Virus record (IMG/VR): IMGVR_UViG_3300015214_000028
Span: 1-64,000 of that record
DNA length: 64,000 nucleotides
Direction: 5' to 3' (one strand)
DNA from: a virus
Lineage: Duplodnaviria > Heunggongvirae > Uroviricota > Caudoviricetes
Part shown: positions 1-64,000 of the stretch, piece after piece
How positions within the stretch are numbered: position 1 is the first letter of the stretch
Layout: the number at the start of each line of letters is the position of its first letter
Translations under genes and position numbers: made by a program
Notes under the pieces: model-generated
What the model was told of the DNA's origin: nothing
What the model saw: only the letters and a program-made list of their open reading frames with translations
The model's database searches: none

Positions 1-1521
1 AGAGCCTGTAGGACCTTGGGGGCCTGTTGGACCTTGAATACCTTGAGAGCCTGTTGGTCCTATTGGACCTTGAATACCTTCAGAGCCTGTAGGACCTTGG
101 GGACCTGTTGGACCTTGAATACCCTGAATACCTTGAGAGCCTGTGGGGCCTTGGGGGCCTGTAGGGCCTTGAATATTCCCTACGTTTTCCCAAGCACTAC
201 CACTCCAAACATAAAGGTCTCCATTAATAAGGTAGGCATCTCCCTGTGTTCCACTAGGAGGCAGTTCCAGTTCGGATTCCAGAGAATCTAAAATCTGTAC
301 CCCTGTGCCCTGTGGACCTGTAGGACCTAGAGCTCCGGTAGGGCCTGTAGGGCCTTGAATACCTTGGATACCTTGAGTACCTGTTGGACCTATTGGACCT
401 TGAATACCTTCAGAGCCTGTTGGACCTGTAGGACCTATTGGACCTTGAATACCTTCAGAGCCTGTTGGACCTATTGGACCTTGAATACCTTCAGAGCCTG
501 TAGGACCTTGGGGACCTGTTGGACCTTGAATACCCTGAATACCTTGAGAACCTGTTGGGCCTTGAATACCCTGAGAACCTGTGGGACCTTGAGGACCTGT
601 TGGGCCTTGAATATTGCCTACATTTTCCCAAGCACTGCCATTCCAAACATATAGATCTCCCTCAATAAGGTAGGCTTCTCCCACTGTACCGCTGATAGGT
701 AGCTCTAGCTCCGACTCTAAAGAGCCTAGAATGCTTACACCGGTTCCTTGAGGACCTGTTGGGCCTAGAGCACCTGTAGGTCCGGGAATGCCTTGAACAC
801 CTGTAGGGCCAATGGGGCCTGTTGGTCCCTGAATACCTTGGAGGCCTGTAGGGCCTGTAGGACCTTGAATACCCTGAAGGCCTGTTAGGCCTTGAATACC
901 CTGAGAGCCTGTAGGACCTGTAGGACCTTGAATACCCTGGATGCCTTGGGAGCCCGTTGGGCCTGTAGGGCCTAAAGCACCTGTAGGGCCTAAAGCACCT
1001 GTGGGTCCTGTAGGGCCTTGGATACCTTGAGTACCCTGAAGACCTTGAGGACCTGTTGGACCTACGGAACCTGTTGGACCTACGGAACCTGTCGGGCCTA
1101 TAACGCCCTGTACTCCCTGAACACCTTGAGCACCAGTAGGGCCTGTTGGGCCTGCAACACCTTGCACACCCTGAATGCCTTGAGAACCTGTAGGACCCTG
1201 AATACCTTGAGCACCTGTAGGGCCTATTGATCCAGTAGGCCCTACAAATCTACCAATGTTGTTCCAAACAGCTCCTTCCCAGAGCCAAAGGTCCCCTCCA
1301 ATAATGTAGCCATCACCTAAATTGTTTCCAGAAAGGGGAAGCAAACTTTGATCGGCTAAAGTACCTATAACTAAAATACCGGGACCTTGTGCCCCAGTAG
1401 GCCCAGTAGGCCCGGTCGGCCCAATATGGCCCGGAGGGCCAATCGGGCCCGGCGTGCCAGCTGTAATAAGTACTATTTCTTTAGTAACTGGGTCAACTAC
1501 AATATCTACTTCTCTAGCCAC
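1..1521 (-). CDS. collagen-like (Gly-X-Y repeat) fibre/structural protein, partial; C-terminus lies beyond the window start
   Basis: Minus-strand GTG at 1521-1519 preceded by GGAGG. Translation [47 protein letters not shown]..., then three long G-X-Y blocks (GPTG, GIQG, GVQG) separated by short non-collagenous spacers. No stop before position 1. The plus-strand ORFs 16..291, 355..654 and 1018..1230 are its antisense. Confidence 0.8.
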
Positions 1522-1888
1522 GAGTAACCTCCGGACGTAGTTTAATCTTACCCTCTAGTAATCTTACAACATACTCAGGATTATTCGTGTGAAACAATTC
1601 TAAATCGTACACGCCACCTTCTTGTACTAGTACACTAGACGTAGAAGGTAAAACAGTAACCTTAATTTCTCCGGGTAGTCCGCCTAGCTCTATCCCCCCA
1701 CCCGGATCTGAATTCAAATTTAAAAAAGCTACAGGAGAATCGAACTCTTCCCTAGCCTGCATTCGGGCGGAGAACTCTGTTAAGTCTACTGGAGTAGTTA
1801 CACCAGTATTAGTATCTTTTGTTTCCCAAATAAAAGACTTAACATAAGTTGCCCCCTTATTTATCTCTAAATCTAGTCTTCCTGCCAT
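1514..1888 (-). CDS. hypothetical structural protein (124 aa); position suggests a head decoration or connector role
   Basis: Track ORF. Sits between the capsid gene and the fibre gene and overlaps the fibre start by 8 nt (GTGGCTAG). Confidence 0.5.
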
Positions 1889-1966
1889 TTTATGTCCTTT
1901 TCAAATAAACTGCGAAGGGGGAACGAAAAAGGGGAAGCCCTAAGGCTCCCCCTTTCATGGGCTTAA

Positions 1967-3778
1967 TTAAGCAACCCAACGAGCGCAAGCAACTGCTTCG
2001 CCGTCTGTATCTGAAATCTGCTCGAAGCCCATACGTAGTGTAGCAACTAGTAAGGTTGATTGCTTCTCAACTAGATAATCTGATTCGACTGTTAGACCTT
2101 TGTAATTACCAATCATAAAGTTATTTGGATTGATAGCAATAGCAGGGTAGTTAGTTGCGATCTTAGAACCTAGCTCTCCTGATACGATAACTGGTGATCC
2201 GCCAGCCATACCGATCTGTCCACTAATAATAGTGGCTCGATCTCCAACTTTGTCCATTGTCTGGAACTCTGAATCTTCTAGAAGCTCGTAATATCCGGCT
2301 GTTGAAACGATGAAACTAACTTCTGCGGGATTTAGACCCCAAACACCTAAACGCTTACGAAGACCACGAAGTGCAGCAACAGTAAGAGTTGCATTAGTAC
2401 CAAGACTAAGAGTAGTATTGGAACCTGCAGCCTCGTACCCAGTAATACCAGTAATAGGGTCATTAGTATTACCAGCACCTAAAAGAAGCGCTTTATCGAC
2501 TGACTTAGCAGTTCTACGAATCATGGCGTCACGAATCACAGGCATTAGTGCAAGAATAGCATCCTGATCTTCTTCGTTTCCGATGAATTCTTTGGTTGCT
2601 AGCTTGTGTGCTGTGATTGTTAGGTCTTTTAGAACATGGGTCGCTGCTGAGCCCGAGCTAGCATCAGTACCATACTGAGCAGCAGTAACCCAAGTGCCGT
2701 ATCCAGCTTCTGGGTTAATTGGGAATCGAGTAACGACTCCTGGCATATTGATTTTACGGAAGAGAGGTTCAACGACTAAGCGTCTACGAATCTCTGCAAG
2801 CATGTTTGTGCTAACAATGTTTTCCCAATTTGCATTAGGAACGTGAGCACCATATTTCTCAACAATTTGCTGATAAGCTTTGGTCTCAGTTAGCCCTTTC
2901 CGGGTAGCCCGGGCCATAAGAACTGCAAGTTCTTTTTCGGCGTAGCTAACTTCATCACCATTACTGCGATCTTGAAATAGTTCTTTCTGCTTACGGAGGG
3001 CTTCAATTTCAGCAGCCTTCTCAGCAAGTTCACCACGTAGGTCTTCAATTGCTTTTGATACTGTAGTATTTTCTTCGGCAAGCCGCTTCTCAACAGTCTC
3101 TAGAAGTTGTTCTGCACCAGATTTTTCAACCTGAATACGTGCAGCTTCTGCAGCCTGCGTGGCTAGAGCTTCGTCAGCCGCTTTCTGCGCAGCAGCTGTT
3201 GCTGCGGCCGCTGCTTTTTCTGCAGCTGCGGTTACTAGAGCTTCTAGTTGTTCTTTATCCATTAATAACTCCTCTTTAAGAAATGACTTCTTAAATTCAA
3301 TTAACTCTTTTTTAGAGTTAAAACTTTTTGCAAGGTCAAATAAACTGTCTTGATTAGCTGGGACTGAGACAACAGATACCTCCAGTAACTCTAGAGCTTT
3401 AATTACGAAAATGTCAGTTGCAGAATCGTAATCAGCGTCTTTGACGTAAAAACCAATAGAGAAAGCTTTTAAAACTCCCTCTTTAATAAGCTGGTACACT
3501 TTACCAGCGGCGCTAGAAATCTTAGCAGTTAACTTTAGTCCATTTTCATCCGGCGAAATATCAACTGCCGTACCGATTGGTTCTGAGTGATTATGGAAAG
3601 CCAGAATAATTGGATTTTTTCTAAAGTTTTCTAAAGCTGCCTCATTCCAAGCGTATGATGGAACAACGTCTCCATACCTGTCTTTAGAGATAGTATTAGC
3701 GTATCCAGTAATTAACAGCTCATCATCTTCTAGCGCTTTGGCCTCGAAGTGGCCGAACGCTTTAATCATTTGTGTCAT
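1967..3778 (-). CDS. fused prohead protease (HK97/S78-like) + Ala/Glu-rich scaffold linker + HK97-fold major capsid protein
   Basis: N-terminal ~160 aa carry protease motifs (FHNHSEPIGT, LKAFSIGF, EVSVVSVPANQDS). Residues ~170-300 are an AEKAAAAATAAAQKAADEALA coiled-coil. C-terminal ~300 aa show major-capsid-like blocks (GYGTWVTAAQYG ... SGELGSKIATNYPAIAINPNNFMIGNYKG). Confidence 0.75.
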   Translation of the reverse strand: MTQMIKAFGHFEAKALEDDELLITGYANTISKDRYGDVVPSYAWNEAALENFRKNPIILAFHNHSEPIGTAVDISPDENGLKLTAKISSAAGKVYQLIKEGVLKAFSIGFYVKDADYDSATDIFVIKALELLEVSVVSVPANQDSLFDLAKSFNSKKELIEFKKSFLKEELLMDKEQLEALVTAAAEKAAAAATAAAQKAADEALATQAAEAARIQVEKSGAEQLLETVEKRLAEENTTVSKAIEDLRGELAEKAAEIEALRKQKELFQDRSNGDEVSYAEKELAVLMARATRKGLTETKAYQQIVEKYGAHVPNANWENIVSTNMLAEIRRRLVVEPLFRKINMPGVVTRFPINPEAGYGTWVTAAQYGTDASSGSAATHVLKDLTITAHKLATKEFIGNEEDQDAILALMPVIRDAMIRRTAKSVDKALLLGAGNTNDPITGITGYEAAGSNTTLSLGTNATLTVAALRGLRKRLGVWGLNPAEVSFIVSTAGYYELLEDSEFQTMDKVGDRATIISGQIGMAGGSPVIVSGELGSKIATNYPAIAINPNNFMIGNYKGLTVESDYLVEKQSTLLVATLRMGFEQISDTDGEAVACARWVA

Positions 3779-4931
3779 CTTTTGATCCTGATGGTTTAGC
3801 TGCAGAGCCAGTAATATTGGCTGGAATTCTTAGTTTATCCGATTCTGGGGAAGGGTCTTTCGGATAACGCAACTCTAGACGCGCTTCATTGGGGGTGATT
3901 ACGCCAGTATTGACTAAGGTTCCTAAATAAGCAGCCTGAATATTAAGCTCTGGCCGTAGAGCTTCTGCACCCGAGGTATCCACTGAAATGTCATAGCCGA
4001 AGTACCTTTCAAAGGCACTAACAACTAATCTAGCCAGGGGTAGAATAGTTTCAACCCACATCAGCTTTTGATTTGGAGTAATATTGGCATTATTGCCTCC
4101 AAACAGTAGAATCGGCGGTACGCCAAGTGCAAGTAAAACAGATTCATCTATTGAACGAACTGAGCCTTCAAAATCTAACTCTTTGAATTTGCCTTCTCCA
4201 AGAGCTTTAACTTCTAGACCTCCGTCTAGAATAAGTGGTCGTTTTCCGCCACGTTTCGGGTTATACTCCCGAACCCAGTTCTCAATTAAACGATCCTTGA
4301 TCTTCTGTCCTAGAACGCTAGGAGACTGGATCACTAAGCCCGGGACCGCGTTATTCTTAAAGAAATTACGCTGGAACTCTAACATTTCTCCTCTAATATT
4401 AATTAGTTCAAGAAACGTCTTAGCTCTACTAGTCCCTCTAAAGATACTGTCCGAACCGTTGTCGCTTACGGGAATGATTTCCTCAGGATTAAATCGAATT
4501 GTGGAATTGTATTCGTAATAAGCAACAAGTGTTTTCGGATCAGTAACTACTTTAACATTCACCGCTGGTAGATGGTACATAAAAGCACCATCAAAGTGAA
4601 TATAGGCGTTACCTTCTAGTATTAAATCTAGATAGATAAGCCTTTTAAATCTTTCAATATCTTGATAAGGATTAGGACTAAATTGAATTAAAGTTTCTAA
4701 TTTAGCTTTCCTAATTGACACTACGCCCACACCATTCAGTTTACTAGTAACGTCGAATCCCAGGCTAGAAGCACCGTTAACAATTAAGTCAACACCGCGT
4801 CGAACAACTGGAATCTCGTTATAGGCTGAAACATGGCTAGCATAGCGGCGCGCGGTCGAGTACACTTCCCCGCTATCGCGGGAAATGACAGATTGCGCGG
4901 GGTTTAATTTAGTTCGCAACCATTGCAGCAT
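3762..4931 (-). CDS. portal protein (HK97-family size, 389 aa)
   Basis: Size and position between terminase/HNH and the protease-capsid gene; portal-like composition. Confidence 0.6.
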   Translation of the reverse strand: MLQWLRTKLNPAQSVISRDSGEVYSTARRYASHVSAYNEIPVVRRGVDLIVNGASSLGFDVTSKLNGVGVVSIRKAKLETLIQFSPNPYQDIERFKRLIYLDLILEGNAYIHFDGAFMYHLPAVNVKVVTDPKTLVAYYEYNSTIRFNPEEIIPVSDNGSDSIFRGTSRAKTFLELINIRGEMLEFQRNFFKNNAVPGLVIQSPSVLGQKIKDRLIENWVREYNPKRGGKRPLILDGGLEVKALGEGKFKELDFEGSVRSIDESVLLALGVPPILLFGGNNANITPNQKLMWVETILPLARLVVSAFERYFGYDISVDTSGAEALRPELNIQAAYLGTLVNTGVITPNEARLELRYPKDPSPESDKLRIPANITGSAAKPSGSKDDTND

Positions 4932-5274
4932 GCTTCTCTCTTTTTTTCTCTACCCATGCTGCTTGCTTCTTTGCAGTACCTAGGGCAGGTTTAAGCCCAT
5001 AAACTTTATGCAATAAAGCATGATCGCTTTTGCATAGAGTTACGACTTCTAAATATATTTCTGAATGATGTTCGGAGATAAATTCATCTCTAAAATCTAG
5101 AACATTTTCTTCAGAATAGCCCTTTTTCTTACACCATTTGTTAAACAAAGCAGTTAAGCTATTATAATGGTGCAACTCTAACAACTCACTAGTACCACAA
5201 ATCACACAGGAAGAATCCTTCTCATATGCGGACTTGCAGCGGTCGCGAATGTATTTTACGGGTAAACGTTTCAT
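4909..5274 (-). CDS. HNH endonuclease, packaging-associated
   Basis: CVICG ... ELHHYNS ... LCKSDHALLH = CxxC...HH...N...H. Lies between portal and TerL. Confidence 0.65.
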   Translation of the reverse strand: MKRLPVKYIRDRCKSAYEKDSSCVICGTSELLELHHYNSLTALFNKWCKKKGYSEENVLDFRDEFISEHHSEIYLEVVTLCKSDHALLHKVYGLKPALGTAKKQAAWVEKKREKHAAMVAN

Positions 5275-5320
5275 TTTCCTATATTCTACTAGACCCAGAA
5301 AATATTTTCAACCAAATTTT

Positions 5321-6622
5321 TCACACTGAAGAAATATCCCCTCTATACGTATAAAGTGCGTATCTAAGAGCATCGGCCATGTGTGAATAACGATCATGCA
5401 CAGGTTTTTGAACTATAAGTCCTTCACGAGGGTCCCAGCGATACTGATCTAAGCAAGCTAAAGTCTCTTTACAATGGGGCGCTACAAATAAACGACCTTG
5501 CTCTACTAAAGTCTGTACAAAAGCAATACCTTCTAGAACAGCTTTATTAGCATTTACAGTTGAGATATCGTACTCCATTGCTAGATCATACCTGAACTGC
5601 TGCGCTGAAGAATCTACAAATATATATTCAACACCATACTTCTCTTCTAAAGCTTTAATCGCATTAGCATGTACGGCAGTAGTAGCTTCTGACTTGTAAT
5701 ACTCATCAACTACATAAAACTTATCATCAACACAACTAATAACCGCTCCAGCAGTAGGATCCCTAAAGCCAAAGTCAACACCCATAATCACTTCGTCTAA
5801 AACGGGTGTTTCAGCAATATAGTCTGGAGAAAAGTTAAAGATCTGTCCTTCGAACACTGAGAAGGAAGCTTCGTACTCTTGCTCGAACTCACCTTTAGAC
5901 ATGCTAAGTCTAGCTTCTTCAATATCCGCTAAAGAAGCTCGGGGATTCTCTCTCCAATCACAGTGTAAAGAAACCCATTGTGGGTAAGTATCTAAAAATC
6001 CTCTATCAAAGAATCTAGAGAACCAATTCATTTTACCACGGGGTGTAGAGATGAAGATAGCTTTAGCACCTGGTTTATCTAGGGTAGGTCGCAGAGCTAC
6101 ATTAAAAGCTTCTTCTCCCGCAGTCGATAGTGCTGCTTCGTCAAATAGAATTAAATCGTATGAGCGACCTACTACAGAATCAACCTGCGAAACTGAGCCA
6201 GCACGAACGGTAGAACCGTTACTAAGCTCTAAAACTCTATCTTTGGCGTTATCCTTTTCAACTTCTAAAGCAAATGCTTTCAAGTAGCGACGCTGTAATT
6301 CAAAAGAAATACTAGAAAGAGAATAATTGGGCGACATAATTAATACATGACAGCCCGGGATTAAGCATATTAGTTGTGCAATCATATTACCAGCTGTAGT
6401 CTTCCCAACACGTCTAGAAAAAGCAGCAACTATAAAGCGATATTTGGGATTATTAACAGCATTAATTAAAGCAATTTGTGGTCTATTAGGATCACCACCT
6501 AAAACGCCTTTTTCTTTTGCTAAAGGGATATATTTCTTGATAGGAAGTTTTATAAACCTTTCTTCTAGTGGAAACTCTTGAAACTCATCTGCTGAAATAT
6601 CCGGTCTACTTATTTTCAACAT
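5321..6622 (-). CDS. terL: terminase large subunit
   Basis: Walker A SRRVGKTT; 433 aa; C-terminal nuclease-like region; gene position. Confidence 0.8.
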   Translation of the reverse strand: MLKISRPDISADEFQEFPLEERFIKLPIKKYIPLAKEKGVLGGDPNRPQIALINAVNNPKYRFIVAAFSRRVGKTTAGNMIAQLICLIPGCHVLIMSPNYSLSSISFELQRRYLKAFALEVEKDNAKDRVLELSNGSTVRAGSVSQVDSVVGRSYDLILFDEAALSTAGEEAFNVALRPTLDKPGAKAIFISTPRGKMNWFSRFFDRGFLDTYPQWVSLHCDWRENPRASLADIEEARLSMSKGEFEQEYEASFSVFEGQIFNFSPDYIAETPVLDEVIMGVDFGFRDPTAGAVISCVDDKFYVVDEYYKSEATTAVHANAIKALEEKYGVEYIFVDSSAQQFRYDLAMEYDISTVNANKAVLEGIAFVQTLVEQGRLFVAPHCKETLACLDQYRWDPREGLIVQKPVHDRYSHMADALRYALYTYRGDISSV

Positions 6623-7058
6623 CTAAAAGCTTTCCCATCAATTCCCCGTAATTAGTTCCTACAAAGGGATTATTAATTTGAATATTTGTCTGAGTTTTAG
6701 GGCCTGCTGCCAGTTTGGTAGCTATGTTCATTTCATCCATTTTCATTTTGTGCACTAAAGCTAAAATATCCATAATATCTTTAGTAGATCCAATATCTGC
6801 TTCCTGTAATTCCTCCAGCTTTTTCTCAACTATACTGTCTACAATTTCTGCAAACTTGAAACGATTTCTATAACCAGACTCAAAATAAATTCTATCAATA
6901 TAGCTCTTGACTTCTGGTAAGTCTAGATATTGATTCACCTGTTCCGGGTGAATGCCTAGTTCTCTAGCGGTCTGTTCCACGCTTCTAGTAAGGAGATACG
7001 TATTAGCGATTTCTAGCTCTTCTGGGGAAATAGGCACAATAGTATTTGGATTTGCCAT
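6606..7058 (-). CDS. terS: terminase small subunit (HTH DNA-binding)
   Basis: ARELGIHPEQV HTH-like motif immediately upstream of terL. Likely start is the ATG at 7058 (MANPNT); the track's TTG at 7094 lies inside the promoter -35. Confidence 0.55.
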   Translation of the reverse strand: MANPNTIVPISPEELEIANTYLLTRSVEQTARELGIHPEQVNQYLDLPEVKSYIDRIYFESGYRNRFKFAEIVDSIVEKKLEELQEADIGSTKDIMDILALVHKMKMDEMNIATKLAAGPKTQTNIQINNPFVGTNYGELMGKLLDVENK

Positions 7059-7065
7059 ATTTTGA

Positions 7066-7094
7066 AGTATAACACTGTCAATAAAAAATTTCAA
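7066..7094 (-). promoter_or_regulatory. sigma70-like promoter for terS/terL (-35 TTGAAA, 17-bp spacer, -10 TATACT) giving a leaderless or near-leaderless transcript
   Basis: Reverse complement reads TTGAAA ttttttattgacagtgt TATACT tcaaaat ATG. Confidence 0.5.
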
Positions 7095-7129
7095 CTACTT
7101 TTTTCGTACTGGGCCCGTTGTTGCTTCTT

Positions 7130-7222
7130 GAGTGCTCTGAGCCCCGGGTTACCTTCCAATATTTTCTTAAAGTTGTACGCGGGGCCACCAATTACTCAGC
7201 GTCGCTGAGCCCCGGGTTACTC
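7130..7222. repeat. two direct ~65-bp repeats, each containing CTGAGCCCCGGGTTAC and AATTTTCTTAAAGTTGTACGCGGGG
   Basis: Read directly at 7130-7160 and 7200-7260. The core is the same 17-mer that recurs at 12187-14181. Confidence 0.8.
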
Positions 7223-7286
7223 TGTAAATTTTCTTAAAGTTGTACGCGGGGGAGGGCGGTGCGGCGGTGCCGATAGAGCGAGTCTA

Positions 7287-7322
7287 TCAACCGCCCATGC
7301 CCGATAGGGTGAGCCTATCGGG
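7287..7322. repeat. perfect 15-bp-stem inverted repeat (CCCATGCCCGATAGG gtgagc CCTATCGGGCATGGG) just downstream of the minus-strand two-gene operon
   Basis: Read directly. Preceded by a second palindrome GATAGAGCGAGTCTATC. Confidence 0.8.
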
Positions 7323-7337
7323 CATGGGTCTTGCCTG

Positions 7338-7634
7338 CTACACCTGGCGCGCAGGCGCGAAGTTCGCGAGGTTCAGCACGTCCAATCGATCATGTTCGGG
7401 CCGGGCAAGTGCATCGACCAAACGAGCGAGGAATTCCGTCGCGCTGATGGTAACGTGCCCGCCAGACACAGGAAAATCTACTTGCACGCTAACGCGCTCG
7501 ATCGCGCCTGCGCGCTCTACTGCGCGATTCAATTGCCTGACAAACGAGCGCGCAGCGATGAAGGTCATACCCTGCCCGAACGGGCGCGGCTGGCCTACGG
7601 GCTTTCCGGCCGCGAAGATGGTAATCTGTGTCAT
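7338..7634 (-). CDS. hypothetical protein (98 aa) in a ~60% GC patch
   Basis: Track ORF; follows the upstream ORF with a 5-nt gap. Confidence 0.45.
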   Translation of the reverse strand: MTQITIFAAGKPVGQPRPFGQGMTFIAARSFVRQLNRAVERAGAIERVSVQVDFPVSGGHVTISATEFLARLVDALARPEHDRLDVLNLANFAPARQV

Positions 7635-7639
7635 GCTGG

Positions 7640-7918
7640 TTACTCCATCGAATAATCGGCACAGTAGCGCAGCGCGCTAATGACCCGTTCCACAATCTTG
7701 GCCTCCCTGACTGCCTTTACCGCACCCGCATACTCGCCTGCGCTAGCATCCGTGGACATGCTCAGCAGGGTTTCTTCATGAAAGCGCACGTCGGACTCAG
7801 CCTTTGCTTGGGTAGAGTACAGAAGGTCTTCTACGCGCTGGCGCGCGGCGTTCAGTTCCTCATAAGCGACTTCACCCAGACCGAACATATGAGCTACGAA
7901 TGTGACAGTTGCCTTTTG
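7640..7918 (-). CDS. hypothetical protein (~93 aa; start ATG at 7918 with RBS GGAGGTAGG)
   Basis: The reverse complement of 7921-7935 gives GGTGGAGGTAGGAAA before the ATG. The track's longer 170-aa version runs back into AT-rich non-coding DNA. Confidence 0.45.
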   Translation of the reverse strand, partial: QKATVTFVAHMFGLGEVAYEELNAARQRVEDLLYSTQAKAESDVRFHEETLLSMSTDASAGEYAGAVKAVREAKIVERVISALRYCADYSME

Positions 7919-8357
7919 CATTTTCCTACCTCCACCCAATGCAGTGAAACCGGTCGGTTTCCTCGTTTGCTGCATCAGAGACTTAACTATAGCAAAGCAT
8001 TTTAACCCTGCAAAGCGGAAAATTGTAACAAATTGTAACTGTTGTTTTTTCACCACACGCGCCCGATGGGCACTCTTTCCCACTAATAACATTATACACG
8101 CTAGAAAAACCGTGTCAAGCAAAATATTTTTGCTCGTTCCGAAAATGAACATGTCTGATTTTGCCTAGTCTGTTTTACTGCCCTGGTCAAGCATTATTTT
8201 CTGCCTAGCATGTAACGATGTTATCGTCAAGACATATCGCGCCGAAAACACAAAACCTGGTAGCTGTCAAGTATTCCGCACTAAAATGCAAGGGTATTGC
8301 ATAGCATCTAAAAAGTATGCTAGACTATGGGTTATTGCATTAAATAGGCTATTCACC

Positions 8358-8741
8358 ATGCTAAAGAATCTTGACCTTGAAACCTTCTACCGTGCTGTAT
8401 CGCACTATTGCGAAGTTTTGCAGATTGATGAAAGTATGGTAGAATTCGAGTTTAGCAATCTTCGGCGCAATGCTAAATTATGGGGCGCTTGCATCAATGA
8501 CATTGATTGTGTTACAATCGAGATTGATAAAAGTTTGTCGCGCAAAAACACGCTAAAAACTCTAGCGCATGAGCTAGTGCATGCAAAACAGTTTTTAGAA
8601 GGTGAGCTAGACTGTATCGGGGATTATTGGATTTGGCACGGTGAAATTGTGTTAGAATCCTATGAGAATGAACCGCACGAAATAGAAGCTAACAGTCTCG
8701 AAAACGTGCTATACTCTAGTTTTATGGAAGCGAACCGATGA
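8358..8741 (+). CDS. HExxH zinc-metallopeptidase-like protein (ImmA/SprT-like; paralogue of 26173..26571)
   Basis: LAHELVHAKQF motif; ATG at 8358 in the track-ORF frame. Confidence 0.5.
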   Translation: MLKNLDLETFYRAVSHYCEVLQIDESMVEFEFSNLRRNAKLWGACINDIDCVTIEIDKSLSRKNTLKTLAHELVHAKQFLEGELDCIGDYWIWHGEIVLESYENEPHEIEANSLENVLYSSFMEANR

Positions 8742-9217
8742 AAATTGCAATTTTCGATCTGGACGAAACCGTTATTAATTCGTCGCATCGCACGCCGAAT
8801 AATCCCGATGGCACCCTTAACCTTGATGCTTACATTGCAAGGCATACACCGGAAAACGTGAGGAAAGACAAGGTTTTGCCGCTTGCCGAAACTATGCGCA
8901 GACTGTATAATATGGGCTGGCAGATTTTTGTTCTGACTGCTAGGGATATGAAACCTTGCGACTATGAATACCTCGCAAGGCATAATCTACCTTATCATCG
9001 CATTTTCTCGCGCGATCAAGCAAAGCCTGAACATTATAGGCTTTCCGATGGCGAATATAAAAAGCGCTGGATTCAAAAGCTGCTAAATCTTCGCCAATAC
9101 CGGAGCGCTTATGTTATAATGTTTGACGATAGCAGCAAGGTTAAATCTGCGCTGCGTCGATTCTTTCCGGTACTTTGCGCGCATAAGGTAAATGCGAAAA
9201 TCGGAACGGTTAAATAG
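8738..9217 (+). CDS. HAD-superfamily phosphatase (5'-deoxynucleotidase or PNK-phosphatase-like; resembles T5 dmp)
   Basis: N-terminal FDLDETV (DxDxT motif); 159 aa. Confidence 0.6.
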   Translation: MKIAIFDLDETVINSSHRTPNNPDGTLNLDAYIARHTPENVRKDKVLPLAETMRRLYNMGWQIFVLTARDMKPCDYEYLARHNLPYHRIFSRDQAKPEHYRLSDGEYKKRWIQKLLNLRQYRSAYVIMFDDSSKVKSALRRFFPVLCAHKVNAKIGTVK

Positions 9218-9283
9218 CACTACCGTTAAAACGTGCTATAATGGCTCTTCCTGATTGACGATAAACGAACTGAGGGAAACAAA

Positions 9284-10849
9284 ATGATCGAAGCTAAAAT
9301 TGCACTGCGCATTCGCGGCGCTTTCCGGTTGCGCAAACCCGAAAGCATTGATTCTGCTATTGCCGACGTTGCCGAGGAAATTGGCGCGGATGTTAACGCG
9401 GTTCGGGAAGTTTACAATACCGAACGTGCACGGTTGGACGCGGCACGGATCGAGCGGATTCGGAAGGCGGAAAGCAAACCCGTTTCGGGCGGCGCGTTGC
9501 GCCCGGATTATTCTGCGGAAGATTACCCTGGTCCAATCATCGTCACCGCCGCGCAAAATAACACGGAAGTGGCAGAAGCTTTCTGGGATAACCTTGTCGG
9601 GTATGCGTCCAGCATTGGGGCTAAAATCATTGTCGCACCGATTCTGTATAATAAATCGGCATGGAATCAGCCCGATGACATGACTGGACAAGATATTTAC
9701 TTTGACCCCAAGGTCAAACCCTATATGCGCGATGATCGGTTTACCGTTCACGGTGTAGCGGTATTGGCTAACGCTCATGTTTTGCCGACGTCCAAGAATC
9801 CGTTGTCGGGTTTTGAATCGGCCACGGGTGCTGGACAGTCTATCGTCATCCCGGCCAGTAAAATCTCTCTTAAAACGATGCCACGCCTTAAGGGTGAACC
9901 GCTGAAAATTGTTCAATCTACGGGCACGGTTACGGTATGCAACTATGTCCAGCGCAAGGCCGGAACGGTATCCGAGTTGGAGCACAATTACGGGTTTACC
10001 GTGATTGAATCCGGCGGAAAAGTTCGATCGGTAGAATGTATGAATCCTGATGCCGGCGGGTTTTTTGATTTTGACGGGGAGCATGTAAACGAACAAGGCA
10101 TTGAGTACCCTGATAACCCGGCTGCGCTGGTTTTTGGAGATATTCACGCCGAAAAGCTGCCGCTGGAACGGCTTAATGCAATCTCGGCACTAGCGCGAAA
10201 GGTCAATCCGTGCAATGTCATTTTCCACGATATTCTAGACTTTTCGAGTCGGAACCATCACAATCGGGAGTCTAGTCTCTTCCGCTTTGTGGCGGATTCT
10301 ACGGGCCAGTCAGTGGAAAGCGATATTGAAAAGGTCGCTAACGTGCTAGACTGTTTCCCAAGCTATGCTCCTATTGTGGTTGACTCCAACCATGACAGAG
10401 CGCTTGAACGTTGGCTGGATGAGGCAGATTATCGCGAGGACTCACAAAACGCGATTTTCTTTTTGGAATTGCAGCTTGCACGATACCGTGCGGCAAACTG
10501 TGGACAAGAGCCTATTAACCTGCTAAAATACGCTTTGACCAAGCGTTTCGGCAGGGATTTTAATGCTACTTTCCTGAAGCCTGATGAAAGCTGCAAGGTA
10601 GAAGGTATTGAATGCGGCAATCATGGCGACCGTGGCCCTAACGGCGCTAGGGGAAGTTTGCAAGCATTCCGGGCAATTGGCGAATCTATGGTGATCGGAC
10701 ACTCCCATAGTCCGGGCATTGCCGGCAAAGTGTATCAGGTCGGGGTTTCGGGCAGCCTTGAAATGGGGTACAATGTTGGACCGTCGTCTTGGGCGCATGC
10801 TCACTGTATCATTTTCGCCAATGGACAACGGCAAATGATTTTCGAGTAA
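9284..10849 (+). CDS. large protein with a C-terminal calcineurin-like (Mre11-type) metallophosphoesterase domain; resembles T5 pre-early A1
   Basis: Motifs VFGDIHAE, HDILD, DSNHD, ECGNHGDRG, VIGHSHSP; 521 aa. Confidence 0.55.
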   Translation: MIEAKIALRIRGAFRLRKPESIDSAIADVAEEIGADVNAVREVYNTERARLDAARIERIRKAESKPVSGGALRPDYSAEDYPGPIIVTAAQNNTEVAEAFWDNLVGYASSIGAKIIVAPILYNKSAWNQPDDMTGQDIYFDPKVKPYMRDDRFTVHGVAVLANAHVLPTSKNPLSGFESATGAGQSIVIPASKISLKTMPRLKGEPLKIVQSTGTVTVCNYVQRKAGTVSELEHNYGFTVIESGGKVRSVECMNPDAGGFFDFDGEHVNEQGIEYPDNPAALVFGDIHAEKLPLERLNAISALARKVNPCNVIFHDILDFSSRNHHNRESSLFRFVADSTGQSVESDIEKVANVLDCFPSYAPIVVDSNHDRALERWLDEADYREDSQNAIFFLELQLARYRAANCGQEPINLLKYALTKRFGRDFNATFLKPDESCKVEGIECGNHGDRGPNGARGSLQAFRAIGESMVIGHSHSPGIAGKVYQVGVSGSLEMGYNVGPSSWAHAHCIIFANGQRQMIFE

Positions 10850-10963
10850 AAGTGGAACGGGGTGATTGACTCATCCCAGTCACTAGGTTATACTTCTTTC
10901 ATCGGTTCAGCGAATAGCGCGACGTTGAACCGATACCCTAAACCGCGCTAAAAGGGCTTTATC

Positions 10964-11308
10964 ATGAGCAAAGAAAAAGTGGCAGCGTATTCAATCGAGC
11001 AAACTTCGGAACTGGTCGAGGCTTACAAAGCCGACCCGACTCAAGAGACTGTTGCGATTTTTGCGGAACGGTTCGGAAAATCTGCCCGGTCGGTTATCGC
11101 GAAGCTTACTCGGGAAGGCGTGTATATCAAAAAGACTTACACCAGCAAAACGGGTGAACCTGTTATCAAAAAGGATGACATTGCCGACAAGATCGGTGCG
11201 CTTGTCGGGCTGGCGGATTCCGAAGCTGATTCGCTTGCGAAAGCTAATAAATCCGCGCTGAAGAAAATTTATGCACGGCTTACCGGATCGGGCGCGGATT
11301 CCGAATAA
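10964..11308 (+). CDS. small HTH-motif protein (A2-like); member of a paralogous family
   Basis: Motif ARSVIAKLTREGVYIKK is shared with 15894..16238, 37469..37828 and the three repeats in 40736..41472. Confidence 0.5.
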   Translation: MSKEKVAAYSIEQTSELVEAYKADPTQETVAIFAERFGKSARSVIAKLTREGVYIKKTYTSKTGEPVIKKDDIADKIGALVGLADSEADSLAKANKSALKKIYARLTGSGADSE

Positions 11309-11364
11309 CCTGTAGCATACCGGGGTGCATCCAGCACCCCGGTTAATCAAAAGGTAACGCTAAA

Positions 11365-11673
11365 ATGTCTCGAAAATACCAAAGCTTTAGATATCGAACA
11401 GCTATGTGCAGCATTGCTCAGGCTAATGGTGCGGTAGCTTGTCGCAAGGGTTTGACCGTAGCAATCGTTCCATGCCTTGAAGGCGCTTTCAATCCGAAGT
11501 TCTATAAGGTAGCAGTTGCTCACTGTAGTGACTCGGATGAATTTGACTATAGTCGCGGCGTGATTATTGCAGAAAATCGGCTTTGTTGCGACAACTTTAT
11601 CACGTTGCAAAACCCTTTTCCCGGTTCACCGCCACAACGCGCAGCGGAGTATTTTGCCTCGATGCTAGTCTAG
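11365..11673 (+). CDS. hypothetical protein (102 aa)
   Basis: Track ORF with RBS AAAGG; followed by a terminator. Confidence 0.4.
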   Translation: MSRKYQSFRYRTAMCSIAQANGAVACRKGLTVAIVPCLEGAFNPKFYKVAVAHCSDSDEFDYSRGVIIAENRLCCDNFITLQNPFPGSPPQRAAEYFASMLV

Positions 11674-11684
11674 GTTCCTAGCGT

Positions 11685-11716
11685 AAGCCCCAATTCTAAT
11701 TGGGGCTTTTCTTTTG
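11685..11716 (+). terminator. rho-independent terminator
   Basis: AAGCCCCAA ttctaa TTGGGGCTT followed by TTCTTTTG. Confidence 0.7.
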
Positions 11717-11751
11717 CCCGGTACTGTAAATGCTTCGCATTCGCCAGATGA

Positions 11752-11983
11752 AAATGATTCTCATTTGCTCGCGCCGATTTTACACCTGGTTGGCCAGCAC
11801 GTCAAGCCCGGGTACTCTAAACGAGAATGATTCTCATTCAGGCGCCGATTTTACACTACACTAGAACACTTGTCAAGCCGTGTTACAATTAACACGGGGT
11901 GTAGCATATGGGGCAAACTGGTACGCTTTTTGCTTTCGTTAAACGCGAACGATTCTCATTCTCAAACGCGAACGATTCTCATT
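11752..11983. repeat. four operator-like palindromes (A)AATGATTCTCATT(T/C), two followed by GCGCCGATTTTACAC
   Basis: Copies at about 11752-11766, 11825-11839, 11948-11960 and 11971-11983. Confidence 0.75.
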
Positions 11984-12020
11984 CTCATTTCTTTTTGCCA
12001 AAATACCCGAAGGGTATTTT

Positions 12021-12140
12021 GCGCCCGCGAGAGTGAGAAATCAACGCCAAATTTTCCGTGTCGCCGCGCCCGCGCGAGTGAGAAATCAATGACAAAATTC
12101 CGCGCCCGCGCGAGTGCGAGATCAACGTGAAATTTTACAT
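12021..12140. repeat. three tandem ~38-bp direct repeats (GCGCCCGCG(C)GAGTG(A/C)GA(A/G)ATCAA(C/T)G..AAATTTT), iteron-like
   Basis: Read directly. The track ORFs 11870..12130 and 12127..12318 are most likely non-coding repeat DNA. Confidence 0.75.
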
Positions 12141-12184
12141 GCTAGAGTGCAAAGTCAAGTCGAGTTTTCCCCCGCTAAAGCAAC

Positions 12185-12610
12185 ATAACCCGGGGTGCAG
12201 CGATCATAGCAATCATAGCAATCCTAGCAATCGCGGCAACCACAGCAACCACAGCAAGCCTCACACTAAAGCAGCCCTAGCAACTTCCCGTAGCCCTCAC
12301 AGTAGCCCAAGCCGCTAAAGACTTTACGCCCCGGGCTACTCTATGAGCCCTCTAAGCCCGCTAAAACCTCTGAGCCCCGGGTTAAAAAATAGCCCGGGGT
12401 GTAGCGATTGATTCAATGCCCCAAATCTAAACAGTAACCCGGGGCTCAGCGATTTTAGTAAGCTAAAAAATATCCCAGACTAAAGAAGTAGCCCGGGGCT
12501 CAACGATTTTAGCAAGCTAAATGCACTCAAAGAACTAAAAAGTAACCCGGGGTTCAGCAATTGAACCGGCTTCAGCAATTGAACCGATCTTTGAGCCCCG
12601 GGTTACTTTG
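12185..12610. repeat. cluster of at least eight copies, in both orientations, of a 17-25-bp element GTAACCCGGGG(C/T)(T/G)(C/T)AGC(G/A)ATT, plus tandem 9-mers (TAGCAATC / CAACCACAG) at 12196-12262
   Basis: Copies near 12187, 12337, 12369, 12390, 12434, 12488, 12542 and 12591. Confidence 0.85.
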
Positions 12611-12960
12611 TGAAGGTGACTAAAAATTATTTTTGGCCAAAAAATTGAATTTTAAATTGTATTACGCAGGCGTTTTTTGCCGACTTTATATGGTAATCAA
12701 TAAATTAATTGATTTAAAACTCAGTAATTGAAAAAGAACTCTTAGCTTAAAAAAGGGGGGGATAAATTGTCCAGTAACAACAACGGAGCAAAAAATTTCA
12801 GCGCTAAATTTCAAAAAATAACGAAAATTTTTTTAAAAATAGTCGAAAAAAGCTGAAAAAACTTTGAAATTTGAATTAATTAAACTAAAAAGGCAGTAGT
12901 CTAATTTGAAATAAGTTAATTTAAAAAAGAGACTAGTCTGAAAAATACCCCCTGTCTAAT
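12611..12960. other. extremely AT-rich non-coding tract (candidate DNA-unwinding element or spacer) with no ORF above 60 aa
   Basis: Long A/T runs, e.g. aaaaattatttttggccaaaaaattgaattttaaattg. Confidence 0.6.
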
Positions 12961-12961
12961 A

Positions 12962-13090
12962 AGTAACCCGGGGCTCAAAATCTGAAAAAATGCTAAAAAT
13001 TTATTAATTCTTTTGTAATCTAATTAACCCGGGGCTCAGAGGTTGAAAAGGTTTTAATAGCTAAAGAAGTAACCCGGGGCTCAGCAATTC
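12962..13090. repeat. three more copies of the GTAACCCGGGGCTCA element
   Basis: Near 12962, 13026 and 13069. Confidence 0.85.
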
Positions 13091-13272
13091 AATAAACTAA
13101 GAAATCCCCTAAAATTGGGAGACCGGGGTTACAGTGGTTAGCTTATTAGTTGTATACCGTTTAATACGTTTAGTAATGAAAAAACGCGTAGTATACGTCA
13201 AAAGAAAAAGTCAAGCAAATTTTTAGTTATTACATTTTAAATATGTATAGGTTCCCCCAAGGTTAGATTGCC

Positions 13273-13390
13273 AGGAAAATCGCCTTAATATCGCAAGAAG
13301 AATTTTTTGCGCGGGCTCTTTAATAGCACCGGCGGGGGGACCCCCCGGCTATTAGCCCTCGCAAAATTCTTTTGCTCTAGCGATTTTCCT
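13273..13390. repeat. ~115-bp imperfect palindrome (AGGAAAATCGC ... GCGATTTTCCT) centred on a G7/C6 hairpin CCGGCGGGGGGACCCCCCGGC
   Basis: Read directly. Lies between convergent gene blocks. Confidence 0.75.
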
Positions 13391-13460
13391 TAATTCTGTC
13401 GAATTTCGTCAATCTATCCTTTATTATACCACATTTTTTTTTTAATTTCAACTCGATTTT

Positions 13461-14042
13461 TCATTCTGGCTTAAAATCCCAGTCTGTAGGGCTTAAAATC
13501 ATTTTAGGATGCCTGATATCCGGATGATAGATCCACATCTCTAGTAACATGTATCTCAACATCTTAGGAAGTTTATCGAAGAGTGTTCCAGTCTTTTCTA
13601 GTGAACCGTACTTTTTAGGGTCTGGCATTTGTGATCTATATTGTTCTAGCTTGTCTTTAGGCGGGATTGGGTATGGCATTAGTAGCCAAGTTAGCGACTC
13701 TGTTAGGAAAGTTGCTAGCTGGTTATTTTTTACCCAATCGTTATATTTGAAGTCGTAGTAGCTCATAAATAGCGGAACACCAGAAGAAAGTTCTGGTTTG
13801 TAAGTCATAGCAGGCTTTAGTAATTTTGAGCGTGGAATTACTGCGACTTGTTCTACTAGACTGATTAGGTTTTCTGGTGCTTTAGAATACCACTCTTCTG
13901 CGTTTGGGGTGTCTAGTGGTACGGTTTTTACTACCGATTCTAGCCAAGGAAAGAATTTTGGATCTTCCTTTACTTTCTTTTGTAGATCTTTATCTAGCTC
14001 TAGGAGCTTTATGTTGCCTTGTACGAAATATTCAATTTTCAT
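13461..14042 (-). CDS. hypothetical protein (193 aa)
   Basis: Track ORF. Confidence 0.5.
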   Translation of the reverse strand: MKIEYFVQGNIKLLELDKDLQKKVKEDPKFFPWLESVVKTVPLDTPNAEEWYSKAPENLISLVEQVAVIPRSKLLKPAMTYKPELSSGVPLFMSYYDFKYNDWVKNNQLATFLTESLTWLLMPYPIPPKDKLEQYRSQMPDPKKYGSLEKTGTLFDKLPKMLRYMLLEMWIYHPDIRHPKMILSPTDWDFKPE

Positions 14043-14074
14043 TTTAGTTCCTTAGGGGTGTAGCTGGTGTAGCG

Positions 14075-14181
14075 AGTAACCCGGGGTGTAGCGGGTTTAG
14101 CGATTGCAGTGGTTGCTTGAGTGTAACCCGGGGCTCAGCAATAGTCTGGGGTGTAGCAAGTGCTACACCCCGGGTTACAGT
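14075..14181. repeat. three more CCCGGGG-element copies; the last sits in a perfect hairpin GGGGTGTAGC aagt GCTACACCCC
   Basis: Read directly; upstream of the minus-strand gene 13461..14042. Confidence 0.8.
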
Positions 14182-14828
14182 TAGCAATTAACAATTTCCC
14201 ACCCAAAGTTATCGTCAGTGTAGCCTCTAGGATTTGATACTACTCTAGTGTTATTTATAGTGTAATCACACTTAAAGTGGGTGTGTCCATGAATCCAAAG
14301 CTTTGGCTCATGGTCTAGATAGGGGCTATACGGATTAAAGATATCAGTATAGAAAGCTTTGCTTAGAGGAGCTGAACGATACTCTGGTGCTACAGAAAGA
14401 ATACTAGGAGCATGATGAGTGATAAACACGTCAGCATTAGAAGTGTTTAGAAACTCTAGATCCTTTTGGAATTCTTCATTCCATTTTAGCTTTTTAATGT
14501 ACCTAAAATCATTCATGCCTTCTTTAGCTACTAGATAGGCCATAGGGTTACTAAGGTCTGTCCAAAGAGTAGCACAAGCAAATCTTACTCCTTTAAACTC
14601 AAAGATTTCTCTATTCTTTATTAGTGGGTGGTACTCATCATACTTACGACCATAGTACTCATGATTACCAGCTACATAAAGAATTGGCCCATCAAACTCT
14701 AGCGGGAGCCAAGGATTGCTTAGTGAGCAAATATCCCCCGCGAGCACGCAAATATCCGCCGGAGGCGGAAGCTTGCGCATTGGGGTAAATTCGGTGTGCA
14801 GATCTGATGCGTATGTAATTGTTAGCAT
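14181..14828 (-). CDS. calcineurin-like metallophosphoesterase (Ser/Thr-phosphatase-like)
   Basis: Motifs DLHTEF, LAGDICS, VAGNHEYYG, FITHHAP, IHGHTHF. Confidence 0.65.
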   Translation of the reverse strand: MLTITYASDLHTEFTPMRKLPPPADICVLAGDICSLSNPWLPLEFDGPILYVAGNHEYYGRKYDEYHPLIKNREIFEFKGVRFACATLWTDLSNPMAYLVAKEGMNDFRYIKKLKWNEEFQKDLEFLNTSNADVFITHHAPSILSVAPEYRSAPLSKAFYTDIFNPYSPYLDHEPKLWIHGHTHFKCDYTINNTRVVSNPRGYTDDNFGWEIVNC

Positions 14829-15047
14829 TTTTCAGATCCAAAACTTATTACATTCATTTTAATTTCTCCAAGGTTATAATATATTATAGCCGTTTAAAAA
14901 GAAAAAGGCAAGCTGTAAATAGCTTGCCTTTAGTTGGGTTAAAGAGGTTTTCAGTTTAGGGTGTCGTCATCATCATCATCTTCATACTCACCCTCAAAAA
15001 TTTCTTCCTCTATATTTTGCAAACACCCGTATATCTCACATATAGGA

Positions 15048-15233
15048 TTAGAGCATAGACAGATCATAGTCGCACTTCCTAATAATAAAGGATTCGTCAT
15101 CTAGAATTTCAAGTTCTAGTATGTCCCTTTCTTTCCACCCTAGCTGCTCAATAATCTCATCTGGTATTGGAAGAATTAATTCTCCGCTAGAATCAACCTC
15201 TAGTTCTACGTAAATTTCATTCATAAGCATCAT
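15048..15233 (-). CDS. hypothetical small acidic protein (61 aa)
   Basis: Track ORF. Confidence 0.35.
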   Translation of the reverse strand: MMLMNEIYVELEVDSSGELILPIPDEIIEQLGWKERDILELEILDDESFIIRKCDYDLSML

Positions 15234-15714
15234 CCGTTCTAAACGCTAATTCTGGCATACCCACAGCGGTTGGCCCACTCGGACGGTACCCGTCAAAATA
15301 GGGCTTGATTTTCCACCCGAATCTAAAATAAAGCCTAAACTTAGAGGTTTCTAGAATAATAAAGAAAAAGTCAAATGCCTTACCGTTGCTATAAAGAATG
15401 AAAGGGCCCTTTTCTTTTCTAGAAATATTGTCTAAATCTTTAGTTGCTAGTTTGAACCTTGCACCATATGCTTTATTTCTCCATAACCACCAAACCCTGG
15501 CAGCATAGCTTCCGTATTTCTCTTGAATTTTTAGAAGCTGTTTTTCTCCTCCAAAATCAGTTAAACTAGTATCTGGAGTACCCATCCAAGTAAAGGGTGG
15601 AAGTAGCTTACCGTTTTTTACTCTTAGTGCTGCTACAGGTGCTAGGGCTAGCGATACTGCTTGAGCAGTTAAGCTAGCGGCATTAACTACTAGTGCTTTT
15701 AGAAATGGTTTCAA
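15217..15714 (-). CDS. hypothetical protein (165 aa)
   Basis: Track ORF. Confidence 0.4.
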   Translation of the reverse strand: MKPFLKALVVNAASLTAQAVSLALAPVAALRVKNGKLLPPFTWMGTPDTSLTDFGGEKQLLKIQEKYGSYAARVWWLWRNKAYGARFKLATKDLDNISRKEKGPFILYSNGKAFDFFFIILETSKFRLYFRFGWKIKPYFDGYRPSGPTAVGMPELAFRTDDAYE

Positions 15715-15901
15715 TTTTTACCTCCAACTCTTCTATCTTTTTTAGACATACCTCAATTGCTTGAGCAGCATTATTAGCATGCTCTGCTAGTGCTTGAATA
15801 GCTTTTCCATGGTCTAGAATACACTCACTTTGTTGACTAGTAAGTTTGGAAAAGGCGTCTAGTACACTGTGTACTTCTTCTTTTAGTTTTTTGTTAAACA
15901 T
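15683..15901 (-). CDS. hypothetical coiled-coil protein (72 aa)
   Basis: Track ORF. Confidence 0.35.
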   Translation of the reverse strand: MFNKKLKEEVHSVLDAFSKLTSQQSECILDHGKAIQALAEHANNAAQAIEVCLKKIEELEVKIETISKSTSS

Positions 15902-16238
15902 TAACTACCTTAAGGGACTCAATAACTTCAGGATCAATGGCTTTTAGCAAGTTCCTTAAAGTTTGTTTTGGTGCTTTCTCTAACCCTTCTAGATCTGCTG
16001 AAATCAGGGCTAGAGAGTTAGCGATCAGTTCTACGTATTCATCTTTACTGGTGGGGATTTCTCCAGTTTTAGTAGTATACTTTGGTTTTTTGTAAATTCC
16101 TTCCCTAGTAAGTTTTGCAGCTACTTGTCTAATGGTTCTGTCCCATTTTTTAGCAAGTAGTTCCACAGTTCTAGGGTAGGGATTCTCTGTGTAAAGCTTT
16201 ATATAGTCTAGTGTTTCTTCGTCTGAATATCGTTGCAT
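15894..16238 (-). CDS. HTH-motif family protein (paralogue of 10964..11308)
   Basis: VAAKLTREGIYKKPKYTTKTGE closely matches VIAKLTREGVYIKKTYTSKTGE. Confidence 0.5.
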   Translation of the reverse strand: MQRYSDEETLDYIKLYTENPYPRTVELLAKKWDRTIRQVAAKLTREGIYKKPKYTTKTGEIPTSKDEYVELIANSLALISADLEGLEKAPKQTLRNLLKAIDPEVIESLKVVNV

Positions 16239-16262
16239 AGTTTATACCTCCACCGAATATAC

Positions 16263-16291
16263 ATTATACTACAAACAGAAAATAAAAACAA
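16263..16291 (-). promoter_or_regulatory. sigma70-like promoter (minus strand; TTGTTT-N17-TATAAT) for the 15894..16238 operon
   Basis: Reverse complement reads TTGACCTTGTTTttattttctgtttgtagTATAATgt. Confidence 0.45.
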
Positions 16292-16359
16292 GGTCAAAAT
16301 TCGAAGTGCACTGCGCCAAAACCAAAATTATGCAGTATATTACACGCATAAATGTCGGC

Positions 16360-16388
16360 TTGCTTTGTTCATTGATAATTGCTATAAT
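16360..16388 (+). promoter_or_regulatory. sigma70 consensus-like promoter (TTGCTT-N17-TATAAT)
   Basis: Read directly; divergent from the minus-strand promoter. Confidence 0.6.
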
Positions 16389-16440
16389 ATTGAATGTTCG
16401 GTGGGGAAGGCCCGCTGAAAACTAAGATAAGGAATTACTA

Positions 16441-16962
16441 ATGAATAAACTTAAAAAGTTTCGTCAAGACTACGAGGCTGCCGTTAGCAAAATTTGGGAG
16501 GTGATTGGGGACGAAAAGCATCCTCTTTATAGCATTACTAAATGGCTTCTTCAAACGGATGCTAATGCAGAGCAGCTTTTTCCAGAACTAGAGTTTGATG
16601 CTTTTAGTTCCCCCGAAAACTTTGTAGCTATGCTAGACCTTCTAGAAAGGGGGCCTGCCGTGGTTTCTGTTAATGGAGAACTACGAATCATTTTCTGTGG
16701 TATCCAAGATATGGAGTATTTCGAAAGGAATAAAGAAATTATTGCACTAACGGAATCGGAAATTCTTTCTGGGGCTGAGTTTGCTATTAGTGTTGTTGAT
16801 ATTTCTCTAGACGAGTTTGGTGCTGAGTACGATCGTAGATTTTTAGCTCAAATTGATGATTGGTTTGATAACGACCTTCAATTTAGCCTCATGTCTAAGG
16901 AAGAATTAGTAGAGTATTATTCTAATCGGTTTAACCTTTTTGATAGGAGTAAATACGAATGA
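16441..16962 (+). CDS. hypothetical protein (173 aa)
   Basis: Track ORF downstream of the promoter. Confidence 0.5.
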   Translation: MNKLKKFRQDYEAAVSKIWEVIGDEKHPLYSITKWLLQTDANAEQLFPELEFDAFSSPENFVAMLDLLERGPAVVSVNGELRIIFCGIQDMEYFERNKEIIALTESEILSGAEFAISVVDISLDEFGAEYDRRFLAQIDDWFDNDLQFSLMSKEELVEYYSNRFNLFDRSKYE

Positions 16963-17252
16963 GTGGGGGTGCGTTTGATTATGTCCAGCAACGAATTCAT
17001 GACGTTGCTAGTGAGCTTGAGACTCTTACTGACGAGATTCGTCTGGGTAAACCGGGGTTTGAACATCTCTCCATCGAAACAATTAATAAATTTTATGAGG
17101 GGGTCAAGGCTCTTTGGGTTGCCGAAGCCTATATTCATAGGATCGACTGGTTGGTGTGTGCTGATGATGGGGAGCAAGACTTCCATAAATTTTTGAAAGA
17201 CGACCTGGCTAACGTGGAGTTCTGCTGGGAACGTCTAAAAGGAAAGAAATGA
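16959..17252 (+). CDS. hypothetical protein (97 aa)
   Basis: Track ORF; start overlaps the upstream stop by 4 nt. Confidence 0.45.
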   Translation: MSGGAFDYVQQRIHDVASELETLTDEIRLGKPGFEHLSIETINKFYEGVKALWVAEAYIHRIDWLVCADDGEQDFHKFLKDDLANVEFCWERLKGKK

Positions 17253-17560
17253 CTCTAGGCGAACTTATTGAGTATTTGGAAGGGTGTCCAGATCAGAACT
17301 ATGTATGCCCACTAGGGTTGGGGCAGCCACACAGTTGGGGAGGTGCATATACTGACTTGTCCTTCACCCCTACTGAAAACATTACTGTAGCAGAAATGTT
17401 GAATAATGCGCACTCTGCTTTAGATAAAGAGTTTGAAGGGGGCACGTATTTTATGGATGAATTTACAAAAGTTAATATGGATCGTTATGGCGAGTACAGA
17501 AACGGCCCTGTAACTAAAATTCTTTTAGACTATATGACGGGGAAGCATGACAAAAGATGA
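17249..17560 (+). CDS. hypothetical protein (103 aa)
   Basis: Track ORF; start overlaps the upstream stop by 4 nt. Confidence 0.45.
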   Translation: MTLGELIEYLEGCPDQNYVCPLGLGQPHSWGGAYTDLSFTPTENITVAEMLNNAHSALDKEFEGGTYFMDEFTKVNMDRYGEYRNGPVTKILLDYMTGKHDKR

Positions 17561-17640
17561 TTGGCTAGGTATTCTAGCCATTTGTTTTATTTTGATTCAT
17601 TTCGTGGTTCCTATTTTGTTTTATTTTGGGGTATTTTAAT

Positions 17641-18516
17641 ATGAAAAAACTAATTATTGCAGCAGGTGTTGTGGCTTTTCTAGCAGGGTGTGGTGAGCGG
17701 GTAGAAGTCCCTCCTGCCCACATTGGTAAGGTAATGACTAAGAATGGCTACAAAGAACAGGTCATTCCAACTTCCAAATTTCGTCTTGAAGCGTGCATCA
17801 TGTATTGTGACAAGCTAGTTCTACTAGACGCTTCGGATCAGCCAGTGACTGAGCAGATGGAACTGTTCATGCCTAAAGACAAGCTCAATATGGTGTTTGA
17901 GCTTCGGCTTACTCTGGTGGTGAATCCCCAACGTCTTGAAGAGATCTTCGCCCGTATTCCCCCAGAAGCGGCTAATGAAGTCATTGACCGAATCTCAATT
18001 CAGCGAGTTTATCGTACCTACGCCCAGCAAATTATTCGAGCAGAAGCGCGTGAGTTTCTTAGCCAGTTTAGTATTGCAGAAATTGCGTCAAGTCGTGAAG
18101 CCATCAATGCCCAACTTAGCGAGCGATTGGTGGAGAGTATCAATACTAAGACCCCCTTTCAAGTACGCTACGTTGGTCTTGCGGATCTTAAATACCCAAA
18201 GATCATCGTTGAGGCTCAAGAGAATGCAGCTCAACGTCGCGAGCAAATTCAACAGGAAGAAGCTCAGCTAGAAATTAGCAAAGTTCAACTTGAGCGTACT
18301 CTCCAAGAGCAGCGACTACAGCGCGCTATTGATGTAGAGAAGGCTGCTGCAGAAGCGGAAGTTAACCGAATTCTTGCTAAAAGCGTAACCCCAGAGTATA
18401 TCAAATATCGAGAGCTTGCTTTGTTGGAAGCAATGACTAAAAGCGAGAATAAGATCTTTGTTCCTTCTAGTATGCTTGATTCTATCGCCGGACAAGTTCA
18501 ACTAGGACGCCAATAA
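17641..18516 (+). CDS. lipoprotein with an SPFH/band-7-like domain and a C-terminal coiled coil (candidate superinfection-exclusion or membrane protein)
   Basis: MKKLIIAAGVVAFLAGC lipobox; QQEEAQLEISKVQLERTLQEQRLQRAIDVEKAAAEAE coiled coil. Confidence 0.5.
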   Translation: MKKLIIAAGVVAFLAGCGERVEVPPAHIGKVMTKNGYKEQVIPTSKFRLEACIMYCDKLVLLDASDQPVTEQMELFMPKDKLNMVFELRLTLVVNPQRLEEIFARIPPEAANEVIDRISIQRVYRTYAQQIIRAEAREFLSQFSIAEIASSREAINAQLSERLVESINTKTPFQVRYVGLADLKYPKIIVEAQENAAQRREQIQQEEAQLEISKVQLERTLQEQRLQRAIDVEKAAAEAEVNRILAKSVTPEYIKYRELALLEAMTKSENKIFVPSSMLDSIAGQVQLGRQ

Positions 18517-18872
18517 TGTACGATTATATTCTAGATGTGTTGCTTTCTTTTAGCAGCTACCTTGCCCTAGCTATCGTTATTTGGTTAGGGCTGCCTCCTA
18601 TTCTTACCAGAGTAATGGATAAAGGAGGGGGGCTTAATGAAAAAAGCACTTCTCGTAGGATTGCGTTTGTAGTAGCGGTTGTAGGTTTTGTTCTTTCTGT
18701 TATGTCGCCAACCAACACCCCTAAAAATACTCCACACGATCGAAATACTTTTCGTAGTGTTCCTGCGCAATCTACCGGAGCTAAAGTGCAAGATCTAACT
18801 AAACAGCCTAAGAAAACTGATGAAGAACGCAAGGCTGATTTTGATGCCTTAGTTGATTGGAAAAGCAAATAA
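18516..18872 (+). CDS. membrane protein (two predicted TM helices)
   Basis: Track ORF with hydrophobic segments. Confidence 0.45.
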   Translation: MYDYILDVLLSFSSYLALAIVIWLGLPPILTRVMDKGGGLNEKSTSRRIAFVVAVVGFVLSVMSPTNTPKNTPHDRNTFRSVPAQSTGAKVQDLTKQPKKTDEERKADFDALVDWKSK

Positions 18873-18880
18873 TCCTTAGC

Positions 18881-18909
18881 TTGATTAAGCAAGCCGCGCT
18901 TGCTATAAT
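18881..18909 (+). promoter_or_regulatory. sigma70 promoter TTGATT-N17-TATAAT; the spacer contains the palindrome GCAAGCCGCGCTTGC
   Basis: Read directly. Confidence 0.6.
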
Positions 18910-18933
18910 ATATCTTTACGGTGAGAGACACAA

Positions 18934-19347
18934 ATGGAAAAATACGATTTTGAAGGGGCCTTTTCTACAAAAAGCTCTATTATGACAAAAAATGAACTAC
19001 TAGAATTATCAGCAAAGCTGCTAGGCATTGATATCTTTCGTTCTAGCGAAACATATTTATTCTATGATAAATACGATAAATACGTTATCTGGAACCCTCT
19101 AAACAATAATAACCAAGCTATGCAGCTTATGGCTGACTATAGACCAAGTCTAATGGTAGGAATAAATAAGTACATAGACGTAGAAGTATTTTATAGGAAT
19201 AATGAGGGGTTTCTAGAGTTTAAGAACTACGAAGTTTGGTATCAGGACTACCCTTCTGTAGAGGCAGCTATTCGCTACGCAATTGTTCTAGGCGCAGCTG
19301 AGGCGTACAAGCTAAGAATGGAGTACAGTAATGCGAACACTCTATGA
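18934..19347 (+). CDS. hypothetical protein (137 aa)
   Basis: Track ORF. Confidence 0.45.
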   Translation: MEKYDFEGAFSTKSSIMTKNELLELSAKLLGIDIFRSSETYLFYDKYDKYVIWNPLNNNNQAMQLMADYRPSLMVGINKYIDVEVFYRNNEGFLEFKNYEVWYQDYPSVEAAIRYAIVLGAAEAYKLRMEYSNANTL

Positions 19348-19367
19348 TAGCAAGGAGAAAAAACGAA

Positions 19368-19664
19368 ATGACTAACATCACTATCAACGGCGTCGAGTAC
19401 GCCCCCGTCAATCGCGTCACCGGCACGCGCGCAGTCGTTGTTGTTGACCGAGGCTGGATCTTTGCCGGCGACGTGACCCGCGAGAATGGCCGTATCCGAC
19501 TCAGCCGTGCGGTACACGTGTTCCGCTGGGAGTCCATCGGGTTCGCAAAGATGATTGAGACTGAACAAGCCGATCTGCGGCCAATCGCCGACGTTGACAT
19601 GCCGGCCGATGCGGAGATTTTCTGCGTGCCTGTTCACGAGGGATGGGGTCTTAAAAATGACTAA
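19368..19664 (+). CDS. hypothetical protein; first gene of the high-GC island
   Basis: RBS AAGGAGA precedes the ATG at 19368 (MTNITINGVEY...). GC above 60%. Confidence 0.45.
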   Translation: MTNITINGVEYAPVNRVTGTRAVVVVDRGWIFAGDVTRENGRIRLSRAVHVFRWESIGFAKMIETEQADLRPIADVDMPADAEIFCVPVHEGWGLKND

Positions 19665-19956
19665 CCCAATCATGGGGCCGATTGGTTACGGCTACAGCAA
19701 CGGCTACGGCTACGGCTACAGCTACAGCTACAGCTACGGCTACGGCTACGGTGACGGTGACGGTGACGGCAACGGCTACGGATACGGATACGGCGACGGC
19801 AACGGCTACGGTGACGGCAACGGCTACGGCTACGGATACGGCGACGGCAACGGCTACGGCGACGGCTACGGCTACGGCAACGGCAACGGCAGCGGCTACG
19901 GCTACGGCGACGGCTACGGCACAATCAACTCCACGTCGCGGAGGCGGAGGACGTGA
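19657..19956 (+). CDS. Gly-Tyr/Gly-Asp/Gly-Asn dipeptide-repeat protein (~100 aa; (GY)n(GD)n(GN)n), encoded by a (GGCTAC)n hexanucleotide array
   Basis: ATG at 19657. Translation MTNPIMGPIGYGYSNGYGYGYSYSYSYGYGYGDGDGDGNGYGYGYGDGNG...GTINSTSRRRRT, stop at 19954-19956. Confidence 0.5.
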   Translation: MTNPIMGPIGYGYSNGYGYGYSYSYSYGYGYGDGDGDGNGYGYGYGDGNGYGDGNGYGYGYGDGNGYGDGYGYGNGNGSGYGYGDGYGTINSTSRRRRT

Positions 19957-20351
19957 TCCGCGACGAACTGCAGGCTCTTGCAGACGAGCTCGAATCGAAT
20001 CTGTATCACCGTGCCGCCGCTGTCCTGCGGCAAATTGCAGATGCGAAACCGGTTGCATGGCGCTGGATGTATAAGGGAAAGCCTGAGCCTTACGCTCTTG
20101 GAGGAAGCCTCTGTTTTGACGGTACCGGCCCCGATGCTGATATCGAGGCACGAGGAGCAGCAGCCGAACATCCTCGCACAGTACAGAGGCTCTACGCCCT
20201 ACCCCCTGCACTCCGCATGCCGGAGCCGATGACGAGAAGCGAAATCAGCGACTACGCACGAGTGATGGTGAAGGACAATAGGTCGGTAGATTGGCTGGTT
20301 ATGCAGATCGAGGCCGAAACCCTTCACCGAGTGAAGGAGATGAACGAATGA
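19953..20351 (+). CDS. hypothetical protein (132 aa; GTG start overlaps the upstream stop)
   Basis: Track ORF in the high-GC island. Confidence 0.4.
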   Translation: MIRDELQALADELESNLYHRAAAVLRQIADAKPVAWRWMYKGKPEPYALGGSLCFDGTGPDADIEARGAAAEHPRTVQRLYALPPALRMPEPMTRSEISDYARVMVKDNRSVDWLVMQIEAETLHRVKEMNE

Positions 20352-21202
20352 ACCGACCCCTTGTGATCTACCACGGCAACTGCGCGGACGGCTTTAGCGC
20401 AGCTTGGTGTTTCTGGCGCAAGTACGGCGCCGGCGCTGACTACGTTGCAGGCGTGTACCAGCAAGCTCCGCCTGACGTGGCCGGGCGCGACGTGTACCTG
20501 GTGGACTTCAGCTACAAGCGCTCCGTGGTGGAGCAGATGCTGGCGCAGGCGCGCAGCGTGTGCTTAATCGACCACCACAAGACCGCCATTGAAGACTTGC
20601 AGCCGCTGTTCATGCAGGATTCGTGGGCGGGGGAGCCGAAGCAACTGGCGCACTTCACCGACTTGAACCGGAGCGGTGCCACGCTGGCGTGGGACTACCT
20701 GTTCCCGGGCGAAGACCGGCCGCTCCTGCTGGGCCATGTGGAAGACCGCGACCTGTGGCGCTTCAAGCTGCAGGGCACGCGCGAGATTCAGGCGTTCATG
20801 TTCTCGCACGAGTACAGCTTCGAGCTGTGGGACAAGCTTATGAGCGCCGATCAGGTGGAACTGCTGAAGATGACCGCAGCCGGTGCCGCCATCGAGCGTA
20901 AACACCACAAGGACGTGGCCGAGCTGGTGGCTGTGTGCAAGCGACGTATGGTGATCGGCGCCCATGATGTGCCCGTCGCGAGTCTTCCGTACACGATGGT
21001 TAGCGATGCCGCGCACCTGATGGCGCAGGGCGAGCCATTCGCGGCGTGCTACTGGGACACCGCCGAAGGTCGCGTGTTCGGCCTGCGCTCCTCCGACGAA
21101 GGCGTGGACGTATCTGAAGTGGCAAAGCAGTACGGCGGTGGCGGCCACGCCAAAGCGGCCGGATTCATGGTGCCGCGTGGTCACGTTCTAGCGGTGGCGT
21201 AA
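20348..21202 (+). CDS. DHH/DHHA1-family phosphoesterase (NrnA-like nanoRNase / pAp- or cyclic-dinucleotide-phosphodiesterase-like)
   Basis: Motifs LVIYHGNCADGFSAA, LVDFS, CLIDHHKT (DHH), and C-terminal QYGGGGHAKAAGF (DHHA1 GGGH). ATG at 20348 shares its A with the upstream stop (ATGA). Confidence 0.65.
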   Translation: MNRPLVIYHGNCADGFSAAWCFWRKYGAGADYVAGVYQQAPPDVAGRDVYLVDFSYKRSVVEQMLAQARSVCLIDHHKTAIEDLQPLFMQDSWAGEPKQLAHFTDLNRSGATLAWDYLFPGEDRPLLLGHVEDRDLWRFKLQGTREIQAFMFSHEYSFELWDKLMSADQVELLKMTAAGAAIERKHHKDVAELVAVCKRRMVIGAHDVPVASLPYTMVSDAAHLMAQGEPFAACYWDTAEGRVFGLRSSDEGVDVSEVAKQYGGGGHAKAAGFMVPRGHVLAVA

Positions 21203-21230
21203 TGCTGCGCCGAGTCAAGGAGGTGAACAA

Positions 21231-21458
21231 ATGAAAGGAACTGAAATGAATGTGAGCGTCGAACAGTTGAGCGACGGAGATCGTGTCCGCTTGCACCCGA
21301 ACTCGGACAACCCGATTCACAAGCAGCCGGTGTATGCAACGTACTCGCAGGGATACTTCTTCTGCGATGGAAGTGGCCCTGCGGATGGTCCCGACTACTT
21401 CTTCCGCGACGTGCTGACATTCAATGACCGCATTGAGTTGATTGTCACCAACAGGTAA
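21231..21458 (+). CDS. hypothetical protein (75 aa)
   Basis: Track ORF; high GC. Confidence 0.4.
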   Translation: MKGTEMNVSVEQLSDGDRVRLHPNSDNPIHKQPVYATYSQGYFFCDGSGPADGPDYFFRDVLTFNDRIELIVTNR

Positions 21459-21494
21459 GTCAATTCCTAAGCGCTACGAGAAGGAGAGGAACAA

Positions 21495-21731
21495 GTGAGC
21501 AAGATAAAAAACGGCGGTCCGGCTTACCCAGCGGTTGATATTGTTCCCGGAGTAAATTACAATTCTTCAACCGAAATCTATTACAAGGGCATGACCCTGC
21601 GCGATTGGTTTGCAGGACAGGCACTAGTCGGGCTATCTATTCGACGTGAAGGCGAGTGCGATGCAGACGACGCCGAAAACGCTTACAGACTCGCAGACGC
21701 CATGCTCAAGGCAAGGGAGGTGAACAAGTGA
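21495..21731 (+). CDS. hypothetical protein (78 aa; GTG start with a GGAG RBS)
   Basis: Track ORF; last gene of the high-GC island. Confidence 0.4.
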   Translation: MSKIKNGGPAYPAVDIVPGVNYNSSTEIYYKGMTLRDWFAGQALVGLSIRREGECDADDAENAYRLADAMLKAREVNK

Positions 21732-21794
21732 GCATCGAACTAATCGAAGCAATCGGGGTATGGATAGTACTGCCGGTAACGTGTAGGAGTTAAA

Positions 21795-22121
21795 ATGATG
21801 CATAAAAATGCCTGGCTTCGTGTTATTGACGAAGCTCTAGTAACTTCTGGGCTAGAGTTTGCTAGCCCTAATGATTCATATGAAGAGGCTAAACAAAAAT
21901 TAAATGATCTGATTTGTTGGAATATTTCAGTGGCTGTTGATCCGGTACTTGCGGAGCAACTATCAGAAGAAGAAATACTAGAAGCTATTAGCCCTTTCTA
22001 CAGCACTAGATTATTAGCTATTATGGGACTGGAAGGGGGCCTGCCTGAGTTTAGAGAGATCGAAAGGGCGGTACTACACAAACTGTATAATACCTTTTCC
22101 AAAAAGAAATTTGGGGCTTGA
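21795..22121 (+). CDS. hypothetical protein (108 aa)
   Basis: Track ORF; composition returns to AT-rich. Confidence 0.45.
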   Translation: MMHKNAWLRVIDEALVTSGLEFASPNDSYEEAKQKLNDLICWNISVAVDPVLAEQLSEEEILEAISPFYSTRLLAIMGLEGGLPEFREIERAVLHKLYNTFSKKKFGA

Positions 22122-22146
22122 TTTTCTTTTTTGGCCCGTGTATAAT
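22118..22146 (+). promoter_or_regulatory. sigma70 promoter TTGATT-N17-TATAAT
   Basis: Read directly. Confidence 0.6.
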
Positions 22147-22184
22147 ATTATTTCTGAGTCGGAAATCAAATCAAAAAGGAAAAC

Positions 22185-22472
22185 ATGGAAATTAACGAAG
22201 TATTGAAAGAACGGGGCTCCAGGTATGGGCCATTTTCGGGACATGCAGCTATTGCGCAATCTCTAAAAGATGTTTTTGAAGGTGAAGGTGCACCAACTAG
22301 TTTTGAAACCAATTGGTACTTTCTAGAGGACTTTCATAAAGAAGCACTAGAAATGATTGCTCATAAGATTGGCCGCATTCTAAATGGGGATCCTAATTAT
22401 GATGATAGCTGGCGAGATATTGCTGGATACGCTCAGCTAGTTGTTGACATTCTAAACGGTAAAGACACATGA
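22185..22472 (+). CDS. hypothetical protein (95 aa)
   Basis: Track ORF. Confidence 0.45.
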   Translation: MEINEVLKERGSRYGPFSGHAAIAQSLKDVFEGEGAPTSFETNWYFLEDFHKEALEMIAHKIGRILNGDPNYDDSWRDIAGYAQLVVDILNGKDT

Positions 22473-22654
22473 TTTATAGCAAGCAGTTCCTTATTGATGC
22501 CTACCTTTGGCGCTTCAAAGGTCTTGATACTAAAATTCTAGAAGAGAATGCTAATACCTACTATGACAAAGTAGGCAAAGATAAGTTTCGAACTGCTGCT
22601 AGCCTTGATGCTACTTACCTAAAGGAATACAAAAATGCGTGTAAAGGTACTTAA
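22469..22654 (+). CDS. hypothetical protein (61 aa)
   Basis: Track ORF. Confidence 0.35.
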   Translation: MIYSKQFLIDAYLWRFKGLDTKILEENANTYYDKVGKDKFRTAASLDATYLKEYKNACKGT

Positions 22655-22967
22655 ATGTTGGTCGTCCGTTCATCCCCCAGGGGAAGGCCCTACAATGGTT
22701 TTTGTGGCTAAGGAGCTATCCCCCCGGCCTGCGAACACTCAACCTGAGCTAGCTTTCTCGTGGTTTAGCTCTGTGGAAGGACCCTACTTAGATATTGATA
22801 TGGTAGAGGCTGTGGCTGTAGCATCCTTCAAAAGAGGTAAAGTAACCCGGGCGCAGCTAATTGAGGGAGATTTTGTCCTTTCAATTGAAGAGTATATGGA
22901 TGAAGTCTATCCTGAATCTATGTTTTGGCAACTTGACTGCGAATTTCTAGCTGATAAGGATATTTAA
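22635..22967 (+). CDS. hypothetical protein (110 aa)
   Basis: Track ORF. Confidence 0.4.
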   Translation: MRVKVLKCWSSVHPPGEGPTMVFVAKELSPRPANTQPELAFSWFSSVEGPYLDIDMVEAVAVASFKRGKVTRAQLIEGDFVLSIEEYMDEVYPESMFWQLDCEFLADKDI

Positions 22968-22968
22968 T

Positions 22969-23154
22969 ATGTACGAAGTAAAAAGTTTTGGTGTTACTCT
23001 AGAATGGGGGCCAAACTTCAAAAAGGCTAAGAAAGCCTTTGATGAAGCCCGCGTAGATGCACAACTCCTCCAATTCAGCGGAGGTGTAAAGCGTGTGCTT
23101 TATTCTAAGCAGAATAAGTACAAGTTGGCGGATCGTATTAGTGAAGTTAATTAA
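22969..23154 (+). CDS. hypothetical protein (61 aa)
   Basis: Track ORF. Confidence 0.35.
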   Translation: MYEVKSFGVTLEWGPNFKKAKKAFDEARVDAQLLQFSGGVKRVLYSKQNKYKLADRISEVN

Positions 23155-23389
23155 GCTAAGCACTAGTACGTGCGTTCCTTGTAAAGTTTTAGATGCGGAA
23201 CTTACAGGGAATTCTATTCCGTTTGAAAATCTATACGTAGATCAAGTTGAGGCGCCCTACAAAATCCGCGGAGTTCCTACTCTTGTAGTCCTAGACTCAG
23301 ATGGGGTAGAAATGGACAGATATGTAGGACAAGTAGGCGCCTTAGCTTGGGTATTAAATAACAACTATGTTTTTTTTTTGGACAACTAA
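23093..23389 (+). CDS. thioredoxin-like protein
   Basis: STSTCVPCK (CxxC) and GVPTLVVLD (cis-Pro loop). GTG start with GGAGG 8 nt upstream. Confidence 0.6.
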   Translation: MCFILSRISTSWRIVLVKLIKLSTSTCVPCKVLDAELTGNSIPFENLYVDQVEAPYKIRGVPTLVVLDSDGVEMDRYVGQVGALAWVLNNNYVFFLDN

Positions 23390-23588
23390 AATGAAAAACT
23401 TTCTTATTAGCATTATTGATGATAACAATGGTGACACACTTTCCTATTACGAAGAAGCAGAAACTGTAATGGAAGCGTACGATCTGGCTATTACTCAGGC
23501 AGAGGAATTTTGCTCAGAAGAATATAGTATTACTGTGCAACAACTTGCACCTAAGGGTATCAATTCTTTTTGGTATGCAGCACAATAA
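23367..23588 (+). CDS. hypothetical acidic protein (73 aa)
   Basis: Track ORF. Confidence 0.35.
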   Translation: MFFFWTTKMKNFLISIIDDNNGDTLSYYEEAETVMEAYDLAITQAEEFCSEEYSITVQQLAPKGINSFWYAAQ

Positions 23589-23773
23589 TGTCTAGACGAA
23601 TTACTACACTTTGGAAGGATGAAGTCCCTTACCATCTAGTAGCCACTGAACGTGGATTTGTACTAGAGAAGGACGATTACAGCTTGGTTAATACTAATAT
23701 TTATAGTGAGTACTCAGATGCTTACGACGCACTAGAAGACTATATTCTAGAAATTGGAGGCCAGACTGTATAG
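23570..23773 (+). CDS. hypothetical protein (67 aa)
   Basis: Track ORF. Confidence 0.35.
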   Translation: MVCSTIMSRRITTLWKDEVPYHLVATERGFVLEKDDYSLVNTNIYSEYSDAYDALEDYILEIGGQTV

Positions 23774-24084
23774 TGTTAGAGTATGTATATATAGGAGTCG
23801 CTGTAACTAGCTATGTGTTTTTGTCCGCTCTAGGTATTACAATTGTATTTGCTGGAATCGCGTATCTAATTTCAGTAATTAATACTGTGATTAGTCAACA
23901 AGCTGAATACCGAGCGTCTAAATACCGTGCTGAGCTAGTTAGTACTTGGACAGATATTTCTCATACTCATCTATTAAATGATGATGAAAAACAAGTGTGG
24001 GAGTATTTGCAAAGAACATTTCATAACGGGGCATACCCATATGCCCATGAATATCAGAGACAGAAAAGGATAGAGACAGTATGA
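23773..24084 (+). CDS. membrane protein (two TM helices)
   Basis: Track ORF with hydrophobic N-terminus. Confidence 0.4.
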   Translation: MLEYVYIGVAVTSYVFLSALGITIVFAGIAYLISVINTVISQQAEYRASKYRAELVSTWTDISHTHLLNDDEKQVWEYLQRTFHNGAYPYAHEYQRQKRIETV

Positions 24085-24335
24085 ATGACATTACTGAAGA
24101 AGACCTCGAAGCTGAGGCTGAATACATTAAAGAAGCTGTAAAAGATCGAGTAATTGCATTAATTGAGGCTTCTCCAGCTATTAGTGCCGCTGTACTAATT
24201 CAACGAATCCGTGAACTTTAAACAACTTATTGCATTTTTAGCGGGGCGGGCAGGCTTGCCATACCCGCAGCTTGCCTCTAAAGAGGAAGTTGCTGCCTAT
24301 GTGCAAGGTTGCCTTTCCAAAGATGAAATCCAAAC

Positions 24336-24364
24336 TTGATTTTATCTTTTGGCTAACGTATAAT
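24336..24364 (+). promoter_or_regulatory. sigma70 promoter TTGATT-N17-TATAAT
   Basis: Read directly. Confidence 0.6.
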
Positions 24365-24389
24365 ATTATTTCTTTGGAAGTTTTCAAAA

Positions 24390-24671
24390 ATGAAAAAACT
24401 AATTGCAATTCTAGCGCTAACTTTTGCAGCCTCTACTAACGCAGAGATTGTTGAGCGCAAAATTAATGTTACTTGTGCTCCGACAAAACTAGTGTTTGGG
24501 TTTCTAAAGGATAAAAAGCAGATGCAACCTGTTTTTATTTCCAAAGAAACTAATAAATCGCTAGTAATGATGTGGATACGCGATAATAAAGCATATATCA
24601 CTGCCAGCCCAATGAATTCTAGCGAAACTTGTGTTCTGGCAGAACTACACGACTTAGAGCTTAGAAAATGA
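24390..24671 (+). CDS. secreted/periplasmic small protein (signal peptide MKKLIAILALTFAASTNA)
   Basis: Track ORF. Confidence 0.45.
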   Translation: MKKLIAILALTFAASTNAEIVERKINVTCAPTKLVFGFLKDKKQMQPVFISKETNKSLVMMWIRDNKAYITASPMNSSETCVLAELHDLELRK

Positions 24672-25183
24672 AAACATTCCTTGTAGCAGACACGCACTTT
24701 GGTCACCAAGGTGTTTGTAGGTTTCTTAGAGAGGACGGCTCCAAGCTTCGTCCATGGGATAACTATGCAGATATGGATCGGGAGCTTGTTGCTAGATGGA
24801 ACGCTAAAGTAGGGCCTAAAGATAAGGTATATCACCTGGGCGATGTTCTTATAAACCGTAGGGCTTTTGGTGTTTTGAATGAGCTTAATGGTGATAAGGT
24901 ACTAATACGTGGTAACCATGACATCTTTAAAGACGCCGAGTATACTCCATTCTTTAGGTCTATACGTGGGTCTCATGTGTTAAATAACATGTTGTTAACT
25001 CATATACCTGTTCACCCAGACAGTATGGGCAGGTTTACAGTTAATCTTCATGGGCACTTGCACTATCGTAGTGTTATGCTAGGAGACACGCCCGACCCTA
25101 GGTACCTATGTCTATCAGTGGAGCATACTGATTATGCTCCAATAGATTTTAACGAAGTACTTTCTAGAGTAGCTCAGCGGTAG
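24668..25183 (+). CDS. calcineurin-like metallophosphoesterase
   Basis: Motifs ADTHFGHQG, GDVLINR, IRGNHD, GHLHYR. The 3' end overlaps tRNA-Asn. Confidence 0.6.
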   Translation: MKTFLVADTHFGHQGVCRFLREDGSKLRPWDNYADMDRELVARWNAKVGPKDKVYHLGDVLINRRAFGVLNELNGDKVLIRGNHDIFKDAEYTPFFRSIRGSHVLNNMLLTHIPVHPDSMGRFTVNLHGHLHYRSVMLGDTPDPRYLCLSVEHTDYAPIDFNEVLSRVAQR

Positions 25184-25237
25184 AGCAGTTGGCTGTTACC
25201 CAATTGGTCCTAGGTTCGATACCTAGCTCTAGAGCCA
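25163..25237 (+). tRNA. tRNA-Asn(GTT)
   Basis: Acceptor TCTAGAG/CTCTAGA; D arm AGCTCAGCGGTAGAGCA; anticodon loop CTGTTAC; T loop TTCGATA; encoded CCA. Confidence 0.75.
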
Positions 25238-25312
25238 GGGGGATTAGTGATAATGGGAGCACAGGGGTTTTGCATACCTTTAGTGGGAGTTCAATTCTCC
25301 CATCCTCCACCA
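25238..25312 (+). tRNA. tRNA-Ala(TGC)
   Basis: G3:U70 alanine identity pair; anticodon loop TTTGCAT; T arm GGGAG-TTCAATT-CTCCC; encoded CCA. Confidence 0.65.
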
Positions 25313-25320
25313 AGTTTTAA

Positions 25321-25395
25321 GCACGATTCGTCTATCGGTTAGGACTCAAGGTTTTCATCCTTGCAAGAGGGGTTCGACTCCCCTATCGTGTGCCA
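25321..25395 (+). tRNA. tRNA-Glu(TTC)
   Basis: Anticodon stem CAAGG/CCTTG with loop TTTTCAT; T arm AGGGG-TTCGACT-CCCCT; encoded CCA. Confidence 0.7.
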
Positions 25396-25459
25396 ATTTT
25401 AGTTTTAGGATAGATACAGCAAATTTTACTTATATGGAAGTAACCAAAACTATCCTGTC

Positions 25460-25488
25460 TTGATTTTGTTTGATTAGTGCTGTATAAT
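25460..25488 (+). promoter_or_regulatory. sigma70 promoter TTGATT-N17-TATAAT ahead of the tRNA-Gly/Ile pair
   Basis: Read directly. Confidence 0.6.
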
Positions 25489-25500
25489 GTTTATATCGGA

Positions 25501-25569
25501 TGGGGAATCGCCAAGATGGTTAAGGCATTGGGTTTTGATCCCGACAGTCGAATCCTTCTTCCCTTGCCA
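25501..25569 (+). ncRNA. tRNA-like leader or degenerate tRNA (acceptor, D arm and a TTG anticodon arm recognisable, no T arm)
   Basis: GCC-aagatggttaa-GGC D arm and TTGGG-ttttgat-CCCGA anticodon-like arm ending in TTGCCA, but the 3' part has no foldable T stem. Confidence 0.3.
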
Positions 25570-25578
25570 AAATATTTT

Positions 25579-25654
25579 GCGGATATAGCTCAATTGGTAG
25601 AGCTTCTGCCTTCCAAGCAGACTGTTGTCGGTTCGAGTCCGACTATCCGCTCCA
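25579..25654 (+). tRNA. tRNA-Gly(TCC)
   Basis: GCGGATA/TATCCGC acceptor; loop CTTCCAA; T arm GTCGG-TTCGAGT-CCGAC; encoded CCA. Confidence 0.8.
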
Positions 25655-25661
25655 ACTTTAC

Positions 25662-25736
25662 TCCCGATTAGCTCAGAGGTAGAGCAGTGTTTTGATAAAG
25701 CACTGGTCGATGGTTCGAGTCCATCATCGGGTACCA
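25662..25736 (+). tRNA. tRNA-Ile(GAT)
   Basis: D arm GCTCAGAGGTAGAGC; loop TTGATAA; T arm GATGG-TTCGAGT-CCATC; encoded CCA. The 1:72 pair is T:T. Confidence 0.7.
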
Positions 25737-26075
25737 AATTTAGAGTATACTACCCCAACGGATGGAAAGGAACTACACCTCCCCTTCTTAGTAGGGAAAA
25801 CTCTAAATCTTCTGGGGTCTTGGCCAGACTTTAGAATAATCGACTGTGCGATGAGAGGCTTTAATCTCTCGGGGTACGGCAGTACAGGAACCGTAACCTG
25901 CTATAATAATGATTCCTTTCACTTTTAGGAGCTTATTACTAAGTCTCCTTTTTCAAGATAACTAGACGGACTGTGCTGCCCATAGCGGCACGTGTTAACA
26001 AGTTCGGTGGCGTCTGGCAACCTGCAAAAACTGTATATGCCAGTATACAGGAATGTATCTAGTTGTCTTGAAAAA

Positions 26076-26167
26076 GGAGAGATCCCATAATCGGTATTGG
26101 AGCGGATTGCTAATCCGTCGGCCTGCTAAAAACAGACTTGTGGGTTCGAGTCCCACTCTCTCCACCA
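26076..26167 (+). tRNA. tRNA-Ser(GCT), type II with a long variable arm
   Basis: GGAGAGA/TCTCTCC acceptor; loop TTGCTAA; T arm GTGGG-TTCGAGT-CCCAC; encoded CCA. Confidence 0.7.
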
Positions 26168-26172
26168 TAATT

Positions 26173-33747: not shown

Positions 33748-33833
33748 AGATATTAAAAAGTGCGCAGAGTATCAGCACGTAGTCAAAACTACTCTAAATT
33801 TCATTTTGCAACTTGGAAAACCGGAGTACCTGA

Positions 33834-34034
33834 ATGATATTAAACATCAAACGAGTAAAATACGATGCAGCTAATGAAGAGCATCGAAATGCTTATTTTA
33901 ATTTTCTAAATACTGGAAGATGGTGTAAACATTTCGAAGTGGAGTACCCTTATGTGGAACTTCCAGCTCAGCTAGCGCAGCAAACACTGCGTTTTTATCG
34001 TGATCGGGAGACTCGTCTAGTATCCACTGCTTAG
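33834..34034 (+). CDS. hypothetical protein (66 aa)
   Basis: Track ORF. Confidence 0.4.
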   Translation: MILNIKRVKYDAANEEHRNAYFNFLNTGRWCKHFEVEYPYVELPAQLAQQTLRFYRDRETRLVSTA

Positions 34035-34407
34035 CCCTGCTGCCCTGCTTTGTTTAGCTCAAGCTATTTACTACGAAGCCCGGGGTGAGCCAGAAAGGGG
34101 ACAACACGCGGTTGCGCATGTTGTATTAAATAGAGCCGCAGATCCTAGGTATCCCGATCATATCTGCAAAGTTGTACACCAGCCCTATCAGTTCTCTTGG
34201 ACTTTAGAAAAATCGCGAAAAGCCCCCAAAGGGCCTGCGTGGAAAAAAGCACAAGACATTGCGATTCTTTCATATGTAGGGCTAATAAAAGACCCTACTA
34301 ATGGGGCCTTATTTTTTCATAATAAACAAATAAAGCCTTACTGGGCTAAGAAAGTTACTTACAATATTAAAATTGGAAATCATGTATTCTACTCAACAAT
34401 CAAATAA
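34021..34407 (+). CDS. SleB/CwlJ-family cell-wall hydrolase domain ORF with no canonical start codon (possible frameshift fusion with 33834..34034, non-canonical start, or pseudogene)
   Basis: Frame +1 open from 34021 to TAA at 34405-34407. Translation ...CLAQAIYYEARGEPERGQHAVAHVVLNRAADPRYPDHICKVVHQPYQFSWT...ALFFHNKQIKPYWAKKVTYNIKIGNHVFY. Missing from the ORF track because there is no in-frame ATG/GTG/TTG. Confidence 0.5.
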   Translation, partial: YPLLSPAALLCLAQAIYYEARGEPERGQHAVAHVVLNRAADPRYPDHICKVVHQPYQFSWTLEKSRKAPKGPAWKKAQDIAILSYVGLIKDPTNGALFFHNKQIKPYWAKKVTYNIKIGNHVFYSTIK

Positions 34408-34741
34408 CTCTTGGGACGCCCTATCAAAATCTTTACCTTTAATGACCCCTCCGCCTGGTTTCGATATTCTAGAAACAAAAGATGGCTTTGCATACCTAAA
34501 GCACCTACGCCTAAGTTTTGAGATTTCTAAGTCCGATATTAAAGTAGTGACTAAAGGCAATAAAGTCTATGTAAATGTACATCGAGGGGGAGCCCCGAAC
34601 CGCAGTGTATTCTATTCTGTCTCTCTTTTCAGTAATGAGAAGTTTAAGAAAGCTGCATTTATCGAAGACATTGGCCTACTTCTACTATACGTAACCTATT
34701 CAGACGCGTCTGAAACAGTAACAGAACATCCCATTCTGTGA
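34382..34741 (+). CDS. small heat-shock protein (Hsp20/alpha-crystallin-like)
   Basis: FDILETKDGFAYLKHLRLSFEISKSDIKVVTKGNKVYVNVHRGG; ATG at 34382 (the track's TTG is at 34373). Confidence 0.5.
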   Translation: MYSTQQSNNSWDALSKSLPLMTPPPGFDILETKDGFAYLKHLRLSFEISKSDIKVVTKGNKVYVNVHRGGAPNRSVFYSVSLFSNEKFKKAAFIEDIGLLLLYVTYSDASETVTEHPIL

Positions 34742-34748
34742 CCCTACA

Positions 34749-34772
34749 AGGCCCCTTAATGGGGCCTTTTTC
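34749..34772 (+). terminator. rho-independent terminator
   Basis: AGGCCCC-ttaat-GGGGCCT followed by TTTTT. Confidence 0.7.
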
Positions 34773-34922
34773 CTATGTACGAACTAAATAAACAGTATCA
34801 CTATCGCCCTTTCGGTCTCGTTACCTATCAAGGAATTGATGGTAATTTTCATGTGTTTCGAACAAATGATTTTGCTCTAAGATTGAGTACTTTTAGTAAG
34901 CAGAAACTCCGGCTACATATCA

Positions 34923-35177
34923 ATGTTTGAGCTTTTCCTAGCGTTTCTAGCATGTGCCGTGGCCACAGCTTTTATAGCTATTTTTTGGCTATATATTCCA
35001 ATTATTGAAAAAGTAAGAGTTCTAAATAGAAAAGATTCGATTTTTATAGGCACCCCCTTACTAGCTTGCGTTGTATTCTTTGTTCTAACTTTAGTTATGG
35101 CACCAATGATGTTTGGTGTAATGCTTAACGAACCTCATAGAAAGATTTTCATTCAAGAATTGAGTACTAAACATTGA
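34923..35177 (+). CDS. membrane protein (84 aa, two TM helices)
   Basis: Track ORF. Confidence 0.45.
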   Translation: MFELFLAFLACAVATAFIAIFWLYIPIIEKVRVLNRKDSIFIGTPLLACVVFFVLTLVMAPMMFGVMLNEPHRKIFIQELSTKH

Positions 35178-36064
35178 AAAACCAAGAACAAATTCAAGTA
35201 AAAGTTTTAGCGGACTCTAAAACTAAAGACGGTATTCGTCTTACCACACTTAGGCTTATCTATCCAAGATTTATTCATGCTGAGCTAAAAACTCATCGCA
35301 TGTTTAGCACTAACTCCTCTAGTTCTAGAGCAATTCCTGTTAAGTCTATGATTGAATATACTCTAGAAAACCCTGCCAAGCTTTGCCACTTCGGGCGCAA
35401 TCAGCCCGGTATGCAAGCTGAGACAGAACTTGATAACGAAACTATTCAAGCTGTAGAAGCCCATTGGCACCGTGGAAGTAAACTGGCTGCTGAAGTAGCA
35501 GAAGTTCTAAACAGACTGGGACTACACAAGCAAGGTACTAATAGAGTACTAGAGCCATTTCAACATATGCATACTATTGTGTCCGCTACAGAGTTTGAAA
35601 ACTTCTTTAATCTTCGCAGACACAAAGACGCTCAGCCGGAAATCAAAATTCTGGCCGACAAAATGTGGGAAGCTATAGAAAATAGCGTACCACAAATCTT
35701 ATATCCTGGACAATGGCACTTACCAGGTATTGTACAAAAGGCTAATTCGACGTATATTTCCCCAGATGGCGCCGAACTGACCTTAGAACAGGCTCGTATG
35801 GTTTCCGCGAGCCTATGTGCCCAAGTCTCCTACAGAAAGGAAGACTATTCGCTAGAAAAAGCTGAAAAGATTTTTAATCAGTTAATTTATAGCGAGCCTA
35901 TGCATGCAAGCCCTGTAGAGCATCAGGCTACTCCCATTCCAACCGGCTACCCCTTTACTAAGGGAGTTACCCATATGGATTTTAAAGGTAACTACTGGAG
36001 TGGTAATTTCAGAGGGTGGATTCAATTCCGCCAGTTACTTCAGCAGAAATGGGACGAAAATTAA
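35174..36064 (+). CDS. thyX: flavin-dependent thymidylate synthase
   Basis: ThyX signature LKTHRMFSTNSSSSRAIP (RHR...S...SxR). Confidence 0.75.
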   Translation: MKNQEQIQVKVLADSKTKDGIRLTTLRLIYPRFIHAELKTHRMFSTNSSSSRAIPVKSMIEYTLENPAKLCHFGRNQPGMQAETELDNETIQAVEAHWHRGSKLAAEVAEVLNRLGLHKQGTNRVLEPFQHMHTIVSATEFENFFNLRRHKDAQPEIKILADKMWEAIENSVPQILYPGQWHLPGIVQKANSTYISPDGAELTLEQARMVSASLCAQVSYRKEDYSLEKAEKIFNQLIYSEPMHASPVEHQATPIPTGYPFTKGVTHMDFKGNYWSGNFRGWIQFRQLLQQKWDEN

Positions 36065-36750
36065 AAACGGAAAACCCGTCAGTCAACAAACACGTTACTT
36101 TAGAGCCTAAAACTCCAGCTCAAGCGAGATTTATCTCTGCTATAGAGGGACACCCTATCTCAATGGGTATTGGCCCTGCGGGAACTGGAAAGACCTATGT
36201 GTCTTCCAGTCTTGCAGCCCGGGGTTTAGTAAATAAACAATATGACAAAATTGTTTTGTCTAGAGCTAATGTCCCCACTGGTAGGTCTTTAGGACATTTC
36301 CCAGGTACTGTGGAGGATAAGCTTACTCCTTGGCTAACTCCTGCGTTAGATATTTTAAGATATCAGATGGGAGAGAGCATGTTTAAATACTGCATGGCTA
36401 AAAAGGTTATCCAACTACAGCCTTTAGAGACTATTAGAGGTAGGTCATTTGAATCTACCTTTATGATTGTTGACGAATCTCAAAATTTAAATAGGGACGA
36501 AATCACTTCTATTACCACAAGACTAGGAGAGTATTCTAAGTTAGTTCTTTTAGGAGACCCCTTTCAAACCGATATTAAGGGAGAGAACGGTCTGGAGTGG
36601 TTTGAGACTTTAGTAACTAAATATAAACTAAATATTCCAGTTACTAGGTTTGGGTTAGAAGACGTAGTTAGAAGTAAAATTGTTAAACAAATTCTAGTAG
36701 CTCTTTACGCAGAGCACACTAGAAAATCTAAGCTTGAGGCTGCCGGCTGA
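36016..36750 (+). CDS. phoH: PhoH-like ATPase
   Basis: Walker A GPAGTGKTYV; DESQN motif; overlaps thyX (the alternative ATG at 36049 gives a shorter overlap). Confidence 0.7.
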   Translation: MDSIPPVTSAEMGRKLKTENPSVNKHVTLEPKTPAQARFISAIEGHPISMGIGPAGTGKTYVSSSLAARGLVNKQYDKIVLSRANVPTGRSLGHFPGTVEDKLTPWLTPALDILRYQMGESMFKYCMAKKVIQLQPLETIRGRSFESTFMIVDESQNLNRDEITSITTRLGEYSKLVLLGDPFQTDIKGENGLEWFETLVTKYKLNIPVTRFGLEDVVRSKIVKQILVALYAEHTRKSKLEAAG

Positions 36751-36762
36751 TCCCTGTATAAT
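36734..36762 (+). promoter_or_regulatory. sigma70 promoter TTGAGG-N17-TATAAT
   Basis: Read directly. The track ORF 36734 starts on the -35 TTG; the real start is the ATG at 36788. Confidence 0.55.
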
Positions 36763-36787
36763 ATCTATATTGGCTAGGGAGAAAACA

Positions 36788-37045
36788 ATGAAATTCAAAT
36801 ACACAAAAGCAAATGGGGAAGTTTCGGAGCGTTCTACGATCCTGCTTCGCCAACCGGAACCTAATTATATGATGCTAGATATTAGCGAGTATAGTGAGGA
36901 AGAGCAATTGGAGCTTCGTACTAAATACAACGATCTTCAGGAACAAATTCAGGCTATGACAGCTGAGTTCTATCCAGAGATTGTAAAACTTTATGAGACT
37001 CGTCTCCGGTGTTTTAAGCGGGAGCGAATGAGTGAAGTTAAGTGA
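36788..37045 (+). CDS. hypothetical protein (85 aa)
   Basis: RBS GGGAGA precedes the ATG at 36788. Confidence 0.45.
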   Translation: MKFKYTKANGEVSERSTILLRQPEPNYMMLDISEYSEEEQLELRTKYNDLQEQIQAMTAEFYPEIVKLYETRLRCFKRERMSEVK

Positions 37046-37229
37046 GCTGGATCAAAAAGTTCTAGAATCCGTAGTAGATATAGCAATGAAATATATCCAG
37101 TCAGAAAAAACTGGAGAACTAAAATTGTCTACTGCTCTCACAATTTGCTCTGGGTACTTATCTTTCTATAACCTAAATATGGAGTATGAGGGGCGGCTGA
37201 ATAAAAAGCTTAGCTCCTCATATCACTAA
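37032..37229 (+). CDS. hypothetical protein (65 aa)
   Basis: Track ORF. Confidence 0.35.
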   Translation: MKLSELDQKVLESVVDIAMKYIQSEKTGELKLSTALTICSGYLSFYNLNMEYEGRLNKKLSSSYH

Positions 37230-37230
37230 T

Positions 37231-37416
37231 ATGGATGAAAAGGCACGACTAGCAGAAGTATGCAGGCAAGCACTTGAATCTATGAAACACCAGGACCCAG
37301 ATACAAATGTAAAAATCAATGAAAATCTTCTAATGTATATTAGTGGGGAACTAGTTACTTATTACGTGCGTATGGTGGAAGCTGGGCTAATTAAAACAAA
37401 AAACACAAAACATTAA
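37231..37416 (+). CDS. hypothetical protein (61 aa)
   Basis: Track ORF. Confidence 0.35.
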   Translation: MDEKARLAEVCRQALESMKHQDPDTNVKINENLLMYISGELVTYYVRMVEAGLIKTKNTKH

Positions 37417-37417
37417 C

Positions 37418-37446
37418 TTGAATTTTTCTAGTTAGTCTAGTATAAT
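37418..37446 (+). promoter_or_regulatory. sigma70 promoter TTGAAT-N17-TATAAT
   Basis: Read directly. Confidence 0.6.
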
Positions 37447-37468
37447 ATAATCTTTAAGGAAATTAAAT

Positions 37469-37828
37469 ATGGCATGGGACGACGATAAAAAAGCTAAAGC
37501 AGTTGAACTCTACGAACAAGCAGGGCCTACCCCTGAGAATTCGATGGAAATTGTTAAAGAAGTAGCCGAGGAGCTTGGCGAAACTGTTAACGGTGTTCGT
37601 ATGATTCTTTCTAAGGCGGGGGTCTACGTTAAAGTAGAAGGTGGTGCTAAAAAGAGCAGCACTAAACCTGCTTCAGATAAAGCACCTCGGGTATCTAAGG
37701 CTGATTCACTTCAGGCTCTTACTGATGTTATCGAATCTTCAGGCGTGGAACCTGATCTAGAAATTATCGGTAAACTTACTGGTAAACAGGCTGTTTACTT
37801 TACTGAGCTTCTTAAAAAGTTTGTCTAA
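37469..37828 (+). CDS. HTH-motif family protein
   Basis: ETVNGVRMILSKAGVYVK matches the xRSVIAKLTREGVYIK family motif. Confidence 0.45.
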   Translation: MAWDDDKKAKAVELYEQAGPTPENSMEIVKEVAEELGETVNGVRMILSKAGVYVKVEGGAKKSSTKPASDKAPRVSKADSLQALTDVIESSGVEPDLEIIGKLTGKQAVYFTELLKKFV

Positions 37829-37838
37829 TTAATAGGGT

Positions 37839-38438
37839 GTGAATATGCCTCGCAAAGGTGCTAGTGAAAAACTAACGGACACTAATCTTCAAAAAGTCAC
37901 TGAACTATTGGGGGCAAAATCACCTATTACTAAAAAGCAAGCCTGTGAAATTCTAGGTATCGCCTATAATACTAGCCGGCTTGCTACACTTCTTGAATCA
38001 TATAAAGAACGTAAAGAACGCACTGCTCGTAAAAAGGCAGAGAAACGCTACACTCCTCCAACTGAAGATGAAATTCGAACTATTGTTCGAGATTATTTGA
38101 TTGACGGAGATAGCGTTAGCGTAATTGCTGAAAGAATTTATCGTTCTAGCGATTTTGTTAATCGAATTCTGGAACGCGTAGGAGTTCCCAAACGTACCCC
38201 AGGATTTAACTATTTTAATCCTGAACTGATTCCTGACGCAGCAGTTCGTGAAACTTTTTCCGCTAATGAGCGTGCTTGGTCTGCTAGGTATAACACTACC
38301 GTTAAGGTAATCAATGAGCGTGAAAATCAAAAAGGTGTGTATCTAGTATGGGTTGAAGGCGAAGCCGGACAATTTTACGCTTTTCAGCCCTTTGAAGAGC
38401 TTGGTTCCCTAGAACATCTAAAACAATACGGAATTTAA
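37839..38438 (+). CDS. putative DNA-binding protein (HTH; 199 aa)
   Basis: ITKKQACEILGIAYNTSRLATLLESY. Confidence 0.4.
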   Translation: MNMPRKGASEKLTDTNLQKVTELLGAKSPITKKQACEILGIAYNTSRLATLLESYKERKERTARKKAEKRYTPPTEDEIRTIVRDYLIDGDSVSVIAERIYRSSDFVNRILERVGVPKRTPGFNYFNPELIPDAAVRETFSANERAWSARYNTTVKVINERENQKGVYLVWVEGEAGQFYAFQPFEELGSLEHLKQYGI

Positions 38439-38441
38439 ATA

Positions 38442-38732
38442 ATGGAATTCAATTCCTTTAAAGCAAAAATGAACGAAGCAGGTGATGCTCTAGTCAACTA
38501 TATTTCGCCTGTTTCCGGTAAACAAAAATATCATGTTTGTACTCTAGACCTTAAGAATTGCAAGTATATTAAGGATAAACTAGATCAGCGTAAGTTTTCT
38601 GAACCTCAGCAAGGTTGGGTACGTGCTTTCTGTTGGGATCTAGATGACTTCAAAAATATTGATGTTGCTAGTGTAACATCCGTGGTGCCACTTAATAAGA
38701 TGGTATCTAATGCTGTAGACTCTTATGTATGA
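38442..38732 (+). CDS. hypothetical protein (96 aa)
   Basis: Track ORF. Confidence 0.4.
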   Translation: MEFNSFKAKMNEAGDALVNYISPVSGKQKYHVCTLDLKNCKYIKDKLDQRKFSEPQQGWVRAFCWDLDDFKNIDVASVTSVVPLNKMVSNAVDSYV

Positions 38733-39021
38733 GTGGTTCATTAGCGAAAATGAACGCGGAGAGCGGCTTTACCTAACTATTGACTCTTTTCGAGACGTAG
38801 AGTACGTACATTTTCGCAAATACTTTCAAGATTTTGAGGGTGAGTACAAACCCACGAAAGAGGGGATTTCATTCCCTCTTTCTATAGTAGCAACTCTACG
38901 TCTCTTTCTAGCACTGTCAGAAATTGTATCTGAAGCTGAAAAAGAGTTGCTATCCGACTCTCTAAAAGAAATTTTAAATGACGCTAAAACATATCGAAGG
39001 TCTACTGAAGTCAGCGAGTGA
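38725..39021 (+). CDS. hypothetical protein (98 aa)
   Basis: Track ORF. Confidence 0.4.
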   Translation: MYEWFISENERGERLYLTIDSFRDVEYVHFRKYFQDFEGEYKPTKEGISFPLSIVATLRLFLALSEIVSEAEKELLSDSLKEILNDAKTYRRSTEVSE

Positions 39022-39943
39022 GGCTTATTACGCTGGAGATCCGTTTCTAACGGATGAACAATTCGACGCTCTAGCAGCTTCAGTAAACTTTAGTGATGTT
39101 GGTAGTTCCGTTAAAGGTCTTAAGGCTAAACATACATATCGTATGTACAGTCTTAAAAAATACTATCCCGGGGAAGGTAAGCCTCCCCTTACTGAGTACA
39201 CTAAAGCTAAGATTACAACTCCTAAGCTTGATGGTGCCGCAATTTCCCTTCTATATAAAGAAGGAAAATTTGTACAAGCTCTCACGAGGGGCGACGGCTT
39301 TGAGGGGCAAGTTATTACTGCCAAACTTGCCTGCTCAACTCTCATTCCTCTGGAAATCTCTTATAAAAAAGAAATTCAGATTACGGGAGAAATTGTAGCC
39401 CCTAAAGATATTGCTAATGCTAGAAATTACGCTGCAGGTGCACTAGGGCTCAACAGTATTGAAGAATTTCTATGCCGAGACCTATATTTTGTAGCCTATG
39501 GTGCTAACATGGTGGATAAGCCAAATTTCTACAGAGATACATTGGCTTGGCTAGAAAGTCTTGGGTTTAAAACAGTTGCTGATTCTGATTTGTGCGACAA
39601 ATTTCCACAAGACGGAGTTGTTACTCGGATTGATTCCGAAAAGGATTTCAATGAATATGGGTTTACTAGTAAGCACCCTAGTGGAGCTTTTGCTACAAAG
39701 TCTAGAAATGCTGAGGTTCGTAGCATTTTACGAGAAGTTAAATGGCAAACAGGACGTAGTGGTAAAGTAACTCCAGTAGCCTTGTTTGATCCAGTTATTA
39801 TTGATGGTGCAACTATTTCACGAGCTACACTTAATAACCCGGGGTTTATCGAGGCTTTAAATCTAGATCTAGGGGATTTTGTGTATATCGAGCGAGCAGG
39901 CGATATTATTCCCGCTGTTGTTCGTAGTGAAAAACCAACTTGA
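38978..39943 (+). CDS. NAD-dependent DNA ligase, N-terminal subunit (Ia + adenylation + OB domains)
   Basis: YYAGDPFLTDEQFDAL (domain Ia), TPKLDGAAISL (KxDG adenylation lysine), OB-fold region. Ends with a stop; a promoter follows. Confidence 0.7.
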   Translation: MTLKHIEGLLKSASEAYYAGDPFLTDEQFDALAASVNFSDVGSSVKGLKAKHTYRMYSLKKYYPGEGKPPLTEYTKAKITTPKLDGAAISLLYKEGKFVQALTRGDGFEGQVITAKLACSTLIPLEISYKKEIQITGEIVAPKDIANARNYAAGALGLNSIEEFLCRDLYFVAYGANMVDKPNFYRDTLAWLESLGFKTVADSDLCDKFPQDGVVTRIDSEKDFNEYGFTSKHPSGAFATKSRNAEVRSILREVKWQTGRSGKVTPVALFDPVIIDGATISRATLNNPGFIEALNLDLGDFVYIERAGDIIPAVVRSEKPT

Positions 39944-39968
39944 TTTTCTTTACTGACCAAGGTATAAT
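39940..39968 (+). promoter_or_regulatory. sigma70 promoter TTGATT-N17-TATAAT between the two ligase halves
   Basis: Read directly. Confidence 0.6.
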
Positions 39969-39977
39969 ATATTTTCT

Positions 39978-40721
39978 ATGATCGAAATTCCATCAAATTG
40001 TCCGAGCTGCGACGGCCCACTAACAAAAGTAAACATGCAGTTATTTTGCAAAAACAAAGGGTGCCCAGCTCAAACACTGAAAAAAATTCAGCATTTCGCC
40101 AAAGTGATGGGAATTAAAGGTCTAGGAGAAAAAACTCTAGAAAAGCTCGATTTTGAGACTTATCACGATCTTTACTACTTTAGCCCTCAATATTTTACAG
40201 ATACTCTAGGGACAAAAGTAGGTACAAAGATTCTTGCAGAAATTGAAGCGTCTAAGTCTGTTCCTCTAAATCAGGGTATCGCAGCTTTCGGTATTCCTCT
40301 TATTGGTGAAACTGCTGGAAGGAAACTAGCCGAAGTATGTGCTTCTATTGAAGATATTGACTTTGAGACGTGCAAAAAAGCAGGATTAGGAGAAAAAGCT
40401 TCAAATAATCTGTTATGGTGGCTTGAGGAACAAGAATACAACGGCCTACCAATTAACTTTCTTTTTGAGAAACCTACAAAGCCCAGCTCTAATGGCTATG
40501 TAGTTTGTATCACTGGAAAACTAAATGATTATAAAAACAGAAGTGAAGCTAAAGCTTTTCTAGAAACTTTAGGCTGTACAGTAGTAGATAGTATTACCTC
40601 TAACACTAATGTTCTAATCGTAGAAGATGGGAAAACAAGCTCATCTAAATATAAACAAGCGTTAAGTCGCAATATTAAAATCTGCTCTATTAAAGAGCTT
40701 GAATCTGAAATTATTTCATAA
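39978..40721 (+). CDS. NAD-dependent DNA ligase, C-terminal subunit (Cys4 zinc finger + HhH + BRCT)
   Basis: CPSCDGPL...CKNKGC zinc finger, GIKGLGEKT HhH motifs, BRCT-like C-terminus. Confidence 0.7.
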   Translation: MIEIPSNCPSCDGPLTKVNMQLFCKNKGCPAQTLKKIQHFAKVMGIKGLGEKTLEKLDFETYHDLYYFSPQYFTDTLGTKVGTKILAEIEASKSVPLNQGIAAFGIPLIGETAGRKLAEVCASIEDIDFETCKKAGLGEKASNNLLWWLEEQEYNGLPINFLFEKPTKPSSNGYVVCITGKLNDYKNRSEAKAFLETLGCTVVDSITSNTNVLIVEDGKTSSSKYKQALSRNIKICSIKELESEIIS

Positions 40722-40735
40722 GGATAAGAAACACA

Positions 40736-41472
40736 TGACAACCCAAAAATGGACCGAAGATCGCACAGCACAACTTACTAGTCTAGTTGGCGGAGAATCT
40801 CCTGTTACTCCCGGCACTGTTGAGGCCGCTGCAGAGCAACTAGGAACAACTATCCGTTCGATTGCTTCAAAATTACGAAAACTAGGTTACGATGTTGCTA
40901 GCATGGCTAAAGATCGTGCTCCAGCTTTCTCTCAAGAAGAAGGAGAGGCTCTAGCAGAATTTGTTCAGGCTAACAGCGGTCGATTTACCTATACTGAAGT
41001 TGCCGAAAATTTTGCTGGTGGCAAATTCACTGCAAAACAAGTACAGGGTAAGGTTCTTAGTATGGAACTAACCTCGCATATTCGTCCAGCGGATAAAGTA
41101 GAGGTTCCACTCAAGTACACCGAACAAGAAGAAAACCTATTTGTTGATATGGCAAACCAGGGTCAGTATATTGAGGCAATTGCTAAGGCTCTAGGCAAAT
41201 CAATTAACTCAGCCCGGGGTAAGGCGCTTTCGCTACTTCGTGCTGGAAAGATTGACAAGATTCCGGCACAAGAAGTTTCTAACGCTAAGGTAAAGTCTGA
41301 TGCTGTAGCTGAGCTAGGAGATCTTAGCGGTATGACAGTTGCTGAGATCGCAGAGAAAACTGGCAAGACGGAACGTGGTGTTCGTACCCTGCTAACTCGT
41401 CGGGGTATTAAAGTAGCAGACTATGATGGTGCTGCTAAGCGTGAAAAAGCCGACGCAAAACAAGAAGGCTAA
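40736..41472 (+). CDS. protein with three tandem HTH-family repeats
   Basis: TIRSIASKLRKLGYDV, SINSARGKALSLLRAGKI and TERGVRTLLTRRGIKVADY. ATG at 40736 with RBS AAGGATAAG. Confidence 0.5.
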
Positions 41473-41479
41473 TTAAAAT

Positions 41480-41510
41480 ACGGCGGGTATGATTACCCGC
41501 CGTTTTTGTT
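41480..41510 (+). terminator. rho-independent terminator
   Basis: ACGGCGGGTA-tgat-TACCCGCCGT followed by TTTTGTTTG. Confidence 0.7.
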
Positions 41511-41824
41511 TGTGGAGTCGAACATTGAAAGTTAAAATTACCTATTACGATACCGACTCTCTAACAGTTGAGGAAGTACTGGCTACTGCTAAGCAAAACT
41601 ACGGAGAATTCGTAGAGGTAGAAGTATTTCCAGAGAGTAATGACCCTAGAGATATTATTTATTTCGGGTTACAACAGCTGATAACTTTTGAGCAGCTGTC
41701 CCTACTATTCGACAATACCCCTCTTTACGATAACAAACTTAAAGATACTAAGGATAAGATTCTTAGTCAGCTTGCGGAAACATTAGACCAGGTCGTTAAA
41801 GATAACGAAGTAAGAGTGAGGTAA
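41489..41824 (+). CDS. hypothetical protein (111 aa)
   Basis: Track ORF. Confidence 0.4.
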   Translation: MITRRFCLWSRTLKVKITYYDTDSLTVEEVLATAKQNYGEFVEVEVFPESNDPRDIIYFGLQQLITFEQLSLLFDNTPLYDNKLKDTKDKILSQLAETLDQVVKDNEVRVR

Positions 41825-41825
41825 C

Positions 41826-43193
41826 ATGGGGGATATAGGGGCCGTAGTATTATTAAAGCTACTAAGGGAGCCCGACTTAGATGCTTGGGCCAGACTACGA
41901 TTAGCATACTTTGATGCGGCGTACAGTAGTATTTATGCAGCAATTAATTCATTCTACACAAAATACAGCGCCCTACCCACTTTTGAAAATTTATTAACAA
42001 GTACGCAGAGGGATGGGGCCCTAACAAGGGCTTTAACCGCTCTTCAAGAATTAGAAGTACCCGATGTAGATATTAACATTGCGGTAGACGCTTTAATCGA
42101 TCAGTTTACACAAAATGAATCTTTAAAGCTCATTGACAAATTTGTAGATAAAGTAGTAACTCTTGATTCTCAAGAAATTAAAGACGCTCTAGCTGATATT
42201 GTACTAAAACTAGACGAACAGACTCATACTAGCGAGTCTGTAGTAGTAATGAACAATGTATCCATCTTCCAAGAACTAGAGGCTAACGAGCATACTAGGT
42301 TCCCTCTAGGATTTAGTAATACCTTCGATGTAGAATTGGGCGGGGCATATCGTCAAGAACTAATTCTAGTGGGTGGAAAACGCGGAGCAGGTAAATCCAT
42401 TGTATGCTCTAACCTAGTGGCAAATCAATTAGATAGTGGAAACTCAACTGTATATTTCACTATTGAAATGACTGCCAAAGAGACGCTAGAGCGTATCATG
42501 GCAATTCAATCTGGAGTAGAGTATCAACATATCCGTAAAGGTACTCTAAGTTTTGAAGAACAATTAGCCCTAATTAAAATTAGAGCTTCACAATTTCAAA
42601 ACTCAGAGGAGTTAGTAGAAGCATTTAGAGAACATAGAAATCCAATTAAATTTGAACAAGAACTTATTCGTTCTAAACAACTAGTAGAAAATCAACTAGT
42701 TATTATTGATGACCGAGAATTAAGTCTTACTTCTGTAGATTTGCATTTACAAAAGCTAAAGGCTAAATACGGGGATAAGTTCAAATTGGCCGTAGTGGAC
42801 TACCTGAACCAGATTCAAGTTAATGGAAAAGCAGATTCTATGTACGATTGGACAACCCAAATCTTTATTAGTAAAAAACTAAAAGAATTTGCTAGAAAGT
42901 ACGATATTTGTATTTTCTCTCCTTATCAGATTGATGACTCTGGGGCTACACGGTTCGCTAAGGGTATTCTAGATTCTACCGATATTGCTCTACTTTTAGA
43001 CGCACACACTAAAGACCAAGCTAAGCTTACTTTTACAACTACTAAAATTCGTGGAGGGGCAGACTTAAAATTTAGTGTAGGAATGGACTGGAAGTGTCTT
43101 AAAATCAATCCAGCAGAAATTATTAGCCTTCCTGAAGAAGAGCCCAAGAAATTTAAGAAAGCAAAAGAGGAAGCAGGAGACTTACCATGGTAG
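41826..43193 (+). CDS. DnaB-like replicative helicase (RecA-fold)
   Basis: Walker A GGKRGAGKS; 455 aa; followed by primase. Confidence 0.65.
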   Translation: MGDIGAVVLLKLLREPDLDAWARLRLAYFDAAYSSIYAAINSFYTKYSALPTFENLLTSTQRDGALTRALTALQELEVPDVDINIAVDALIDQFTQNESLKLIDKFVDKVVTLDSQEIKDALADIVLKLDEQTHTSESVVVMNNVSIFQELEANEHTRFPLGFSNTFDVELGGAYRQELILVGGKRGAGKSIVCSNLVANQLDSGNSTVYFTIEMTAKETLERIMAIQSGVEYQHIRKGTLSFEEQLALIKIRASQFQNSEELVEAFREHRNPIKFEQELIRSKQLVENQLVIIDDRELSLTSVDLHLQKLKAKYGDKFKLAVVDYLNQIQVNGKADSMYDWTTQIFISKKLKEFARKYDICIFSPYQIDDSGATRFAKGILDSTDIALLLDAHTKDQAKLTFTTTKIRGGADLKFSVGMDWKCLKINPAEIISLPEEEPKKFKKAKEEAGDLPW

Positions 43194-44050
43194 AGGAACT
43201 TCTAGATAAAAAAGGAATTCCGTATTCCTACCAAGGCAAGGATATTGTAGTTAGGTGTCTAAATCCAGAGCACCCGGACCGAAATCCTTCACTAAGAATC
43301 GATAAAGTAACGGGTCTAGGCCATTGTTTTTCTTGCGGGTTTAAATTAAATCTCTTCAGGTATTTTGCAGAGCCAGCTAATTCTGTAAAAGCTAAAGTTG
43401 CTTTAGTAAAAGAGAAGATTACTACAATTTACAGCGATGTATACGGGCTAGAGGTTCCCAAAGGTGCTCAGCCCTATCCACGAGAGTTCAGAGATATTCC
43501 AGTAGAGGTTCTTAGAAAGTTTGGGGCGTTTAAGCACAAAGATTACCAAGATCGTATTGTATTCCCCCTTCGAGATATTCAGGGCAAAATTCGCGCATTC
43601 GTGGCTCGAACCGAGCCACATTCGCGCGACTTGCCTAGGTATAAAATCTCTCCACCCGGGGCTAGCCTACCCTTATTTCCTGAAAAGCTAAACGAGAAAA
43701 ACTCTACTTTGTTCTTAGTAGAGGGGCCTTTTGATATGCTTAATTTATATGCTAAAGGCATTCATAATGTAGCAGCTATGCTAGGAACGCAAGGGTTAGG
43801 CTCCCTTAAACAGGGGTTAAGAAAAGATAAAGTTCATTTATTAAAACTTCAAGGTGTTAGTCGTCTAGTATTACTTATGGACGGCGACGAGGCGGGTCGT
43901 AAAGCTGCCGAAATATTGGAACCAATGTTGAAAGCTGCCGACTTTGAAGTAATAAGCGTTGACTTAGCTGAGGGAGACGACCCCGGAAGTCTAGATCAAG
44001 ACACAGTTAACCAATTAATTAAATTCTATGACGAAAATTGCAGTAATTGA
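43187..44050 (+). CDS. DnaG-like primase (zinc-binding domain + TOPRIM)
   Basis: CLNPEHPDRNPSLRID...CFSCG zinc ribbon; LVEGPFDMLNLY ... LMDGDEAGRKAA (TOPRIM). Confidence 0.7.
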   Translation: MVEELLDKKGIPYSYQGKDIVVRCLNPEHPDRNPSLRIDKVTGLGHCFSCGFKLNLFRYFAEPANSVKAKVALVKEKITTIYSDVYGLEVPKGAQPYPREFRDIPVEVLRKFGAFKHKDYQDRIVFPLRDIQGKIRAFVARTEPHSRDLPRYKISPPGASLPLFPEKLNEKNSTLFLVEGPFDMLNLYAKGIHNVAAMLGTQGLGSLKQGLRKDKVHLLKLQGVSRLVLLMDGDEAGRKAAEILEPMLKAADFEVISVDLAEGDDPGSLDQDTVNQLIKFYDENCSN

Positions 44051-45560
44051 TAAGTGCCCAAATAACGTAGACTATTCAAAGTACTTTAACTTTGAATTTG
44101 AATATTATCCACTTTCTAGTAAAAAACTAACAAAGGTATTGAAGAAAGATGTTGATATTAATATTGATATTGCTGCCTATGATTATGTTATCCTAGTTGG
44201 CTCCGAAGCAGTAAAGTATTACACTACTCACACCAATGTAACAGACCATCAAGGCACTCTAGTTGATGATAAGTTTATCCCTATGATTACACCTGGGATG
44301 CTGCACTTTAAACCTGAGGCTCGTCCAGCATTCGAACGCTCTCTAGAGTTACTGCATAAAATTGTAGCGGGAGAGCGCATGGAGGTTGTAGGGGACTTTA
44401 AATGGACGGAAGATTATGATACAGCTAGGTCCCTTCTTCTACAGCTTTTGGAAGATGTTAAGGAAACAGGACTGCTAGCGATCGACACTGAAACTACAGC
44501 GCTGTATCCTCGCGATGGGTATGTTCTAGGCGTTTCTCTAGCGGCCAAAGTAGAGAAGGGTATCTATGTACATGCTGATACTCTTGATGATGAAAACTTA
44601 GCTATTATTCAGCAAGCTATTGATATTAGCACAGAAATTTATCATAATGCTAAGTTCGATAGAAAGATGATTAAATACCATCTTGGGCTTAATCTAAAGG
44701 ATAAGTATGAAGATACCATTCTTTTGCATTATCTTCTAGACGAGACTCAAGGAACACATGGCCTTAAGCAACTAGCACTAAAATACACTAAACTAGGTGA
44801 CTATGATAGGGGACTAGACGAATTCAAAAAGTCATACTGTCGCCAGCACAAAATTAAGGAAGAGGATTTCAATTATGGAATGATTCCATTTGAAATCCTG
44901 GGGGAGTATGCTGCTAAAGATGCTGCCGCCACTCTGGAGATTTACCACCTGTTTAGGCCTAAAGTTTCCCAGAATGCAAGGCTAGAAAAGGTATATCAAG
45001 AACTAATTCTACCTGCGTCCTCTGCCCTAGAAAAAGTAGAAGACTTTGGTATTCCCGTATCTAAGGACAGATTAGAGTTTGCTAATAAAACTCTAACTGA
45101 GGCTATTCAGGAGGCTTCCGATGTATTTTACAACTCGGAGGAAGTTAAGCGCTTTGAGGAAATTCAGGAGAAACCTTTCAATCCTAATTCTGTACAACAA
45201 CTTAGGGAATTTCTTTTTACTTATCTAGGATTAAATCCTTTAAATAAAAAGACTAGTACTGGTGCTCAATCAACCGATGCAGAAGTTCTAGAAGATCTAG
45301 AAGACCAACACGAACTAGTTCGTCAAATTATTAAAATTCGTAAACTAGGTAAACTAAAAAATACCTATGTAGATAAGTTACTTTACGAGATTGATAGGGA
45401 CGGCAGAATTCGTACGGGCTTTAATCTTATTAGTACTACTTCAGGTAGGCTATCTAGCTCTGGTAAGTTCAATGCTCAACAAATTCCTAGGGATGACCCA
45501 CGCATTAAAGGTTCAATCGTTGCACCCCCGGGTTACAAAATTGTATCTCAGGATTGGTAA
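44028..45560 (+). CDS. DNA polymerase I (family A), N-terminal fragment: 3'-5' exonuclease domain through the first Asp of motif A
   Basis: Exo motifs (LAIDTETTALY); RKLGKLKNTYVDKL; TSGRLSSSGKFNAQQIPRDDPRIKGSIVAPPGYKIVSQDW aligns to E. coli Pol I ...IRQAFIAPEDYVIVSADY then stops. Confidence 0.8.
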   Translation: MTKIAVIDKCPNNVDYSKYFNFEFEYYPLSSKKLTKVLKKDVDINIDIAAYDYVILVGSEAVKYYTTHTNVTDHQGTLVDDKFIPMITPGMLHFKPEARPAFERSLELLHKIVAGERMEVVGDFKWTEDYDTARSLLLQLLEDVKETGLLAIDTETTALYPRDGYVLGVSLAAKVEKGIYVHADTLDDENLAIIQQAIDISTEIYHNAKFDRKMIKYHLGLNLKDKYEDTILLHYLLDETQGTHGLKQLALKYTKLGDYDRGLDEFKKSYCRQHKIKEEDFNYGMIPFEILGEYAAKDAAATLEIYHLFRPKVSQNARLEKVYQELILPASSALEKVEDFGIPVSKDRLEFANKTLTEAIQEASDVFYNSEEVKRFEEIQEKPFNPNSVQQLREFLFTYLGLNPLNKKTSTGAQSTDAEVLEDLEDQHELVRQIIKIRKLGKLKNTYVDKLLYEIDRDGRIRTGFNLISTTSGRLSSSGKFNAQQIPRDDPRIKGSIVAPPGYKIVSQDW

Positions 45561-46740
45561 CAAGTCCCCTTCAGCAGTAATGTTGAAGTAAACACCCCTC
45601 TAACTGCTGGAATATCATTAGAGCCTTCAAGCTACAACGCAACTGGAAACGGTAATCGTGATAGCCTAAAAATTGAAGGATTTGACAATCAGCAGCCAAG
45701 CCCCGCATTACAAGGGGAAGGTTCAGAGACTATCCGAAAGGAGTAGAGTATGCAAAATAGCAAGCTCGAAATGGGGGGCAGCCTCTTTACGCTAGCCGAA
45801 ATGGCGCGTAAATGGTTTGTAGAGAATAACGTAGAAGTTCCAAAAACTTCAAAAGAATGGGCATCTAGGTCTGTAAACAGGGGGGAAATCCCCCCGGGCA
45901 CAGCTGTGATGACTTTAAGAAACTCGTATGGTATTACTCCTAGAGTATTTTTAAACATACTAAACGGTAAAGACCCTGAAGTCAATAAGTATAAACAAAA
46001 CCAAATTACTCCCGATAATTCTCAAGAACTAATAGGTTTAGAAATTATTGATACTGAGTACAGAAATGACAATGTGCATAAAATTAGTAGAACTAAATGC
46101 TGTCAATGCGGTTTTGAAGAAACTTTAGACAACGGGACTTTTGGTAGAATGCTAGCCAGTAAAAATAAATATTGCAGGATATGCAGAGGTGCTAGTGGAA
46201 AAGAAAAGCCCCTGTTTATTTTTGATAGGTTTGAAGATTTTATTCCTATCAAACAAACTGCAAATAAAAAAATATTATACAGGTGCATTACTTGTGATAA
46301 TAATATTTTACGTGGCACTGGGTATAGTTTACAAGCAGAATACTTAGTTTGTGAGCATTGTAATCCCAAAATTATTAGTGGGGCTAAACTTGAAACACCT
46401 GAGGGTGTTTTTGATTCTAAAATTGAATACTTAGCCTATCTAAAATTAGTAGAAATTTTACCAGACACTTTTAGTATAGAGCGACAAAAATCCTACGATA
46501 GCCTATTCGGCACTAAAACTAAACATACTGCAGATTTTTATTTACCCGAGTTAGATCTAGTTTTAGAAGTCACTACAAACAGTAATAACCTAGGGGCCAA
46601 GTATTCCAAAACAATGTTATGGAAACTAGGCATATCTAGTAAAGTTAAACTAGCCCTGTCAGTTAAAGAGGTTGAAGATATAGTCCGGCCCTTATTGAAA
46701 AATAGGGGGATAACCGTTAACCACAGCAGAAGTTTATGTA
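45558..46740 (+). mobile_element. ~1.18-kb insertion splitting polA inside motif A (intron or free-standing endonuclease insertion; mechanism unresolved)
   Basis: Pol I homology stops at 45557 and resumes at 46741 in a different frame. The insert carries a Cys-rich endonuclease-like ORF. Confidence 0.6.
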
Positions 46741-46784
46741 GCCTCTGTTCTATCAGGAGACAAGAAACTTCAAGAAGTTTTTAA
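45750..46784 (+). CDS. Cys-rich putative homing endonuclease (344 aa; two CxxC...CxxC zinc ribbons) inside the polA insertion
   Basis: CCQCG...CRICRG and CITCDNN...CEHCNP; C-terminal DFYLPELDLVLEVT (possible nuclease core). Same frame as the polA N-fragment; its 3' end overlaps the start of the C-fragment. Confidence 0.45.
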   Translation: MQNSKLEMGGSLFTLAEMARKWFVENNVEVPKTSKEWASRSVNRGEIPPGTAVMTLRNSYGITPRVFLNILNGKDPEVNKYKQNQITPDNSQELIGLEIIDTEYRNDNVHKISRTKCCQCGFEETLDNGTFGRMLASKNKYCRICRGASGKEKPLFIFDRFEDFIPIKQTANKKILYRCITCDNNILRGTGYSLQAEYLVCEHCNPKIISGAKLETPEGVFDSKIEYLAYLKLVEILPDTFSIERQKSYDSLFGTKTKHTADFYLPELDLVLEVTTNSNNLGAKYSKTMLWKLGISSKVKLALSVKEVEDIVRPLLKNRGITVNHSRSLCSLCSIRRQETSRSF

Positions 46785-47496
46785 GAGCGGAGGCGACCTT
46801 CACTCTACAATTGCAAAGATGGTTTTCAACCTTCCTTGCGAGGCAGATCAAGTAAAAAAGCTGTTTCCAATCCAGAGGCAAGCAGCGAAAGCGATTACAT
46901 TCGGAATCCTATACGGTTCAGGGCCGTCTAAAGTAGCAGAGAGTGTAAACAAAGAAGGGGGTAGCATGACTGTCTCCGAAGCGGAAGAAGTTATTCAGCA
47001 ATACTTTGATACATTCAAGCAACTAAAGAAATGGATTACTAGTACAAAAGCTGTTATTGAGCGCGATGGATTTATTTACACAAGCCTAGGAAGAAAAAGA
47101 CGGTTGGAAAATGTATTTTCCTCAGACCGCGGCATTGCCAGCCACGAAGTCCGTTCCGGACTAAATGCTGCGGTCCAGGCTACCGCTAGTGATATCAATT
47201 TGTTAGCGCTTATTAATGCTCAAAAAGAACTAGAAAAACGCAAGCTAGACGCTAATATCTTTATGCTGGTGCATGACTCCATTGTAGCACTAGTAAAAGA
47301 TGAGTGCGTTGAGGAGTACAAGCAAATTCTAAAAACTTGTACTCAACAGGACTACGGATTTAGTATTAGCGGATACCCTATTGGGGTAGATCAGGATGTA
47401 GGGCAGGACTACTCTTTCGGTTCTTTTGACGAGAAATTTGGAGAAGAATATGCTAGATTTATCGAAACTAAAGTGGCCGATTTATCCGCTGCCTGA
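46741..47496 (+). CDS. DNA polymerase I (family A), C-terminal fragment (motifs B and C)
   Basis: [32 protein letters not shown] aligns to [45 protein letters not shown] (motif B) and LVHDS (motif C). The first ATG is at 46819, but homology starts right after the TAG at 46738. Confidence 0.75.
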   Translation, partial: [251 protein letters not shown]

Positions 47497-47956
47497 CTAC
47501 TATCAACTGCAGCAGGACTTAGTAGGGTCATACGTAATTAATTTTAAAAATAATAAATTATATGTAGACCCTACTTCTATAGAGCAGCCCAGCCTTGCTA
47601 GACGAAGGCTGGCGCTCTCTTCTAACCCAGAACAAAAACTATTACGACTAAAAAATCCTTTGAATAGTTATGTTGATATGATTAATTCGCCGCATAAGCG
47701 ATTTATTGATTCTAGTGGTAGAATTATCAGATATCAAAAATCTAGAACAGCTAGACTAGCTTATTATAAAATTTCTTCCTTTGAAGAAACAACAATGGGT
47801 TACGTAATTAATGTCCAAGGACTACATTGTAAGTTTTTTATAAATCGCGCGCCGAAACTTCACGAGAAATATGCCGGAATTCTACACGTGGGTAGAGGCT
47901 TTGTGTTATACAGCTTAGAAGCAGAAAAGCACAAAGATACTTTTAGAAAAATATGA
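47450..47956 (+). CDS. hypothetical protein (168 aa)
   Basis: ATG at 47450 with RBS GGAGAAGA. The track's start at 47426 overlaps the end of polA. Confidence 0.4.
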   Translation: MLDLSKLKWPIYPLPDYYQLQQDLVGSYVINFKNNKLYVDPTSIEQPSLARRRLALSSNPEQKLLRLKNPLNSYVDMINSPHKRFIDSSGRIIRYQKSRTARLAYYKISSFEETTMGYVINVQGLHCKFFINRAPKLHEKYAGILHVGRGFVLYSLEAEKHKDTFRKI

Positions 47957-49668
47957 AAAAAGCAGTAATTAGAAATAGAATTATACTACACACGGATGAT
48001 GAACTAGCTAAGAAAATTATAGATGAACTGACCCATAGGATTCCTCCTAGAAATCATATGGAAACAGTTAAAATTCTAAAATTGTGGAATAGAATCACAC
48101 CTAGTACATATTCAATTCCTTCTGGTCGTATGGACTTAATCCCAGAAGACTATGAAATAATTGATAAACGTGCAGATGTGCCTATCGAGCTTCCAGAGTT
48201 TAAATTTACTTTACGTCCTTCCCAAATGGACGTTTATAACGAAGTTGATTCTAGCTGCATTATTAATGCGGCCCCTTCCTACGGAAAGACTTTTACAGCT
48301 CTAGCTCTGCTCAGCAAACTAAAACAAAAAACTTTAGTAATAACGCATACAACAGCGTTAAGAGATCAGTGGGCGAGGGAGGTTGAGAAAGTTTATGGGT
48401 TTAGTCCTGGAATTATTGGTAGTGGTAGATTTGATATTGTTCCTGACATTGTTATTGCGAACACACAAACTCTAGTTAAAAAGCTTCCTGAGGTTAAGGA
48501 TAAGTTTGGCGCATTAGTGGTGGATGAGTGTTTAGACTACGAAGTAAGCATTGACACCTCTGAAGGACCTATGAAACTGGGGGTTATCGTAAACAATAAA
48601 TTAGCTGTTAAAGTGCGTAGTTTTGATTTAGAAACAGGTAAAGAAGTTTTTAAACCAGTAGTAAACTGGTATAGGAACCCAGAAACAAACTGTTTAAAAA
48701 TAAAAACAAGTATTAGCACCTTAAAGGCCACCAGTAATCATTCTATATATGTAGAAAAAAATGGTGAAATAGTTAAGTTACGGGCAGACGAATTAAAGGT
48801 AGGGGATAATTTGGTTTTGTCGCTTTCTACGCATAACAATATTGAGGTTACCCCAATCAAATCTATTGAACCTAGCACTTTAACTGGCAATCACAGATAT
48901 AATATTGAAGTAGCTGATACGCATACATACTATGCTAATAGTATTCTTGTAGCTAACTGCCATCATTCCCCTTCTTCTACCTTCTCAGAGATAGTTGATA
49001 AGATGGAATCCAAATATAAAATTGGATTGTCTGGCACTATAGTAAGAAAAGACGGACAACATGTTGTTCTTCCAGGCTACTTTAGTAGTAAATTAATTCA
49101 ACCTCCGGCGGAGAACGCAGCTACTCCCGTAATATTTACAGTAGCTTCTAAGATTCCGTTTCCTTCTGGAAGTACTTGGGGAGAGCAGGTTACTAACTTA
49201 GAATGCTATACTCCTGAATACCAGCAGCTAGTAGTAACTCTAGCCGACATGGCGGCAGATGCCGGACATAAAGTGTTAGTTGTAGCCTCTAGGGTTGAAT
49301 TTTTGGAGAAAGCCCCCGGCATGTGTAAGAATAGTGCTATTTCAATTACGGGCTCTGTAAAGGACTTAGAAGAGCGCAACGATCTTCTAGCTTCCTTATC
49401 TAGTAGTAATTCAATTCTTTTTGGAACCATGTCTATTTTTAGCGAAGGCATTTCACAAAACGATCTAAGCTGTTTAATTTTAGCCACCCCTATTAATAAC
49501 GATTCTTTGCTAGAACAATTAATTGGGCGGGTAGTTCGTATTAAAGAAGGAAAGAAGCAGCCAGTAGTTTTTGATATTCATTTGGATGGTGCCATGACTA
49601 AAAGACAAGCAAGCAGTAGAATGGGCTTCTATATGCGAAAAGGCTTTGAAATAAAAAAATTGACTTGA
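47953..49668 (+). CDS. DExH-box (superfamily 2) helicase containing a mini-intein
   Basis: Motif I AAPSYGKTF. Motif II is DE-[intein]-CHH, which becomes DECHH after splicing. Helicase C-terminal motifs (ILFGTMS, QLIGRVVR). Confidence 0.7.
   Translation: MKKAVIRNRIILHTDDELAKKIIDELTHRIPPRNHMETVKILKLWNRITPSTYSIPSGRMDLIPEDYEIIDKRADVPIELPEFKFTLRPSQMDVYNEVDSSCIINAAPSYGKTFTALALLSKLKQKTLVITHTTALRDQWAREVEKVYGFSPGIIGSGRFDIVPDIVIANTQTLVKKLPEVKDKFGALVVDECLDYEVSIDTSEGPMKLGVIVNNKLAVKVRSFDLETGKEVFKPVVNWYRNPETNCLKIKTSISTLKATSNHSIYVEKNGEIVKLRADELKVGDNLVLSLSTHNNIEVTPIKSIEPSTLTGNHRYNIEVADTHTYYANSILVANCHHSPSSTFSEIVDKMESKYKIGLSGTIVRKDGQHVVLPGYFSSKLIQPPAENAATPVIFTVASKIPFPSGSTWGEQVTNLECYTPEYQQLVVTLADMAADAGHKVLVVASRVEFLEKAPGMCKNSAISITGSVKDLEERNDLLASLSSSNSILFGTMSIFSEGISQNDLSCLILATPINNDSLLEQLIGRVVRIKEGKKQPVVFDIHLDGAMTKRQASSRMGFYMRKGFEIKKLT
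48529..48957 (+). mobile_element. mini-intein (143 aa, Hint domain) inserted in helicase motif II
   Basis: Begins CLDYEVSIDT (block A) right after VVDE. TxxH block B (LKATSNHSIY). Ends NIEVADTHTYYANSILVAN followed by CHH (blocks F/G, terminal Asn, +1 Cys). Excision restores DECH. Confidence 0.7.
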
Positions 49669-49693
49669 CTTTTTGAGTTGATGGGCGTATAAT
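49665..49693 (+). promoter_or_regulatory. sigma70 promoter TTGACT-N17-TATAAT
   Basis: Read directly. Confidence 0.6.
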
Positions 49694-49699
49694 ATTAAT

Positions 49700-50077
49700 A
49701 TGCTGCATGATGGCGTTATGTTCTTTGATTGGAAGTTACTGTACCAATCAGCTAAGGGCGATAAGAAAAAATTAGTACAAACAGTAAAGAATAAGCTATT
49801 GAAGCCACACTACTATAAAGTGCCTGACGGATATAGTTTTTTAGCTAATCCCGTAATTTTGATGGAGTCTTCCAAAAGAAATACGGTAAACGAGGTATAC
49901 GACTACATTAGGTTGGCAAGTATTCGAAACTTTTTCGATGCAGAATTTAATAGGGATTTAACTCTATCTCTGCTATATGTTCCAAACGATGTAGACGTGA
50001 GAAACAACAGACTATTAATAGTTAAAGAAAACAAAGTATTTTTTAGATACGAAAAAGGACTAAGTACATGGGACTAA
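49700..50077 (+). CDS. hypothetical protein (125 aa)
   Basis: Track ORF. Confidence 0.4.
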   Translation: MLHDGVMFFDWKLLYQSAKGDKKKLVQTVKNKLLKPHYYKVPDGYSFLANPVILMESSKRNTVNEVYDYIRLASIRNFFDAEFNRDLTLSLLYVPNDVDVRNNRLLIVKENKVFFRYEKGLSTWD

Positions 50078-50709
50078 AATTTAATCAAACGCAAGGTAAA
50101 GCTCAAAAAGGCGCAGCATCATATAAATTCAAAGACGGAGAAAATGCTATCCGTATCTTTGGAGACGTACTACCGCGGTATGTATACTGGCTAAAAACTA
50201 AAGACGGTAAAGACATTCCTATGGAGTGTCTAGGATTCGATCGCGAGAAAGAGAAATTCACTAATCTAGAAAAAGATTGGGTACGGGAACACTTTCCTGA
50301 GCTAAAGTGTGGTTGGGCATACGTTATTCAGGGTTACGACATTGCAGAAAAGAAGGTCGTAGTTATCAATCTTAAGAAAAGGCTTTTTGAACAGGTTATT
50401 AACGCAGCAGAAGATCTTGGCGATCCTACAGACCCAGATACTGGTTGGGATTTAGTCTTTAAAAAGGTAAAGACTGGCCCCCTACCTTTTAACGTCGAGT
50501 ATAATCTACAGGTACTACGTTGTAAAAAGCGTGCTCTTAGCGATGAGGAGCGTGAACTAATCGCAGCAGCTCCCACCATTGACGAATTAGTCCCTCGGCT
50601 AACTCCTGACGAACAGAAAAAAATTCTAGAAGAACAAGTTCTAGGCAATGAGAAAGATGAGGAATTACCTCCAGAAATGGCAGGTAAAGAAACTCCTAAA
50701 GATCTATAA
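50068..50709 (+). CDS. putative single-stranded-DNA-binding protein (acidic C-terminal tail)
   Basis: 213 aa. C-terminus EKDEELPPEMAGKETPKDL resembles an SSB acidic tail; position within the replication module. Confidence 0.35.
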   Translation: MGLKFNQTQGKAQKGAASYKFKDGENAIRIFGDVLPRYVYWLKTKDGKDIPMECLGFDREKEKFTNLEKDWVREHFPELKCGWAYVIQGYDIAEKKVVVINLKKRLFEQVINAAEDLGDPTDPDTGWDLVFKKVKTGPLPFNVEYNLQVLRCKKRALSDEERELIAAAPTIDELVPRLTPDEQKKILEEQVLGNEKDEELPPEMAGKETPKDL

Positions 50710-50719
50710 TTATAAGACT

Positions 50720-50746
50720 GCCGGGGCTAACCCCCCGGCTTTTTTA
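50720..50746 (+). terminator. rho-independent terminator
   Basis: GCCGGGG-ctaacc-CCCCGGC followed by TTTTTTAT. Confidence 0.7.
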
Positions 50747-50759
50747 TCTGGGAGCACTA

Positions 50760-51707
50760 ATGAAACTATTATTTACAGCCGATTGGCATATTAAACTGGG
50801 CCAGAAAAATGTACCTAGAGATTGGCAGTTAAATCGCTTTCGCAGTATGTTTTCCCAATTACTAACAGAAGAATTTGATCTTTTAGTTATTGGTGGGGAT
50901 ATTTTTGATGCCATGCCGAAACTAGAAGAGCTAGAGCTTTATTTTGAATTTATTAAGCAAGTAGCTCCTAGGCGTACAGTTATTTATCCTGGCAACCACG
51001 AAGCATTAAAGAAAACTACTACATTTCTAACGTATCTAAAAACTATTACGGAAGTGGCCAGTAATGGCTCGGCCACTATTCTTGATGAAATAACTAAAAT
51101 CGACAATATTGATTTTATTCCATATAACAGACTAAAAACATTCAAGCCTGAAGATTTTAGTGGAAATATTCTGTGTACCCATGTCAGAGGAGAAATTCCC
51201 CCGCATGTACATCCAGAAGTTGATTTAGACTTGTTTTACCGATGGGATTTAGTTTTAGCAGGAGATTTGCACTCCCACTCTAATTCACAACGCAATATTG
51301 TCTATCCCGGCTCTCCAGTTACAACTTCGTTCCATAGAAGCGAAACTAAGACAGGCTATTTGCTAGTTGATACTGGATCTCTTAAATGGGAATTTAAAGA
51401 ACTACAGGTTCCCCAATTAATTCGTAAAACAGTTACCAGCCCAGATGAAATGGTAAAGACCGAGTATCACCATACCATCTATGAGTTGGAGGGGGATCTA
51501 GCTAGTCTGAAAGCTAAAGTCAATACGGAACTTCTAGATAAGAAAATTGTTAGAAAAGAGAGCAAGTCAACACTGAGCTTGCATAATTTAACACTTTCTC
51601 AAGAGTTAGAGCTTTATCTAAAAGAAATTATGAAACTAGACTCCACTAGAGTTAAGGAAGTTATGACACTGTTCAATGATAACATTAAAGAAACTACGAT
51701 GGAATAA
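50760..51707 (+). CDS. SbcD/Mre11-like nuclease
   Basis: TADWH, VIGGDIFD, PGNHE, GDLHSH phosphoesterase motifs. Confidence 0.7.
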   Translation: MKLLFTADWHIKLGQKNVPRDWQLNRFRSMFSQLLTEEFDLLVIGGDIFDAMPKLEELELYFEFIKQVAPRRTVIYPGNHEALKKTTTFLTYLKTITEVASNGSATILDEITKIDNIDFIPYNRLKTFKPEDFSGNILCTHVRGEIPPHVHPEVDLDLFYRWDLVLAGDLHSHSNSQRNIVYPGSPVTTSFHRSETKTGYLLVDTGSLKWEFKELQVPQLIRKTVTSPDEMVKTEYHHTIYELEGDLASLKAKVNTELLDKKIVRKESKSTLSLHNLTLSQELELYLKEIMKLDSTRVKEVMTLFNDNIKETTME

Positions 51708-53487
51708 TCTATTTTCCTACGCGGAAAATAACGAAATTAATTTATCAGAAGAGCCGATTACTCAGCTAGTAGGGCTAAACGGACATGGTAAATCCTCAAT
51801 TCCTTTGATTTTAGAAGAGTGTTTATTTAATAAAAACTCCAAAGGCGTTAAAAAGGCAGACATTGTAAATAGAAACTTGGATACTAACAAGTATTCAATG
51901 GCCTTAGACTTTTCAGTTTTTAATGATGAGTATTCTTTAGCCATTAATAGGAGTGGAGCTACTCAAAAAGTTACCCTTCTAAAAAACAAAGAAGATATTT
52001 CTAGTCACACAGCCACTGAGACTTTTAAACAAATAGAGTCTTTGATCGGATTAGACTTTAAAACTTTTTCTCAAATTGTTTATCAAAATTCCTCTTCTAG
52101 CCTACAATTTTTGACTGCTACTGATTCAGCTAGGAAGGCTTTTTTAATTGAGCTTTTATCTTTAGATAAGTATGTAAAGCTATTTGAAGAAATTAAAGCT
52201 TTACATAAGTCATCCTCTGATAACTATACTAAACAAAAATCGAAAGTAGACACTATTAATTCTTTTATCGAGCGGAATTTAAAGACAGATCTAGAAGTAA
52301 AACCATTAAAAGAGCTGCCTGAAAAACCTTCAGAAGAATTATCCGAGAAACTGAATACCATTAACGCTAAAAAACTAGCACTAGAAGAAGTTAATGCTAG
52401 AATTGAGAAAAACAATGCGTATAAGAAAATTCTGGACAATCTTGACAAAGACTTGTTATCCGATAAAACTGAGCCTATTGATACTTCCAGGATTACTGCT
52501 CCTATTACTATTGCTAGGCATGAAATGGCTAGTATTAGTAATACAGAAACTAAGTACTCCAAAATAACTGGATTAGAGACTTGCCCCACTTGTTATCAAG
52601 AAATTAATACTGATACTATCCAAAATATTCTTCAAACTGCTAAATCAAAGAAAGATACGCTACAGCAATTAGTTTCTGATTTAACTGTTCAGCTAGAAAC
52701 TGCTAACTCTATCAATAAAAGAGTTTCTGATAGAGAAAAACTTATTGCGGACTTTGAAAAATATTCTAATTTAATAGACTCTGGTTTGCCAGAACAATTA
52801 TTAGATAAGGAAGAATTAGAGAAAGAGGCAAAGGAAACCGTAGAAGTACTTAAAAAATACAAAGAGCAGCTAAAGAATGTAGAGGACCACAATTCTAAAG
52901 CGGAAGTTCATAACGCTAAAGTTGCAGCTATTAAAGAACAAACTGAAGTTTTTGAAAAAGAACTTGGTGTAGTACTAAATCAACTGCAAATTTTAGAACA
53001 AGAATTAGGCCTTTTAGAGATCCTAAAGAAAGCGTTAAGTACCTCTGGGCTAATTGCTTATAAAATTGAAAATTCAATTAAAGAGCTAGAAGAACTTACC
53101 AATGAGTATCTCGCGGAATTGTCGGACGGTAGGTTTCAGCTAGAGTTTGTACTAAACAATGATAAATTAAAAGTTAGTATTATTGATAGTACTAAGTCAA
53201 TTGATATTTCTGCATTATCAGCTGGAGAATTGGCAAGGGTAACTACTTCTACACTTTTAGCTATCCGTAAATTAATGAGTAGCTTATCTAAATGTAGAAT
53301 TAATATCCTGTTTCTTGATGAAACAATTGATTCTTTAGACACTTTTGGGAGAGAGAAGCTTGTTGAGGTCCTTTTAAAGGAGGAGGGGCTTAATACTTTT
53401 CTTATTTCTCACTCCTATACGCATCCTCTAATTGCTAAAGTCAATGTAATAAAAGAAGAGGACATTAGTAGGTTAGAATTTGGTTGA
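51676..53487 (+). CDS. SbcC/Rad50-like ATPase
   Basis: Walker A GLNGHGKSS, long coiled coil with a CPTC zinc hook, and C-terminal LFLDETIDSLD. Confidence 0.7.
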   Translation: MITLKKLRWNNLFSYAENNEINLSEEPITQLVGLNGHGKSSIPLILEECLFNKNSKGVKKADIVNRNLDTNKYSMALDFSVFNDEYSLAINRSGATQKVTLLKNKEDISSHTATETFKQIESLIGLDFKTFSQIVYQNSSSSLQFLTATDSARKAFLIELLSLDKYVKLFEEIKALHKSSSDNYTKQKSKVDTINSFIERNLKTDLEVKPLKELPEKPSEELSEKLNTINAKKLALEEVNARIEKNNAYKKILDNLDKDLLSDKTEPIDTSRITAPITIARHEMASISNTETKYSKITGLETCPTCYQEINTDTIQNILQTAKSKKDTLQQLVSDLTVQLETANSINKRVSDREKLIADFEKYSNLIDSGLPEQLLDKEELEKEAKETVEVLKKYKEQLKNVEDHNSKAEVHNAKVAAIKEQTEVFEKELGVVLNQLQILEQELGLLEILKKALSTSGLIAYKIENSIKELEELTNEYLAELSDGRFQLEFVLNNDKLKVSIIDSTKSIDISALSAGELARVTTSTLLAIRKLMSSLSKCRINILFLDETIDSLDTFGREKLVEVLLKEEGLNTFLISHSYTHPLIAKVNVIKEEDISRLEFG

Positions 53488-53926
53488 TAGTAAAGCAAAA
53501 GGCGCTAGAGGGGAAGACGCCGCTAAGAAAAAATTGAAAGAATTAACAGGTCTTAACTGGGAACGAGTGCCCTTAAGTGGAGCAATGCATCAGAGATTAA
53601 TGATGAAAGGGGACTTGTTTATACCTGGAGTAGATAACGTTTACTGTGTAGAGGTAAAGAACTATCAAGATGACCATCTTACTTCTAAGTATTTAACAGA
53701 TAAAACTCCCCAGCTATCTACTTGGTGGGCTCAAACTATAAGAGAAGCCGGGCAAGTAAACAAACTACCCCTTTTAATTTTTAAATTTAATAGATCTAAA
53801 TTTTTTGTAGCTTTTCAATCTGAGAATAGGCCCAAGTCTGAATTTGTATACCTATCTAAAGATAATGTATATGTCATGCTACTAGAGACTTGGATTAGTG
53901 AATATACTCCAAAATTCATACAATGA
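53480..53926 (+). CDS. putative PD-(D/E)xK nuclease (recombination or Holliday-junction-resolvase-like)
   Basis: GDLFIPGVDNVYCVEVKN (D...EVK). Confidence 0.4.
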   Translation: MVDSKAKGARGEDAAKKKLKELTGLNWERVPLSGAMHQRLMMKGDLFIPGVDNVYCVEVKNYQDDHLTSKYLTDKTPQLSTWWAQTIREAGQVNKLPLLIFKFNRSKFFVAFQSENRPKSEFVYLSKDNVYVMLLETWISEYTPKFIQ

Positions 53927-54756
53927 AATTTATTGAAACAATGAAGCCTAGAAGCAATTCTAGGCTTCTTATCGTGGACGCGTTAAATTTTAGCTTCAGA
54001 TGGAAACACAGGAAGCAATTTGATTTTGCAGAAGACTACTTCAGAACAGTGCAGTCTTTAGCAAAATCTTATTCTACTGGTGAAATTCTGATTACAGCGG
54101 ATAAAGGTTCTTCATCTTATAGGCGAGAAATATATCCAGAGTATAAAGCTAATAGAGCTGAGAAATACGCCAATCAAACTGAACAGGAGAAAGCAGACGC
54201 AGAGGCTTTCTTTAATGGCTATGAAGAAACTCTGCTTCTTTTAGCCAAAGAATTTCCTATACTTAGATTCAACAGAGTAGAGGCAGACGATATTGCTGCC
54301 TGCTTAGTTAAGAACAATCAAAAGTTCGAACATATTTGGTTAGTGTCCTCAGACAAAGATTGGAATTTACTAGTAAATGAGAATGTAAGTCAATTTTCTT
54401 GTATTACTAGGAAAGAAACTACTAATGATAACTGGTTTGAACATCATCAAGTGAGCCCAGAGTTTTATCTAGGACTAAAATGCCTACAAGGAGATACTGG
54501 AGATAATATTAAAGGTATTTCTGGTATTGGCCCTAAAAGAGGCTATGAACTCTTAGAAAAATATGATGGAATCAATGGGTTAATGGATAGCCTTCCTCTA
54601 AAAGGTACGGCTAAGTACATTCAAGCTTTAAATACGGAAGGTCCTACCACTATTCCAAGAAATATCCAATTAATGGACTTATTTAGTTTTTGCGAAGAAG
54701 CTATAGGCCACGATAATGTAAAGGAAGTGAACAAACATGTCAGTAGTTCCAATTAA
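53923..54756 (+). CDS. 5'-3' exonuclease / flap endonuclease (T5 D15 / T4 RNase H-like)
   Basis: N-terminal PIN-like LIVDALNF; H3TH motif GISGIGPKRGYELL. Confidence 0.7.
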   Translation: MKFIETMKPRSNSRLLIVDALNFSFRWKHRKQFDFAEDYFRTVQSLAKSYSTGEILITADKGSSSYRREIYPEYKANRAEKYANQTEQEKADAEAFFNGYEETLLLLAKEFPILRFNRVEADDIAACLVKNNQKFEHIWLVSSDKDWNLLVNENVSQFSCITRKETTNDNWFEHHQVSPEFYLGLKCLQGDTGDNIKGISGIGPKRGYELLEKYDGINGLMDSLPLKGTAKYIQALNTEGPTTIPRNIQLMDLFSFCEEAIGHDNVKEVNKHVSSSN

Positions 54757-55177
54757 GGTTGTAAATAGGGGTCCTAACCCCCTCCCTACCTATGCCCTCA
54801 GAGGAGACGCAGGAGTAGACGTTAGGGCTGCTAAAACCGTTACTATTACCCCCGGAGAAACTACCCTAGTTCCTACAGGGCTGTATGTAGCAATTCCTCC
54901 AGGCTATGAGCTACAGGCACGGCCACGGAGTGGCCTATCTCTGCGCTCGGATTTGAGAATTCCCAACTCTCCAGGTACTATTGATTCTAATTACCGAGGG
55001 GAAATTCAAATTATTATGCAGCATACTGGGTTTAATGAAGAAATTGTAATTAAAGAAGGCGAGCGTATTGCTCAGCTAGTATTAAATAGAGTACCCACTA
55101 TTTTATGGGACGAACTAGATACCCTACCTGACTCGGATCGAGGAGACGCAGGGTTCGGAAGCACAGGAGTAAAATGA
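54737..55177 (+). CDS. dut: dUTPase
   Basis: AGVDVRA, RSGLSLRSD, GTIDSNYRGEIQIIM, GDAGFGSTG dUTPase motifs. Confidence 0.75.
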   Translation: MSVVPIKVVNRGPNPLPTYALRGDAGVDVRAAKTVTITPGETTLVPTGLYVAIPPGYELQARPRSGLSLRSDLRIPNSPGTIDSNYRGEIQIIMQHTGFNEEIVIKEGERIAQLVLNRVPTILWDELDTLPDSDRGDAGFGSTGVK

Positions 55178-57075
55178 GTCAATTTGTAATGACTCCTTAT
55201 GAGGAGTTTATTCATAAATCACGTTACGCTAGATATTTAGACGAAAAACAACGTAGAGAAAATTGGGATGAAACCGTAGAGCGATATCTAGGTTTCATGA
55301 AAAAACACTTAGCGGACAAACATTCGTATGTAATTTCTGATAGTATGTATACTCGGCTATACAAAGCTATTCACGAAATGTCAGTTATGCCCTCTATGAG
55401 GGCAATGATGACCGCTGGTGACGCCCTTGCTAGAGATAACACTGCAGGGTTTAACTGCTCCTATCTTCCAGTAGATGACTATCGTAGCTTCGATGAGGCT
55501 ATGTTCATTCTGCTGTGTGGTACTGGAGTGGGCTTTAGTGTTGAAAGGCAATACGTTAATAAACTGCCTGAAGTACCTAAACTTCTTAATACTGCAACAA
55601 CAATTATTGTTGAGGACAGCAAGGAGGGTTGGGCACTGTCACTAAGACAATTAATCGCTCTCCTATATAGCGGACAAATTCCAAAATGGGACACCTCACT
55701 AGTCCGTCCTGCTGGTGCTAGACTGAAGACTTTTGGCGGGCGTGCTAGCGGTCCTGGCCCTCTAATTGAGCTTTTCCAATTTGTTATTAATATCTTCAAG
55801 CAGGCGCAAGGGCGCCGGCTTACGAGTATCGAAGCCCATGATATTATGTGTAAAATTGGGGAAGTGGTGGTCGTGGGGGGAGTGAGACGTAGTGCTATGA
55901 TTTCCTTGTCCAACCTCTCTGATGATCGTATGCGACATGCTAAAAGCGGTGCTTGGTGGGATGTAGCAGGCCATAGAGCTTTAGCAAATAACTCAGTAGC
56001 ATACACAGAGAGGCCTGACGTTGGAAGCTTCATGAGAGAATGGATTGCCCTTTATGAATCTAAATCAGGTGAACGAGGGATCTTCAATAGGGAGGCTGCC
56101 AAAGCAATCGTAGAAATGAGTGGCCGAAGGGATGCATCCTTTGATTTTGGGACAAACCCGTGTTCTGAAATTATCTTGAGACCATACGAGTTCTGTAATC
56201 TCTCAGAGATTGTTGTAAGAGAAGGAGACACTGATAGTTCTCTACAGGACAAAGCAGAAATTGCTACAATCCTTGGAACTTTTCAGTCTACTCTAACAAA
56301 TTTCCCTTACCTAAGAGACATTTGGAAAGAGAATACGGAAGAAGAGAGACTTCTGGGTGTTAGTATGACTGGCATTATGGACAGCCCTCTTACTAACGGA
56401 AAAGACTCGAAACTTAAAGAACGGTTAGAAGGCTTGAAATCTTTAGCAGTTAGTGTTAATGCAAAGATGGCAAATGAACTGGGAATTCAGGCTTCAGCGG
56501 CTATTACGTGTGTGAAGCCTAGTGGTACGGTTTCTCAATTAACTGATTCTGCTAGCGGGATTCACGCTAGACACTCCAAATACTACTTTAGGCGGATTAG
56601 AGGGGACATTAAAGACCCACTAACACAGTTTATGATTTCTCAGGGCATTCCTAATGAACCCTGTGTAATGAAGCCAAATCAAACAGTAGTGTTTACCTTT
56701 CCTAAACGCGCTCCAGAATATGGAGTATTTAGGGAAGACATGACCGCTTTAGAACATTTAGAGCTATGGCTTACGTACCAGAAGCACTGGTGTGAACATA
56801 AGCCCTCTGTAACCATTAATGTTATGGATCATGAGTGGCCTGAAGTAGGTACTTTTGTTTGGAACAACTTTGATTGGATGAGTGGAGTGTCTTTCTTGCC
56901 ATATGATGGAGGAAGTTACAGACAAGCCCCCTATGAAGAATGTACTAAGGAAGATTATGAAGCAATGCTTGATAAAATTCCTACACACCTAAACTGGGAT
57001 TCAATTATTGAAGCAGATGATGAAACAGAAGGAGCACAAACACTAGCTTGCGTAGCCGGTATTTGTGAAGTGTAA
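55174..57075 (+). CDS. class II (adenosylcobalamin-type, NrdJ-like) ribonucleotide reductase
   Basis: FGTNPCSEIILRPYEFCNLSEI (NPC(G/S)E active-site loop); 633 aa. Confidence 0.6.
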   Translation: MSQFVMTPYEEFIHKSRYARYLDEKQRRENWDETVERYLGFMKKHLADKHSYVISDSMYTRLYKAIHEMSVMPSMRAMMTAGDALARDNTAGFNCSYLPVDDYRSFDEAMFILLCGTGVGFSVERQYVNKLPEVPKLLNTATTIIVEDSKEGWALSLRQLIALLYSGQIPKWDTSLVRPAGARLKTFGGRASGPGPLIELFQFVINIFKQAQGRRLTSIEAHDIMCKIGEVVVVGGVRRSAMISLSNLSDDRMRHAKSGAWWDVAGHRALANNSVAYTERPDVGSFMREWIALYESKSGERGIFNREAAKAIVEMSGRRDASFDFGTNPCSEIILRPYEFCNLSEIVVREGDTDSSLQDKAEIATILGTFQSTLTNFPYLRDIWKENTEEERLLGVSMTGIMDSPLTNGKDSKLKERLEGLKSLAVSVNAKMANELGIQASAAITCVKPSGTVSQLTDSASGIHARHSKYYFRRIRGDIKDPLTQFMISQGIPNEPCVMKPNQTVVFTFPKRAPEYGVFREDMTALEHLELWLTYQKHWCEHKPSVTINVMDHEWPEVGTFVWNNFDWMSGVSFLPYDGGSYRQAPYEECTKEDYEAMLDKIPTHLNWDSIIEADDETEGAQTLACVAGICEV

Positions 57076-57077
57076 CA

Positions 57078-57112
57078 AAAAAGCCCCGTAGAGCAATCTA
57101 CGGGGCTTTTTT
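57078..57112. terminator. bidirectional rho-independent terminator between convergent blocks
   Basis: AAAAA-AGCCCCGTAG-agcaat-CTACGGGGCT-TTTTT. Confidence 0.75.
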
Positions 57113-57387
57113 CATTCCTTAGGACATACATTTCTACCTTTTAATATAGCTATTAGTATAAATAGAATACCTAGGTCTTTAAACATCCATATTGGTAAAT
57201 TAAAAACAGGGTATACTCCAAATACTATTTGTTTAGCTGCATCAAATAGTAGGCCTAGTGCTAAAACTAATAGTCCTATTTTTACAGTTTTGCGAAAGTT
57301 TATTAAGTTAAAAAGTAGTGTAACAGTAATTAGAATAATACTTACTATATTAGCTGCTAGAACTGCATACTGTTCAAGGAGTACCAC
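57112..57387 (-). CDS. small membrane protein (holin/antiholin-like, three TM helices)
   Basis: Track ORF; hydrophobic; in the lysis cassette. Confidence 0.45.
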   Translation of the reverse strand: MVLLEQYAVLAANIVSIILITVTLLFNLINFRKTVKIGLLVLALGLLFDAAKQIVFGVYPVFNLPIWMFKDLGILFILIAILKGRNVCPKE

Positions 57388-57389
57388 AA

Positions 57390-57752
57390 TTATTTATCCC
57401 TCCTTAGTAGTTCTTTAACAATCTGGGCTATATCTTCCTCGTGCCGTTTAGAGAAAAAATTGGCTAAAAAATTAAGGACTCCCATCGAGAGTGCCCCAAT
57501 TACCCAGCCTATTCCTAAAGCAACATCCAAAGATGCAGTATCCATGCCAGCTATAGTAGCTATAAGGCCACCTAGACTAAAGGCACTCCCAACTGAAACA
57601 CCTCCGATAATAGCTCCTGCGGCTAAACTACCATATCTTTTAAGCCTTTCAGGCAGCCAGAATACCGCTATACAAAGAGCCCCTAATAGGCCTGAAATAC
57701 CACTAATTAATTTAGTGATTAAAAACTCCTGCGTTGGCGGATCCAGTTGCAT
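57390..57752 (-). CDS. holin-like membrane protein (3-4 TM helices)
   Basis: Track ORF adjacent to the endolysin. Confidence 0.45.
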   Translation of the reverse strand: MQLDPPTQEFLITKLISGISGLLGALCIAVFWLPERLKRYGSLAAGAIIGGVSVGSAFSLGGLIATIAGMDTASLDVALGIGWVIGALSMGVLNFLANFFSKRHEEDIAQIVKELLRRDK

Positions 57753-57787
57753 TTACTCCTCTTATAAAAAAAAATGGGTGCTCCCTT

Positions 57788-58363
57788 CTATTTAACACCC
57801 AAAAATCTTTCAGGGTATAAAAGATACTCAGCTTCTAAGTTTCTTCTACGTACTAAACCCGGGAGAATTTTTCCTCCCCCAAATTTCCATCTTAAGCATT
57901 CTTTAGCAGAAGCTTCCCAATTTTTTTCTAGCAGTCTTTTTCTAAATGTAGAGCCTGCAAAAGCAGTAGCCCCTAAATTAAAAACAAAATCAGTTACCGC
58001 TGCTAGTCTAATAGGATCTTCCTTTAGTACTGGGCAAAGTCGTATAGTGTCACTCAAATAATCTGGAAGTATAGCTACTAAACGTCTATCTGCTTCTTCT
58101 CTAGTAATTGGAGGCACAGACATTGAGGAGACTCGAATACCCCACCCTTGAGTGGGGTATCCTGCTGGACATATATAAGGATATATAAGACCGTCTTTAC
58201 CTACTTTATGCAGCCCCTCAAATTCTTGTACTAAAGGAATTAATGCATAAGGCACTCCATTCGGGTAGCTAAGCTCTTGAGATTGAGGTTGAGGTTGAGG
58301 TTGAGGTTGAGGTTGAGATTGGGAGGACTTTTCTAAAATAGACACTAACCACTTCCACATCAC
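57788..58363 (-). CDS. endolysin, GH24 (T4-lysozyme-like) with an N-terminal (QP)n linker
   Basis: EFEGLHKVGKDGLIYPYICPAGYPTQGWG catalytic motif; SQSQPQPQPQPQPQSQ encoded by (GGTTGA)n at 58270-58316. Confidence 0.65.
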   Translation of the reverse strand: MMWKWLVSILEKSSQSQPQPQPQPQPQSQELSYPNGVPYALIPLVQEFEGLHKVGKDGLIYPYICPAGYPTQGWGIRVSSMSVPPITREEADRRLVAILPDYLSDTIRLCPVLKEDPIRLAAVTDFVFNLGATAFAGSTFRKRLLEKNWEASAKECLRWKFGGGKILPGLVRRRNLEAEYLLYPERFLGVK

Positions 58364-58830
58364 AGCCCTTTTTTACGAAGTGCTCTATCTAAGAACCAAA
58401 AGCCAACGATACTACCGATAACTGCTTTGTCAAATTCAGTAACTAATAAATTAGCTACAGTTATTAGATCAGCTTCTTGATTTACCGCTACGGCTACAGT
58501 TATTAACTTGTAGGCAGAGTATAAAATAATGCACCACCAATAAGTTAGCAGGGGGCGTACAGACGCGTTGATAGCATCTATAAATCTTATGCCTGAAGTT
58601 TTAACTTCTAAAGCATAGGGTAGCGCATTCGCCCAGGCCCCTTCTACCATAGCTTCCGTTGTTGCAGTGATTTCTCTTTCTTTATGCTGCCATTTTAATT
58701 TTTCAAGCTCCATGCTCTTATCAAGCAATGCTATTTCATGTTTTAAGTCTCTACCCTGTCTAAAAAATTCTAAAACAGAGGGGAACAGCCTAAAAAGGCC
58801 GCCCCCTATTAAGGAAAGTAATTCAAACAT
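58360..58830 (-). CDS. hypothetical membrane-associated protein (156 aa)
   Basis: Track ORF with one TM segment. Confidence 0.4.
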   Translation of the reverse strand: MFELLSLIGGGLFRLFPSVLEFFRQGRDLKHEIALLDKSMELEKLKWQHKEREITATTEAMVEGAWANALPYALEVKTSGIRFIDAINASVRPLLTYWWCIILYSAYKLITVAVAVNQEADLITVANLLVTEFDKAVIGSIVGFWFLDRALRKKGL

Positions 58831-61800
58831 TTAATTTCTTCTTTAGTTCCTCTACTTGAGCAGATAGCTCTTGTACAGCTTTTACTAATATTGGAATAAG
58901 TTGTAGTTCCCTGATGGCCAAGTGCGCTTCTTCATTAGTAGATTCTACTAATTCAGGAACAATAGACTTGACTTGCTGCGCTGAAAAACCCCACCATTTT
59001 CTATGGGTATCATCATTCTTCCAACTGTAAGTAATAGGTTGAAATTTTAATAAAGCACCTAACCCCGGGTTAGTATCTGCATCTTCAATATTTTTTAAAC
59101 GAATATCTGAAGCGCCACCTGCTATTAGATGTCCAAGATGAAATACTACTGAAAAACCATTAAAAGTAGAGTTAGAGAATGAGCCAGAGAAAAATAAGCC
59201 TGTTGTGCCTATATTAGGGTTCGTACCTGTGGCCCTAATTGCAAAGTTACTGCTATAATCATTAATTGCAACGGTACCAGCATCATTGCTAGCATAGGCA
59301 TCATAAATATCTACGCCATCCGTAAGGGCTGTATCCGTAGATAAGCGCCTAAACAAAGCAGTGTACCCACTATTGGGGGAGGAAACCGCCTTAATCGCAG
59401 CGTTATAAGTAGCTAATTGTACATCAGTATTGATGTTGCCCTTAGAAGAATACCCAGTCCCTTTAAACCTAGAAAACCAACCACCTTTAGCATACATATT
59501 GCTACCGGTTAGATCTGCTCCGTTAAAGGCTTGACCTCTTACTGCTGCGTAGGTATTTCCGGAGGCAAGTGAGCCAATGTACTTCCATGAAGATATCGAG
59601 GTTGAATTAGAAGCGCTAAACACTCCCACAACAGCATTTCCACCACTACTAATATAGTTTAAGGAAGCCGAAGAAATTCCTTTGTGAATCCAAACAGGAG
59701 CAGCATCATCAACTGTGTTTGTAGCTGAAAGAAGGACTCTATTGGAGTCCCCAACTGCCTTTGTTAAGTGGAAATTAGAGGTATGGTTTCCTACTACTGT
59801 TCCCTCGGTAGAGATGGATAGTGTAGAATTGGCAGAGGATCCTAAAGATAGGGTGCCTCCTAAGGATACTCTACTGGTAGTAGCTACAATATATGCATTA
59901 GAATTCCCAATTGCAAATTGTCCCGAACTGTTAACTCTAAAGCCCGCTCCTGAACTAATATAGTCATAATACGTGCTGGAACTAACTACTGGAGGAGACG
60001 ACCCCGCTGTAATACTGGTAGAAACATTTAAAGAGCCAGTATTAGCAGTAATGGCACTTAAAGTACCTACTTTAAGACTAGATAGGTAGGGAGTGTACCA
60101 GGTAGTCTCATTAGTTACTGGGTTATAGATACCGTCTGTCTGATACAGGCTATTGCTAGAACTAGGTAAAGGATCGTTACCATACCAGGTAATGTTCATC
60201 GACCATGCACTATTTGATTGAGAACTGTTAGGAAAGTCAGTATTTCCGATAGTTGTAACGGTACCAGAGACTGGATTTACGTTACCAAACCTAGCATAGG
60301 CTGTTCTATATGACGCCCCTTGTGGTCCCGCAGTACCTACACCTGTAGCCCCTTGCTTAGCTTTGGCTACAGTAAGAATATGGGTGTACCATACTGAGTT
60401 ATACTGAGCAGCTAATTCAAAAGTCACAGCATCCGTATTCCAAGATGCTCCAGATAAGGTAATAGCGCCAGAAGAATTAATAGCGCAGGTTAATCCGTTT
60501 TTGTTTTGTGAAGTAGCATAAGTGGTAGGCCCAGTTTTAACTCTATAATTAATTCCAGAAGTTAATTGTTCTCCTCCAGAGTATAGTCTTAATGCGTTTC
60601 CTGAAGGTAGAGTGTAACCCCCACCACTAGTATTAGTGGGAACTATTAAGTTTTCTGATATTAAATCTGCAAATACTGCGGAATCACCTTTTTTCGATTT
60701 AGCAATTACATATGCAGTCGAATAAGGAACACTATCATAAGTAGCTGTAAAGATAAACTCTACTTTATCTGTATTCCATGAACCGGAAAATGTAACATTT
60801 CCAGAAGAGTCAATATTAGCCACTACCCCCACAACACTAGAAGTATATGAATAAGTTATGCCGCTAGTAATTAAAGTATTACCCAGATATAATCTAATTT
60901 GATTTGTTGGGTAACTAAATCCACTACCGTCCGCTAAAGCGGGAACTACATCTGCCTCTGAAAGGAGATCGATAGTAATAGGGTTTCCACCATTGGCACC
61001 ATTATAGGCTTCTGGTCGTACTGCCGCAGTAACCCAGTTAATGGGCGTAGTAGCAGCATTAGCACTATCTACTAGACGTAAAGACGCAGAGTATAAAGTA
61101 GTTCCTGGTGCGGGCGCCGGGATAGTTTTAGTCCATCCGCTAGGATCACTAAAGTTTCCGGTAGACCAGGTGTACGTACTAGTACCAGTTGGGCCCGCGG
61201 GTATTGTTAAGTCTAATTTATAGACTTTAATTTCAGCGGACTGAATAAAGTCTCCTTCCTCACCGTTTTCAGAGCGATAAACAGATACAGAAGGATTTGC
61301 CCAATTAACTAAGCTCGTAGTGTTTTGCTCTTCAGTAGTAATACTTTGAGCAGCTACCCATAGGTAAACACTAGATCCTCCAGGATTTGGACCAAAAGTA
61401 TTAGACCAACCGTTTATTCCAGTATAAGGACTTAATGAGTTTGTACTCCAAGTGTAGGTCTGAACACCCGTTGGATTTCCCGGCTTAACACTGCTCCACT
61501 GAAAAAGGAATACTCTAGAAGTTTTTAGTGCTTTTTCTAGCGAAACTGCAGAAACAGGGCCTACTTCTGGTAACAAATTACCATTCCTGTCTAAGATTCT
61601 AGCCCAGAAATACCAAGTTTCGCCGGCCTCTAGCTCTGCTTTAAAGCCTTCTCCCGTAGTCGTTCCAAGGGTGGTAGCTGTAGAGAAGTCATTTACTAGA
61701 CTGTATAGAATCTCAATATGTTTTATGGCTACTAATAGACTATTTGGGTTTGTCCAAGTTAATACTACTCCTCCGGAGGCACTAGTAGCCGCTAGCCCGG

Positions 61801-64000
61801 TAATGTTACTAGCCCCAGAGCTAATATCTAAAGTAGTGCTGGCAGGATTAGTAGAGTAATTTCCAGAGGTATCTACTGCTTTTACGTAGTATGTGTATAC
61901 TCCTGGCTCTAAAACTTCTGAGTCAATAAATGTAGTTGCTGTAATATTTTCGCCAACTACTGTAGCAGTTGCCCAAGAGCCACCACTATCTTTAAATCTT
62001 CTTAACTCGTAATGTTTTAAGTCTAAGTCTTGAATTTTACCCCAAGATAGATTGACGCCACCTACTCCTAGTTCAGCTGTAATACTTGTTACGTCAGCAG
62101 GAGGCGCCGCCTTACCAAAAATTGTCATTTCGGCTTCACAAGGCTGCGTCATTGTTCCAGCGTTATTTACACCTACTATTTTAATGTCATAAACAGCAGG
62201 CGCAATAGGCTTAATATCAATACTATTAGTTTCAGACTCTACAGTTCTCCAGACATCATTAACCCATTGAATACCTACACCGGGAACAGCAATCGGAATA
62301 GCTTTTCGTCTGTAAGATACTATATACTTTGGAGAGTTGCCTGTCCAAGATACAGTTACCCCCGTACTAAGCACACTAGGTCCTGAGTAGTATAAATACT
62401 CAATATACCAGTTACCCTGCACGGTGGGGGTATCTAGGCCAGGACCTAAGTTTCCCGTCCCTGGCGACCCCGAGTTCCCGTATCTAGGTTGTAGCCTCAA
62501 GCCATTTTCTACGTAGTCGTATTTAGTAGGCCAGTACTCTAAAGCTGTAATGTTTACAATACCGGGGGAATCCTCGGTAATGCTTAAAATTCTCCACTGC
62601 TCTTTTTCATAGCCATTGCCAGAAACAGTCCAAACCATATTTGGCTCAGCGCCGGTTATGGGACTGGGAGCAGTAAAAATATTATCTACGACTGTGCCAG
62701 TAATTTCGGTTAATTTAGGGGCTAAATGTCTGTTAGCTTGGTCAGTGTCCTCTGCTAGAACGTATAAAGTATACGACCCATTAGGTACTGTAGAGTCCAG
62801 TGTAATTTGGCTGCCACTAATAGATTTAATTCTACCGCCATACCTACCAAAATGTCTGTTGGAGTCCGCAATTTCAATAACATCCCCGGGGGCTAGAATA
62901 GCCGACTCTAAGGATGTTTGAAATGAAACTGTTTCTGTCTCGTACTGATCCGTATATAGGGCCCATTTACCTAGTCTATGGGCTTGGCCTCTAGAAGTAC
63001 ATCCAACTGCGGTAATTTCTAGAGTAACAATTCCCCAACGAGCTACGGCTTGTTGATCTTCTACATATTCTACTTTTTGTCTATAAAAGTCTTGAGGATC
63101 ATTCCAAACTACTTGAGCTACAGTATGTCTAGATTTTAAAGAAGTGCCGGAGTAGGTAAATTGACCAGAGATTACATTAGCTTGAGTAAAATGGGCTACA
63201 GGGTCTCTAGGCATATCTGCTTGAGCTACAAGTTTACCTGCTGCCCAAAACTGCATACCTCTAAAGATTGATGCAAAGTTATTTAACGCGCTATAAACAT
63301 CTTCCGCACTTGTTAGCCAAGTATTGCAGCTGAATCTACGCTCTACGCCACCAAACCCGTCGGGCACTAGATCATCACAGTATTTTCCAATCTCATAAAG
63401 AGCCCATTTATTAATTTGATCTGAATTAATAAACTCACCAATACCGTATCTAGTATTAGTTAAAAGGTCATAGTAGATCCAAGCAGGGTTATCTGTCCAT
63501 TCTGTTTTAAATTGCCCATCCCATGTTCCTACAAATCTATTTCCAATAGCATTAGCATTATAGTTAGTAGGTACTTTAACTTGAATACCCTTAATTAAGT
63601 ATGCTCTGGAAGGGATTGAGGAAAACTGATCAGACTTAACTCTTAATCTAGTAACCGCTGAATTAGGATAACTAAGCTGTTGACTACGAATAACAGTATA
63701 GGCATCAAAAAATACTGAGTCGGCAAATACAAAATCTGGATCTACTTCAGTTGAGCCACCTCTATCGGGAGTAATACGACGAACCTGTACTGTGTATTGA
63801 GTTTGAGATCCGTCAATTTGAATAGTATATGGCTGCTGAAATCTACTGGTAGTTTTTCCGGTTAGATTAATATCTTGTACTTTAACGAAAGAGCCGTTAG
63901 GACCGGACTTTAACCATAGTTCTAAAGCAACTGTAACTGCGGTAGTATCCCCTGTTTTTTTGTTTTGTTGGTAAAACTGGGGAATCCCTAGTATAACTTC
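58823..64000 (-). CDS. giant host-specificity / tail-fibre protein (lambda-J-like region, FN3-like repeats, fibre region, C-terminal S74 intramolecular-chaperone domain), 5' partial; N-terminus beyond the window end
   Basis: The frame stays open upstream of the track start (GTG at 63367) all the way to 64000, with no stop or start codon. The C-terminus SDIRLKNIEDADTNPGLGALLKFQPITYSWKNDDTHRKWWGFSAQQV is a chaperone/autoproteolysis motif. Confidence 0.7.
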   Translation of the reverse strand, partial: EVILGIPQFYQQNKKTGDTTAVTVALELWLKSGPNGSFVKVQDINLTGKTTSRFQQPYTIQIDGSQTQYTVQVRRITPDRGGSTEVDPDFVFADSVFFDAYTVIRSQQLSYPNSAVTRLRVKSDQFSSIPSRAYLIKGIQVKVPTNYNANAIGNRFVGTWDGQFKTEWTDNPAWIYYDLLTNTRYGIGEFINSDQINKWALYEIGKYCDDLVPDGFGGVERRFSCNTWLTSAEDVYSALNNFASIFRGMQFWAAGKLVAQADMPRDPVAHFTQANVISGQFTYSGTSLKSRHTVAQVVWNDPQDFYRQKVEYVEDQQAVARWGIVTLEITAVGCTSRGQAHRLGKWALYTDQYETETVSFQTSLESAILAPGDVIEIADSNRHFGRYGGRIKSISGSQITLDSTVPNGSYTLYVLAEDTDQANRHLAPKLTEITGTVVDNIFTAPSPITGAEPNMVWTVSGNGYEKEQWRILSITEDSPGIVNITALEYWPTKYDYVENGLRLQPRYGNSGSPGTGNLGPGLDTPTVQGNWYIEYLYYSGPSVLSTGVTVSWTGNSPKYIVSYRRKAIPIAVPGVGIQWVNDVWRTVESETNSIDIKPIAPAVYDIKIVGVNNAGTMTQPCEAEMTIFGKAAPPADVTSITAELGVGGVNLSWGKIQDLDLKHYELRRFKDSGGSWATATVVGENITATTFIDSEVLEPGVYTYYVKAVDTSGNYSTNPASTTLDISSGASNITGLAATSASGGVVLTWTNPNSLLVAIKHIEILYSLVNDFSTATTLGTTTGEGFKAELEAGETWYFWARILDRNGNLLPEVGPVSAVSLEKALKTSRVFLFQWSSVKPGNPTGVQTYTWSTNSLSPYTGINGWSNTFGPNPGGSSVYLWVAAQSITTEEQNTTSLVNWANPSVSVYRSENGEEGDFIQSAEIKVYKLDLTIPAGPTGTSTYTWSTGNFSDPSGWTKTIPAPAPGTTLYSASLRLVDSANAATTPINWVTAAVRPEAYNGANGGNPITIDLLSEADVVPALADGSGFSYPTNQIRLYLGNTLITSGITYSYTSSVVGVVANIDSSGNVTFSGSWNTDKVEFIFTATYDSVPYSTAYVIAKSKKGDSAVFADLISENLIVPTNTSGGGYTLPSGNALRLYSGGEQLTSGINYRVKTGPTTYATSQNKNGLTCAINSSGAITLSGASWNTDAVTFELAAQYNSVWYTHILTVAKAKQGATGVGTAGPQGASYRTAYARFGNVNPVSGTVTTIGNTDFPNSSQSNSAWSMNITWYGNDPLPSSSNSLYQTDGIYNPVTNETTWYTPYLSSLKVGTLSAITANTGSLNVSTSITAGSSPPVVSSSTYYDYISSGAGFRVNSSGQFAIGNSNAYIVATTSRVSLGGTLSLGSSANSTLSISTEGTVVGNHTSNFHLTKAVGDSNRVLLSATNTVDDAAPVWIHKGISSASLNYISSGGNAVVGVFSASNSTSISSWKYIGSLASGNTYAAVRGQAFNGADLTGSNMYAKGGWFSRFKGTGYSSKGNINTDVQLATYNAAIKAVSSPNSGYTALFRRLSTDTALTDGVDIYDAYASNDAGTVAINDYSSNFAIRATGTNPNIGTTGLFFSGSFSNSTFNGFSVVFHLGHLIAGGASDIRLKNIEDADTNPGLGALLKFQPITYSWKNDDTHRKWWGFSAQQVKSIVPELVESTNEEAHLAIRELQLIPILVKAVQELSAQVEELKKKLNV

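What the first reader, a model, noticed from the sequence alone, without database searches (positions are those of the whole stretch)
1967..3778. Prohead protease, scaffold-like linker and HK97-fold capsid protein fused in one 603-aa ORF
T5-like and HK97-like phages normally encode the maturation protease separately. Here S78-type protease motifs, an Ala/Glu coiled-coil and the capsid domain are contiguous with no stop or frameshift. This implies cis autoprocessing, or a protease copy delivered with every capsid subunit.
Basis: partly seen in the sequence, partly recalled or inferred. Interest (0 to 1): 0.55.

Follow-up and report, generated by a model that had tools for sequence, protein, structure and literature searches.

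The report
Fused protease–capsid gene, internal start
An uncultivated T5-like phage encodes its head-maturation protease, scaffold domain and capsid protein in one real 603-residue gene; such fusions are already known, but a conserved ribosome-binding site and ATG inside it suggest the capsid protein is also made on its own.

Summary
Window 1967..3778 (-) is one 603-aa ORF. It has an S78 prohead protease (aa 12-148; H62/S107 align with the HK97 gp4 residues I recall as its catalytic pair, H65/S114), a helical T5 pb8-like scaffolding (delta) domain (aa ~173-308) and an HK97-fold capsid domain (to aa 603).

It is not a frameshift artefact. 120 metagenome proteins (47-91% identity) and 82 IMG/VR loci (39-58%) keep one frame.

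The architecture is not new. Lactobacillus phage Lv-1 is annotated "protease-scaffold-major head protein". [quoted passage not shown] What is new is a T5-like version: all T5-like records among 972 cultured-phage hits have two genes.

Codon 173 is an invariant in-frame ATG in a variable linker. A Shine-Dalgarno motif (AAAGAGGAG, -8.6 kcal/mol) lies 6 nt upstream and is stronger than at 35 of 36 putative gene starts in the window. All 64 distinct related sequences keep such a motif. It occurs in several codon registers and with a biased Lys codon, and sits in an mRNA-structure minimum.

Lv-1 and EV3, an independent fusion lineage, show the same feature. The likely mechanism is a nested gene pair giving full-length protease-delta-MCP and a 431-aa delta-MCP. 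Moderate interest.

The parts
1967..3778 (-). Complete 603-aa ORF: protease, linker, delta (scaffolding) domain and HK97-fold capsid domain. The stop codon is at 1967-1969.
3281..3778 (-). S78 prohead serine protease module, aa 1-166 (Pfam match aa 12-148 = 3335..3745). Putative catalytic His62 is codon 3593-3595 and Ser107 is codon 3458-3460.
   Evidence: 58% identity to aa 36-180 of a T5-like head maturation protease. H62 and S107 align with HK97 gp4 H65 and S114 and are invariant in 120 homologs.
3263..3280 (-). Short variable linker, aa 167-172. It is 6 residues here against a median of 25 in relatives. It contains the Shine-Dalgarno motif AAAGAGGAG at 3269..3277.
   Evidence: This is a low-confidence (pLDDT below 50) segment of the model.
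3260..3262 (-). In-frame ATG of codon 173, the predicted internal translation start of a 431-aa delta-MCP product.
   Evidence: Met in 119 of 120 homologs. ATG in 79 of 83 aligned sequences, and the other 4 have an SD-preceded ATG or GTG 9-24 codons away. SD duplex -8.6 kcal/mol, the only strong one among 14 in-frame start codons of the ORF. It sits in a local mRNA structure minimum.
2855..3262 (-). Helical delta/scaffolding domain, aa 173-308, homologous to the N-terminal domain of T5 pb8. The maturation cleavage is predicted near its end (aa ~300-309; K308 is invariant).
   Evidence: Mature T5 pb8 (5tjt, 299 aa) aligns from query aa 311 to chain residue 8.
1970..2854 (-). HK97-fold capsid domain, aa ~309-603: the predicted mature major capsid protein of ~295-300 aa.
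   Evidence: Foldseek best matches are the DT57C and T5 capsids, E 2e-18.
1927..1956 (-). 13-bp G+C-rich hairpin followed by a U-run, directly after the stop codon. It looks like an intrinsic terminator.
   Evidence: -23.2 kcal/mol, z -3.4. The simple terminator scan did not list it.
3762..4931 (-). Portal gene (context). Its 3' end overlaps the first 17 nt of the fused ORF. The gene order TerS-TerL-nicking endonuclease-portal-(protease+MCP) matches T5.

Best explanation
The ORF is a genuine gene of an uncultivated T5-like phage. In it the adjacent prohead-protease and major-capsid genes of T5-type phages have become one reading frame, because there is no stop codon after the protease. It most likely works as a nested gene pair.

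Initiation at codon 1 gives a 603-aa protease-delta-MCP. Initiation at the conserved Shine-Dalgarno/ATG of codon 173 gives a 431-aa delta-MCP, the counterpart of the 458-aa T5 pb8 precursor.

Both products share the delta and capsid domains, so they would co-assemble on the portal into the prohead. The full-length copies would carry the protease into the shell interior as a covalent passenger of a capsid subunit. This would replace non-covalent targeting of a separate protease.

The active protease (His62/Ser107) would then remove the delta domains and itself in trans, near residues 300-309. That leaves a mature capsid protein of about 295-300 aa that expands on DNA packaging.

Shown here: the architecture, its conservation, the conservation of the putative catalytic residues and the conserved internal initiation signals. 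Inferred: that both products are made, their ratio, co-assembly and the cleavage position.
For: 1. Domains and homology.

2. Putative catalytic pair: H62 and S107 align with HK97 gp4 H65 and S114 and are invariant in 120 homologs. That H65/S114 is the HK97 catalytic pair is my recollection, not a tool result.

3. The fusion is conserved at 39-91% identity in 120 proteins and 82 loci.

4. Met173 is conserved in 119 of 120 homologs, while linker residues 167-172 vary and linker length ranges from 5 to 40 residues.

5. All 64 distinct sequences have an anti-SD duplex of -4 kcal/mol or better upstream of that ATG. Only 12% of 965 other in-frame ATGs do (Mann-Whitney p 4e-36). The four apparent exceptions carry an SD plus ATG or GTG nearby.

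6. The motif is kept at nucleotide level. It falls in three codon registers and under different amino acids. The Lys codon feeding it is AAG 45 times and AAA 8 times, against 1230 and 1829 elsewhere.

7. The 50-nt mRNA folding energy has its minimum of structure exactly at this ATG (-2.6 against -7 to -12 kcal/mol; z above 0 in 64 of 64).

8. In the window the internal SD (-8.6) is stronger than that of codon 1 (-4.1), than those of the 12 other in-frame start codons, and than those of 35 of 36 putative gene starts.

9. In T5-like phages the same position holds protease stop, SD, then the MCP ATG.

10. An independent fusion lineage shows the same feature. Lv-1 and EV3 have a strong SD plus ATG at codon 184, right after the protease domain (-11.6 and -12.6). 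Their relative bIL309 has two separate genes, with the MCP start at that place.

11. Nested protease/scaffold genes are an established strategy in lambda, HSV-1 and HFTV1.
Against: There is no expression or proteomic data, so the internal start is inferred from sequence signals only.

The homologs are related to each other, so the counts are not independent events, although they span 39-91% protein identity.

The A-rich composition around the site partly explains the low mRNA structure.

In most relatives codon 1 also has a strong SD (-6 to -12). The ratio of the two products therefore cannot be read from the sequence, and the weak first start is particular to this window.

The start sites used for comparison are longest-ORF starts and may be imprecise.

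A 1:1 protease load is not excluded by anything I tested.
Confidence: 0.65

Rival explanations
1. Single product. Only the 603-aa polyprotein is made, every capsid subunit brings its own protease, and the protease and delta domain are removed by cis or neighbour-in-trans autoprocessing. The internal SD/ATG is then a tolerated relic of the ancestral MCP start, or reflects an amino-acid motif.
For: There is one uninterrupted ORF. Codon 1 has a good SD in most relatives. The protease can only be made as part of the full-length chain. Nothing I tested excludes a 1:1 protease load.
Against: A relic should decay at 39-58% protein identity. Instead, the ATG and an SD at functional spacing are present in all 83 sequences. 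They occur in different codon registers, with AAG-biased Lys codons and in an mRNA structure minimum. The same feature is found in the independent Lv-1/EV3 lineage. A strong SD with an ATG 6-7 nt downstream in an unstructured region would be expected to initiate in an SD-using host.
Confidence: 0.27
2. The protease module is a degenerate, inactive remnant that now serves only as extra scaffold. Maturation would be done by another protease or would not occur.
For: None specific. Proteolytic activity was not tested.
Against: The module is 58% identical to T5-like proteases and scores above the curated cutoffs of PF04586 and TIGR01543. The residues aligned with HK97 gp4 H65 and S114 are invariant in 120 homologs. 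No other head protease was seen between portal and MCP.
Confidence: 0.04
3. Assembly or sequencing artefact: two genes joined by a lost stop codon or a frameshift error.
For: T5-like cultured phages have two genes, with only 17 nt between them.
Against: The identical protein occurs in two independent ENA assemblies. 120 proteins and 82 loci from many samples keep the single frame.
Confidence: 0.01

Closest known systems
Bacteriophage T5 head module: protease pb11 plus major head protein pb8 (Demerecviridae)
   Same: Closest sequence relatives. The protease part is 58% identical to a T5-like protease and the delta-plus-capsid part is 31% identical to a T5-like pb8. The best PDB hits are the T5 and DT57C capsids. 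The gene order is the same, T5-specific Pfam families are found in TerS and the nicking endonuclease, an A1-like gene is present and there is a tRNA cluster. The scaffold is an N-terminal domain of the MCP that the protease removes.
   Different: T5-like phages have two genes separated by a stop codon and a 17-nt spacer, and a decoration gene lies between portal and protease. Here there is one frame and no decoration gene at that place. The ~30-residue pb11 C-terminal tail is replaced by a 6-residue linker in this window, against ~25 residues in most relatives.
[quoted passage not shown]
   Same: Same three-part architecture at the same genomic place, directly after the portal gene. Lv-1 and EV3 also carry a strong SD plus ATG just after the protease domain.
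   Different: These are independent lineages. Lv-1 shares only a short protease stretch with this protein (E 7e-6). The score against NF045541 is 57 bits against a cutoff of 525. The scaffold segment here is a T5-type helical delta domain, whereas in Lv-1 and EV3 it is an acidic low-complexity segment. No cultured phage in the collection has this T5-like fused form.
Nested protease/scaffold genes: lambda C/Nu3, HSV-1 UL26/UL26.5, HFTV1 gp17/gp17.5 (Mu I/Z from my own knowledge)
   Same: A long product with an N-terminal protease and a shorter, in-frame, internally initiated product share a C-terminal assembly module. The protease is thus targeted into the procapsid by the shared part (for lambda, HSV-1 and HFTV1).
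   Different: In those systems the shared part is a free scaffolding protein. Here it would be the scaffold domain plus the capsid protein itself, so the protease carrier would be a shell subunit. Two products are experimentally shown for those systems and only predicted here.
HK97 gp4/gp5
   Same: S78 protease with the aligned His/Ser pair. The MCP has a delta domain. [quoted passage not shown]
   Different: The genes are separate. gp4 has a long C-terminal extension absent here, which from my own knowledge (Duda et al. 2013, not read here) targets it into the prohead.

Membership tests
Peptidase S78 (HK97 gp4-type caudoviral prohead serine protease) | Match to PF04586 / TIGR01543 above the curated cutoff | tested here: met
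   71.5 bits against 21; 74.8 bits against 59
Peptidase S78 (HK97 gp4-type caudoviral prohead serine protease) | His/Ser pair at the positions of HK97 gp4 H65 and S114 (the catalytic role of these residues is recalled, not checked here) | tested here: met
   H62 and S107 align with them and are invariant in 120 homologs
Peptidase S78 (HK97 gp4-type caudoviral prohead serine protease) | Proteolytic processing of the capsid precursor | not testable with these tools
   Needs expression or virion mass spectrometry
HK97-fold major capsid protein with N-terminal delta scaffolding domain (T5 pb8 type) | Match to PF05065 / TIGR01554 above cutoff and sequence homology to solved T5-type capsid proteins | tested here: met
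   PDB 8ho3, 8zvi and 5tjt with E 5e-44 to 8e-42
HK97-fold major capsid protein with N-terminal delta scaffolding domain (T5 pb8 type) | HK97 fold of the C-terminal ~300 residues | tested here: met
   AF2 model (mean pLDDT 65; capsid part mostly 60-88) with Foldseek best hits to DT57C and T5 capsids, E 2e-18. Model confidence is moderate.
HK97-fold major capsid protein with N-terminal delta scaffolding domain (T5 pb8 type) | Helical N-terminal domain homologous to the pb8 scaffolding domain and removed at maturation | tested here: inconclusive
   Homology and helicity are met. Removal and the exact cleavage site (predicted aa 300-309) cannot be tested here.
NCBIfam NF045541 prohead protease/major capsid protein fusion protein | Score at or above the curated cutoff (525 bits) | tested here: not met
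   57.1 bits, and only aa 45-297 aligned. Same architecture, but not a member of this family.
Protease-scaffold-MCP fusion genes (architecture class) | Protease and MCP domains in one uninterrupted, conserved frame directly after the portal gene | tested here: met
   Comparators are Lv-1 and EV3.
Nested protease/assembly-protein gene pairs (lambda C/Nu3 type) | In-frame internal translation initiation region downstream of the protease domain | tested here: met
   Invariant ATG, conserved SD and an mRNA structure minimum. These are sequence signals only.
Nested protease/assembly-protein gene pairs (lambda C/Nu3 type) | Two protein products actually made, with the shorter one in excess | not testable with these tools
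   Needs Ribo-seq, N-terminomics or western blot

The most novel reading that the evidence does not exclude
Protease-delta-MCP 'fusions' may not be simple polyproteins. They may be nested gene pairs in which the major capsid protein is itself the internally initiated product of the protease ORF. Protease dosage per capsid would then be set by the ratio of two in-frame starts, and the protease would be delivered as a covalent part of a minority of shell subunits. This would be a third solution, beside a separately encoded protease (T5, HK97) and nested protease/free scaffold (lambda, herpesviruses). Finding the same signals in the unrelated Lv-1/EV3 lineage suggests convergence or a general rule for such fusions. 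I found no description of this in the papers I could search.
Probability: 0.4. Interest if true: 0.55.

Novelty: new variant of a known kind. Interest (0 to 1): 0.42.

Why it matters
If the internal start is used, the many genes annotated as "prohead protease/major capsid protein" fusions encode two products. Their annotation, capsid mass predictions and stoichiometry models would need correcting.

It would extend the nested protease/scaffold logic of lambda and herpesviruses to phages whose scaffold is part of the capsid protein. It would also explain how a fused gene can avoid loading several hundred protease copies into one T5-sized head (T5 uses 775 pb8 subunits).

It offers a simple, testable system for how protease dosage is set during HK97-type assembly: one ORF expressed in E. 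coli with S107A and start-site mutants.

If the internal start is not used, the finding is simply a T5-like member of an already known class of fused genes.

Tried and rejected
- Megablast of the ORF against cultured phages found nothing. tblastn of the junction region (aa 120-340) also found nothing. No cultured phage in that collection therefore has a close fused relative.
- Several tblastn hits looked like fusions because of their labels: Moraxella Mcat17 "coat protein", Providencia PSTCR5 "major head protein x2", Tetraselmis virus SI1 and Komagataeibacter phiKM1. All have separate protease and capsid genes.
- Membership in NCBIfam NF045541 failed: 57 bits against 525.
- An internal promoter for a separate delta-MCP transcript is not supported. 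Sigma-70-like sites are at chance level, 9 against 8.0 +/- 3.1.
- I considered a programmed -1 frameshift at the A-rich linker (A AAA AAG-like runs in some relatives). I rejected it by inspection because the run is absent from this window and not in a consistent register.
- I first inferred that the protease C-terminal tail was lost because covalent tethering made it unnecessary. This holds only for this window's short linker. Most relatives keep ~25 residues there.
- I first inferred that a weak first start means the full-length product is the minor one. This holds only for this window. Most relatives have a strong SD at codon 1.
- The T5 papers that would give the exact pb8 and pb11 cleavage sites were not held. 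The cleavage position is therefore only mapped by alignment to the mature T5 chain.
- Literature searches for a described nested protease-MCP start found none. Subscription journals are largely missing from the library, so prior description cannot be excluded.

Full report
**1. Observation**

Window 1967..3778 on the minus strand is a single ATG-initiated ORF of 603 codons.
- Pfam places Peptidase_S78 at aa 12-148 (E 1.2e-19) and Phage_capsid at aa 324-585 (E 1.4e-7). Both are above the curated cutoffs.
- NCBIfam agrees, with TIGR01543 and TIGR01554.
- Against solved structures, residues 178-588 match the 458-aa major head proteins of DT57C and T5 (E 5e-44 and 3e-42). Residues 311-586 match the mature 299-aa T5 pb8 chain from its residue 8.
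- An AlphaFold2 model built on 38 homologs (mean pLDDT 65) shows a beta-rich domain (5-137), a helical region (156-310) and an HK97-type domain (318-603). Foldseek's best hits are the DT57C and T5 capsids.

**2. Not an artefact**

- The identical protein is called on contigs from two ENA assemblies, one of 86.9 kb.
- A search of 5.8 billion clustered proteins returned 120 top hits of 598-659 aa at 47-100% identity. All carry the protease domain and all but three a capsid domain on record. Several are named by JGI [quoted passage not shown].
- A pattern scan of IMG/VR gave over 500 confirmed relatives. In the 82 loci kept (39-58% identity; contigs up to 114 kb) one uninterrupted frame spans both domains.

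**3. What the element is**

The surroundings are those of a T5-like phage.
- The gene order is TerS (T5_Terminase_small), TerL, a T5 nicking-endonuclease-like gene, portal, then this ORF. This matches a Tequintavirus record, except that the decoration gene is missing and protease and MCP are joined.
- The window also has an A1-like "DNA transfer protein" and 15 tRNA genes.
- The protease part is 58% identical to aa 36-180 of the 210-aa T5-like protease.
- The rest is 31% identical to the T5-like pb8 precursor, including its scaffolding domain.
- H62 and S107 align with HK97 gp4 H65 and S114 and are invariant in all homologs examined. I recall H65/S114 as the HK97 catalytic pair, so the protease is presumably active.

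**4. The fusion as such is known**

- GenBank EU871039 annotates the 615-aa Lv-1 gene as "protease-scaffold-major head protein". I confirmed S78 plus Phage_capsid domains in it.
- Thaumarchaeal proviruses with an S78 protease fused to the MCP have been described.
- PHROG 617 and 4523 and NCBIfam NF045541 model such proteins.

The window's protein is not a member of NF045541 (57 against 525 bits). It shares only a short protease stretch with Lv-1. Among cultured phage records its relatives all have two genes. It is therefore a new, T5-like lineage of a known architecture.

**5. The internal start**

The DNA reads ctt AAA GAG GAG tta tta ATG gat at codons 167-174. This is a canonical Shine-Dalgarno motif 6 nt before an in-frame ATG.

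- *Conservation of the Met.* Met173 is present in 119 of 120 homologs, although the preceding linker varies in sequence and in length (5-40 residues).
- *Conservation of the ATG.* In 83 aligned DNA sequences the ATG is present in 79. The other four have an SD-preceded ATG or GTG 9-24 codons away.
- *SD strength.* All 64 distinct sequences have an anti-SD duplex of -4 kcal/mol or better, with a median of -6.2. Only 12% of 965 other in-frame ATGs do (p 4e-36).
- *Nucleotide-level constraint.* The motif occurs in three codon registers and under differing amino acids. The Lys codon that supplies it is AAG 45 times and AAA 8 times, although AAA predominates elsewhere (1829 against 1230).
- *mRNA structure.* Fifty-nt windows are least structured exactly at this ATG: mean -2.6 kcal/mol against -7 to -12 on either side, with z above 0 in 64 of 64.
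- *Within the window.* This SD (-8.6) is the only strong one among 14 in-frame start codons of the ORF. It exceeds codon 1 (-4.1) and 35 of 36 putative gene starts. That fits the most abundant virion protein.

**6. Comparators**

- In a T5-like phage the same place reads protease stop (TAA), GGAG, then the MCP ATG. The internal start is therefore the retained MCP start.
- In the unrelated Lactobacillus phages Lv-1 and EV3 (49% identical to each other), the fused genes have a very strong SD plus ATG at codon 184, right after the protease domain (-11.6 and -12.6 kcal/mol). Most other internal ATGs lack one; the only other strong one is Lv-1 M297/M299 just before the capsid domain, with a moderate one at EV3 M335.
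- Their relative bIL309 has separate, overlapping protease and capsid genes, with the capsid start at that position.

**7. Mechanism**

The best-supported reading is a nested pair: full-length protease-delta-MCP and a 431-aa delta-MCP. This is analogous to lambda C/Nu3, HSV-1 UL26/UL26.5 and HFTV1 gp17/gp17.5, where ribosome profiling showed the internal start. Here, however, the shared part is the capsid subunit itself.
- The full-length copies would co-assemble and carry the protease inside the shell.
- Cleavage near residues 300-309 would release the delta domains. This position comes from alignment to mature T5 pb8 and from the invariant T299, K308, G310 and H312.
- A hairpin with a U-run follows the stop codon.

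*Caveats.* No protein data exist. The related sequences are not independent. Most relatives also have a strong SD at codon 1, so the product ratio is unknown.

The main rival is a single polyprotein with a protease on every subunit. It remains possible, and I give it about a quarter of the probability.

**8. Verdict**

The architecture class is known, the T5-like lineage is new, and the conserved nested start is a testable addition that I did not find described.

Noticed in passing
window 1..1521 (-), continuing beyond the window start (689 aa in L084:6258-8327): A collagen-like protein with long Gly-X-Y repeat runs, interrupted by repeated ~60-aa modules ([28 protein letters not shown]). It starts at a GTG overlapping the stop of the 124-aa ORF, two genes downstream of the capsid gene. 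The + strand ORFs at 16-1230 (TLNTLRACW...) are its mirror-frame shadows. It could be a head fibre or decoration, or a tail fibre. It also explains the raised G+C of the first 2 kb.
   Followed up: partly
window 1514..1888 (-): A 124-aa ORF lies directly after the capsid gene and its hairpin. It matches PHROG 1084 (unknown function, E 3e-16) and, weakly, 'L-shaped tail fiber protein assembly'. It has no Pfam hit. It occupies the place where T5 has its head-tail adaptor.
   Followed up: partly
L091:2243-4090 (Lactobacillus phage Lv-1 gp04) and L092:568-2556 (phage EV3_004): These independent protease-scaffold-MCP fusions in cultured phages also have in-frame ATGs with very strong SDs after the protease domain (codon 184 in both). 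A second one lies just before the capsid domain (Lv-1 M299, EV3 M335). The related lactococcal phage bIL309 has the two genes separate and overlapping out of frame.
   Followed up: partly
window 3263..3280 (-), aa 167-172: The linker between protease and internal start is only 6 residues in this phage, against a median of 25 (range 5-40) in relatives. This looks like a lineage-specific deletion of the region that corresponds to the T5 pb11 C-terminal tail.
   Followed up: partly
window 25163..33256 (+): A cluster of 15 tRNA genes (ARAGORN). Rfam reports one more tRNA-like match at 30517-30614 that ARAGORN did not list. A tRNA cluster is typical of T5-like phages.
   Followed up: no
window 9284..10849 (+): A 521-aa protein matches PHROG 1745 'DNA transfer protein' (E 4e-147) and, more weakly, a metallo-phosphoesterase family. 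From my own knowledge this resembles the A1 pre-early gene of T5. A 303-aa ORF on the opposite strand (9236-10147) overlaps it and is probably spurious.
   Followed up: no
window 20001..22000: A local G+C peak (0.563 against ~0.40 for the phage) with overlapping long ORFs on both strands (20291-21202 + and 20564-21184 -). The + strand ORF has a DHHA1 phosphoesterase domain (E 7e-7). This may be a recently acquired gene.
   Followed up: partly
window 7200..8200: Just upstream of the terminase genes there is a stretch with many overlapping ORFs of 68-170 aa on both strands and no family match for the longest (7640-8152). This may be non-coding or regulatory DNA at the boundary between oppositely oriented gene blocks.
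   Followed up: no
window 58823..63367 (-): A 1514-aa tail protein is related at its N-terminus to central tail fibre J / host-specificity proteins (E 5e-129). Downstream of it on the minus strand lie a PHROG 6637 protein (58360-58830) and an endolysin-like gene (57788-58363).
   Followed up: no

Follow-up and report, generated by a model that had tools for sequence, protein, structure and literature searches.

Gene organization of the pre-early region

The window, the whole 64,000-nt stretch of viral DNA analyzed here, encodes a T5-like gene set that comprises a T5-type TerS, a T5-type nicking endonuclease, a dNMPase, A1, an A2-like protein and 15 tRNAs. Pfam matches among the called genes include T5_Terminase_small, Phage_T5_Nicking_endo and Phage_T5_dNMPase. 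The gene order (head-portal-nickase-terL-terS, followed by the pre-early genes) is that of the T5 right-terminal-repeat junction, and the pre-early dmp, A1 and A2-like genes are all present together. Judged from its sequence, the window comes from an uncultured phage that is distantly related to T5.

The small terminase gene is of the T5 type (6606–7058, minus strand; phrog_3802, E = 1.9e-38; Pfam PF26823, T5_Terminase_small) and is the final gene of the late block ahead of the pre-early module. Its sigma-70-like promoter (TTGAAA-17-TATACT, preceded by TG; 7066–7094, minus strand) lies 37 bp downstream of the closest copy of a repeated 25-nt motif, whose 16 copies are numbered here from left to right. 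Copies 1 (GAAGGTAACCCGGGGCTCAGAGCAC; 7132–7156, minus strand; 29.3 bits in the weight matrix scan described below; nhmmer E = 8.8e-6) and 2 (CAGAGTAACCCGGGGCTCAGCGACG; 7200–7224, minus strand; 34.9 bits) form cluster a. Each of these terS-proximal copies is adjoined by a 24-nt perfect repeat, ATTTTCTTAAAGTTGTACGCGGGG, at 7161–7184, where it makes up a 68-bp unit with copy 1, and at 7228–7251. Just past the second 24-nt repeat (7251) the GC content steps from approximately 40% to approximately 60%.

The pre-early genes follow on the plus strand. They are dmp, encoding a T5-type deoxynucleoside-5'-monophosphatase (8738–9217; Pfam PF26880; phrog_415), the gene for an A1-like DNA transfer protein (9284–10849; phrog_1745, E = 4e-147; 37–39% identity to the A1 of Demerecviridae), and that for an A2-like DNA-binding protein (10964–11308), a candidate binder of the motif. 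The match of the latter to phrog_1725 is weak (E = 8e-5) but full length, and the position of the gene is conserved; T5 A2 matches the same family with E = 4e-52, and the orthologue in L009, one of the relatives compared below, has a weak match to Pfam PF26822.

The dmp-A1-A2 operon is followed by a gene-free region of 1.75 kb (11709–13460) with at least five repeat families and a 120-bp palindrome. An intrinsic-terminator-like hairpin (11685–11708, plus strand) marks the end of the operon and the start of this untranslated region. Next come four palindromic GAGAAT-S-ATTCTC(ATT) boxes (11746–11986), of a family also present in the T5 DRE/DRB repeats, and a hairpin, AAAATACCC-gaa-GGGTATTTT, followed by GCGC (12000–12025, minus strand), which is a putative nick site. 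The GCGC at 12021–12024 fits the nick consensus 5'-NPu pGCGCN given in the T5 record. Four independent contigs from three samples, 100% identical up to their ends, terminate at 12022, 12024, 12044, and 12055. We place a putative T5-type nick, or a physical discontinuity of another kind, on the minus strand between 12024 and 12025. Three direct repeats of 36–45 bp, GCGCCCGCG(C)GAGTGAGAAATCAAC..., span 12016–12141 (plus strand).

The main array of the motif begins with copy 3 (12181–12205, plus strand; 30.6 bits), followed by copies 4 (12319–12343, minus; 27.1 bits) and 5 (12365–12389, minus; 27.3 bits); copy 6 (12385–12409, plus; 31.5 bits) is arranged head-to-head with copy 5. Copy 7, AACAGTAACCCGGGGCTCAGCGATT, is the top-scoring one (12430–12454, plus; 38.5 bits), and copies 8 (12484–12508, plus; 34.8 bits) and 9 (12538–12562, plus; 37.0 bits) succeed it at intervals of 54 bp. 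Copy 10 (12586–12610, minus; 35.2 bits) pairs with copy 11 (12959–12983, plus; 30.4 bits) in a perfect 19-bp inverted repeat, of which it supplies the left arm. Between the two lies an AT-rich spacer of 348 bp with 27–32% GC (12611–12958), dividing the array into 8 + 3 copies. Copies 12 (13020–13044, plus; 33.1 bits) and 13 (13065–13089, plus; 36.8 bits) complete it. An imperfect palindrome of approximately 120 bp (13273–13395; DNA fold −42.8 kcal/mol, z = −7.7) is situated at the 3' end of the first early gene.

Cluster c separates the first two early genes and consists of copy 14, a GTGTAGC variant (14072–14096, plus; 28.1 bits), copy 15 (14119–14143, plus; 32.3 bits) and copy 16 (14158–14182, minus; 29.5 bits). 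The last overlaps a predicted perfect hairpin, GGGGTGTAGC-aagt-GCTACACCCC, at 14148–14171, which is the hairpin with a 10-bp stem reported in the preliminary description.

Copy number and distribution of the motif

A 25-nt weight matrix was run over the window and the adjoining parts of its source contig, 8 kb on the left side and 4.8 kb on the right, for 76.9 kb in all. There are 16 strong copies of the motif, (A)AGTAACCCGGGG(C/T)(T/G)(C/T)AGCGATT, each of at least 27 bits (27–38.5 bits), compared to 17.8 bits for the 17th-ranked match and a maximum of 18.0 bits over 100 shuffles. The identical set of 16 copies was recovered with nhmmer (E ≤ 2e-5), and a search for GTAACCCGGGGCTCAGC with up to three mismatches gave 14 matches against 0.06 expected, every one within 7136–14178. 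All 16 copies fall into three gaps without called genes between 7132 and 14182, in three independent assemblies and across the 76.9 kb scanned: two in cluster a (7132–7224, both minus), 11 in the main cluster (12181–13089, eight plus and three minus) and three in cluster c (14072–14182, plus, plus, minus). The multi-copy, non-coding element of the preliminary description was thereby recovered, with a copy number above the shuffled control. The excess of CCCGGG held as well: the window has 33 sites, while dinucleotide shuffling yields 5.6 ± 2.3 and at most 12.

The 25-nt cores share a mean identity of 70%, compared to 28–31% for the 30-nt flanks, which is the random level, and 54-bp tandem units are common to three neighboring copies only (12430–12562); this rules out a simple segmental duplication, the alternative raised earlier. 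As had been stated, the copies do not form a CRISPR array, since their spacing within clusters is irregular (17–370 bp); they also occur in both orientations with cores of only 70% identity, and no cas genes appeared in the annotation. A single copy contains a palindrome of 6 bp only, and the nested inverted copies result in strongly structured DNA (predicted fold z = −6.9). A structured RNA is not supported, as Rfam covariance models gave only sub-threshold miRNA-like hairpin matches (E = 0.05–0.5). The proposal of phage-specific promoters or terminators is not borne out either: 14 of the 16 copies lie away from gene starts, and both a T-run and an Rfam match are absent. No par genes were seen that would fit the suggested partition role.

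Comparison with T5 and its relatives

The repeat families of T5 Repeat Region 3, including DRD, were named previously (Davison, bioRxiv 10.1101/866236); the DRD sequence, GTGCAAATCCGAC, and its copy positions were determined in the present analysis. The order of landmarks in the window matches this region: a pre-early operon, a terminator, boxes, a hairpin with GCGC, a two-part array and early genes on the opposite strand. The earlier suggestion to compare the repeats with the T5 terminal-repeat and injection-stop region was thus apt, with the array at the Repeat Region 3 position and the flanking landmarks common to both. In T5, as in the window, GAGAAT-S-ATTCTC boxes (T5 9557–9709) and a GCGC nick-consensus site precede the array; the T5 nick at 9748/9749 follows the boxes and a palindrome and precedes the first DRD copy, the same relative position as that of the site at 12000–12025. 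DRD is likewise an irregularly spaced multi-copy motif (13–25 bp for the two phages) in the untranslated region past the pre-early genes, with 9–10 copies in T5 and 16 here. Both arrays are in two parts, with a gap of approximately 250–350 bp, and are followed by opposite-strand early genes. The T5 array has six copies, a gap (9975–10305) and three copies, and the mapped end of the left terminal repeat (10219) is in the gap; in KpGranit, five copies of GTGCAAATCCGAC and four more are separated by a gap that contains the PhageTerm end (10100).

The differences are equally clear. The motif of the window is unrelated in sequence to DRD, and at the loci carrying the sequence of this phage the DRD motif GTGCAAATCCGAC is absent, with the GTAACCCGGGGCTCAGC family in its place. 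Its copies occur in both orientations, with nested inverted pairs, whereas in T5-type arrays every copy is on one and the same strand; additional clusters adjoin terS and separate the first two early genes; the DnaA boxes of the T5 IRD'/IRC' inverted repeats are missing; and the dmp-A1-A2 operon reads toward the array, where that of T5 reads away from it.

The GAGAAT-S-ATTCTC box family (DRE/DRB-type box, GAGAATCATT...) is common to T5, the window, L006, L011, L012, and PR1, and lineage-specific motifs occupy the same place: GTGCAAATCCGAC in T5, KpGranit and Dax (in the last only four similar copies), CTGCAACTTAGGGTC in L012 and other arrays in L009. L012, an uncultured relative, resembles the window in having dmp-A1, GATTCTCATT boxes and a 15-bp motif that is repeated approximately 17 times, in either orientation, and reaches in among the first early genes (17 copies of CTGCAACTTAGGGTC against 0.28 expected). 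It differs in that the motif is another one, with weak resemblance (ACCC...GCT.CAGC), and in that several copies lie inside called ORFs. L009 carries two other motifs, four copies each, at the position of cluster a beside a conserved flank, and no comparable multi-copy motif was found in L011 and PR1. At the left boundary of the T5 terminal repeat no DRD copies were found, so that a motif shared by the two boundaries is no rule of the family.

On sequence comparison, this phage has its own 25-bp motif at the position of the unexplained DRD repeats of T5.

Candidate functions of the motif array

Taken together, the copies are probably protein-binding sites of some kind. We tentatively favor, at slightly under an even chance, that the array is the counterpart in this lineage of the T5 DRD repeats, a set of protein recognition sites of approximately 25 bp edging the pre-early (first-step-transfer) module. 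Several observations point against this reading, namely the mixed orientation of the copies, the position of cluster c past an early gene, the lack of a comparable multi-copy motif in L011 and PR1, the low copy number in Dax, and the T5 left boundary without DRD. Moreover, the analogy conveys position and not mechanism, since the function of DRD is unexplained in T5 itself (Davison, bioRxiv 10.1101/866236; bioRxiv 10.64898/2026.04.02.716235).

From position and analogy only, the best reading would be that the copies are bound by a phage protein that acts in packaging or in stopping injection, and the definition of packaging ends appears the most likely role, with injection control second. In such a scheme, a sequence-specific DNA-binding protein, most likely phage-encoded, would recognize the approximately 25-bp sites, which stand at both edges of the pre-early module; the leading candidate would be the small terminase, ahead of the A2-like protein. 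That the bound sites mark where ends are cut and packaging starts or stops on concatemers is a possible but rather doubtful further step. By analogy, a long direct terminal repeat, collapsed in the assembly, may start in the 7095–7260 gap (cluster a) and end in the AT-rich spacer 12611–12958, where its right end is predicted after T5 and KpGranit. Synteny with the T5 right-terminal-repeat junction is the only support for a terminal repeat that holds the pre-early genes. Cluster c, beyond an early gene, falls outside what an end-definition role explains.

Repeats recognized by the small terminase at packaging sites include the R sites of lambda cosB, SPP1 pacL/pacR and P1 pac. In these, as here, a number of short repeats, frequently in either orientation, stand beside terS and an end-forming site, which in the window is a putative one. 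Most copies here lie 5 kb from terS, and a terminase recognition site would be suggested by the nearness of cluster a to terS and by analogy with the mapped terminal-repeat ends of T5 and KpGranit.

Unlikely, in our view, is that the array forms part of an injection-stop or second-step-transfer signal, at which the A2-like protein (with A1), or a virion or host protein, pauses and then releases DNA entry. The array comes shortly after dmp-A1-A2, at the place of the region named iss in T5, and adjoins the A2-like gene; A2 is an essential DNA-binding protein without a known target (bioRxiv 10.64898/2026.04.02.716235), and the strongly structured DNA of the nested inverted copies would fit. However, the T5 first-step-transfer shear point (approximately 9618) is located among the DRE boxes, on the left side of the DRD array, and the conserved boxes are therefore a better iss candidate than the array. 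The pairs of DnaA boxes for which a central role in T5 has been proposed are missing from this region, and the terS-side copies would be left over if the genome ends are arranged as in T5.

Less probable still is a role as operators or enhancers for a phage transcription regulator that switches between pre-early, early and late expression, such as an A2-like protein or the D5-like regulator (40699–41472; phrog_323, E = 4e-43), which has a sigma-70 region-4-type HTH. The location of cluster a, 37–130 bp upstream of the −35 element of the terS promoter, and that of cluster c, in the spacer between two early genes, would suit such a role, but 11 of the 16 copies are packed into 900 bp without a nearby gene start, and the scan of 76.9 kb found none before other genes or operons.

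The arrangement of 8 + 3 repeats in both orientations around the AT-rich spacer, bounded by the perfect 19-bp inverted repeat, recalls plasmid and phage iteron arrays, in which repeated 17–22-bp sites flank an AT-rich segment. Nevertheless, we regard it as improbable that these are initiator-binding iterons of a replication origin with the 348-bp spacer as unwinding region. T5 origins lie near the genome center, outside the terminal repeat (Davison, bioRxiv 10.1101/866236), an adjacent initiator gene is absent, and clusters a and c are left over. The DnaA box TTWTNCACA does not occur in 7000–14400, and the window as a whole contains four against 5.6 expected.

Inverted pairs with strong predicted hairpins and a restriction to non-coding DNA could also be expected of selfish or non-protein-mediated DNA, that is, cruciform-forming repeats or a miniature mobile repeat spreading in non-coding DNA. 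This is very improbable: single copies carry the 6-bp palindrome only, terminal inverted repeats and target duplications are absent, flanks are unrelated, and the conserved position of analogous arrays across T5-like phages argues for function. A host-derived or mobile repeat (REP, MITE or uptake sequence) is not supported, as the exact 16-mer was not found as a repeat in the 36 genome stretches and 74 metagenome stretches scanned, with single scattered matches only, and gave zero matches in IMG/VR.

Least probable of all is that a CCCGGG-specific methyltransferase or restriction system acts on the copies, even with CCCGGG as the core of the motif: the conservation spans 25 bp, far beyond CCCGGG, and is asymmetric. 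The protein at 26797–27363, named earlier as the possible enzyme, is indeed a C5-methylase-like fragment; it is only 188 aa long and matches Pfam PF00145 (23.5 bits) over residues 31–104 only, covering profile positions 45–110 of 324. The extended motif is absent from the window outside the clusters, where CCCGGG itself is also enriched approximately 3-fold (16 sites against approximately five expected).

The 25-bp element and its distribution

A 25-bp element with a CCCGGG core forms a real and well-delimited repeat family in the window, referred to below as the GTAACCCGGGGCTCAGC family. The excess of CCCGGG reported in the preliminary description was borne out, as the hexamer occurs 33 times against 5.6 ± 2.3 in dinucleotide-preserving shuffles, and the 17-mer GTAACCCGGGGCTCAGC with up to three mismatches gave 14 matches where 0.06 were expected, all between positions 7136 and 14178. 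When 76.9 kb of the source contig (the window and recovered flanks) was scanned with a 25-nt weight matrix, 16 copies scored 27–38.5 bits, far above the next-best score of 17.8 bits and the top score of 18.0 in 100 shuffled controls; nhmmer returned the identical set (E ≤ 2e-5). The multi-copy, non-coding element of that description is therefore confirmed as 16 copies in three gaps, all without a called gene in several independent assemblies: cluster a (7132–7224; two minus-strand copies), cluster b (12181–13089; eight copies on the plus and three on the minus strand) and cluster c (14072–14182; three copies between the first two early genes). Outside 7130–14181, CCCGGG is still about 3-fold over-represented (16 sites versus about 5 expected), often as CCCGGGG.

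The motif cores share a mean identity of 70%, while their 30-nt flanks are 28–31% identical, which is the random level; a segmental duplication was therefore rejected, and the shuffled and flank controls agree with the preliminary description. Tandem units of 54 bp are common to three neighbouring copies only, and in cluster a each copy adjoins a perfect 24-nt repeat. The copies in both orientations generate nested inverted pairs (z = −6.9). A CRISPR array, already discounted from the sequence, was rejected on the irregular spacing and mixed orientation, and an RNA element because no Rfam family matched. The idea of a host repeat or uptake sequence was abandoned as well, since the exact 16-mer gave only single chance matches (36 bacterial-genome and 74 metagenome stretches); as a repeated element it was not found in the scanned bacterial genomes, metagenome contigs or IMG/VR contigs, and the IMG/VR search yielded no motif match and one weak A1 relative.

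Two additional, degenerate nhmmer matches lie in coding DNA. The match at 45512–45540 (E 1e-3) was rejected as a coding coincidence, as it encodes 'APPGY', a conserved stretch in motif A of DNA polymerase A, and the match at 39831–39852 (E 4e-3), inside the ligase A gene, is probably due to chance. Motif A is also where the gene for the family A DNA polymerase is divided (44028–45560 and 46819–47496), by 1.26 kb carrying an unannotated 344-aa ORF (45750–46784), which looks like an intron or a homing-endonuclease-type insertion.

Gene content around the arrays

No close relative among GenBank phages came up in megablast searches with the region or with the first 20 kb. Metagenome contigs 100% identical to the window are present in several samples, the longest being ENA ERZ27247376 k141_1857324 (86.9 kb). 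Judged from the predicted proteins, the gene content of the window is T5-like. The late genes, all on the minus strand, encode a head protease-capsid fusion, portal, a T5-type nicking endonuclease (PF26848), TerL and a T5-type TerS (PF26823), and are followed by a T5-type dNMPase (dmp, PF26880) and the A1 protein (phrog_1745, E 4e-147; 37–39% identity to cultured Demerecviridae A1). Further on, 15 tRNA genes are found. A 114-aa protein is putatively assigned to the A2 family by its profile match only (phrog_1725, E 8e-5); T5 A2 matches phrog_1725 at 4e-52, and a BLASTP comparison between T5 A2 and the 114-aa protein gave no significant match.

Two A2-family (phrog_1725) paralogues are present, one in the pre-early operon (10964–11308, plus strand) and one among the early genes (15894–16238, minus strand); the A2-like gene of the uncultured relative L012 is in the early-gene position, like the latter. 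The prohead protease and major capsid protein (1967–3778, minus strand) are apparently fused in a 603-aa ORF (Peptidase_S78 and Phage_capsid), and a HINT/intein domain splits a helicase (47953–49668; ResIII/DEAD and Helicase_C). For a 1514-aa ORF, no record of the exact product exists. Short-period coding repeats of the GGACCT.. and GGCTACGGC.. types (440–530 and around 19880) coincide with the ends of a Logan contig (L004).

The right terminal repeat of T5, which opens with the pre-early genes, comes after this same block of late genes, and long terminal repeats of this type get collapsed by assemblers. On these grounds, the most economical reading is that 7.1–13 kb of the window would represent a collapsed terminal repeat between late and early genes. 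The genome averages approximately 40% GC, with GC islands at 7250–7900 (58–62%) and 20000–22000 (56%). The first begins exactly past cluster a and contains two minus-strand ORFs without a family match, and the pre-early module (9250–12400) has 47–55% GC throughout. A minus-strand sigma-70 promoter at 8118–8091 matches the consensus at 12 of 12 positions.

Architecture of the array region in T5-like phages

T5 Repeat Region 3 is an untranslated region of 1.2 kb at the right end of the left terminal repeat, which is rich in repeats and palindromes and holds the injection stop signal and nine copies of the DRD repeat (Davison, bioRxiv 10.1101/866236). In the T5 record, the pre-early ORFs and their terminator are followed by DnaA-box repeats, GAGAATCATT-type boxes (9534–9722), a 16-bp palindrome, the major nick beside GCGC (9748/9749), six copies of the DRD motif GTGCAAATCCGAC (9753–9974), a gap in which the left terminal repeat ends (10219), three further copies (10306–10490) and the early genes on the opposite strand. 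The landmarks of the window come in the same order: a terminator (11685–11708), four palindromic GAGAAT-S-ATTCTC boxes (11746–11986), a hairpin (12000–12020) with GCGC immediately after it, three 36–45-bp repeats of the form GCGCCCGCG(C)GAGTGAGAAATCAAC (12016–12141), eight motif copies (12181–12610), an AT-rich gap of 348 bp (27–32% GC) with a perfect 19-bp inverted repeat at its borders, three further motif copies (12959–13089), an imperfect, G6/C6-centred palindrome some 120 bp long (13273–13395; DNA fold z = −7.7) immediately downstream of the first early gene, and the early genes on the minus strand. By this shared order, the GTAACCCGGGGCTCAGC family holds the place that the DRD repeats have in T5.

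The comparison with the T5 terminal-repeat and injection-stop repeats, suggested in the preliminary description, produced a match in feature order with an unrelated motif sequence; the DRD motif is absent from the window phage. In contrast to T5, the repeat region of the window has none of the DnaA boxes of Davison's model, and motif copies are also found near terS (two) and between the first two early genes (three), whereas the left edge of the T5 repeat lacks DRD copies. The untranslated region of the window further contains about six 9-bp tandem units, AGCAATCAT / AGCAACCAC (12203–12256). Two minus-strand near-consensus sigma-70 promoters (11777–11876; TTGACA-17-TAAAAT and TTGACG-17-TAAAAT) point back into the 3' part of the plus-strand pre-early operon.

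Contigs 100% identical to the window break off at 12022, 12024, 12044 and 12055 (four contigs, three samples), and in one sample two contigs meet exactly at GCGC 12021–12024, where no long exact repeat able to explain the break was found. The minus strand at the break reads GG/GCGCA (slash at the break), in agreement with the nick consensus given in the T5 record (5'-NPu pGCGCN), and the site corresponds in relative position to the T5 7.9% nick. It is probably a T5-type site-specific nick; alternatively, it is possibly a double-stranded physical genome end.

The box family, GAGAAT-S-ATTCTC(ATT), is also found in T5, in phage PR1 and in the uncultured relatives L006 (342–418 and 4920–4957), L011 (13371–13468) and L012 (4196–5035), so that T5-like phages that are very distant from one another keep it in the untranslated stretch past the pre-early genes. 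Several T5 boxes resemble the 7-1-7 form of the Fur-box consensus (for example, TGAGAATCATTATCA differs from it by a single mismatch), and a host metalloregulator could bind the box.

The multi-copy motifs vary between lineages. Klebsiella phage KpGranit (genus Sugarlandvirus) carries the T5 motif as five copies, a gap and four copies, and its PhageTerm-derived repeat end (10100) is within the gap; Vibrio phage Dax has only four GTGCAAATCCGAC-like copies. In L012 (A1 43% identical), its own GATTCTCATT boxes are followed by a third motif, CTGCAACTTAGGGTC, with 17 copies against 0.28 expected, oriented both ways and spread around the pre-early/early boundary (80–11052 of L012); several of these are inside called ORFs. 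L009, a relative from the same sample and with the same synteny (A1 52% identical), has a gene-free untranslated region of 3.2 kb (12219–15423) with many other repeat families, including a 17-bp unit present 12 times. Upstream of its terS (7573–7805), two 18–19-bp motifs, TGTTAAAAATTTAGTACC and TAAGCACCTATTRCGRCTT, with four tandem-like copies each, take the exact position of cluster a, beside a flank conserved with the window. No comparable multi-copy motif was found in the regions examined of L011 and PR1, and the contigs of L006 and L007 (82–86% identical relatives) stop where the repeat region starts and are uninformative on the arrays. Array positions are thus conserved and motif sequences lineage-specific, as would be expected if binding sites co-evolve with the protein that recognizes them.

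Candidate roles of the motif clusters

The motif copies are probably protein-binding sites. As to their function, we tentatively favour a role in which the clusters flag the terminal-repeat boundaries, so that ends would be cut there and the DNA packaged. This role is preferred because in T5 and KpGranit the mapped repeat end falls between the two parts of the array, and because cluster a is placed where the left boundary would have to fall and adjoins terS (37–130 bp upstream of the −35 element of the terS promoter).

The array is best classed with the repeat arrays already known from the T5-like first-step-transfer/terminal-repeat boundary, as a variant with a new sequence. A repeat-rich untranslated region at the end of the 10-kb T5 terminal repeat has been known since the 1980s, and the present result adds comparative annotation rather than a new mechanism. 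In this distant relative the boxes, the nick-consensus site and the two-part array are kept and the multi-copy motif is replaced by an unrelated one. Such replacement within a kept architecture is an independent data point for selection on the array as such, and cross-lineage comparison offers a route to the binding protein. More speculatively, the clusters might be cis-signals that set both long-terminal-repeat ends and the first-injected segment in T5-like phages, each lineage's motif having co-evolved with one phage protein. If so, the natural swaps between T5/KpGranit/Dax, the window phage and L012 would make the protein identifiable by covariation, and would account for the way in which T5-type terminal repeats and the boundary of two-step injection are set.

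Ranked after the boundary role is an injection pause or second-step transfer mediated by the A2-like protein, which we consider doubtful: the T5 shear point falls among the boxes, to the left of the DRD array, and the boxes, conserved across lineages, are the better injection-pause candidate. It is unlikely that the copies are transcriptional operators, and less likely still that they are origin iterons; structural or selfish DNA is more improbable again. Least credible is methylation of CCCGGG by the protein encoded at 26797–27363, as proposed in the preliminary description, since a short C5-methylase-like fragment cannot account for a 25-bp asymmetric motif. The similarity of this 188-aa protein to C5 cytosine methylases (PF00145, 23.5 bits) is confined to their N-terminal part, and the protein is too short for a complete enzyme.

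Follow-up and report, generated by a model that had tools for sequence, protein, structure and literature searches.

Four small open reading frames (ORFs) scattered over a phage genome appear to carry the same helix-turn-helix (HTH) motif. Are they related to each other, and what would such a set of proteins do for the phage? We addressed these questions in a stretch of 64,000 nucleotides (the window; positions 1 to 64,000 of IMG/VR record IMGVR_UViG_3300015214_000028). The four ORFs and the identities assigned to them are as follows.

10964..11308, plus strand: P1, 114 aa, A2 orthologue (pre-early DNA-binding protein), assigned by synteny and profile matches
15894..16238, minus strand: P2, 114 aa, second A2-like paralogue, first gene of a leftward operon
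37469..37828, plus strand: P3, 119 aa, D3 orthologue, assigned by phrog_1725 and its replication-module position
40735..41472, plus strand: P4, 245 aa, D5 orthologue, assigned by phrog_323, tblastn and synteny

The contig is metagenome-derived and belongs to a diverged T5-like (Demerecviridae) phage. The T5 order is recognisable in the window, with A1, dmp, a T5-type small terminase, a nicking endonuclease, a split NAD ligase and a DnaB-primase. The following neighbouring features were located.

8738..9217, plus strand: dmp (T5-type deoxynucleoside 5'-monophosphatase) in the pre-early block, from a precomputed Pfam hit of the window's own contig to PF26880 Phage_T5_dNMPase (L133 7775-8254, equal to window 8738-9217)
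9284..10849, plus strand: A1 orthologue, 521 aa, 39.4% identity to T5 A1 over 457 aa (E 1.2e-92)
11685..11708, plus strand: terminator-like hairpin at the end of the dmp-A1-P1-ORF102 block
16260..16291, minus strand: promoter-like site TTG-N20-TATAATGTA immediately preceding P2, then a GGAGG ribosome-binding site
37418..37449, plus strand: promoter-like site of the P2-type pattern, upstream of P3
39940..39971, plus strand: promoter-like site of the P2-type pattern, upstream of ligB

The window has 6 copies of the promoter-like pattern, where 0.03 would be expected, and the site at 39940..39971 probably serves ligB and D5 jointly. A 14-mer, AACCCGGGGYTCAG, is present in 11 copies, all confined to 7.1-14.2 kb of the window. 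This array flanks the dmp-A1-A2 block on both sides, and its position is that of the T5 injection-stop region. Beside the P1/P2 pair, the repeat array is dense and lineage-specific.

The homology, architecture, orthology and synteny of the four ORFs were established by the following comparisons. HMMs of the P1, P2, D3 and D5 families were each run against the 660 six-frame segments of the window. Any one of these profiles placed the same four ORFs at the top, with a clear gap before noise, indicating that the initial annotation was right to call four existing, paralogous ORFs. A thin profile of six T5-A2 sequences also placed P2, P3 and P1 at the top; its match to D5 (E 3) was not significant. 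An HMM scan of the first 74 kb of T5 picked out exactly A2, D3 and D5. In profile-profile comparison by hhalign, the P1 family matched the P2 family with a probability of 99.9% (E 1.4e-34), the D3 family with 96.9% (E 1.4e-10) and the T5 A2 family with 95.2% (E 2.5e-8, 106 columns); the D3 family matched the T5 A2 family with 96.3%. T5 A2 (4.3e-52) and T5 D3 (6.8e-50) are both members of phrog_1725. Furthermore, P1, P2, P3, T5 A2, T5 D3 and IW18 A2 aligned collinearly over their full length, including the C-terminal helical region, and the A2/D3 architecture is present: an N-terminal tri-helical HTH that leads through a basic linker into a C-terminal helical region, in about 110-145 aa. Judged by sequence, the four ORFs are paralogues whose relatedness goes far beyond chance. 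The common motif proposed for them, [ST]xR[SG][VI]xxKLxRxG[VI]xxK, held in approximate form, with copies in P2 (TIRQVAAKLTREGIYKK), P3 (TVNGVRMILSKAGVYVK) and D5 (TIRSIASKLRKLGYDV, INSARGKALSLLRAGKIDK and TERGVRTLLTRRGIKV); the literal pattern is matched by P1 alone.

P1 lies downstream of dmp and A1 on the same strand, in a pre-early block dmp-A1-A2. In the AF2 model (pLDDT 78), its N-terminal three-helix HTH comprises helices 11-23, 27-37 and 41-51, followed by a conserved linker, Y-x-[ST]-K-T-G-E, and a C-terminal three-helix region ending SLAKANKxAL. The P1-family HMM matched the whole length of T5 A2 (E 2.1e-7), phrog_1725 was weakly matched by P1 (E 8.1e-5), and the BFVD match of P1 was the A2 protein of Vibrio phage Pontus. 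A tblastn search of deposited phage records gave no match for P1, and the window's P1 and P2 have no precomputed Pfam hit; PF26822 Phage_T5_A2 is precomputed for several P1 homologues, weakly, and for D3-position proteins of relatives. In pairwise comparison, the Vibrio-phage A2 aligned slightly better with P2 than with P1. It is not fully certain that P1, rather than P2, is the functional A2.

P2 shares the architecture of P1, with GLEKAPK replacing SLAKANK, and is 37% identical to it over 94 aa. It matched phrog_1725 weakly (E 3.1e-4), gave weak tblastn matches to proteins annotated as A2 in T5-like Vibrio phages, and hit IW18 A2 by blastp of a five-protein database (E 2e-9). The HMM scan of the first 74 kb of T5 found no counterpart of P2, and no clear orthologue was present in deposited phage records. 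P2 forms a subfamily of its own (13 clusters at 90% identity) with at least 578 loci in IMG/VR, and it co-occurs with P1-type and D3-type genes on IMGVR_UViG_3300033072_000473. A combined P1/P2-type profile gave 2421 protein clusters at 50% identity. P2 is conserved in a large environmental clade of T5-like phages, with hundreds of relatives. The gene lies in neither the pre-early block nor the replication module and heads a leftward operon; genes of this second A2-like type are probably expressed early.

P3 has the two-part architecture of P1, with a Ser/Lys-rich linker and KLTGK in the C-terminus. It matched phrog_1725 with an E value of 1e-22, and tblastn returned 582 phage records, annotated as 'D3 protein' or 'DNA binding protein'. 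P3 is located in the replication module, upstream of a D2-like gene, ligA, ligB, D5 and DnaB. Many environmental relatives of P3 carry an in-frame N-terminal extension, which the window's P3 does not have.

P4 had been given a start at 40736 and three tandem copies of the motif, and both points needed correction. The true start is one base upstream: translation from the ATG at 40735 gives the database form of 245 aa (P0048, 100% identity and coverage), whereas the frame read from 40736 contains 14 stop codons. The AF2 model (pLDDT 87.5) has not three but four tandem tri-helical HTH domains (4 x 3 helices). The pLDDT was high and the pTM low, the model being a string of independent tri-helical HTH domains with the following window coordinates.

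40735-40908, plus strand: P4 domain d1
40909-41094, plus strand: P4 domain d2
41095-41280, plus strand: P4 domain d3
41281-41469, plus strand: P4 domain d4

Against the P1-family profile, d1, d3 and d4 scored 93-96%, whereas d2 reached just 23%. The d2 domain (residues about 59-120) is too degenerate for recognition by eye; the predicted fold and a marginal profile score, and these only, suggest that it is related to the other domains. P4 matched phrog_323, 'transcriptional regulator, D5-like', over residues 1-242 (E 6.3e-43). By tblastn it matched 903 records; in the best match, it is 49.8% identical (E 2e-65) to an annotated D5 from Vibrio phage VCPH. The gene lies between ligB and a DnaB-like helicase gene, as in T5.

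The shared HTH was borne out by the AF2 models and the profile matches. The common unit is predicted to be a three-helix, homeodomain-like (GcrA- or Myb-like) HTH, with a conserved S-[VI]-x-x-K-L-x-R-x-G-[VI]-Y motif in the third helix. The closest solved fold to the N-terminal domain, which agrees with the GcrA DNA-binding-domain fold, was that domain of GcrA itself (PDB 5yiu). The D5 model gave weak structural matches to the Myb, homeodomain and Cbp1 HTH repeat arrays, none of them at E <= 0.001.

It is very likely that the four ORFs are this T5-like phage's members of an ancestral T5 family of small HTH DNA-binding proteins: A2, an A2-like protein, D3 and D5. Their identities and the type of phage, neither of which the initial annotation had recognised, explain why paralogues were found. 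The family had been described as expanded in this genome. However, T5 itself has the same A2, D3 and D5 trio, so the family is ancestral, not expanded here; the sole extra member is P2, which is itself conserved in the environmental clade. The finding is largely ordinary, because three of the four proteins are A2, D3 and D5 of the T5 type and the fourth is an additional A2-like copy. Part of it is already known, as A2 and D3 are merged in PHROGs and Pfam has a Phage_T5_A2 family. We found no paper stating that A2, D3 and D5 of T5 share one HTH unit; the databases group them just implicitly.

The most likely function of the four proteins would be double-stranded DNA (dsDNA) binding, a role that we draw from the T5 record and the literature. 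In T5, A2 is essential for second-step DNA transfer, in which A1 is its partner. D5 binds DNA cooperatively and is needed for replication as well as late transcription, and its shutoff concerns early genes. The T5 record annotates D5 as DNA-binding and notes that late transcription requires D5 and that D5 is involved in shutoff. According to the Davison preprint (10.1101/866236), purified T5 A2 is a dimer that binds dsDNA and associates with A1. By analogy, P1 (A2) would be a pre-early protein, encoded beside A1 and acting with A1 on incoming phage DNA. P3 (D3) would be the product of an early gene of the replication module. P4 (D5), also from an early gene, would bind phage DNA, be needed for replication and late transcription, and take part in shutoff. 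P2 would be an additional A2-like paralogue under its own promoter-like site, of the type preceding P3 and ligB-D5. The C-terminal helical region of A2, P2 and D3 probably mediates dimerisation or partner binding.

Other explanations of the motif were weighed against dsDNA binding by a T5-type family. The initial annotation had allowed for a low-complexity match between proteins with no other relationship, and the single literal match and the low identity between P1/P2 and P3/P4 (about 22-33%) might be cited for it. This is refuted by profile-profile matches (probabilities of 93-99.9%) and by HMM scans in which these four ORFs stand clearly apart from the noise; the full-length collinear alignment, with the C-terminal helical region, and the alike AF2 folds also speak against chance, which we dismiss with near certainty. 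The proteins had also been proposed as sigma appropriators or host-takeover factors, that is, mimics of sigma region 4 that bind the beta-flap or replace region 4 and redirect host RNA polymerase. The PF08281 Sigma70_r4_2 cutoff (25.7 bits) is indeed passed by D5 domain 4 (32.5 bits) and T5 D5 (28.6 bits), and 5 of 57 A2/D3-type members match the model weakly. However, the domain 4 match spans no more than the HTH core, 27 residues that correspond to profile positions 23-49 of 54, and P1-P3 gave no hit to PF08281. Sigma regions 2 and 3 are absent, a Sigma70_r2 search of the four proteins returned none at E <= 1, and weak matches to NCBIfam sigma models fell at the HTH. None of the four resembles a known appropriator, AsiA-type similarity being found in none of Pfam, PHROGs and NCBIfam, and the T5 orthologues are annotated as dsDNA-binding, as reported for A2 (10.1101/866236). 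We consider this explanation very unlikely. A part in transcription stands insofar as T5 D5 is noted for late transcription and shutoff; a sigma factor or appropriator is without support.

The family could instead consist of GcrA-like transcription factors, in which the N-terminal HTH binds specific, possibly modified phage sites and the C-terminal region contacts sigma-70 or RNA polymerase. Such a contact would make the pre-early, early and late switches family-driven. Structurally, homeodomain, Myb and Tc3 domains score nearly as high as the GcrA domain. Every sequence match to GcrA PF07750 falls below the Pfam gathering score (26.9 bits): 6 of 57 relatives match weakly (best E 2.2e-4), the P0022 match (15.9 bits) ends at profile position 85 of 155, and the window's P1-P3 gave no hit. 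A PDB profile search reached GcrA with an E value of 0.62, and the full-length profile search did not match the C-terminal portion of GcrA, nor was similarity detected to its sigma-interacting domain. In addition, the 11-kDa and 15-kDa proteins that copurify with the polymerase have never been identified as A2 or D3. We regard GcrA-like factors as unlikely. Still less probable, in our estimate, is that P2, or P1 and P2 together, is a sequence-specific reader of phage repeat arrays such as that of AACCCGGGGYTCAG, within a GcrA-like A2/D3/D5 family. If this were true, the family would anchor host RNA polymerase or A1 at defined sites on phage DNA, and would thereby govern the second step of DNA entry as well as the temporal switch in transcription. 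It would offer a handle on two unsolved T5 problems, the restart of second-step transfer and the sorting of sigma-70 promoters into time classes.

With the four ORFs read as T5-type DNA-binding proteins, ORFs of an uncultured T5-like phage that were 'hypothetical' can be named A2, A2-like, D3 and D5, and its pre-early block is now recognisable. One HTH unit, GcrA- or homeodomain-like, underlies T5 A2, D3 and D5, and the D5 model has four of these units. P1 and P2, a natural paralogue pair by a repeat array, provide comparative material for the still unexplained second-step DNA transfer. Current understanding is not overturned by these findings.

Among known systems, Caulobacter GcrA resembles the family in the W/Y-T-x-E...LG...[VI]xxKxxRxG pattern and in its layout of DNA-binding domain, linker and C-terminal domain. 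It differs in that sequence matches stay below the family threshold and its sigma-70-binding C-terminal domain has no detected counterpart. Myb R2R3, the DUX4 double homeodomain, the Tc3 bipartite domain and Sulfolobus Cbp1 are tandem HTH arrays like D5; they show no significant sequence relationship to D5. T5 D5 has been described as binding dsDNA in general.

The closest likeness is to T5. T5 A2 (T5.006; phrog_1725; Pfam PF26822 Phage_T5_A2) shares with P1 its small size and the succession of N-terminal HTH, basic linker and C-terminal helical region; its gene likewise sits with A1 and dmp in a pre-early block, and the profile match spans the full length. T5 A2 has 135 aa vs 114 aa for P1, with ~24% identity in the alignment. 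The pre-early order A2-A1-dmp of T5 is reversed to dmp-A1-A2 in the window, and the second A2-like gene, none of which was found in the first 74 kb of T5, lies outside the pre-early block here. T5 D3 (T5.113; phrog_1725) corresponds to P3 in its E 1e-22 match, architecture and replication-module surroundings; D3 precedes the D2-like gene in the window, whereas D2 precedes D3 in T5. T5 D5 (T5.118; phrog_323) corresponds to P4 in its full-length match and in its location, flanked by ligB and the DnaB-like helicase; in both proteins, the last domain carries an HTH of the Sigma70_r4_2 type. P4 is about 44-50% identical to its counterparts in cultured T5-like phages, and the architecture is no different.

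The four ORFs lay where the initial annotation had placed them, apart from the start of the last one.

10964-11308, plus strand, P1
15894-16238, minus strand, P2
37469-37828, plus strand, P3
40735-41472, plus strand, P4

For P4, the end was correct but the start was not. The frame from 40736 has 14 stop codons, and the ATG at 40735 opens an ORF of 245 aa, which matched the public protein P0048 at 100% identity and coverage. The motif [ST]xR[SG][VI]xxKLxRxG[VI]xxK, by which the four had been grouped, fits P1 only when taken literally, and the remaining copies are approximate versions. The proposed relationship itself was confirmed by several comparisons. P1 and P2 share 37% identity over 94 residues, and the alignments of their relatives matched each other as profiles with 99.9% probability (E = 1.4e-34). 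The P1 family matched the P3 family (96.9%, E = 1.4e-10) and three separate stretches of P4. The window yields 660 six-frame segments; HMMs built from the relatives of P1, P2, P3 or P4 each put the same four ORFs at the top of them, and the next-best segment had an E-value of at least 0.19. These profile matches and HMM scans rule out a chance or low-complexity motif. The tblastn search of phages with P1 returned nothing at E <= 0.01, and P1-P3 had no match above threshold in NCBIfam or in a copy of Pfam without PF26822.

The window belongs to a metagenomic contig of 86,929 bp. No deposited phage record was matched when 8 kb of the window was searched by Megablast; the phage is too diverged to be identified at the DNA level. 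Its genes nevertheless leave no doubt that it is a T5-like phage (Demerecviridae). The minus strand encodes a protease-capsid fusion, the portal, a T5-type nicking endonuclease, and the large and small terminase subunits.

Landmarks of the window
1967-3778, minus strand, prohead protease-major capsid fusion of 603 aa, with Peptidase_S78 and Phage_capsid Pfam matches in one protein
8738-9217, plus strand, dmp (Phage_T5_dNMPase)
9284-10849, plus strand, A1, 39.4% identity to T5 A1 over 457 aa (E = 1.2e-92)
11685-11708, terminator-like hairpin closing the block of dmp, A1, P1 and a 102-aa ORF
37839-38438, plus strand, D2-like protein of 199 aa, matching phrog_3611 'helicase' (3.1e-47)
38978-39943, plus strand, adenylation/OB part of a split NAD-dependent DNA ligase
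39978-40721, plus strand, C-terminal part of the same ligase

The plus-strand block runs in the order dmp, A1, P1 and the 102-aa ORF. It is followed by 1.8 kb of repeat-dense non-coding DNA and then by a leftward operon with P2 as its first gene. Further along, rightward early genes lead into a replication module of the split ligase, P4, a DnaB-like helicase and a primase. The NAD-dependent ligase of T5 is likewise divided between two ORFs, ligA and ligB.

P4 is D5. It matched phrog_323 ('transcriptional regulator, D5-like') over its full length (6.3e-43), and tblastn gave matches in 903 phage records, the best being the annotated D5 protein of Vibrio phage VCPH (49.8% identity, E = 2e-65). 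In T5, D5 lies between ligB and the helicase, and P4 is placed exactly likewise. P3 is D3, as evidenced by its match to phrog_1725 (1e-22) and by 582 tblastn matches, whose annotations read 'D3 protein' or 'DNA binding protein'. For P1, the best assignment is A2. The gene belongs to the dmp-A1-A2 block; the P1-family profile matched the T5-type A2 alignment over 106 columns (95.2%, E = 2.5e-8), and the P1-family HMM matched T5 A2 over its full length (E = 2.1e-7). P0041, a database homologue of P1, lies in a comparable block beside the small terminase and dmp and has a weak precomputed match to Pfam PF26822 (Phage_T5_A2). In a Foldseek search of predicted viral structures with P1, the second match was the A2 protein of Vibrio phage Pontus. 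Finally, P2 is an additional A2-like paralogue. Its only tblastn matches among deposited phages were weak ones, annotated as A2 proteins of Vibrio T5-like phages. It has a subfamily of its own, in which GLEKAPK replaces the SLAKANK of the P1 family, and the P2-type gene of environmental relatives has small early genes around it and precedes a protein at the D3 position that matches PF26822.

The D2-like protein was considered as a fifth member and left out, given a weak phrog_323 match (3e-4) and E-values of at least 1.3 with the family HMMs. Its 'helicase' label looks doubtful in view of its small size and its Pfam matches, which are weak and of HTH type only. T5 has D2 before D3, whereas in the window D3 comes first.

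The AlphaFold2 model of P1 (pLDDT 78) begins with a three-helix bundle (helices 11-23, 27-37 and 41-51), and the motif corresponds to the turn and the third, recognition helix. The basic/Thr-rich tail noted behind the motif was borne out as a conserved extended segment, Y-x-[ST]-K-T-G-E-x-P-x-x-K in P1, after which the model has three short helices. P1, P2, P3, T5 A2, T5 D3 and one Vibrio-phage A2 aligned collinearly over their full length. The D5 model (P4; pLDDT 87.5, pTM 0.38) consists of four tri-helical domains arranged as beads on a string. The tandem copies described for this protein are therefore present, but in the model they number four and not three; the lower count arose because domain 2 matches the P1 profile only marginally (23%, against 93-96% for domains 1, 3 and 4). 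The whole D5 model found no PDB match in Foldseek at E <= 0.001 because its four domains are flexibly linked. With relaxed alignment settings, each half of D5 matched about 95 columns of the P1 profile (95%), the score coming mostly from the first HTH, and half against half reached only 62%. D5 might thus consist of two A2/D3-like units in tandem, a weak hypothesis.

The motif had been taken to resemble sigma-70 region 4 and GcrA, and the proteins to be candidate sigma appropriators or host-takeover factors. Domain 4 of D5 does pass the Pfam Sigma70_r4_2 threshold, but over the 27-residue HTH core alone, and the Pfam scan of the four proteins found no sigma region 2. The appropriator reading is unsupported, and we regard a sigma mimic or appropriator as highly improbable. 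A GcrA-like tethering of the polymerase is somewhat less remote, though still unlikely: the sequence links of the family to GcrA fall below threshold, and the search for its sigma-binding domain gave no match. Our literature search returned no paper tying T5 A2, D3 or D5 to GcrA.

Beyond the homology, fold, orthology and synteny of the four ORFs established here, a mechanism can be suggested by analogy with T5. Rice, Ficht, Holladay and Moyer reportedly observed cooperative binding of duplex DNA by D5 in 1979. According to the T5 record, D5 is a DNA-binding protein needed for replication and late transcription and is involved in shutoff. T5 A2 forms a dimer, binds dsDNA and associates with A1; second-step transfer needs both proteins (10.1101/866236; T5 record). 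On the strength of these properties of A2 and D5, all four ORFs would be dsDNA-binding HTH proteins. P1 may work together with A1 on the genome as it enters the cell, and P4 may bind the phage DNA and support replication and late transcription.

The pattern TTG-N20-TATAAT-RTA occurs six times in the window (0.03 expected).

14880-14911, minus strand, promoter-like site
16260-16291, minus strand, promoter-like site
18881-18912, plus strand, promoter-like site
29613-29644, plus strand, promoter-like site
37418-37449, plus strand, promoter-like site
39940-39971, plus strand, promoter-like site

Such a site precedes each of P2, P3 and ligB-D5, among other genes, and is followed in these three cases by good ribosome-binding sites; one site lies between the two ligase ORFs. 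T5 early promoters are reported to have an ATATT discriminator (PMC7472727), which the sequence after the -10 element recalls. We infer that these sites are early promoters.

The non-coding DNA beside the A2 block is rich in repeats.

11675-13460, repeat-dense non-coding region
12016-12141, three copies of a 45-nt repeat
12620-12950, AT-rich stretch

Repeats also occur at 7137-7218 and 14125-14138. The 14-mer AACCCGGGGYTCAG (also written AACCCGGGGCTCAG) is present in 11 copies (0.01 expected), all within 7.1-14.2 kb, which bracket the pre-early dmp-A1-P1 block. The palindrome-like GAACGATTCTCATTC occurs four times in the repeat region. None of the 132 loci of relatives compared contains the 14-mer, which, on this comparison, is specific to the window phage. 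In its position the region corresponds to the injection-stop region of T5, which lies where the terminal repeat ends on its inner side, and it may mark such a repeat. Near the P1 gene, GCGCCGATTTTAC occurs at 11771-11785 and 11842-11856. It is also found twice (1126-1142 and 2930-2946) near the P1-type gene of IMGVR_UViG_3300033072_000473 (L216), where an 82-nt repeat is found to either side of the A2-like gene.

The latter contig carries D3-type, P2-type and P1-type genes together and provides the closest D3-type and P1-type IMG/VR matches. P2 is not peculiar to the window genome; its relatives are encoded at no fewer than 578 IMG/VR loci. When P1/P2-type sequences were used for an exhaustive profile search, 2421 clusters (50% identity) were obtained at E <= 0.001 and 1278 at E <= 1e-10. 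Many D3-type loci of relatives (L045-L123; L047 near 3001, for example) have an in-frame upstream segment of about 20-40 aa, MGDRFYxQQL...CPG...KRKR, ahead of the MAWDD start. P3 lacks this segment, which may represent an extended N-terminus or else a tiny adjoining gene. T5-like contigs of marine origin that carry a P2-type gene (L127-L130) also encode ribosomal protein S21, HSP20, an acyl carrier protein and a PC4-like protein near the D3-ligase module.

The four ORFs amount to known core proteins of T5-like phages and one widespread paralogue without annotation. Two points may be unstated in the literature searched: a single GcrA- or homeodomain-like unit is common to A2, D3 and D5 and is present four times in the D5 model, and an environmental clade has a conserved second A2-like gene. 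Both T5 A2 (4.3e-52) and T5 D3 (6.8e-50) fall in phrog_1725; public databases therefore already handle these two as one family. Pfam also has a family Phage_T5_A2 (PF26822). The pre-early and early regions of T5 are contained in its first 74 kb; there the P1-family HMM found exactly D5, A2 and D3, with no further significant match. The family is thus ancestral and has not expanded in this genome as had been proposed: T5 has A2, D3 and D5 too, and P2 is the sole addition in the lineage.

Follow-up and report, generated by a model that had tools for sequence, protein, structure and literature searches.

The DNA analysed here, referred to as the window, comprises positions 1 to 64,000 of IMG/VR virus record IMGVR_UViG_3300015214_000028. 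It belongs to a T5-like, tRNA-rich phage with 15 tRNA genes, and codes for a T5-type small terminase and for the T5 nicking endonuclease. The gene order is that of T5: a leftward block of terS, terL, portal and capsid genes, then the pre-early genes, a gene-free region and convergent early genes. A homologue of the T5 pre-early gene dmp, coding for a 5′-deoxynucleotidase, is found at 8738-9217 on the plus strand; its product matches Pfam PF26880 (Phage_T5_dNMPase) and is 32-39% identical by tblastn to the dmp proteins of T5, Slocum and Rocket24. Homologues of A1 (9284-10849; phrog_1745, E=4e-147) and A2 (10964-11308; phrog_1725, 8e-5) lie downstream on the same strand. By tblastn, 83-100% of the length of the A1 homologue aligns with the A1 proteins of T5-like phages at 36-39% identity; to that of T5 it is about 37-39% identical. 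When aligned, the A2 homologue shares conserved columns with A2 of T5, Slocum and Rocket24; the A2 orthologue in a relative, L006, matches PF26822 (Phage_T5_A2) weakly, and a paralogue is encoded on the minus strand of the window (15894-16238). In T5, A1 is a DNA transfer protein required for second-step transfer, and A2 is a dimeric DNA-binding protein. The final ORF of the pre-early operon (11365-11673, plus strand, 102 aa) has no family match, and the operon is closed by a Rho-independent terminator (11685-11708, plus strand) whose 10-bp stem precedes TTCTTTT. Compared with its T5 counterpart, the A1 operon of the window is inverted, and it directly adjoins the gene-free region.

This region extends over 1787 bp (11674-13460) and is densely repeat-bearing. 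As the original prediction had proposed, it is devoid of genes and separates convergent gene blocks: three gene calls made independently on this DNA placed no gene within it, a plus-strand gene stops at 11673 and a minus-strand gene stops at 13461. Four small ORFs inside the region gave no family match against PHROG, an Rfam search returned sub-threshold chance matches only and no family, and a blastn search with the region found no match among 50,697 phage records. The region is not an assembly artefact, because all 1787 bp are identical in two further assemblies (ENA and Logan), in which it is single-copy. In a relative with 52% A1 identity, a gene-free, multi-repeat region of 3.2 kb occupies the equivalent position. 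All of the repeat families first noticed in the region were recovered where they had been placed, and all are well above chance.

Four 19-bp palindromes of 9-1-9 symmetry, with the sequence (A/G)A(A/T/C)(T/C)GATTCTCATT, lie at 11747-11765, 11820-11838, 11942-11960 and 11965-11983 (matches at 11752, 11825, 11947 and 11970). They had been described as operator-like, two of them with GCGCCGATTTTACAC behind, and indeed GCGCCGATTTTACAC directly follows the first two (at 11771 and 11842). The third and fourth make up a perfect 23-bp tandem (11941-11987). In the 64-kb window, five matches to the palindrome were found with at most two mismatches, against 0.37 expected. The reverse complement of the palindrome is the DRE motif of the T5 injection stop signal (iss), AATGAGAATCATT, which in T5 occurs at 9587, 9610, 9656 and 9697 and there too includes a perfect 23-bp tandem. 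The DRE motif is confined to this region in the window, as it is in the first 13 kb of T5. Two sigma-70-like promoters are predicted on the minus strand within 11777-11876 (11876-11848 and 11805-11777; 11/12 and 10/12 consensus matches, respectively), with both −10 elements falling within copies of GCGCCGATTTTACAC; relative to its promoter, each of the first two palindromes would then cover about +4 to +24. The arrangement TTGAC-N-TAnnnT occurs twice in the region, against 0.31 expected.

About 40 bp past the last palindrome, a hairpin formed by AAAATACCC and GGGTATTTT (12000-12024, minus strand) is followed by GCGC on the plus strand. In T5, A/GCGC is found beside the palindrome AGGGCAATTGCCCT, also about 40 bp past the last DRE box, and a hairpin with GCGCC is present in the relative L041. 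We regard the element as a candidate counterpart of the 7.9% nick site of T5. The T5 nick consensus RGCGCRGG has no site in the region and five in the window; one contig, L004, terminates exactly at position 12024.

The GCGC site is followed by three direct repeats with the core GCGCCCGCG(C)GAGTGAGAAATCAA (12016-12141, plus strand; copies at 12021, 12066 and 12102; none expected), each of which contains the TGAGAA half-site of the palindrome. They had been called 38-bp iterons; the three copies are real, but that length is approximate, as the core measures 24 nt and the copies are spaced by 45 and 36 bp. The tandem 9-mers that had also been noticed form an array of 6.7 copies of the CAGCAATCA type (12198-12257, plus strand). 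The element TAACCCGGGGCTCAG occurs in both orientations from 12186 to 13084, with nine good copies and about two weaker ones; in the whole window there are 17 matches, against 0.83 expected. A proximal cluster (12186-12605) shows a nested inverted arrangement and as a single strand folds at −64 kcal/mol (z=−6.9). A distal cluster (12964-13084, plus strand) has three elements. Elsewhere, the element had no match in IMG/VR, and in JGI metagenomes gave single unrelated matches, none of them clustered; it is therefore private to this lineage. Finally, downstream of the convergent early operon, an imperfect palindrome of about 110 nt (13273-13390, minus strand) can form a hairpin of −60.5 kcal/mol (z=−5.1).

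The gap between the two TAACCCGGGGCTCAG clusters (12606-12963) coincides with the roughly 350 bp of very AT-rich DNA seen originally, and its GC content is 25-30%, compared with about 40% genome-wide. In both T5 and Slocum, the mapped ends of the terminal repeat fall in a 330-370-bp gap between clusters of the DRD repeat. Because the DRD repeats straddle the mapped repeat end in the same manner, it is plausible that the right end of the terminal repeat of this phage lies near 12.6-12.96 kb, within the AT-rich gap.

The original prediction had drawn a parallel with the injection-stop locus of T5, and comparison with T5 (NC_005859) bore this out in motif, layout and synteny, but not at the level of blastn, since a sensitive local search of the region against the T5 iss gave no match. 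The iss of T5 is annotated as a misc_feature at 9140-10149, and the gene-free stretch around it (9158-10935) measures 1778 bp, against 1787 bp in the window. In both phages a terminator opens the region (9275-9296 in T5) and convergent minus-strand early genes close it; both regions have nested repeats and palindromes, a AATGAGAATCATT palindrome array with its perfect 23-bp tandem, a GCGC site by a hairpin about 40 bp beyond the array, and a dispersed family of 13-15-mers in two clusters about 350 bp apart. The dispersed repeat itself differs, being TAACCCGGGGCTCAG in both orientations in the window and the one-way GTGCAAATCCGAC in T5. The iterons, the 9-mers and the extreme AT tract are extra to the window. 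Conversely, the window is without the DnaA-box pairs and the LexA-type CTGT-N8-ACAG palindrome of T5: no TTWTNCACA site was found in the region, where two 8/9 near-matches both coincide with −10 elements, and strict DnaA boxes, LexA boxes and IHF sites were absent or at chance level. The candidates for the iss are IRD′-IRC′ plus DRE (Davison preprint); the same source places the shear point at DRE2 in a figure legend and at DRD2 in the discussion. No counterpart of IRD′-spacer-IRC′, which in T5 encloses the paired DnaA boxes and has a 131-bp inverted partner upstream, was noticed in the window. Judged by sequence, the phased palindrome array is the only element common to both regions.

The non-coding, repeat-dense position, the A1/A2/dmp module and the DRE tandem are thus those of a T5-type region, whereas the paired DnaA boxes are missing. 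We think it likely that in this new, distant relative of T5 the region forms the non-coding far end of the first-step-transfer (pre-early) module. It would then be the homologue, by position and in part by sequence, of Repeat Region 3, the injection stop signal of T5, which spans the right-hand boundary of the long direct terminal repeat. The entry of T5 DNA halts after 8%, and the cause has been sought since the 1960s. Earlier comparisons could single out nothing, because close relatives keep the whole region; in the window nearly all of it has been replaced, because the phage is so distant. Relative to T5, what survives is the array of 19-bp palindromes with its 23-bp phasing, the GCGC site with its hairpin 40 bp further on and the two-cluster layout of the repeats. 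The current model is built on the DnaA boxes, and these do not survive here. In the relatives L005, L009 and L041 a cluster of the same palindrome comes immediately behind the operon with A2. The palindrome array is absent from the equivalent site in L006 and in the Vibrio phage Rocket24, and degenerate in the Serratia phage Slocum; as it is not universal in the family, it cannot be the sole determinant of the stop.

From these elements we infer an injection in two steps. The leading DNA would bring dmp, A1 and A2 into the cell, and transcription would stop at the terminator at 11685-11708. Just past it, the four palindromes may serve as a platform for a protein, which could be a host Fur-type regulator, given the consensus match described below, or the dimeric A2 of the phage itself. 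Transfer would halt around the array until A1 and A2 had built up and could restart it. Next along the DNA are the GCGC site and its hairpin, possibly the position of a nick, then the iterons and an array of about 12 elements private to this lineage, in a nested inverted arrangement. The array encloses the AT-rich gap, where the terminal repeat probably has its end. The 110-nt hairpin, lastly, would close the convergent early operon.

The palindromes have the length and symmetry of Fur boxes. The Fur box of Xanthomonas is a 19-bp 9-1-9 sequence with the consensus AATGAgAATcATTctCATT (PMC1790865), and that of E. coli, as quoted in the same paper, is GATAATGATAATCATTATC. Against published consensus sequences the four palindromes score 16, 17, 15 and 15 of 18 positions, and their letters are thus nearly identical to those of a Fur box. 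Elsewhere in the 64 kb only two weak matches were found, and shuffled sequences gave 1.9 per 64 kb (at least 14/18). The match makes Fur a concrete candidate for the binding protein. It also seems possible, if rather unlikely, that the palindromes are true Fur operators, which would either keep the two antisense promoters repressed when the cell is replete in iron, or titrate Fur once the DNA has been amplified and so de-repress iron uptake by the host. The clustering of such scores within 240 bp and the location of the first two boxes over the predicted promoters argue for this, as do the T5 copies, which reach 17/18, and the fact that the literal 13-mer of the palindrome is listed among Fur boxes in published papers; it also occurs in papers on siderophore biosynthesis. 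In the relative L041 an 18/18 match to the consensus is found three times. They differ from bacterial Fur boxes in that they lie in non-coding DNA of a phage and form phased arrays with a period of 23-30 bp, and pairs of exact cores with the 23-bp period are rare among the bacterial genome matches sampled. In smaller environmental phages the array is 200-350 bp from the nearest good promoter rather than over one, and, as described above, some T5-like phages are without it. A2, which is a dimeric DNA-binding protein, is just as good a candidate for the ligand. A2 was tested as a universal partner of the palindrome, and its profile matched only 12 of 119 motif-bearing IMG/VR loci. A role as a Fur switch or decoy could coexist with one in stopping injection.

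A broader proposition, which we put forward as a speculation and hold to be unlikely, is that T5-type injection-stop regions have, as their conserved core, sites for Fur (or a Fur-family protein) in a phased array, which also marks terminase-adjacent DNA in a broad set of uncultured phages. If so, an abundant host metalloregulator, and hence the iron state of the cell, would hold, mark or time incoming or packaged phage DNA. T5, with Fur-like, DnaA and LexA-like sites, and the phage of the window, with Fur-like sites alone, would then be two versions of one landing pad for host proteins.

The proximity of the motif to terminase genes also bears on a quite improbable reading, that of a packaging or terminus signal. 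A T5-type terminase, or a partner, would read the array and the neighbouring repeats, cut concatemers and make the terminal repeat, and the position of the array in the leading copy would be a by-product. A T5-type terL accompanies the motif in 34 sequences, namely 31 IMG/VR loci, the window, T5 and L009. In every one of them the cluster of motifs is upstream of the 5′ end of terL, and in 27 the distance is 0.9-2 kb. The 23-bp period is seen in 56 of 153 matches in viral contigs, as opposed to 7 of 146 in bacterial genomes, and in the right-hand copy of the T5 repeat the array is about 510 bp from the physical end of the DNA. The palindrome pairs of bacterial genomes were themselves set aside: they are scattered, show no preference for 23 bp and have gaps in multiples of 3, as coding repeats do. 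Against the packaging reading, the small-terminase candidates of those phages, neighbours of the arrays of roughly 130 aa, show an AT-hook only and no detected similarity to the T5 type, and we rejected a T5-type small terminase as the partner of the palindromes. Moreover, the site stays fixed while terL drops to 25% identity, which is hard to explain unless a host factor reads the site. The motif was considered as a mark of physical termini at contig ends as well, but its enrichment near them is weak (33% against 20% expected).

Plasmid- and lambda-type origins of replication have iterons near an AT-rich tract. The classic-origin architecture that had been put forward for the region, in which an initiator would bind the three iterons and the 350-bp tract of 25-30% GC would unwind, agrees with this in that a strongly AT-rich tract is found about 500 bp from the three direct repeats, in a gene-free region rich in repeats of a protein-binding type; we nevertheless consider it highly improbable, as the region has no DnaA boxes, no initiator is recognised because the adjacent genes have other roles (A2) or no PHROG or Pfam family, the replication genes are 20-40 kb distant, the iterons are not kept in the relatives that could be examined, the homologous region of T5 is the iss while the T5 origins are near the centre of the genome (cited in the Davison preprint), and the replication functions of T5 are not expressed in the first step (Davison preprint).

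The cluster of TAACCCGGGGCTCAG elements was present as originally described, but copies outside it had been overlooked. A segment that adjoins terS (7126-7296) comprises two 68-bp tandem units and a conserved block. The units carry one element each, at 7137 and 7205 and in opposite orientation; the 15-mer TAACCCGGGGCTCAG element is the lone repeat seen in both the region and this 7.1-kb edge. The block is conserved in L006, with 79% identity over 7241-7296. The segment is a candidate for the left edge of the pre-early, or terminal-repeat, module. Three more TAACCCGGGGCTCAG-type elements (14077, 14124 and 14163; 14077-14177) lie between two early genes, and T5 likewise has an extra DRD copy inside its early genes, at 12154.

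Gene calling on three independently made assemblies of this DNA placed no gene in the stretch at 11674-13460, whose 1787 bp were identical in an ENA and a Logan assembly. The stretch is bounded by convergent genes, one on the plus strand that ends at 11673 and one on the minus strand that ends at 13461; neither its small ORFs nor an Rfam search of the region gave a family match. The leftmost element is a rho-independent terminator (11685-11708). Four palindromes follow (11747-11983): GCGCCGATTTTACAC comes after each of the first two, and the other two make up a perfect 23-bp tandem. Next are a hairpin with GCGC after it (12000-12024), three iterons (12021-12125) and a 9-mer array (12198-12257). 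About 11 TAACCCGGGGCTCAG-type elements, in both orientations, form a proximal (12186-12605) and a distal (12964-13084) cluster, with a 355-bp tract between them in which GC is 25-30%; a hairpin of about 110 nt lies at 13273-13390. Every repeat family far exceeds the shuffled expectation. The original prediction described the region correctly as gene-free, with convergent flanks and all of the repeats that it listed; the CCCGGGG cluster is indeed present, but five copies outside the region had been missed (7137, 7205, 14077, 14124 and 14163).

The window derives from a new, distant T5-like phage, represented by an 86.9-kb metagenomic contig (ERZ27247376 k141_1857324), and carries 15 tRNA genes. 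Genes for a protease-capsid fusion, a portal, a T5-type nicking endonuclease, the large terminase (terL) and a T5-type small terminase (terS) are on the minus strand and are followed, on the plus strand, by those for a T5-type dNMPase (dmp), an A1 homologue (phrog_1745, E=4e-147) and an A2 homologue. Among 50,697 phage records, the best matches of the A1 homologue were all to T5-like phages, at only 37-39% identity, and the noncoding region had no nucleotide match. A single 603-aa ORF (1967-3778, minus strand) encodes the fusion of head protease (Peptidase_S78) and major capsid protein, which have separate genes in T5. The early block on the minus strand has a second A2 paralogue, of 114 aa, at its far end (15894-16238, minus strand); L009 and L041, two relatives found via A1, likewise have more than one A2 paralogue (two or three), in some cases next to a palindrome. 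In a genome otherwise of about 40% GC, the 19000-22000 segment has 56% GC and includes a repetitive GGC-rich coding stretch where the assemblies disagree (97.7% identity between L002 and the window).

In T5 (NC_005859), the left terminal repeat spans 1-10219. The pre-early block, on the plus strand, ends at 9157 and is followed by a terminator (9275-9296); the annotated injection stop signal (iss) is at 9140-10149, the major nick at 9748/9749, and the DNA is gene-free up to 10935, where convergent minus-strand early genes start. The gene-free gap is thus 1778 bp long in T5 and 1787 bp in the window. Moreover, the minus-strand capsid, portal, terL and terS genes precede the right repeat in T5 and the pre-early module in the window. 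Because gap and gene order match, the region sits exactly where T5 has its iss / Repeat Region 3. In one respect the layouts differ: the dmp-A1-A2 operon of the window has the opposite orientation to that of T5 and directly adjoins the region.

The two regions also share a sequence element. The same repeat finder, run on the T5 gap, showed that the DRE repeats contain AATGAGAATCATT, at 9587, 9610, 9656 and, on the opposite strand, 9697; the window palindrome, AATGATTCTCATT, is its exact reverse complement. Both arrays include a perfect 23-bp tandem (9574/9597 in T5, 11941/11964 in the window). When one mismatch at most is allowed, all copies of the motif in the 64-kb window, and in the first 13 kb of T5, lie in these arrays. 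A motif cluster directly follows the A2-containing operon in the relatives L005 (A1 identity 86%), L009 (50%) and L041. In L006 (52%), by contrast, the gene-free region is 3.2 kb long and its repeats belong to other families. The motif is degenerate in Serratia phage Slocum and absent from Vibrio phage Rocket24, so that the array is widely conserved, not universal. L006 comes from the same sample as the window; its gene-free region (12219-15423, after A2) contains 12 tandem 17-mers (ATTGGCTAGAAAATCCT), repeats of 167 bp and CTATAATGAACGGGTATTCAATAGA in four copies. Here the architecture is kept, although the sequences differ.

This positional and partial sequence homology makes it probable that the region is a divergent T5-type injection-stop and terminal-repeat-end region, at which DNA transfer would pause. 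An injection stop of the T5 kind had been among the initial suggestions; the position of the iss, the gap size and the DRE motif support it, but no counterparts of the DnaA boxes, the IRD'/IRC' pair and the nick consensus of T5 were seen in the region.

The GTGCAAATCCGAC repeats of T5 and Slocum form two clusters, and the 330-370-bp gap between them holds the mapped repeat end; an extra copy lies inside the early genes. The TAACCCGGGGCTCAG elements of the window have the same layout, with the AT-rich tract as the gap, and GC content drops in a step at 12.4-12.6 kb. By analogy, the terminal repeat is predicted to end at about 12.6-12.96 kb, with its left edge near 7.1-7.3 kb. Just upstream of terS, the segment 7126-7296 may be that left edge: two 68-bp tandem units carry one TAACCCGGGGCTCAG element each, and the GC-rich block after them, GTACGCGG...CCGATAGAGCGAGTCTATCAACCGCCC, is kept in L006 at 79% identity. 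An island of 58-62% GC (7150-7750), to which a GC peak at 7750-8050 of L006 corresponds, spans a 98-aa minus-strand ORF with no family match. A segment of about 65-120 bp within 8004-8125, bearing a perfect minus-strand TTGACA-16-TATAAT promoter (8118-8091), is duplicated in L005 (22-158 and 1157-1209) and L006 (8260-8324 and 12262-12325). The L006 copies are direct repeats flanking the dmp-A1-A2 operon, and recall the IRC/IRD pairs of T5.

At the 7.9% nick of T5, A/GCGC adjoins the palindrome AGGGCAATTGCCCT, about 40 bp past the last DRE box. In the window, GCGC adjoins a hairpin with a 9-bp stem at this offset, and a similar hairpin, with GCGCC after it, is kept in L041. The independent contig L004, from the window phage, ends exactly at 12024, right after TATTTTGCGC, that is, at the GCGC 3' of the conserved hairpin and at the offset of the T5 nick. 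Such an end could mark a nick or a physical terminus, reflect variation in iteron copy number, or be coincidental. The nick parallel remains a lead, because the published T5 consensus, R/GCGCRGG, does not occur in the region.

The region also has no CTGT-N8-ACAG palindrome, and for the large inverted pair IRD'/IRC' we saw no counterpart. The current published model (Davison preprint) gives DnaA boxes a central role. Consensus DnaA boxes were not found in the region, which weakens them as a general stop determinant and leaves little support for the earlier suggestion that the iterons and AT-rich DNA form a replication origin. Beside the DnaA-box pair of the T5 iss is a perfect CTGTATAAATATACAG palindrome (9411-9430), which has the form of a LexA (SOS) box; the distant phage Rocket24 keeps both the palindrome and the DnaA-box pair (about 205-300).

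Taken as full 19-mers, the window palindromes read AATGAGAAT-N-ATTCTCATT and resemble Fur boxes. A 13-mer of the palindrome is listed among the Fur boxes of Acinetobacter, Listeria and Xanthomonas, and a literal search also found it in the siderophore biosynthesis literature. We scored the copies over 18 positions against the Xanthomonas Fur consensus, AATGAgAATcATTctCATT (PMC1790865), and a shifted E. coli-type consensus. The window palindromes matched at 16, 17, 15 and 15 positions, both T5 copies at 17, and three L041 copies at all 18; elsewhere in the window there were two matches at 14/18, and shuffles give 1.9 per 64 kb. The first two boxes lie at about +4 to +24 of two predicted minus-strand sigma-70-like promoters, with both -10 elements inside the repeated GCGCCGATTTTACAC. 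The palindrome may bind Fur, the dimeric A2 or something else. Our literature search gave no relevant paper that connects Fur with T5 or with the terminal repeats of phages, and the Davison preprint mentions neither LexA nor Fur. The value of the region is comparative: of a signal long without an explanation, it leaves a few short elements as the conserved, testable part, and it suggests a candidate protein that may bind.

In IMG/VR, pairs of AATGAGAATC copies with 8-20 nt between them were found in at least 119 stretches. Among the matches listed, 56 of 153 had a 13-nt gap, equivalent to the 23-bp period, and 43 loci with this period lacked nucleotide similarity to T5; in bacterial genomes, scanned in the same way, 7 of 146 matches had the 13-nt gap, with peaks at multiples of three. 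All 34 sequences that combine the motif with a T5-type terL (the window, T5, L009 and 31 IMG/VR loci among the matches listed) had the array upstream of terL. The distance was 0.9-2 kb in 27 of them, 5.1 kb for the window and 13.2 kb for T5, where pre-early genes intervene. In the IMG/VR loci the first gene past the array codes for an AT-hook protein of about 130 aa, and only 12 of the 119 loci listed had A2 homologues. In many uncultured phages the array is thereby tied to the genome end near the terminase genes, where a role in packaging or at the terminus is conceivable. Phased arrays of the Fur-box-like palindrome AATGAGAATCATT, with a preferred period of 23 bp, lie 0.9-2 kb upstream of a T5-type terL in about 30 contigs of uncultured phages with neither A1 nor nucleotide similarity to T5, as in L112 (3440-3600), L025 (26-84) and L084 (3217-3275).
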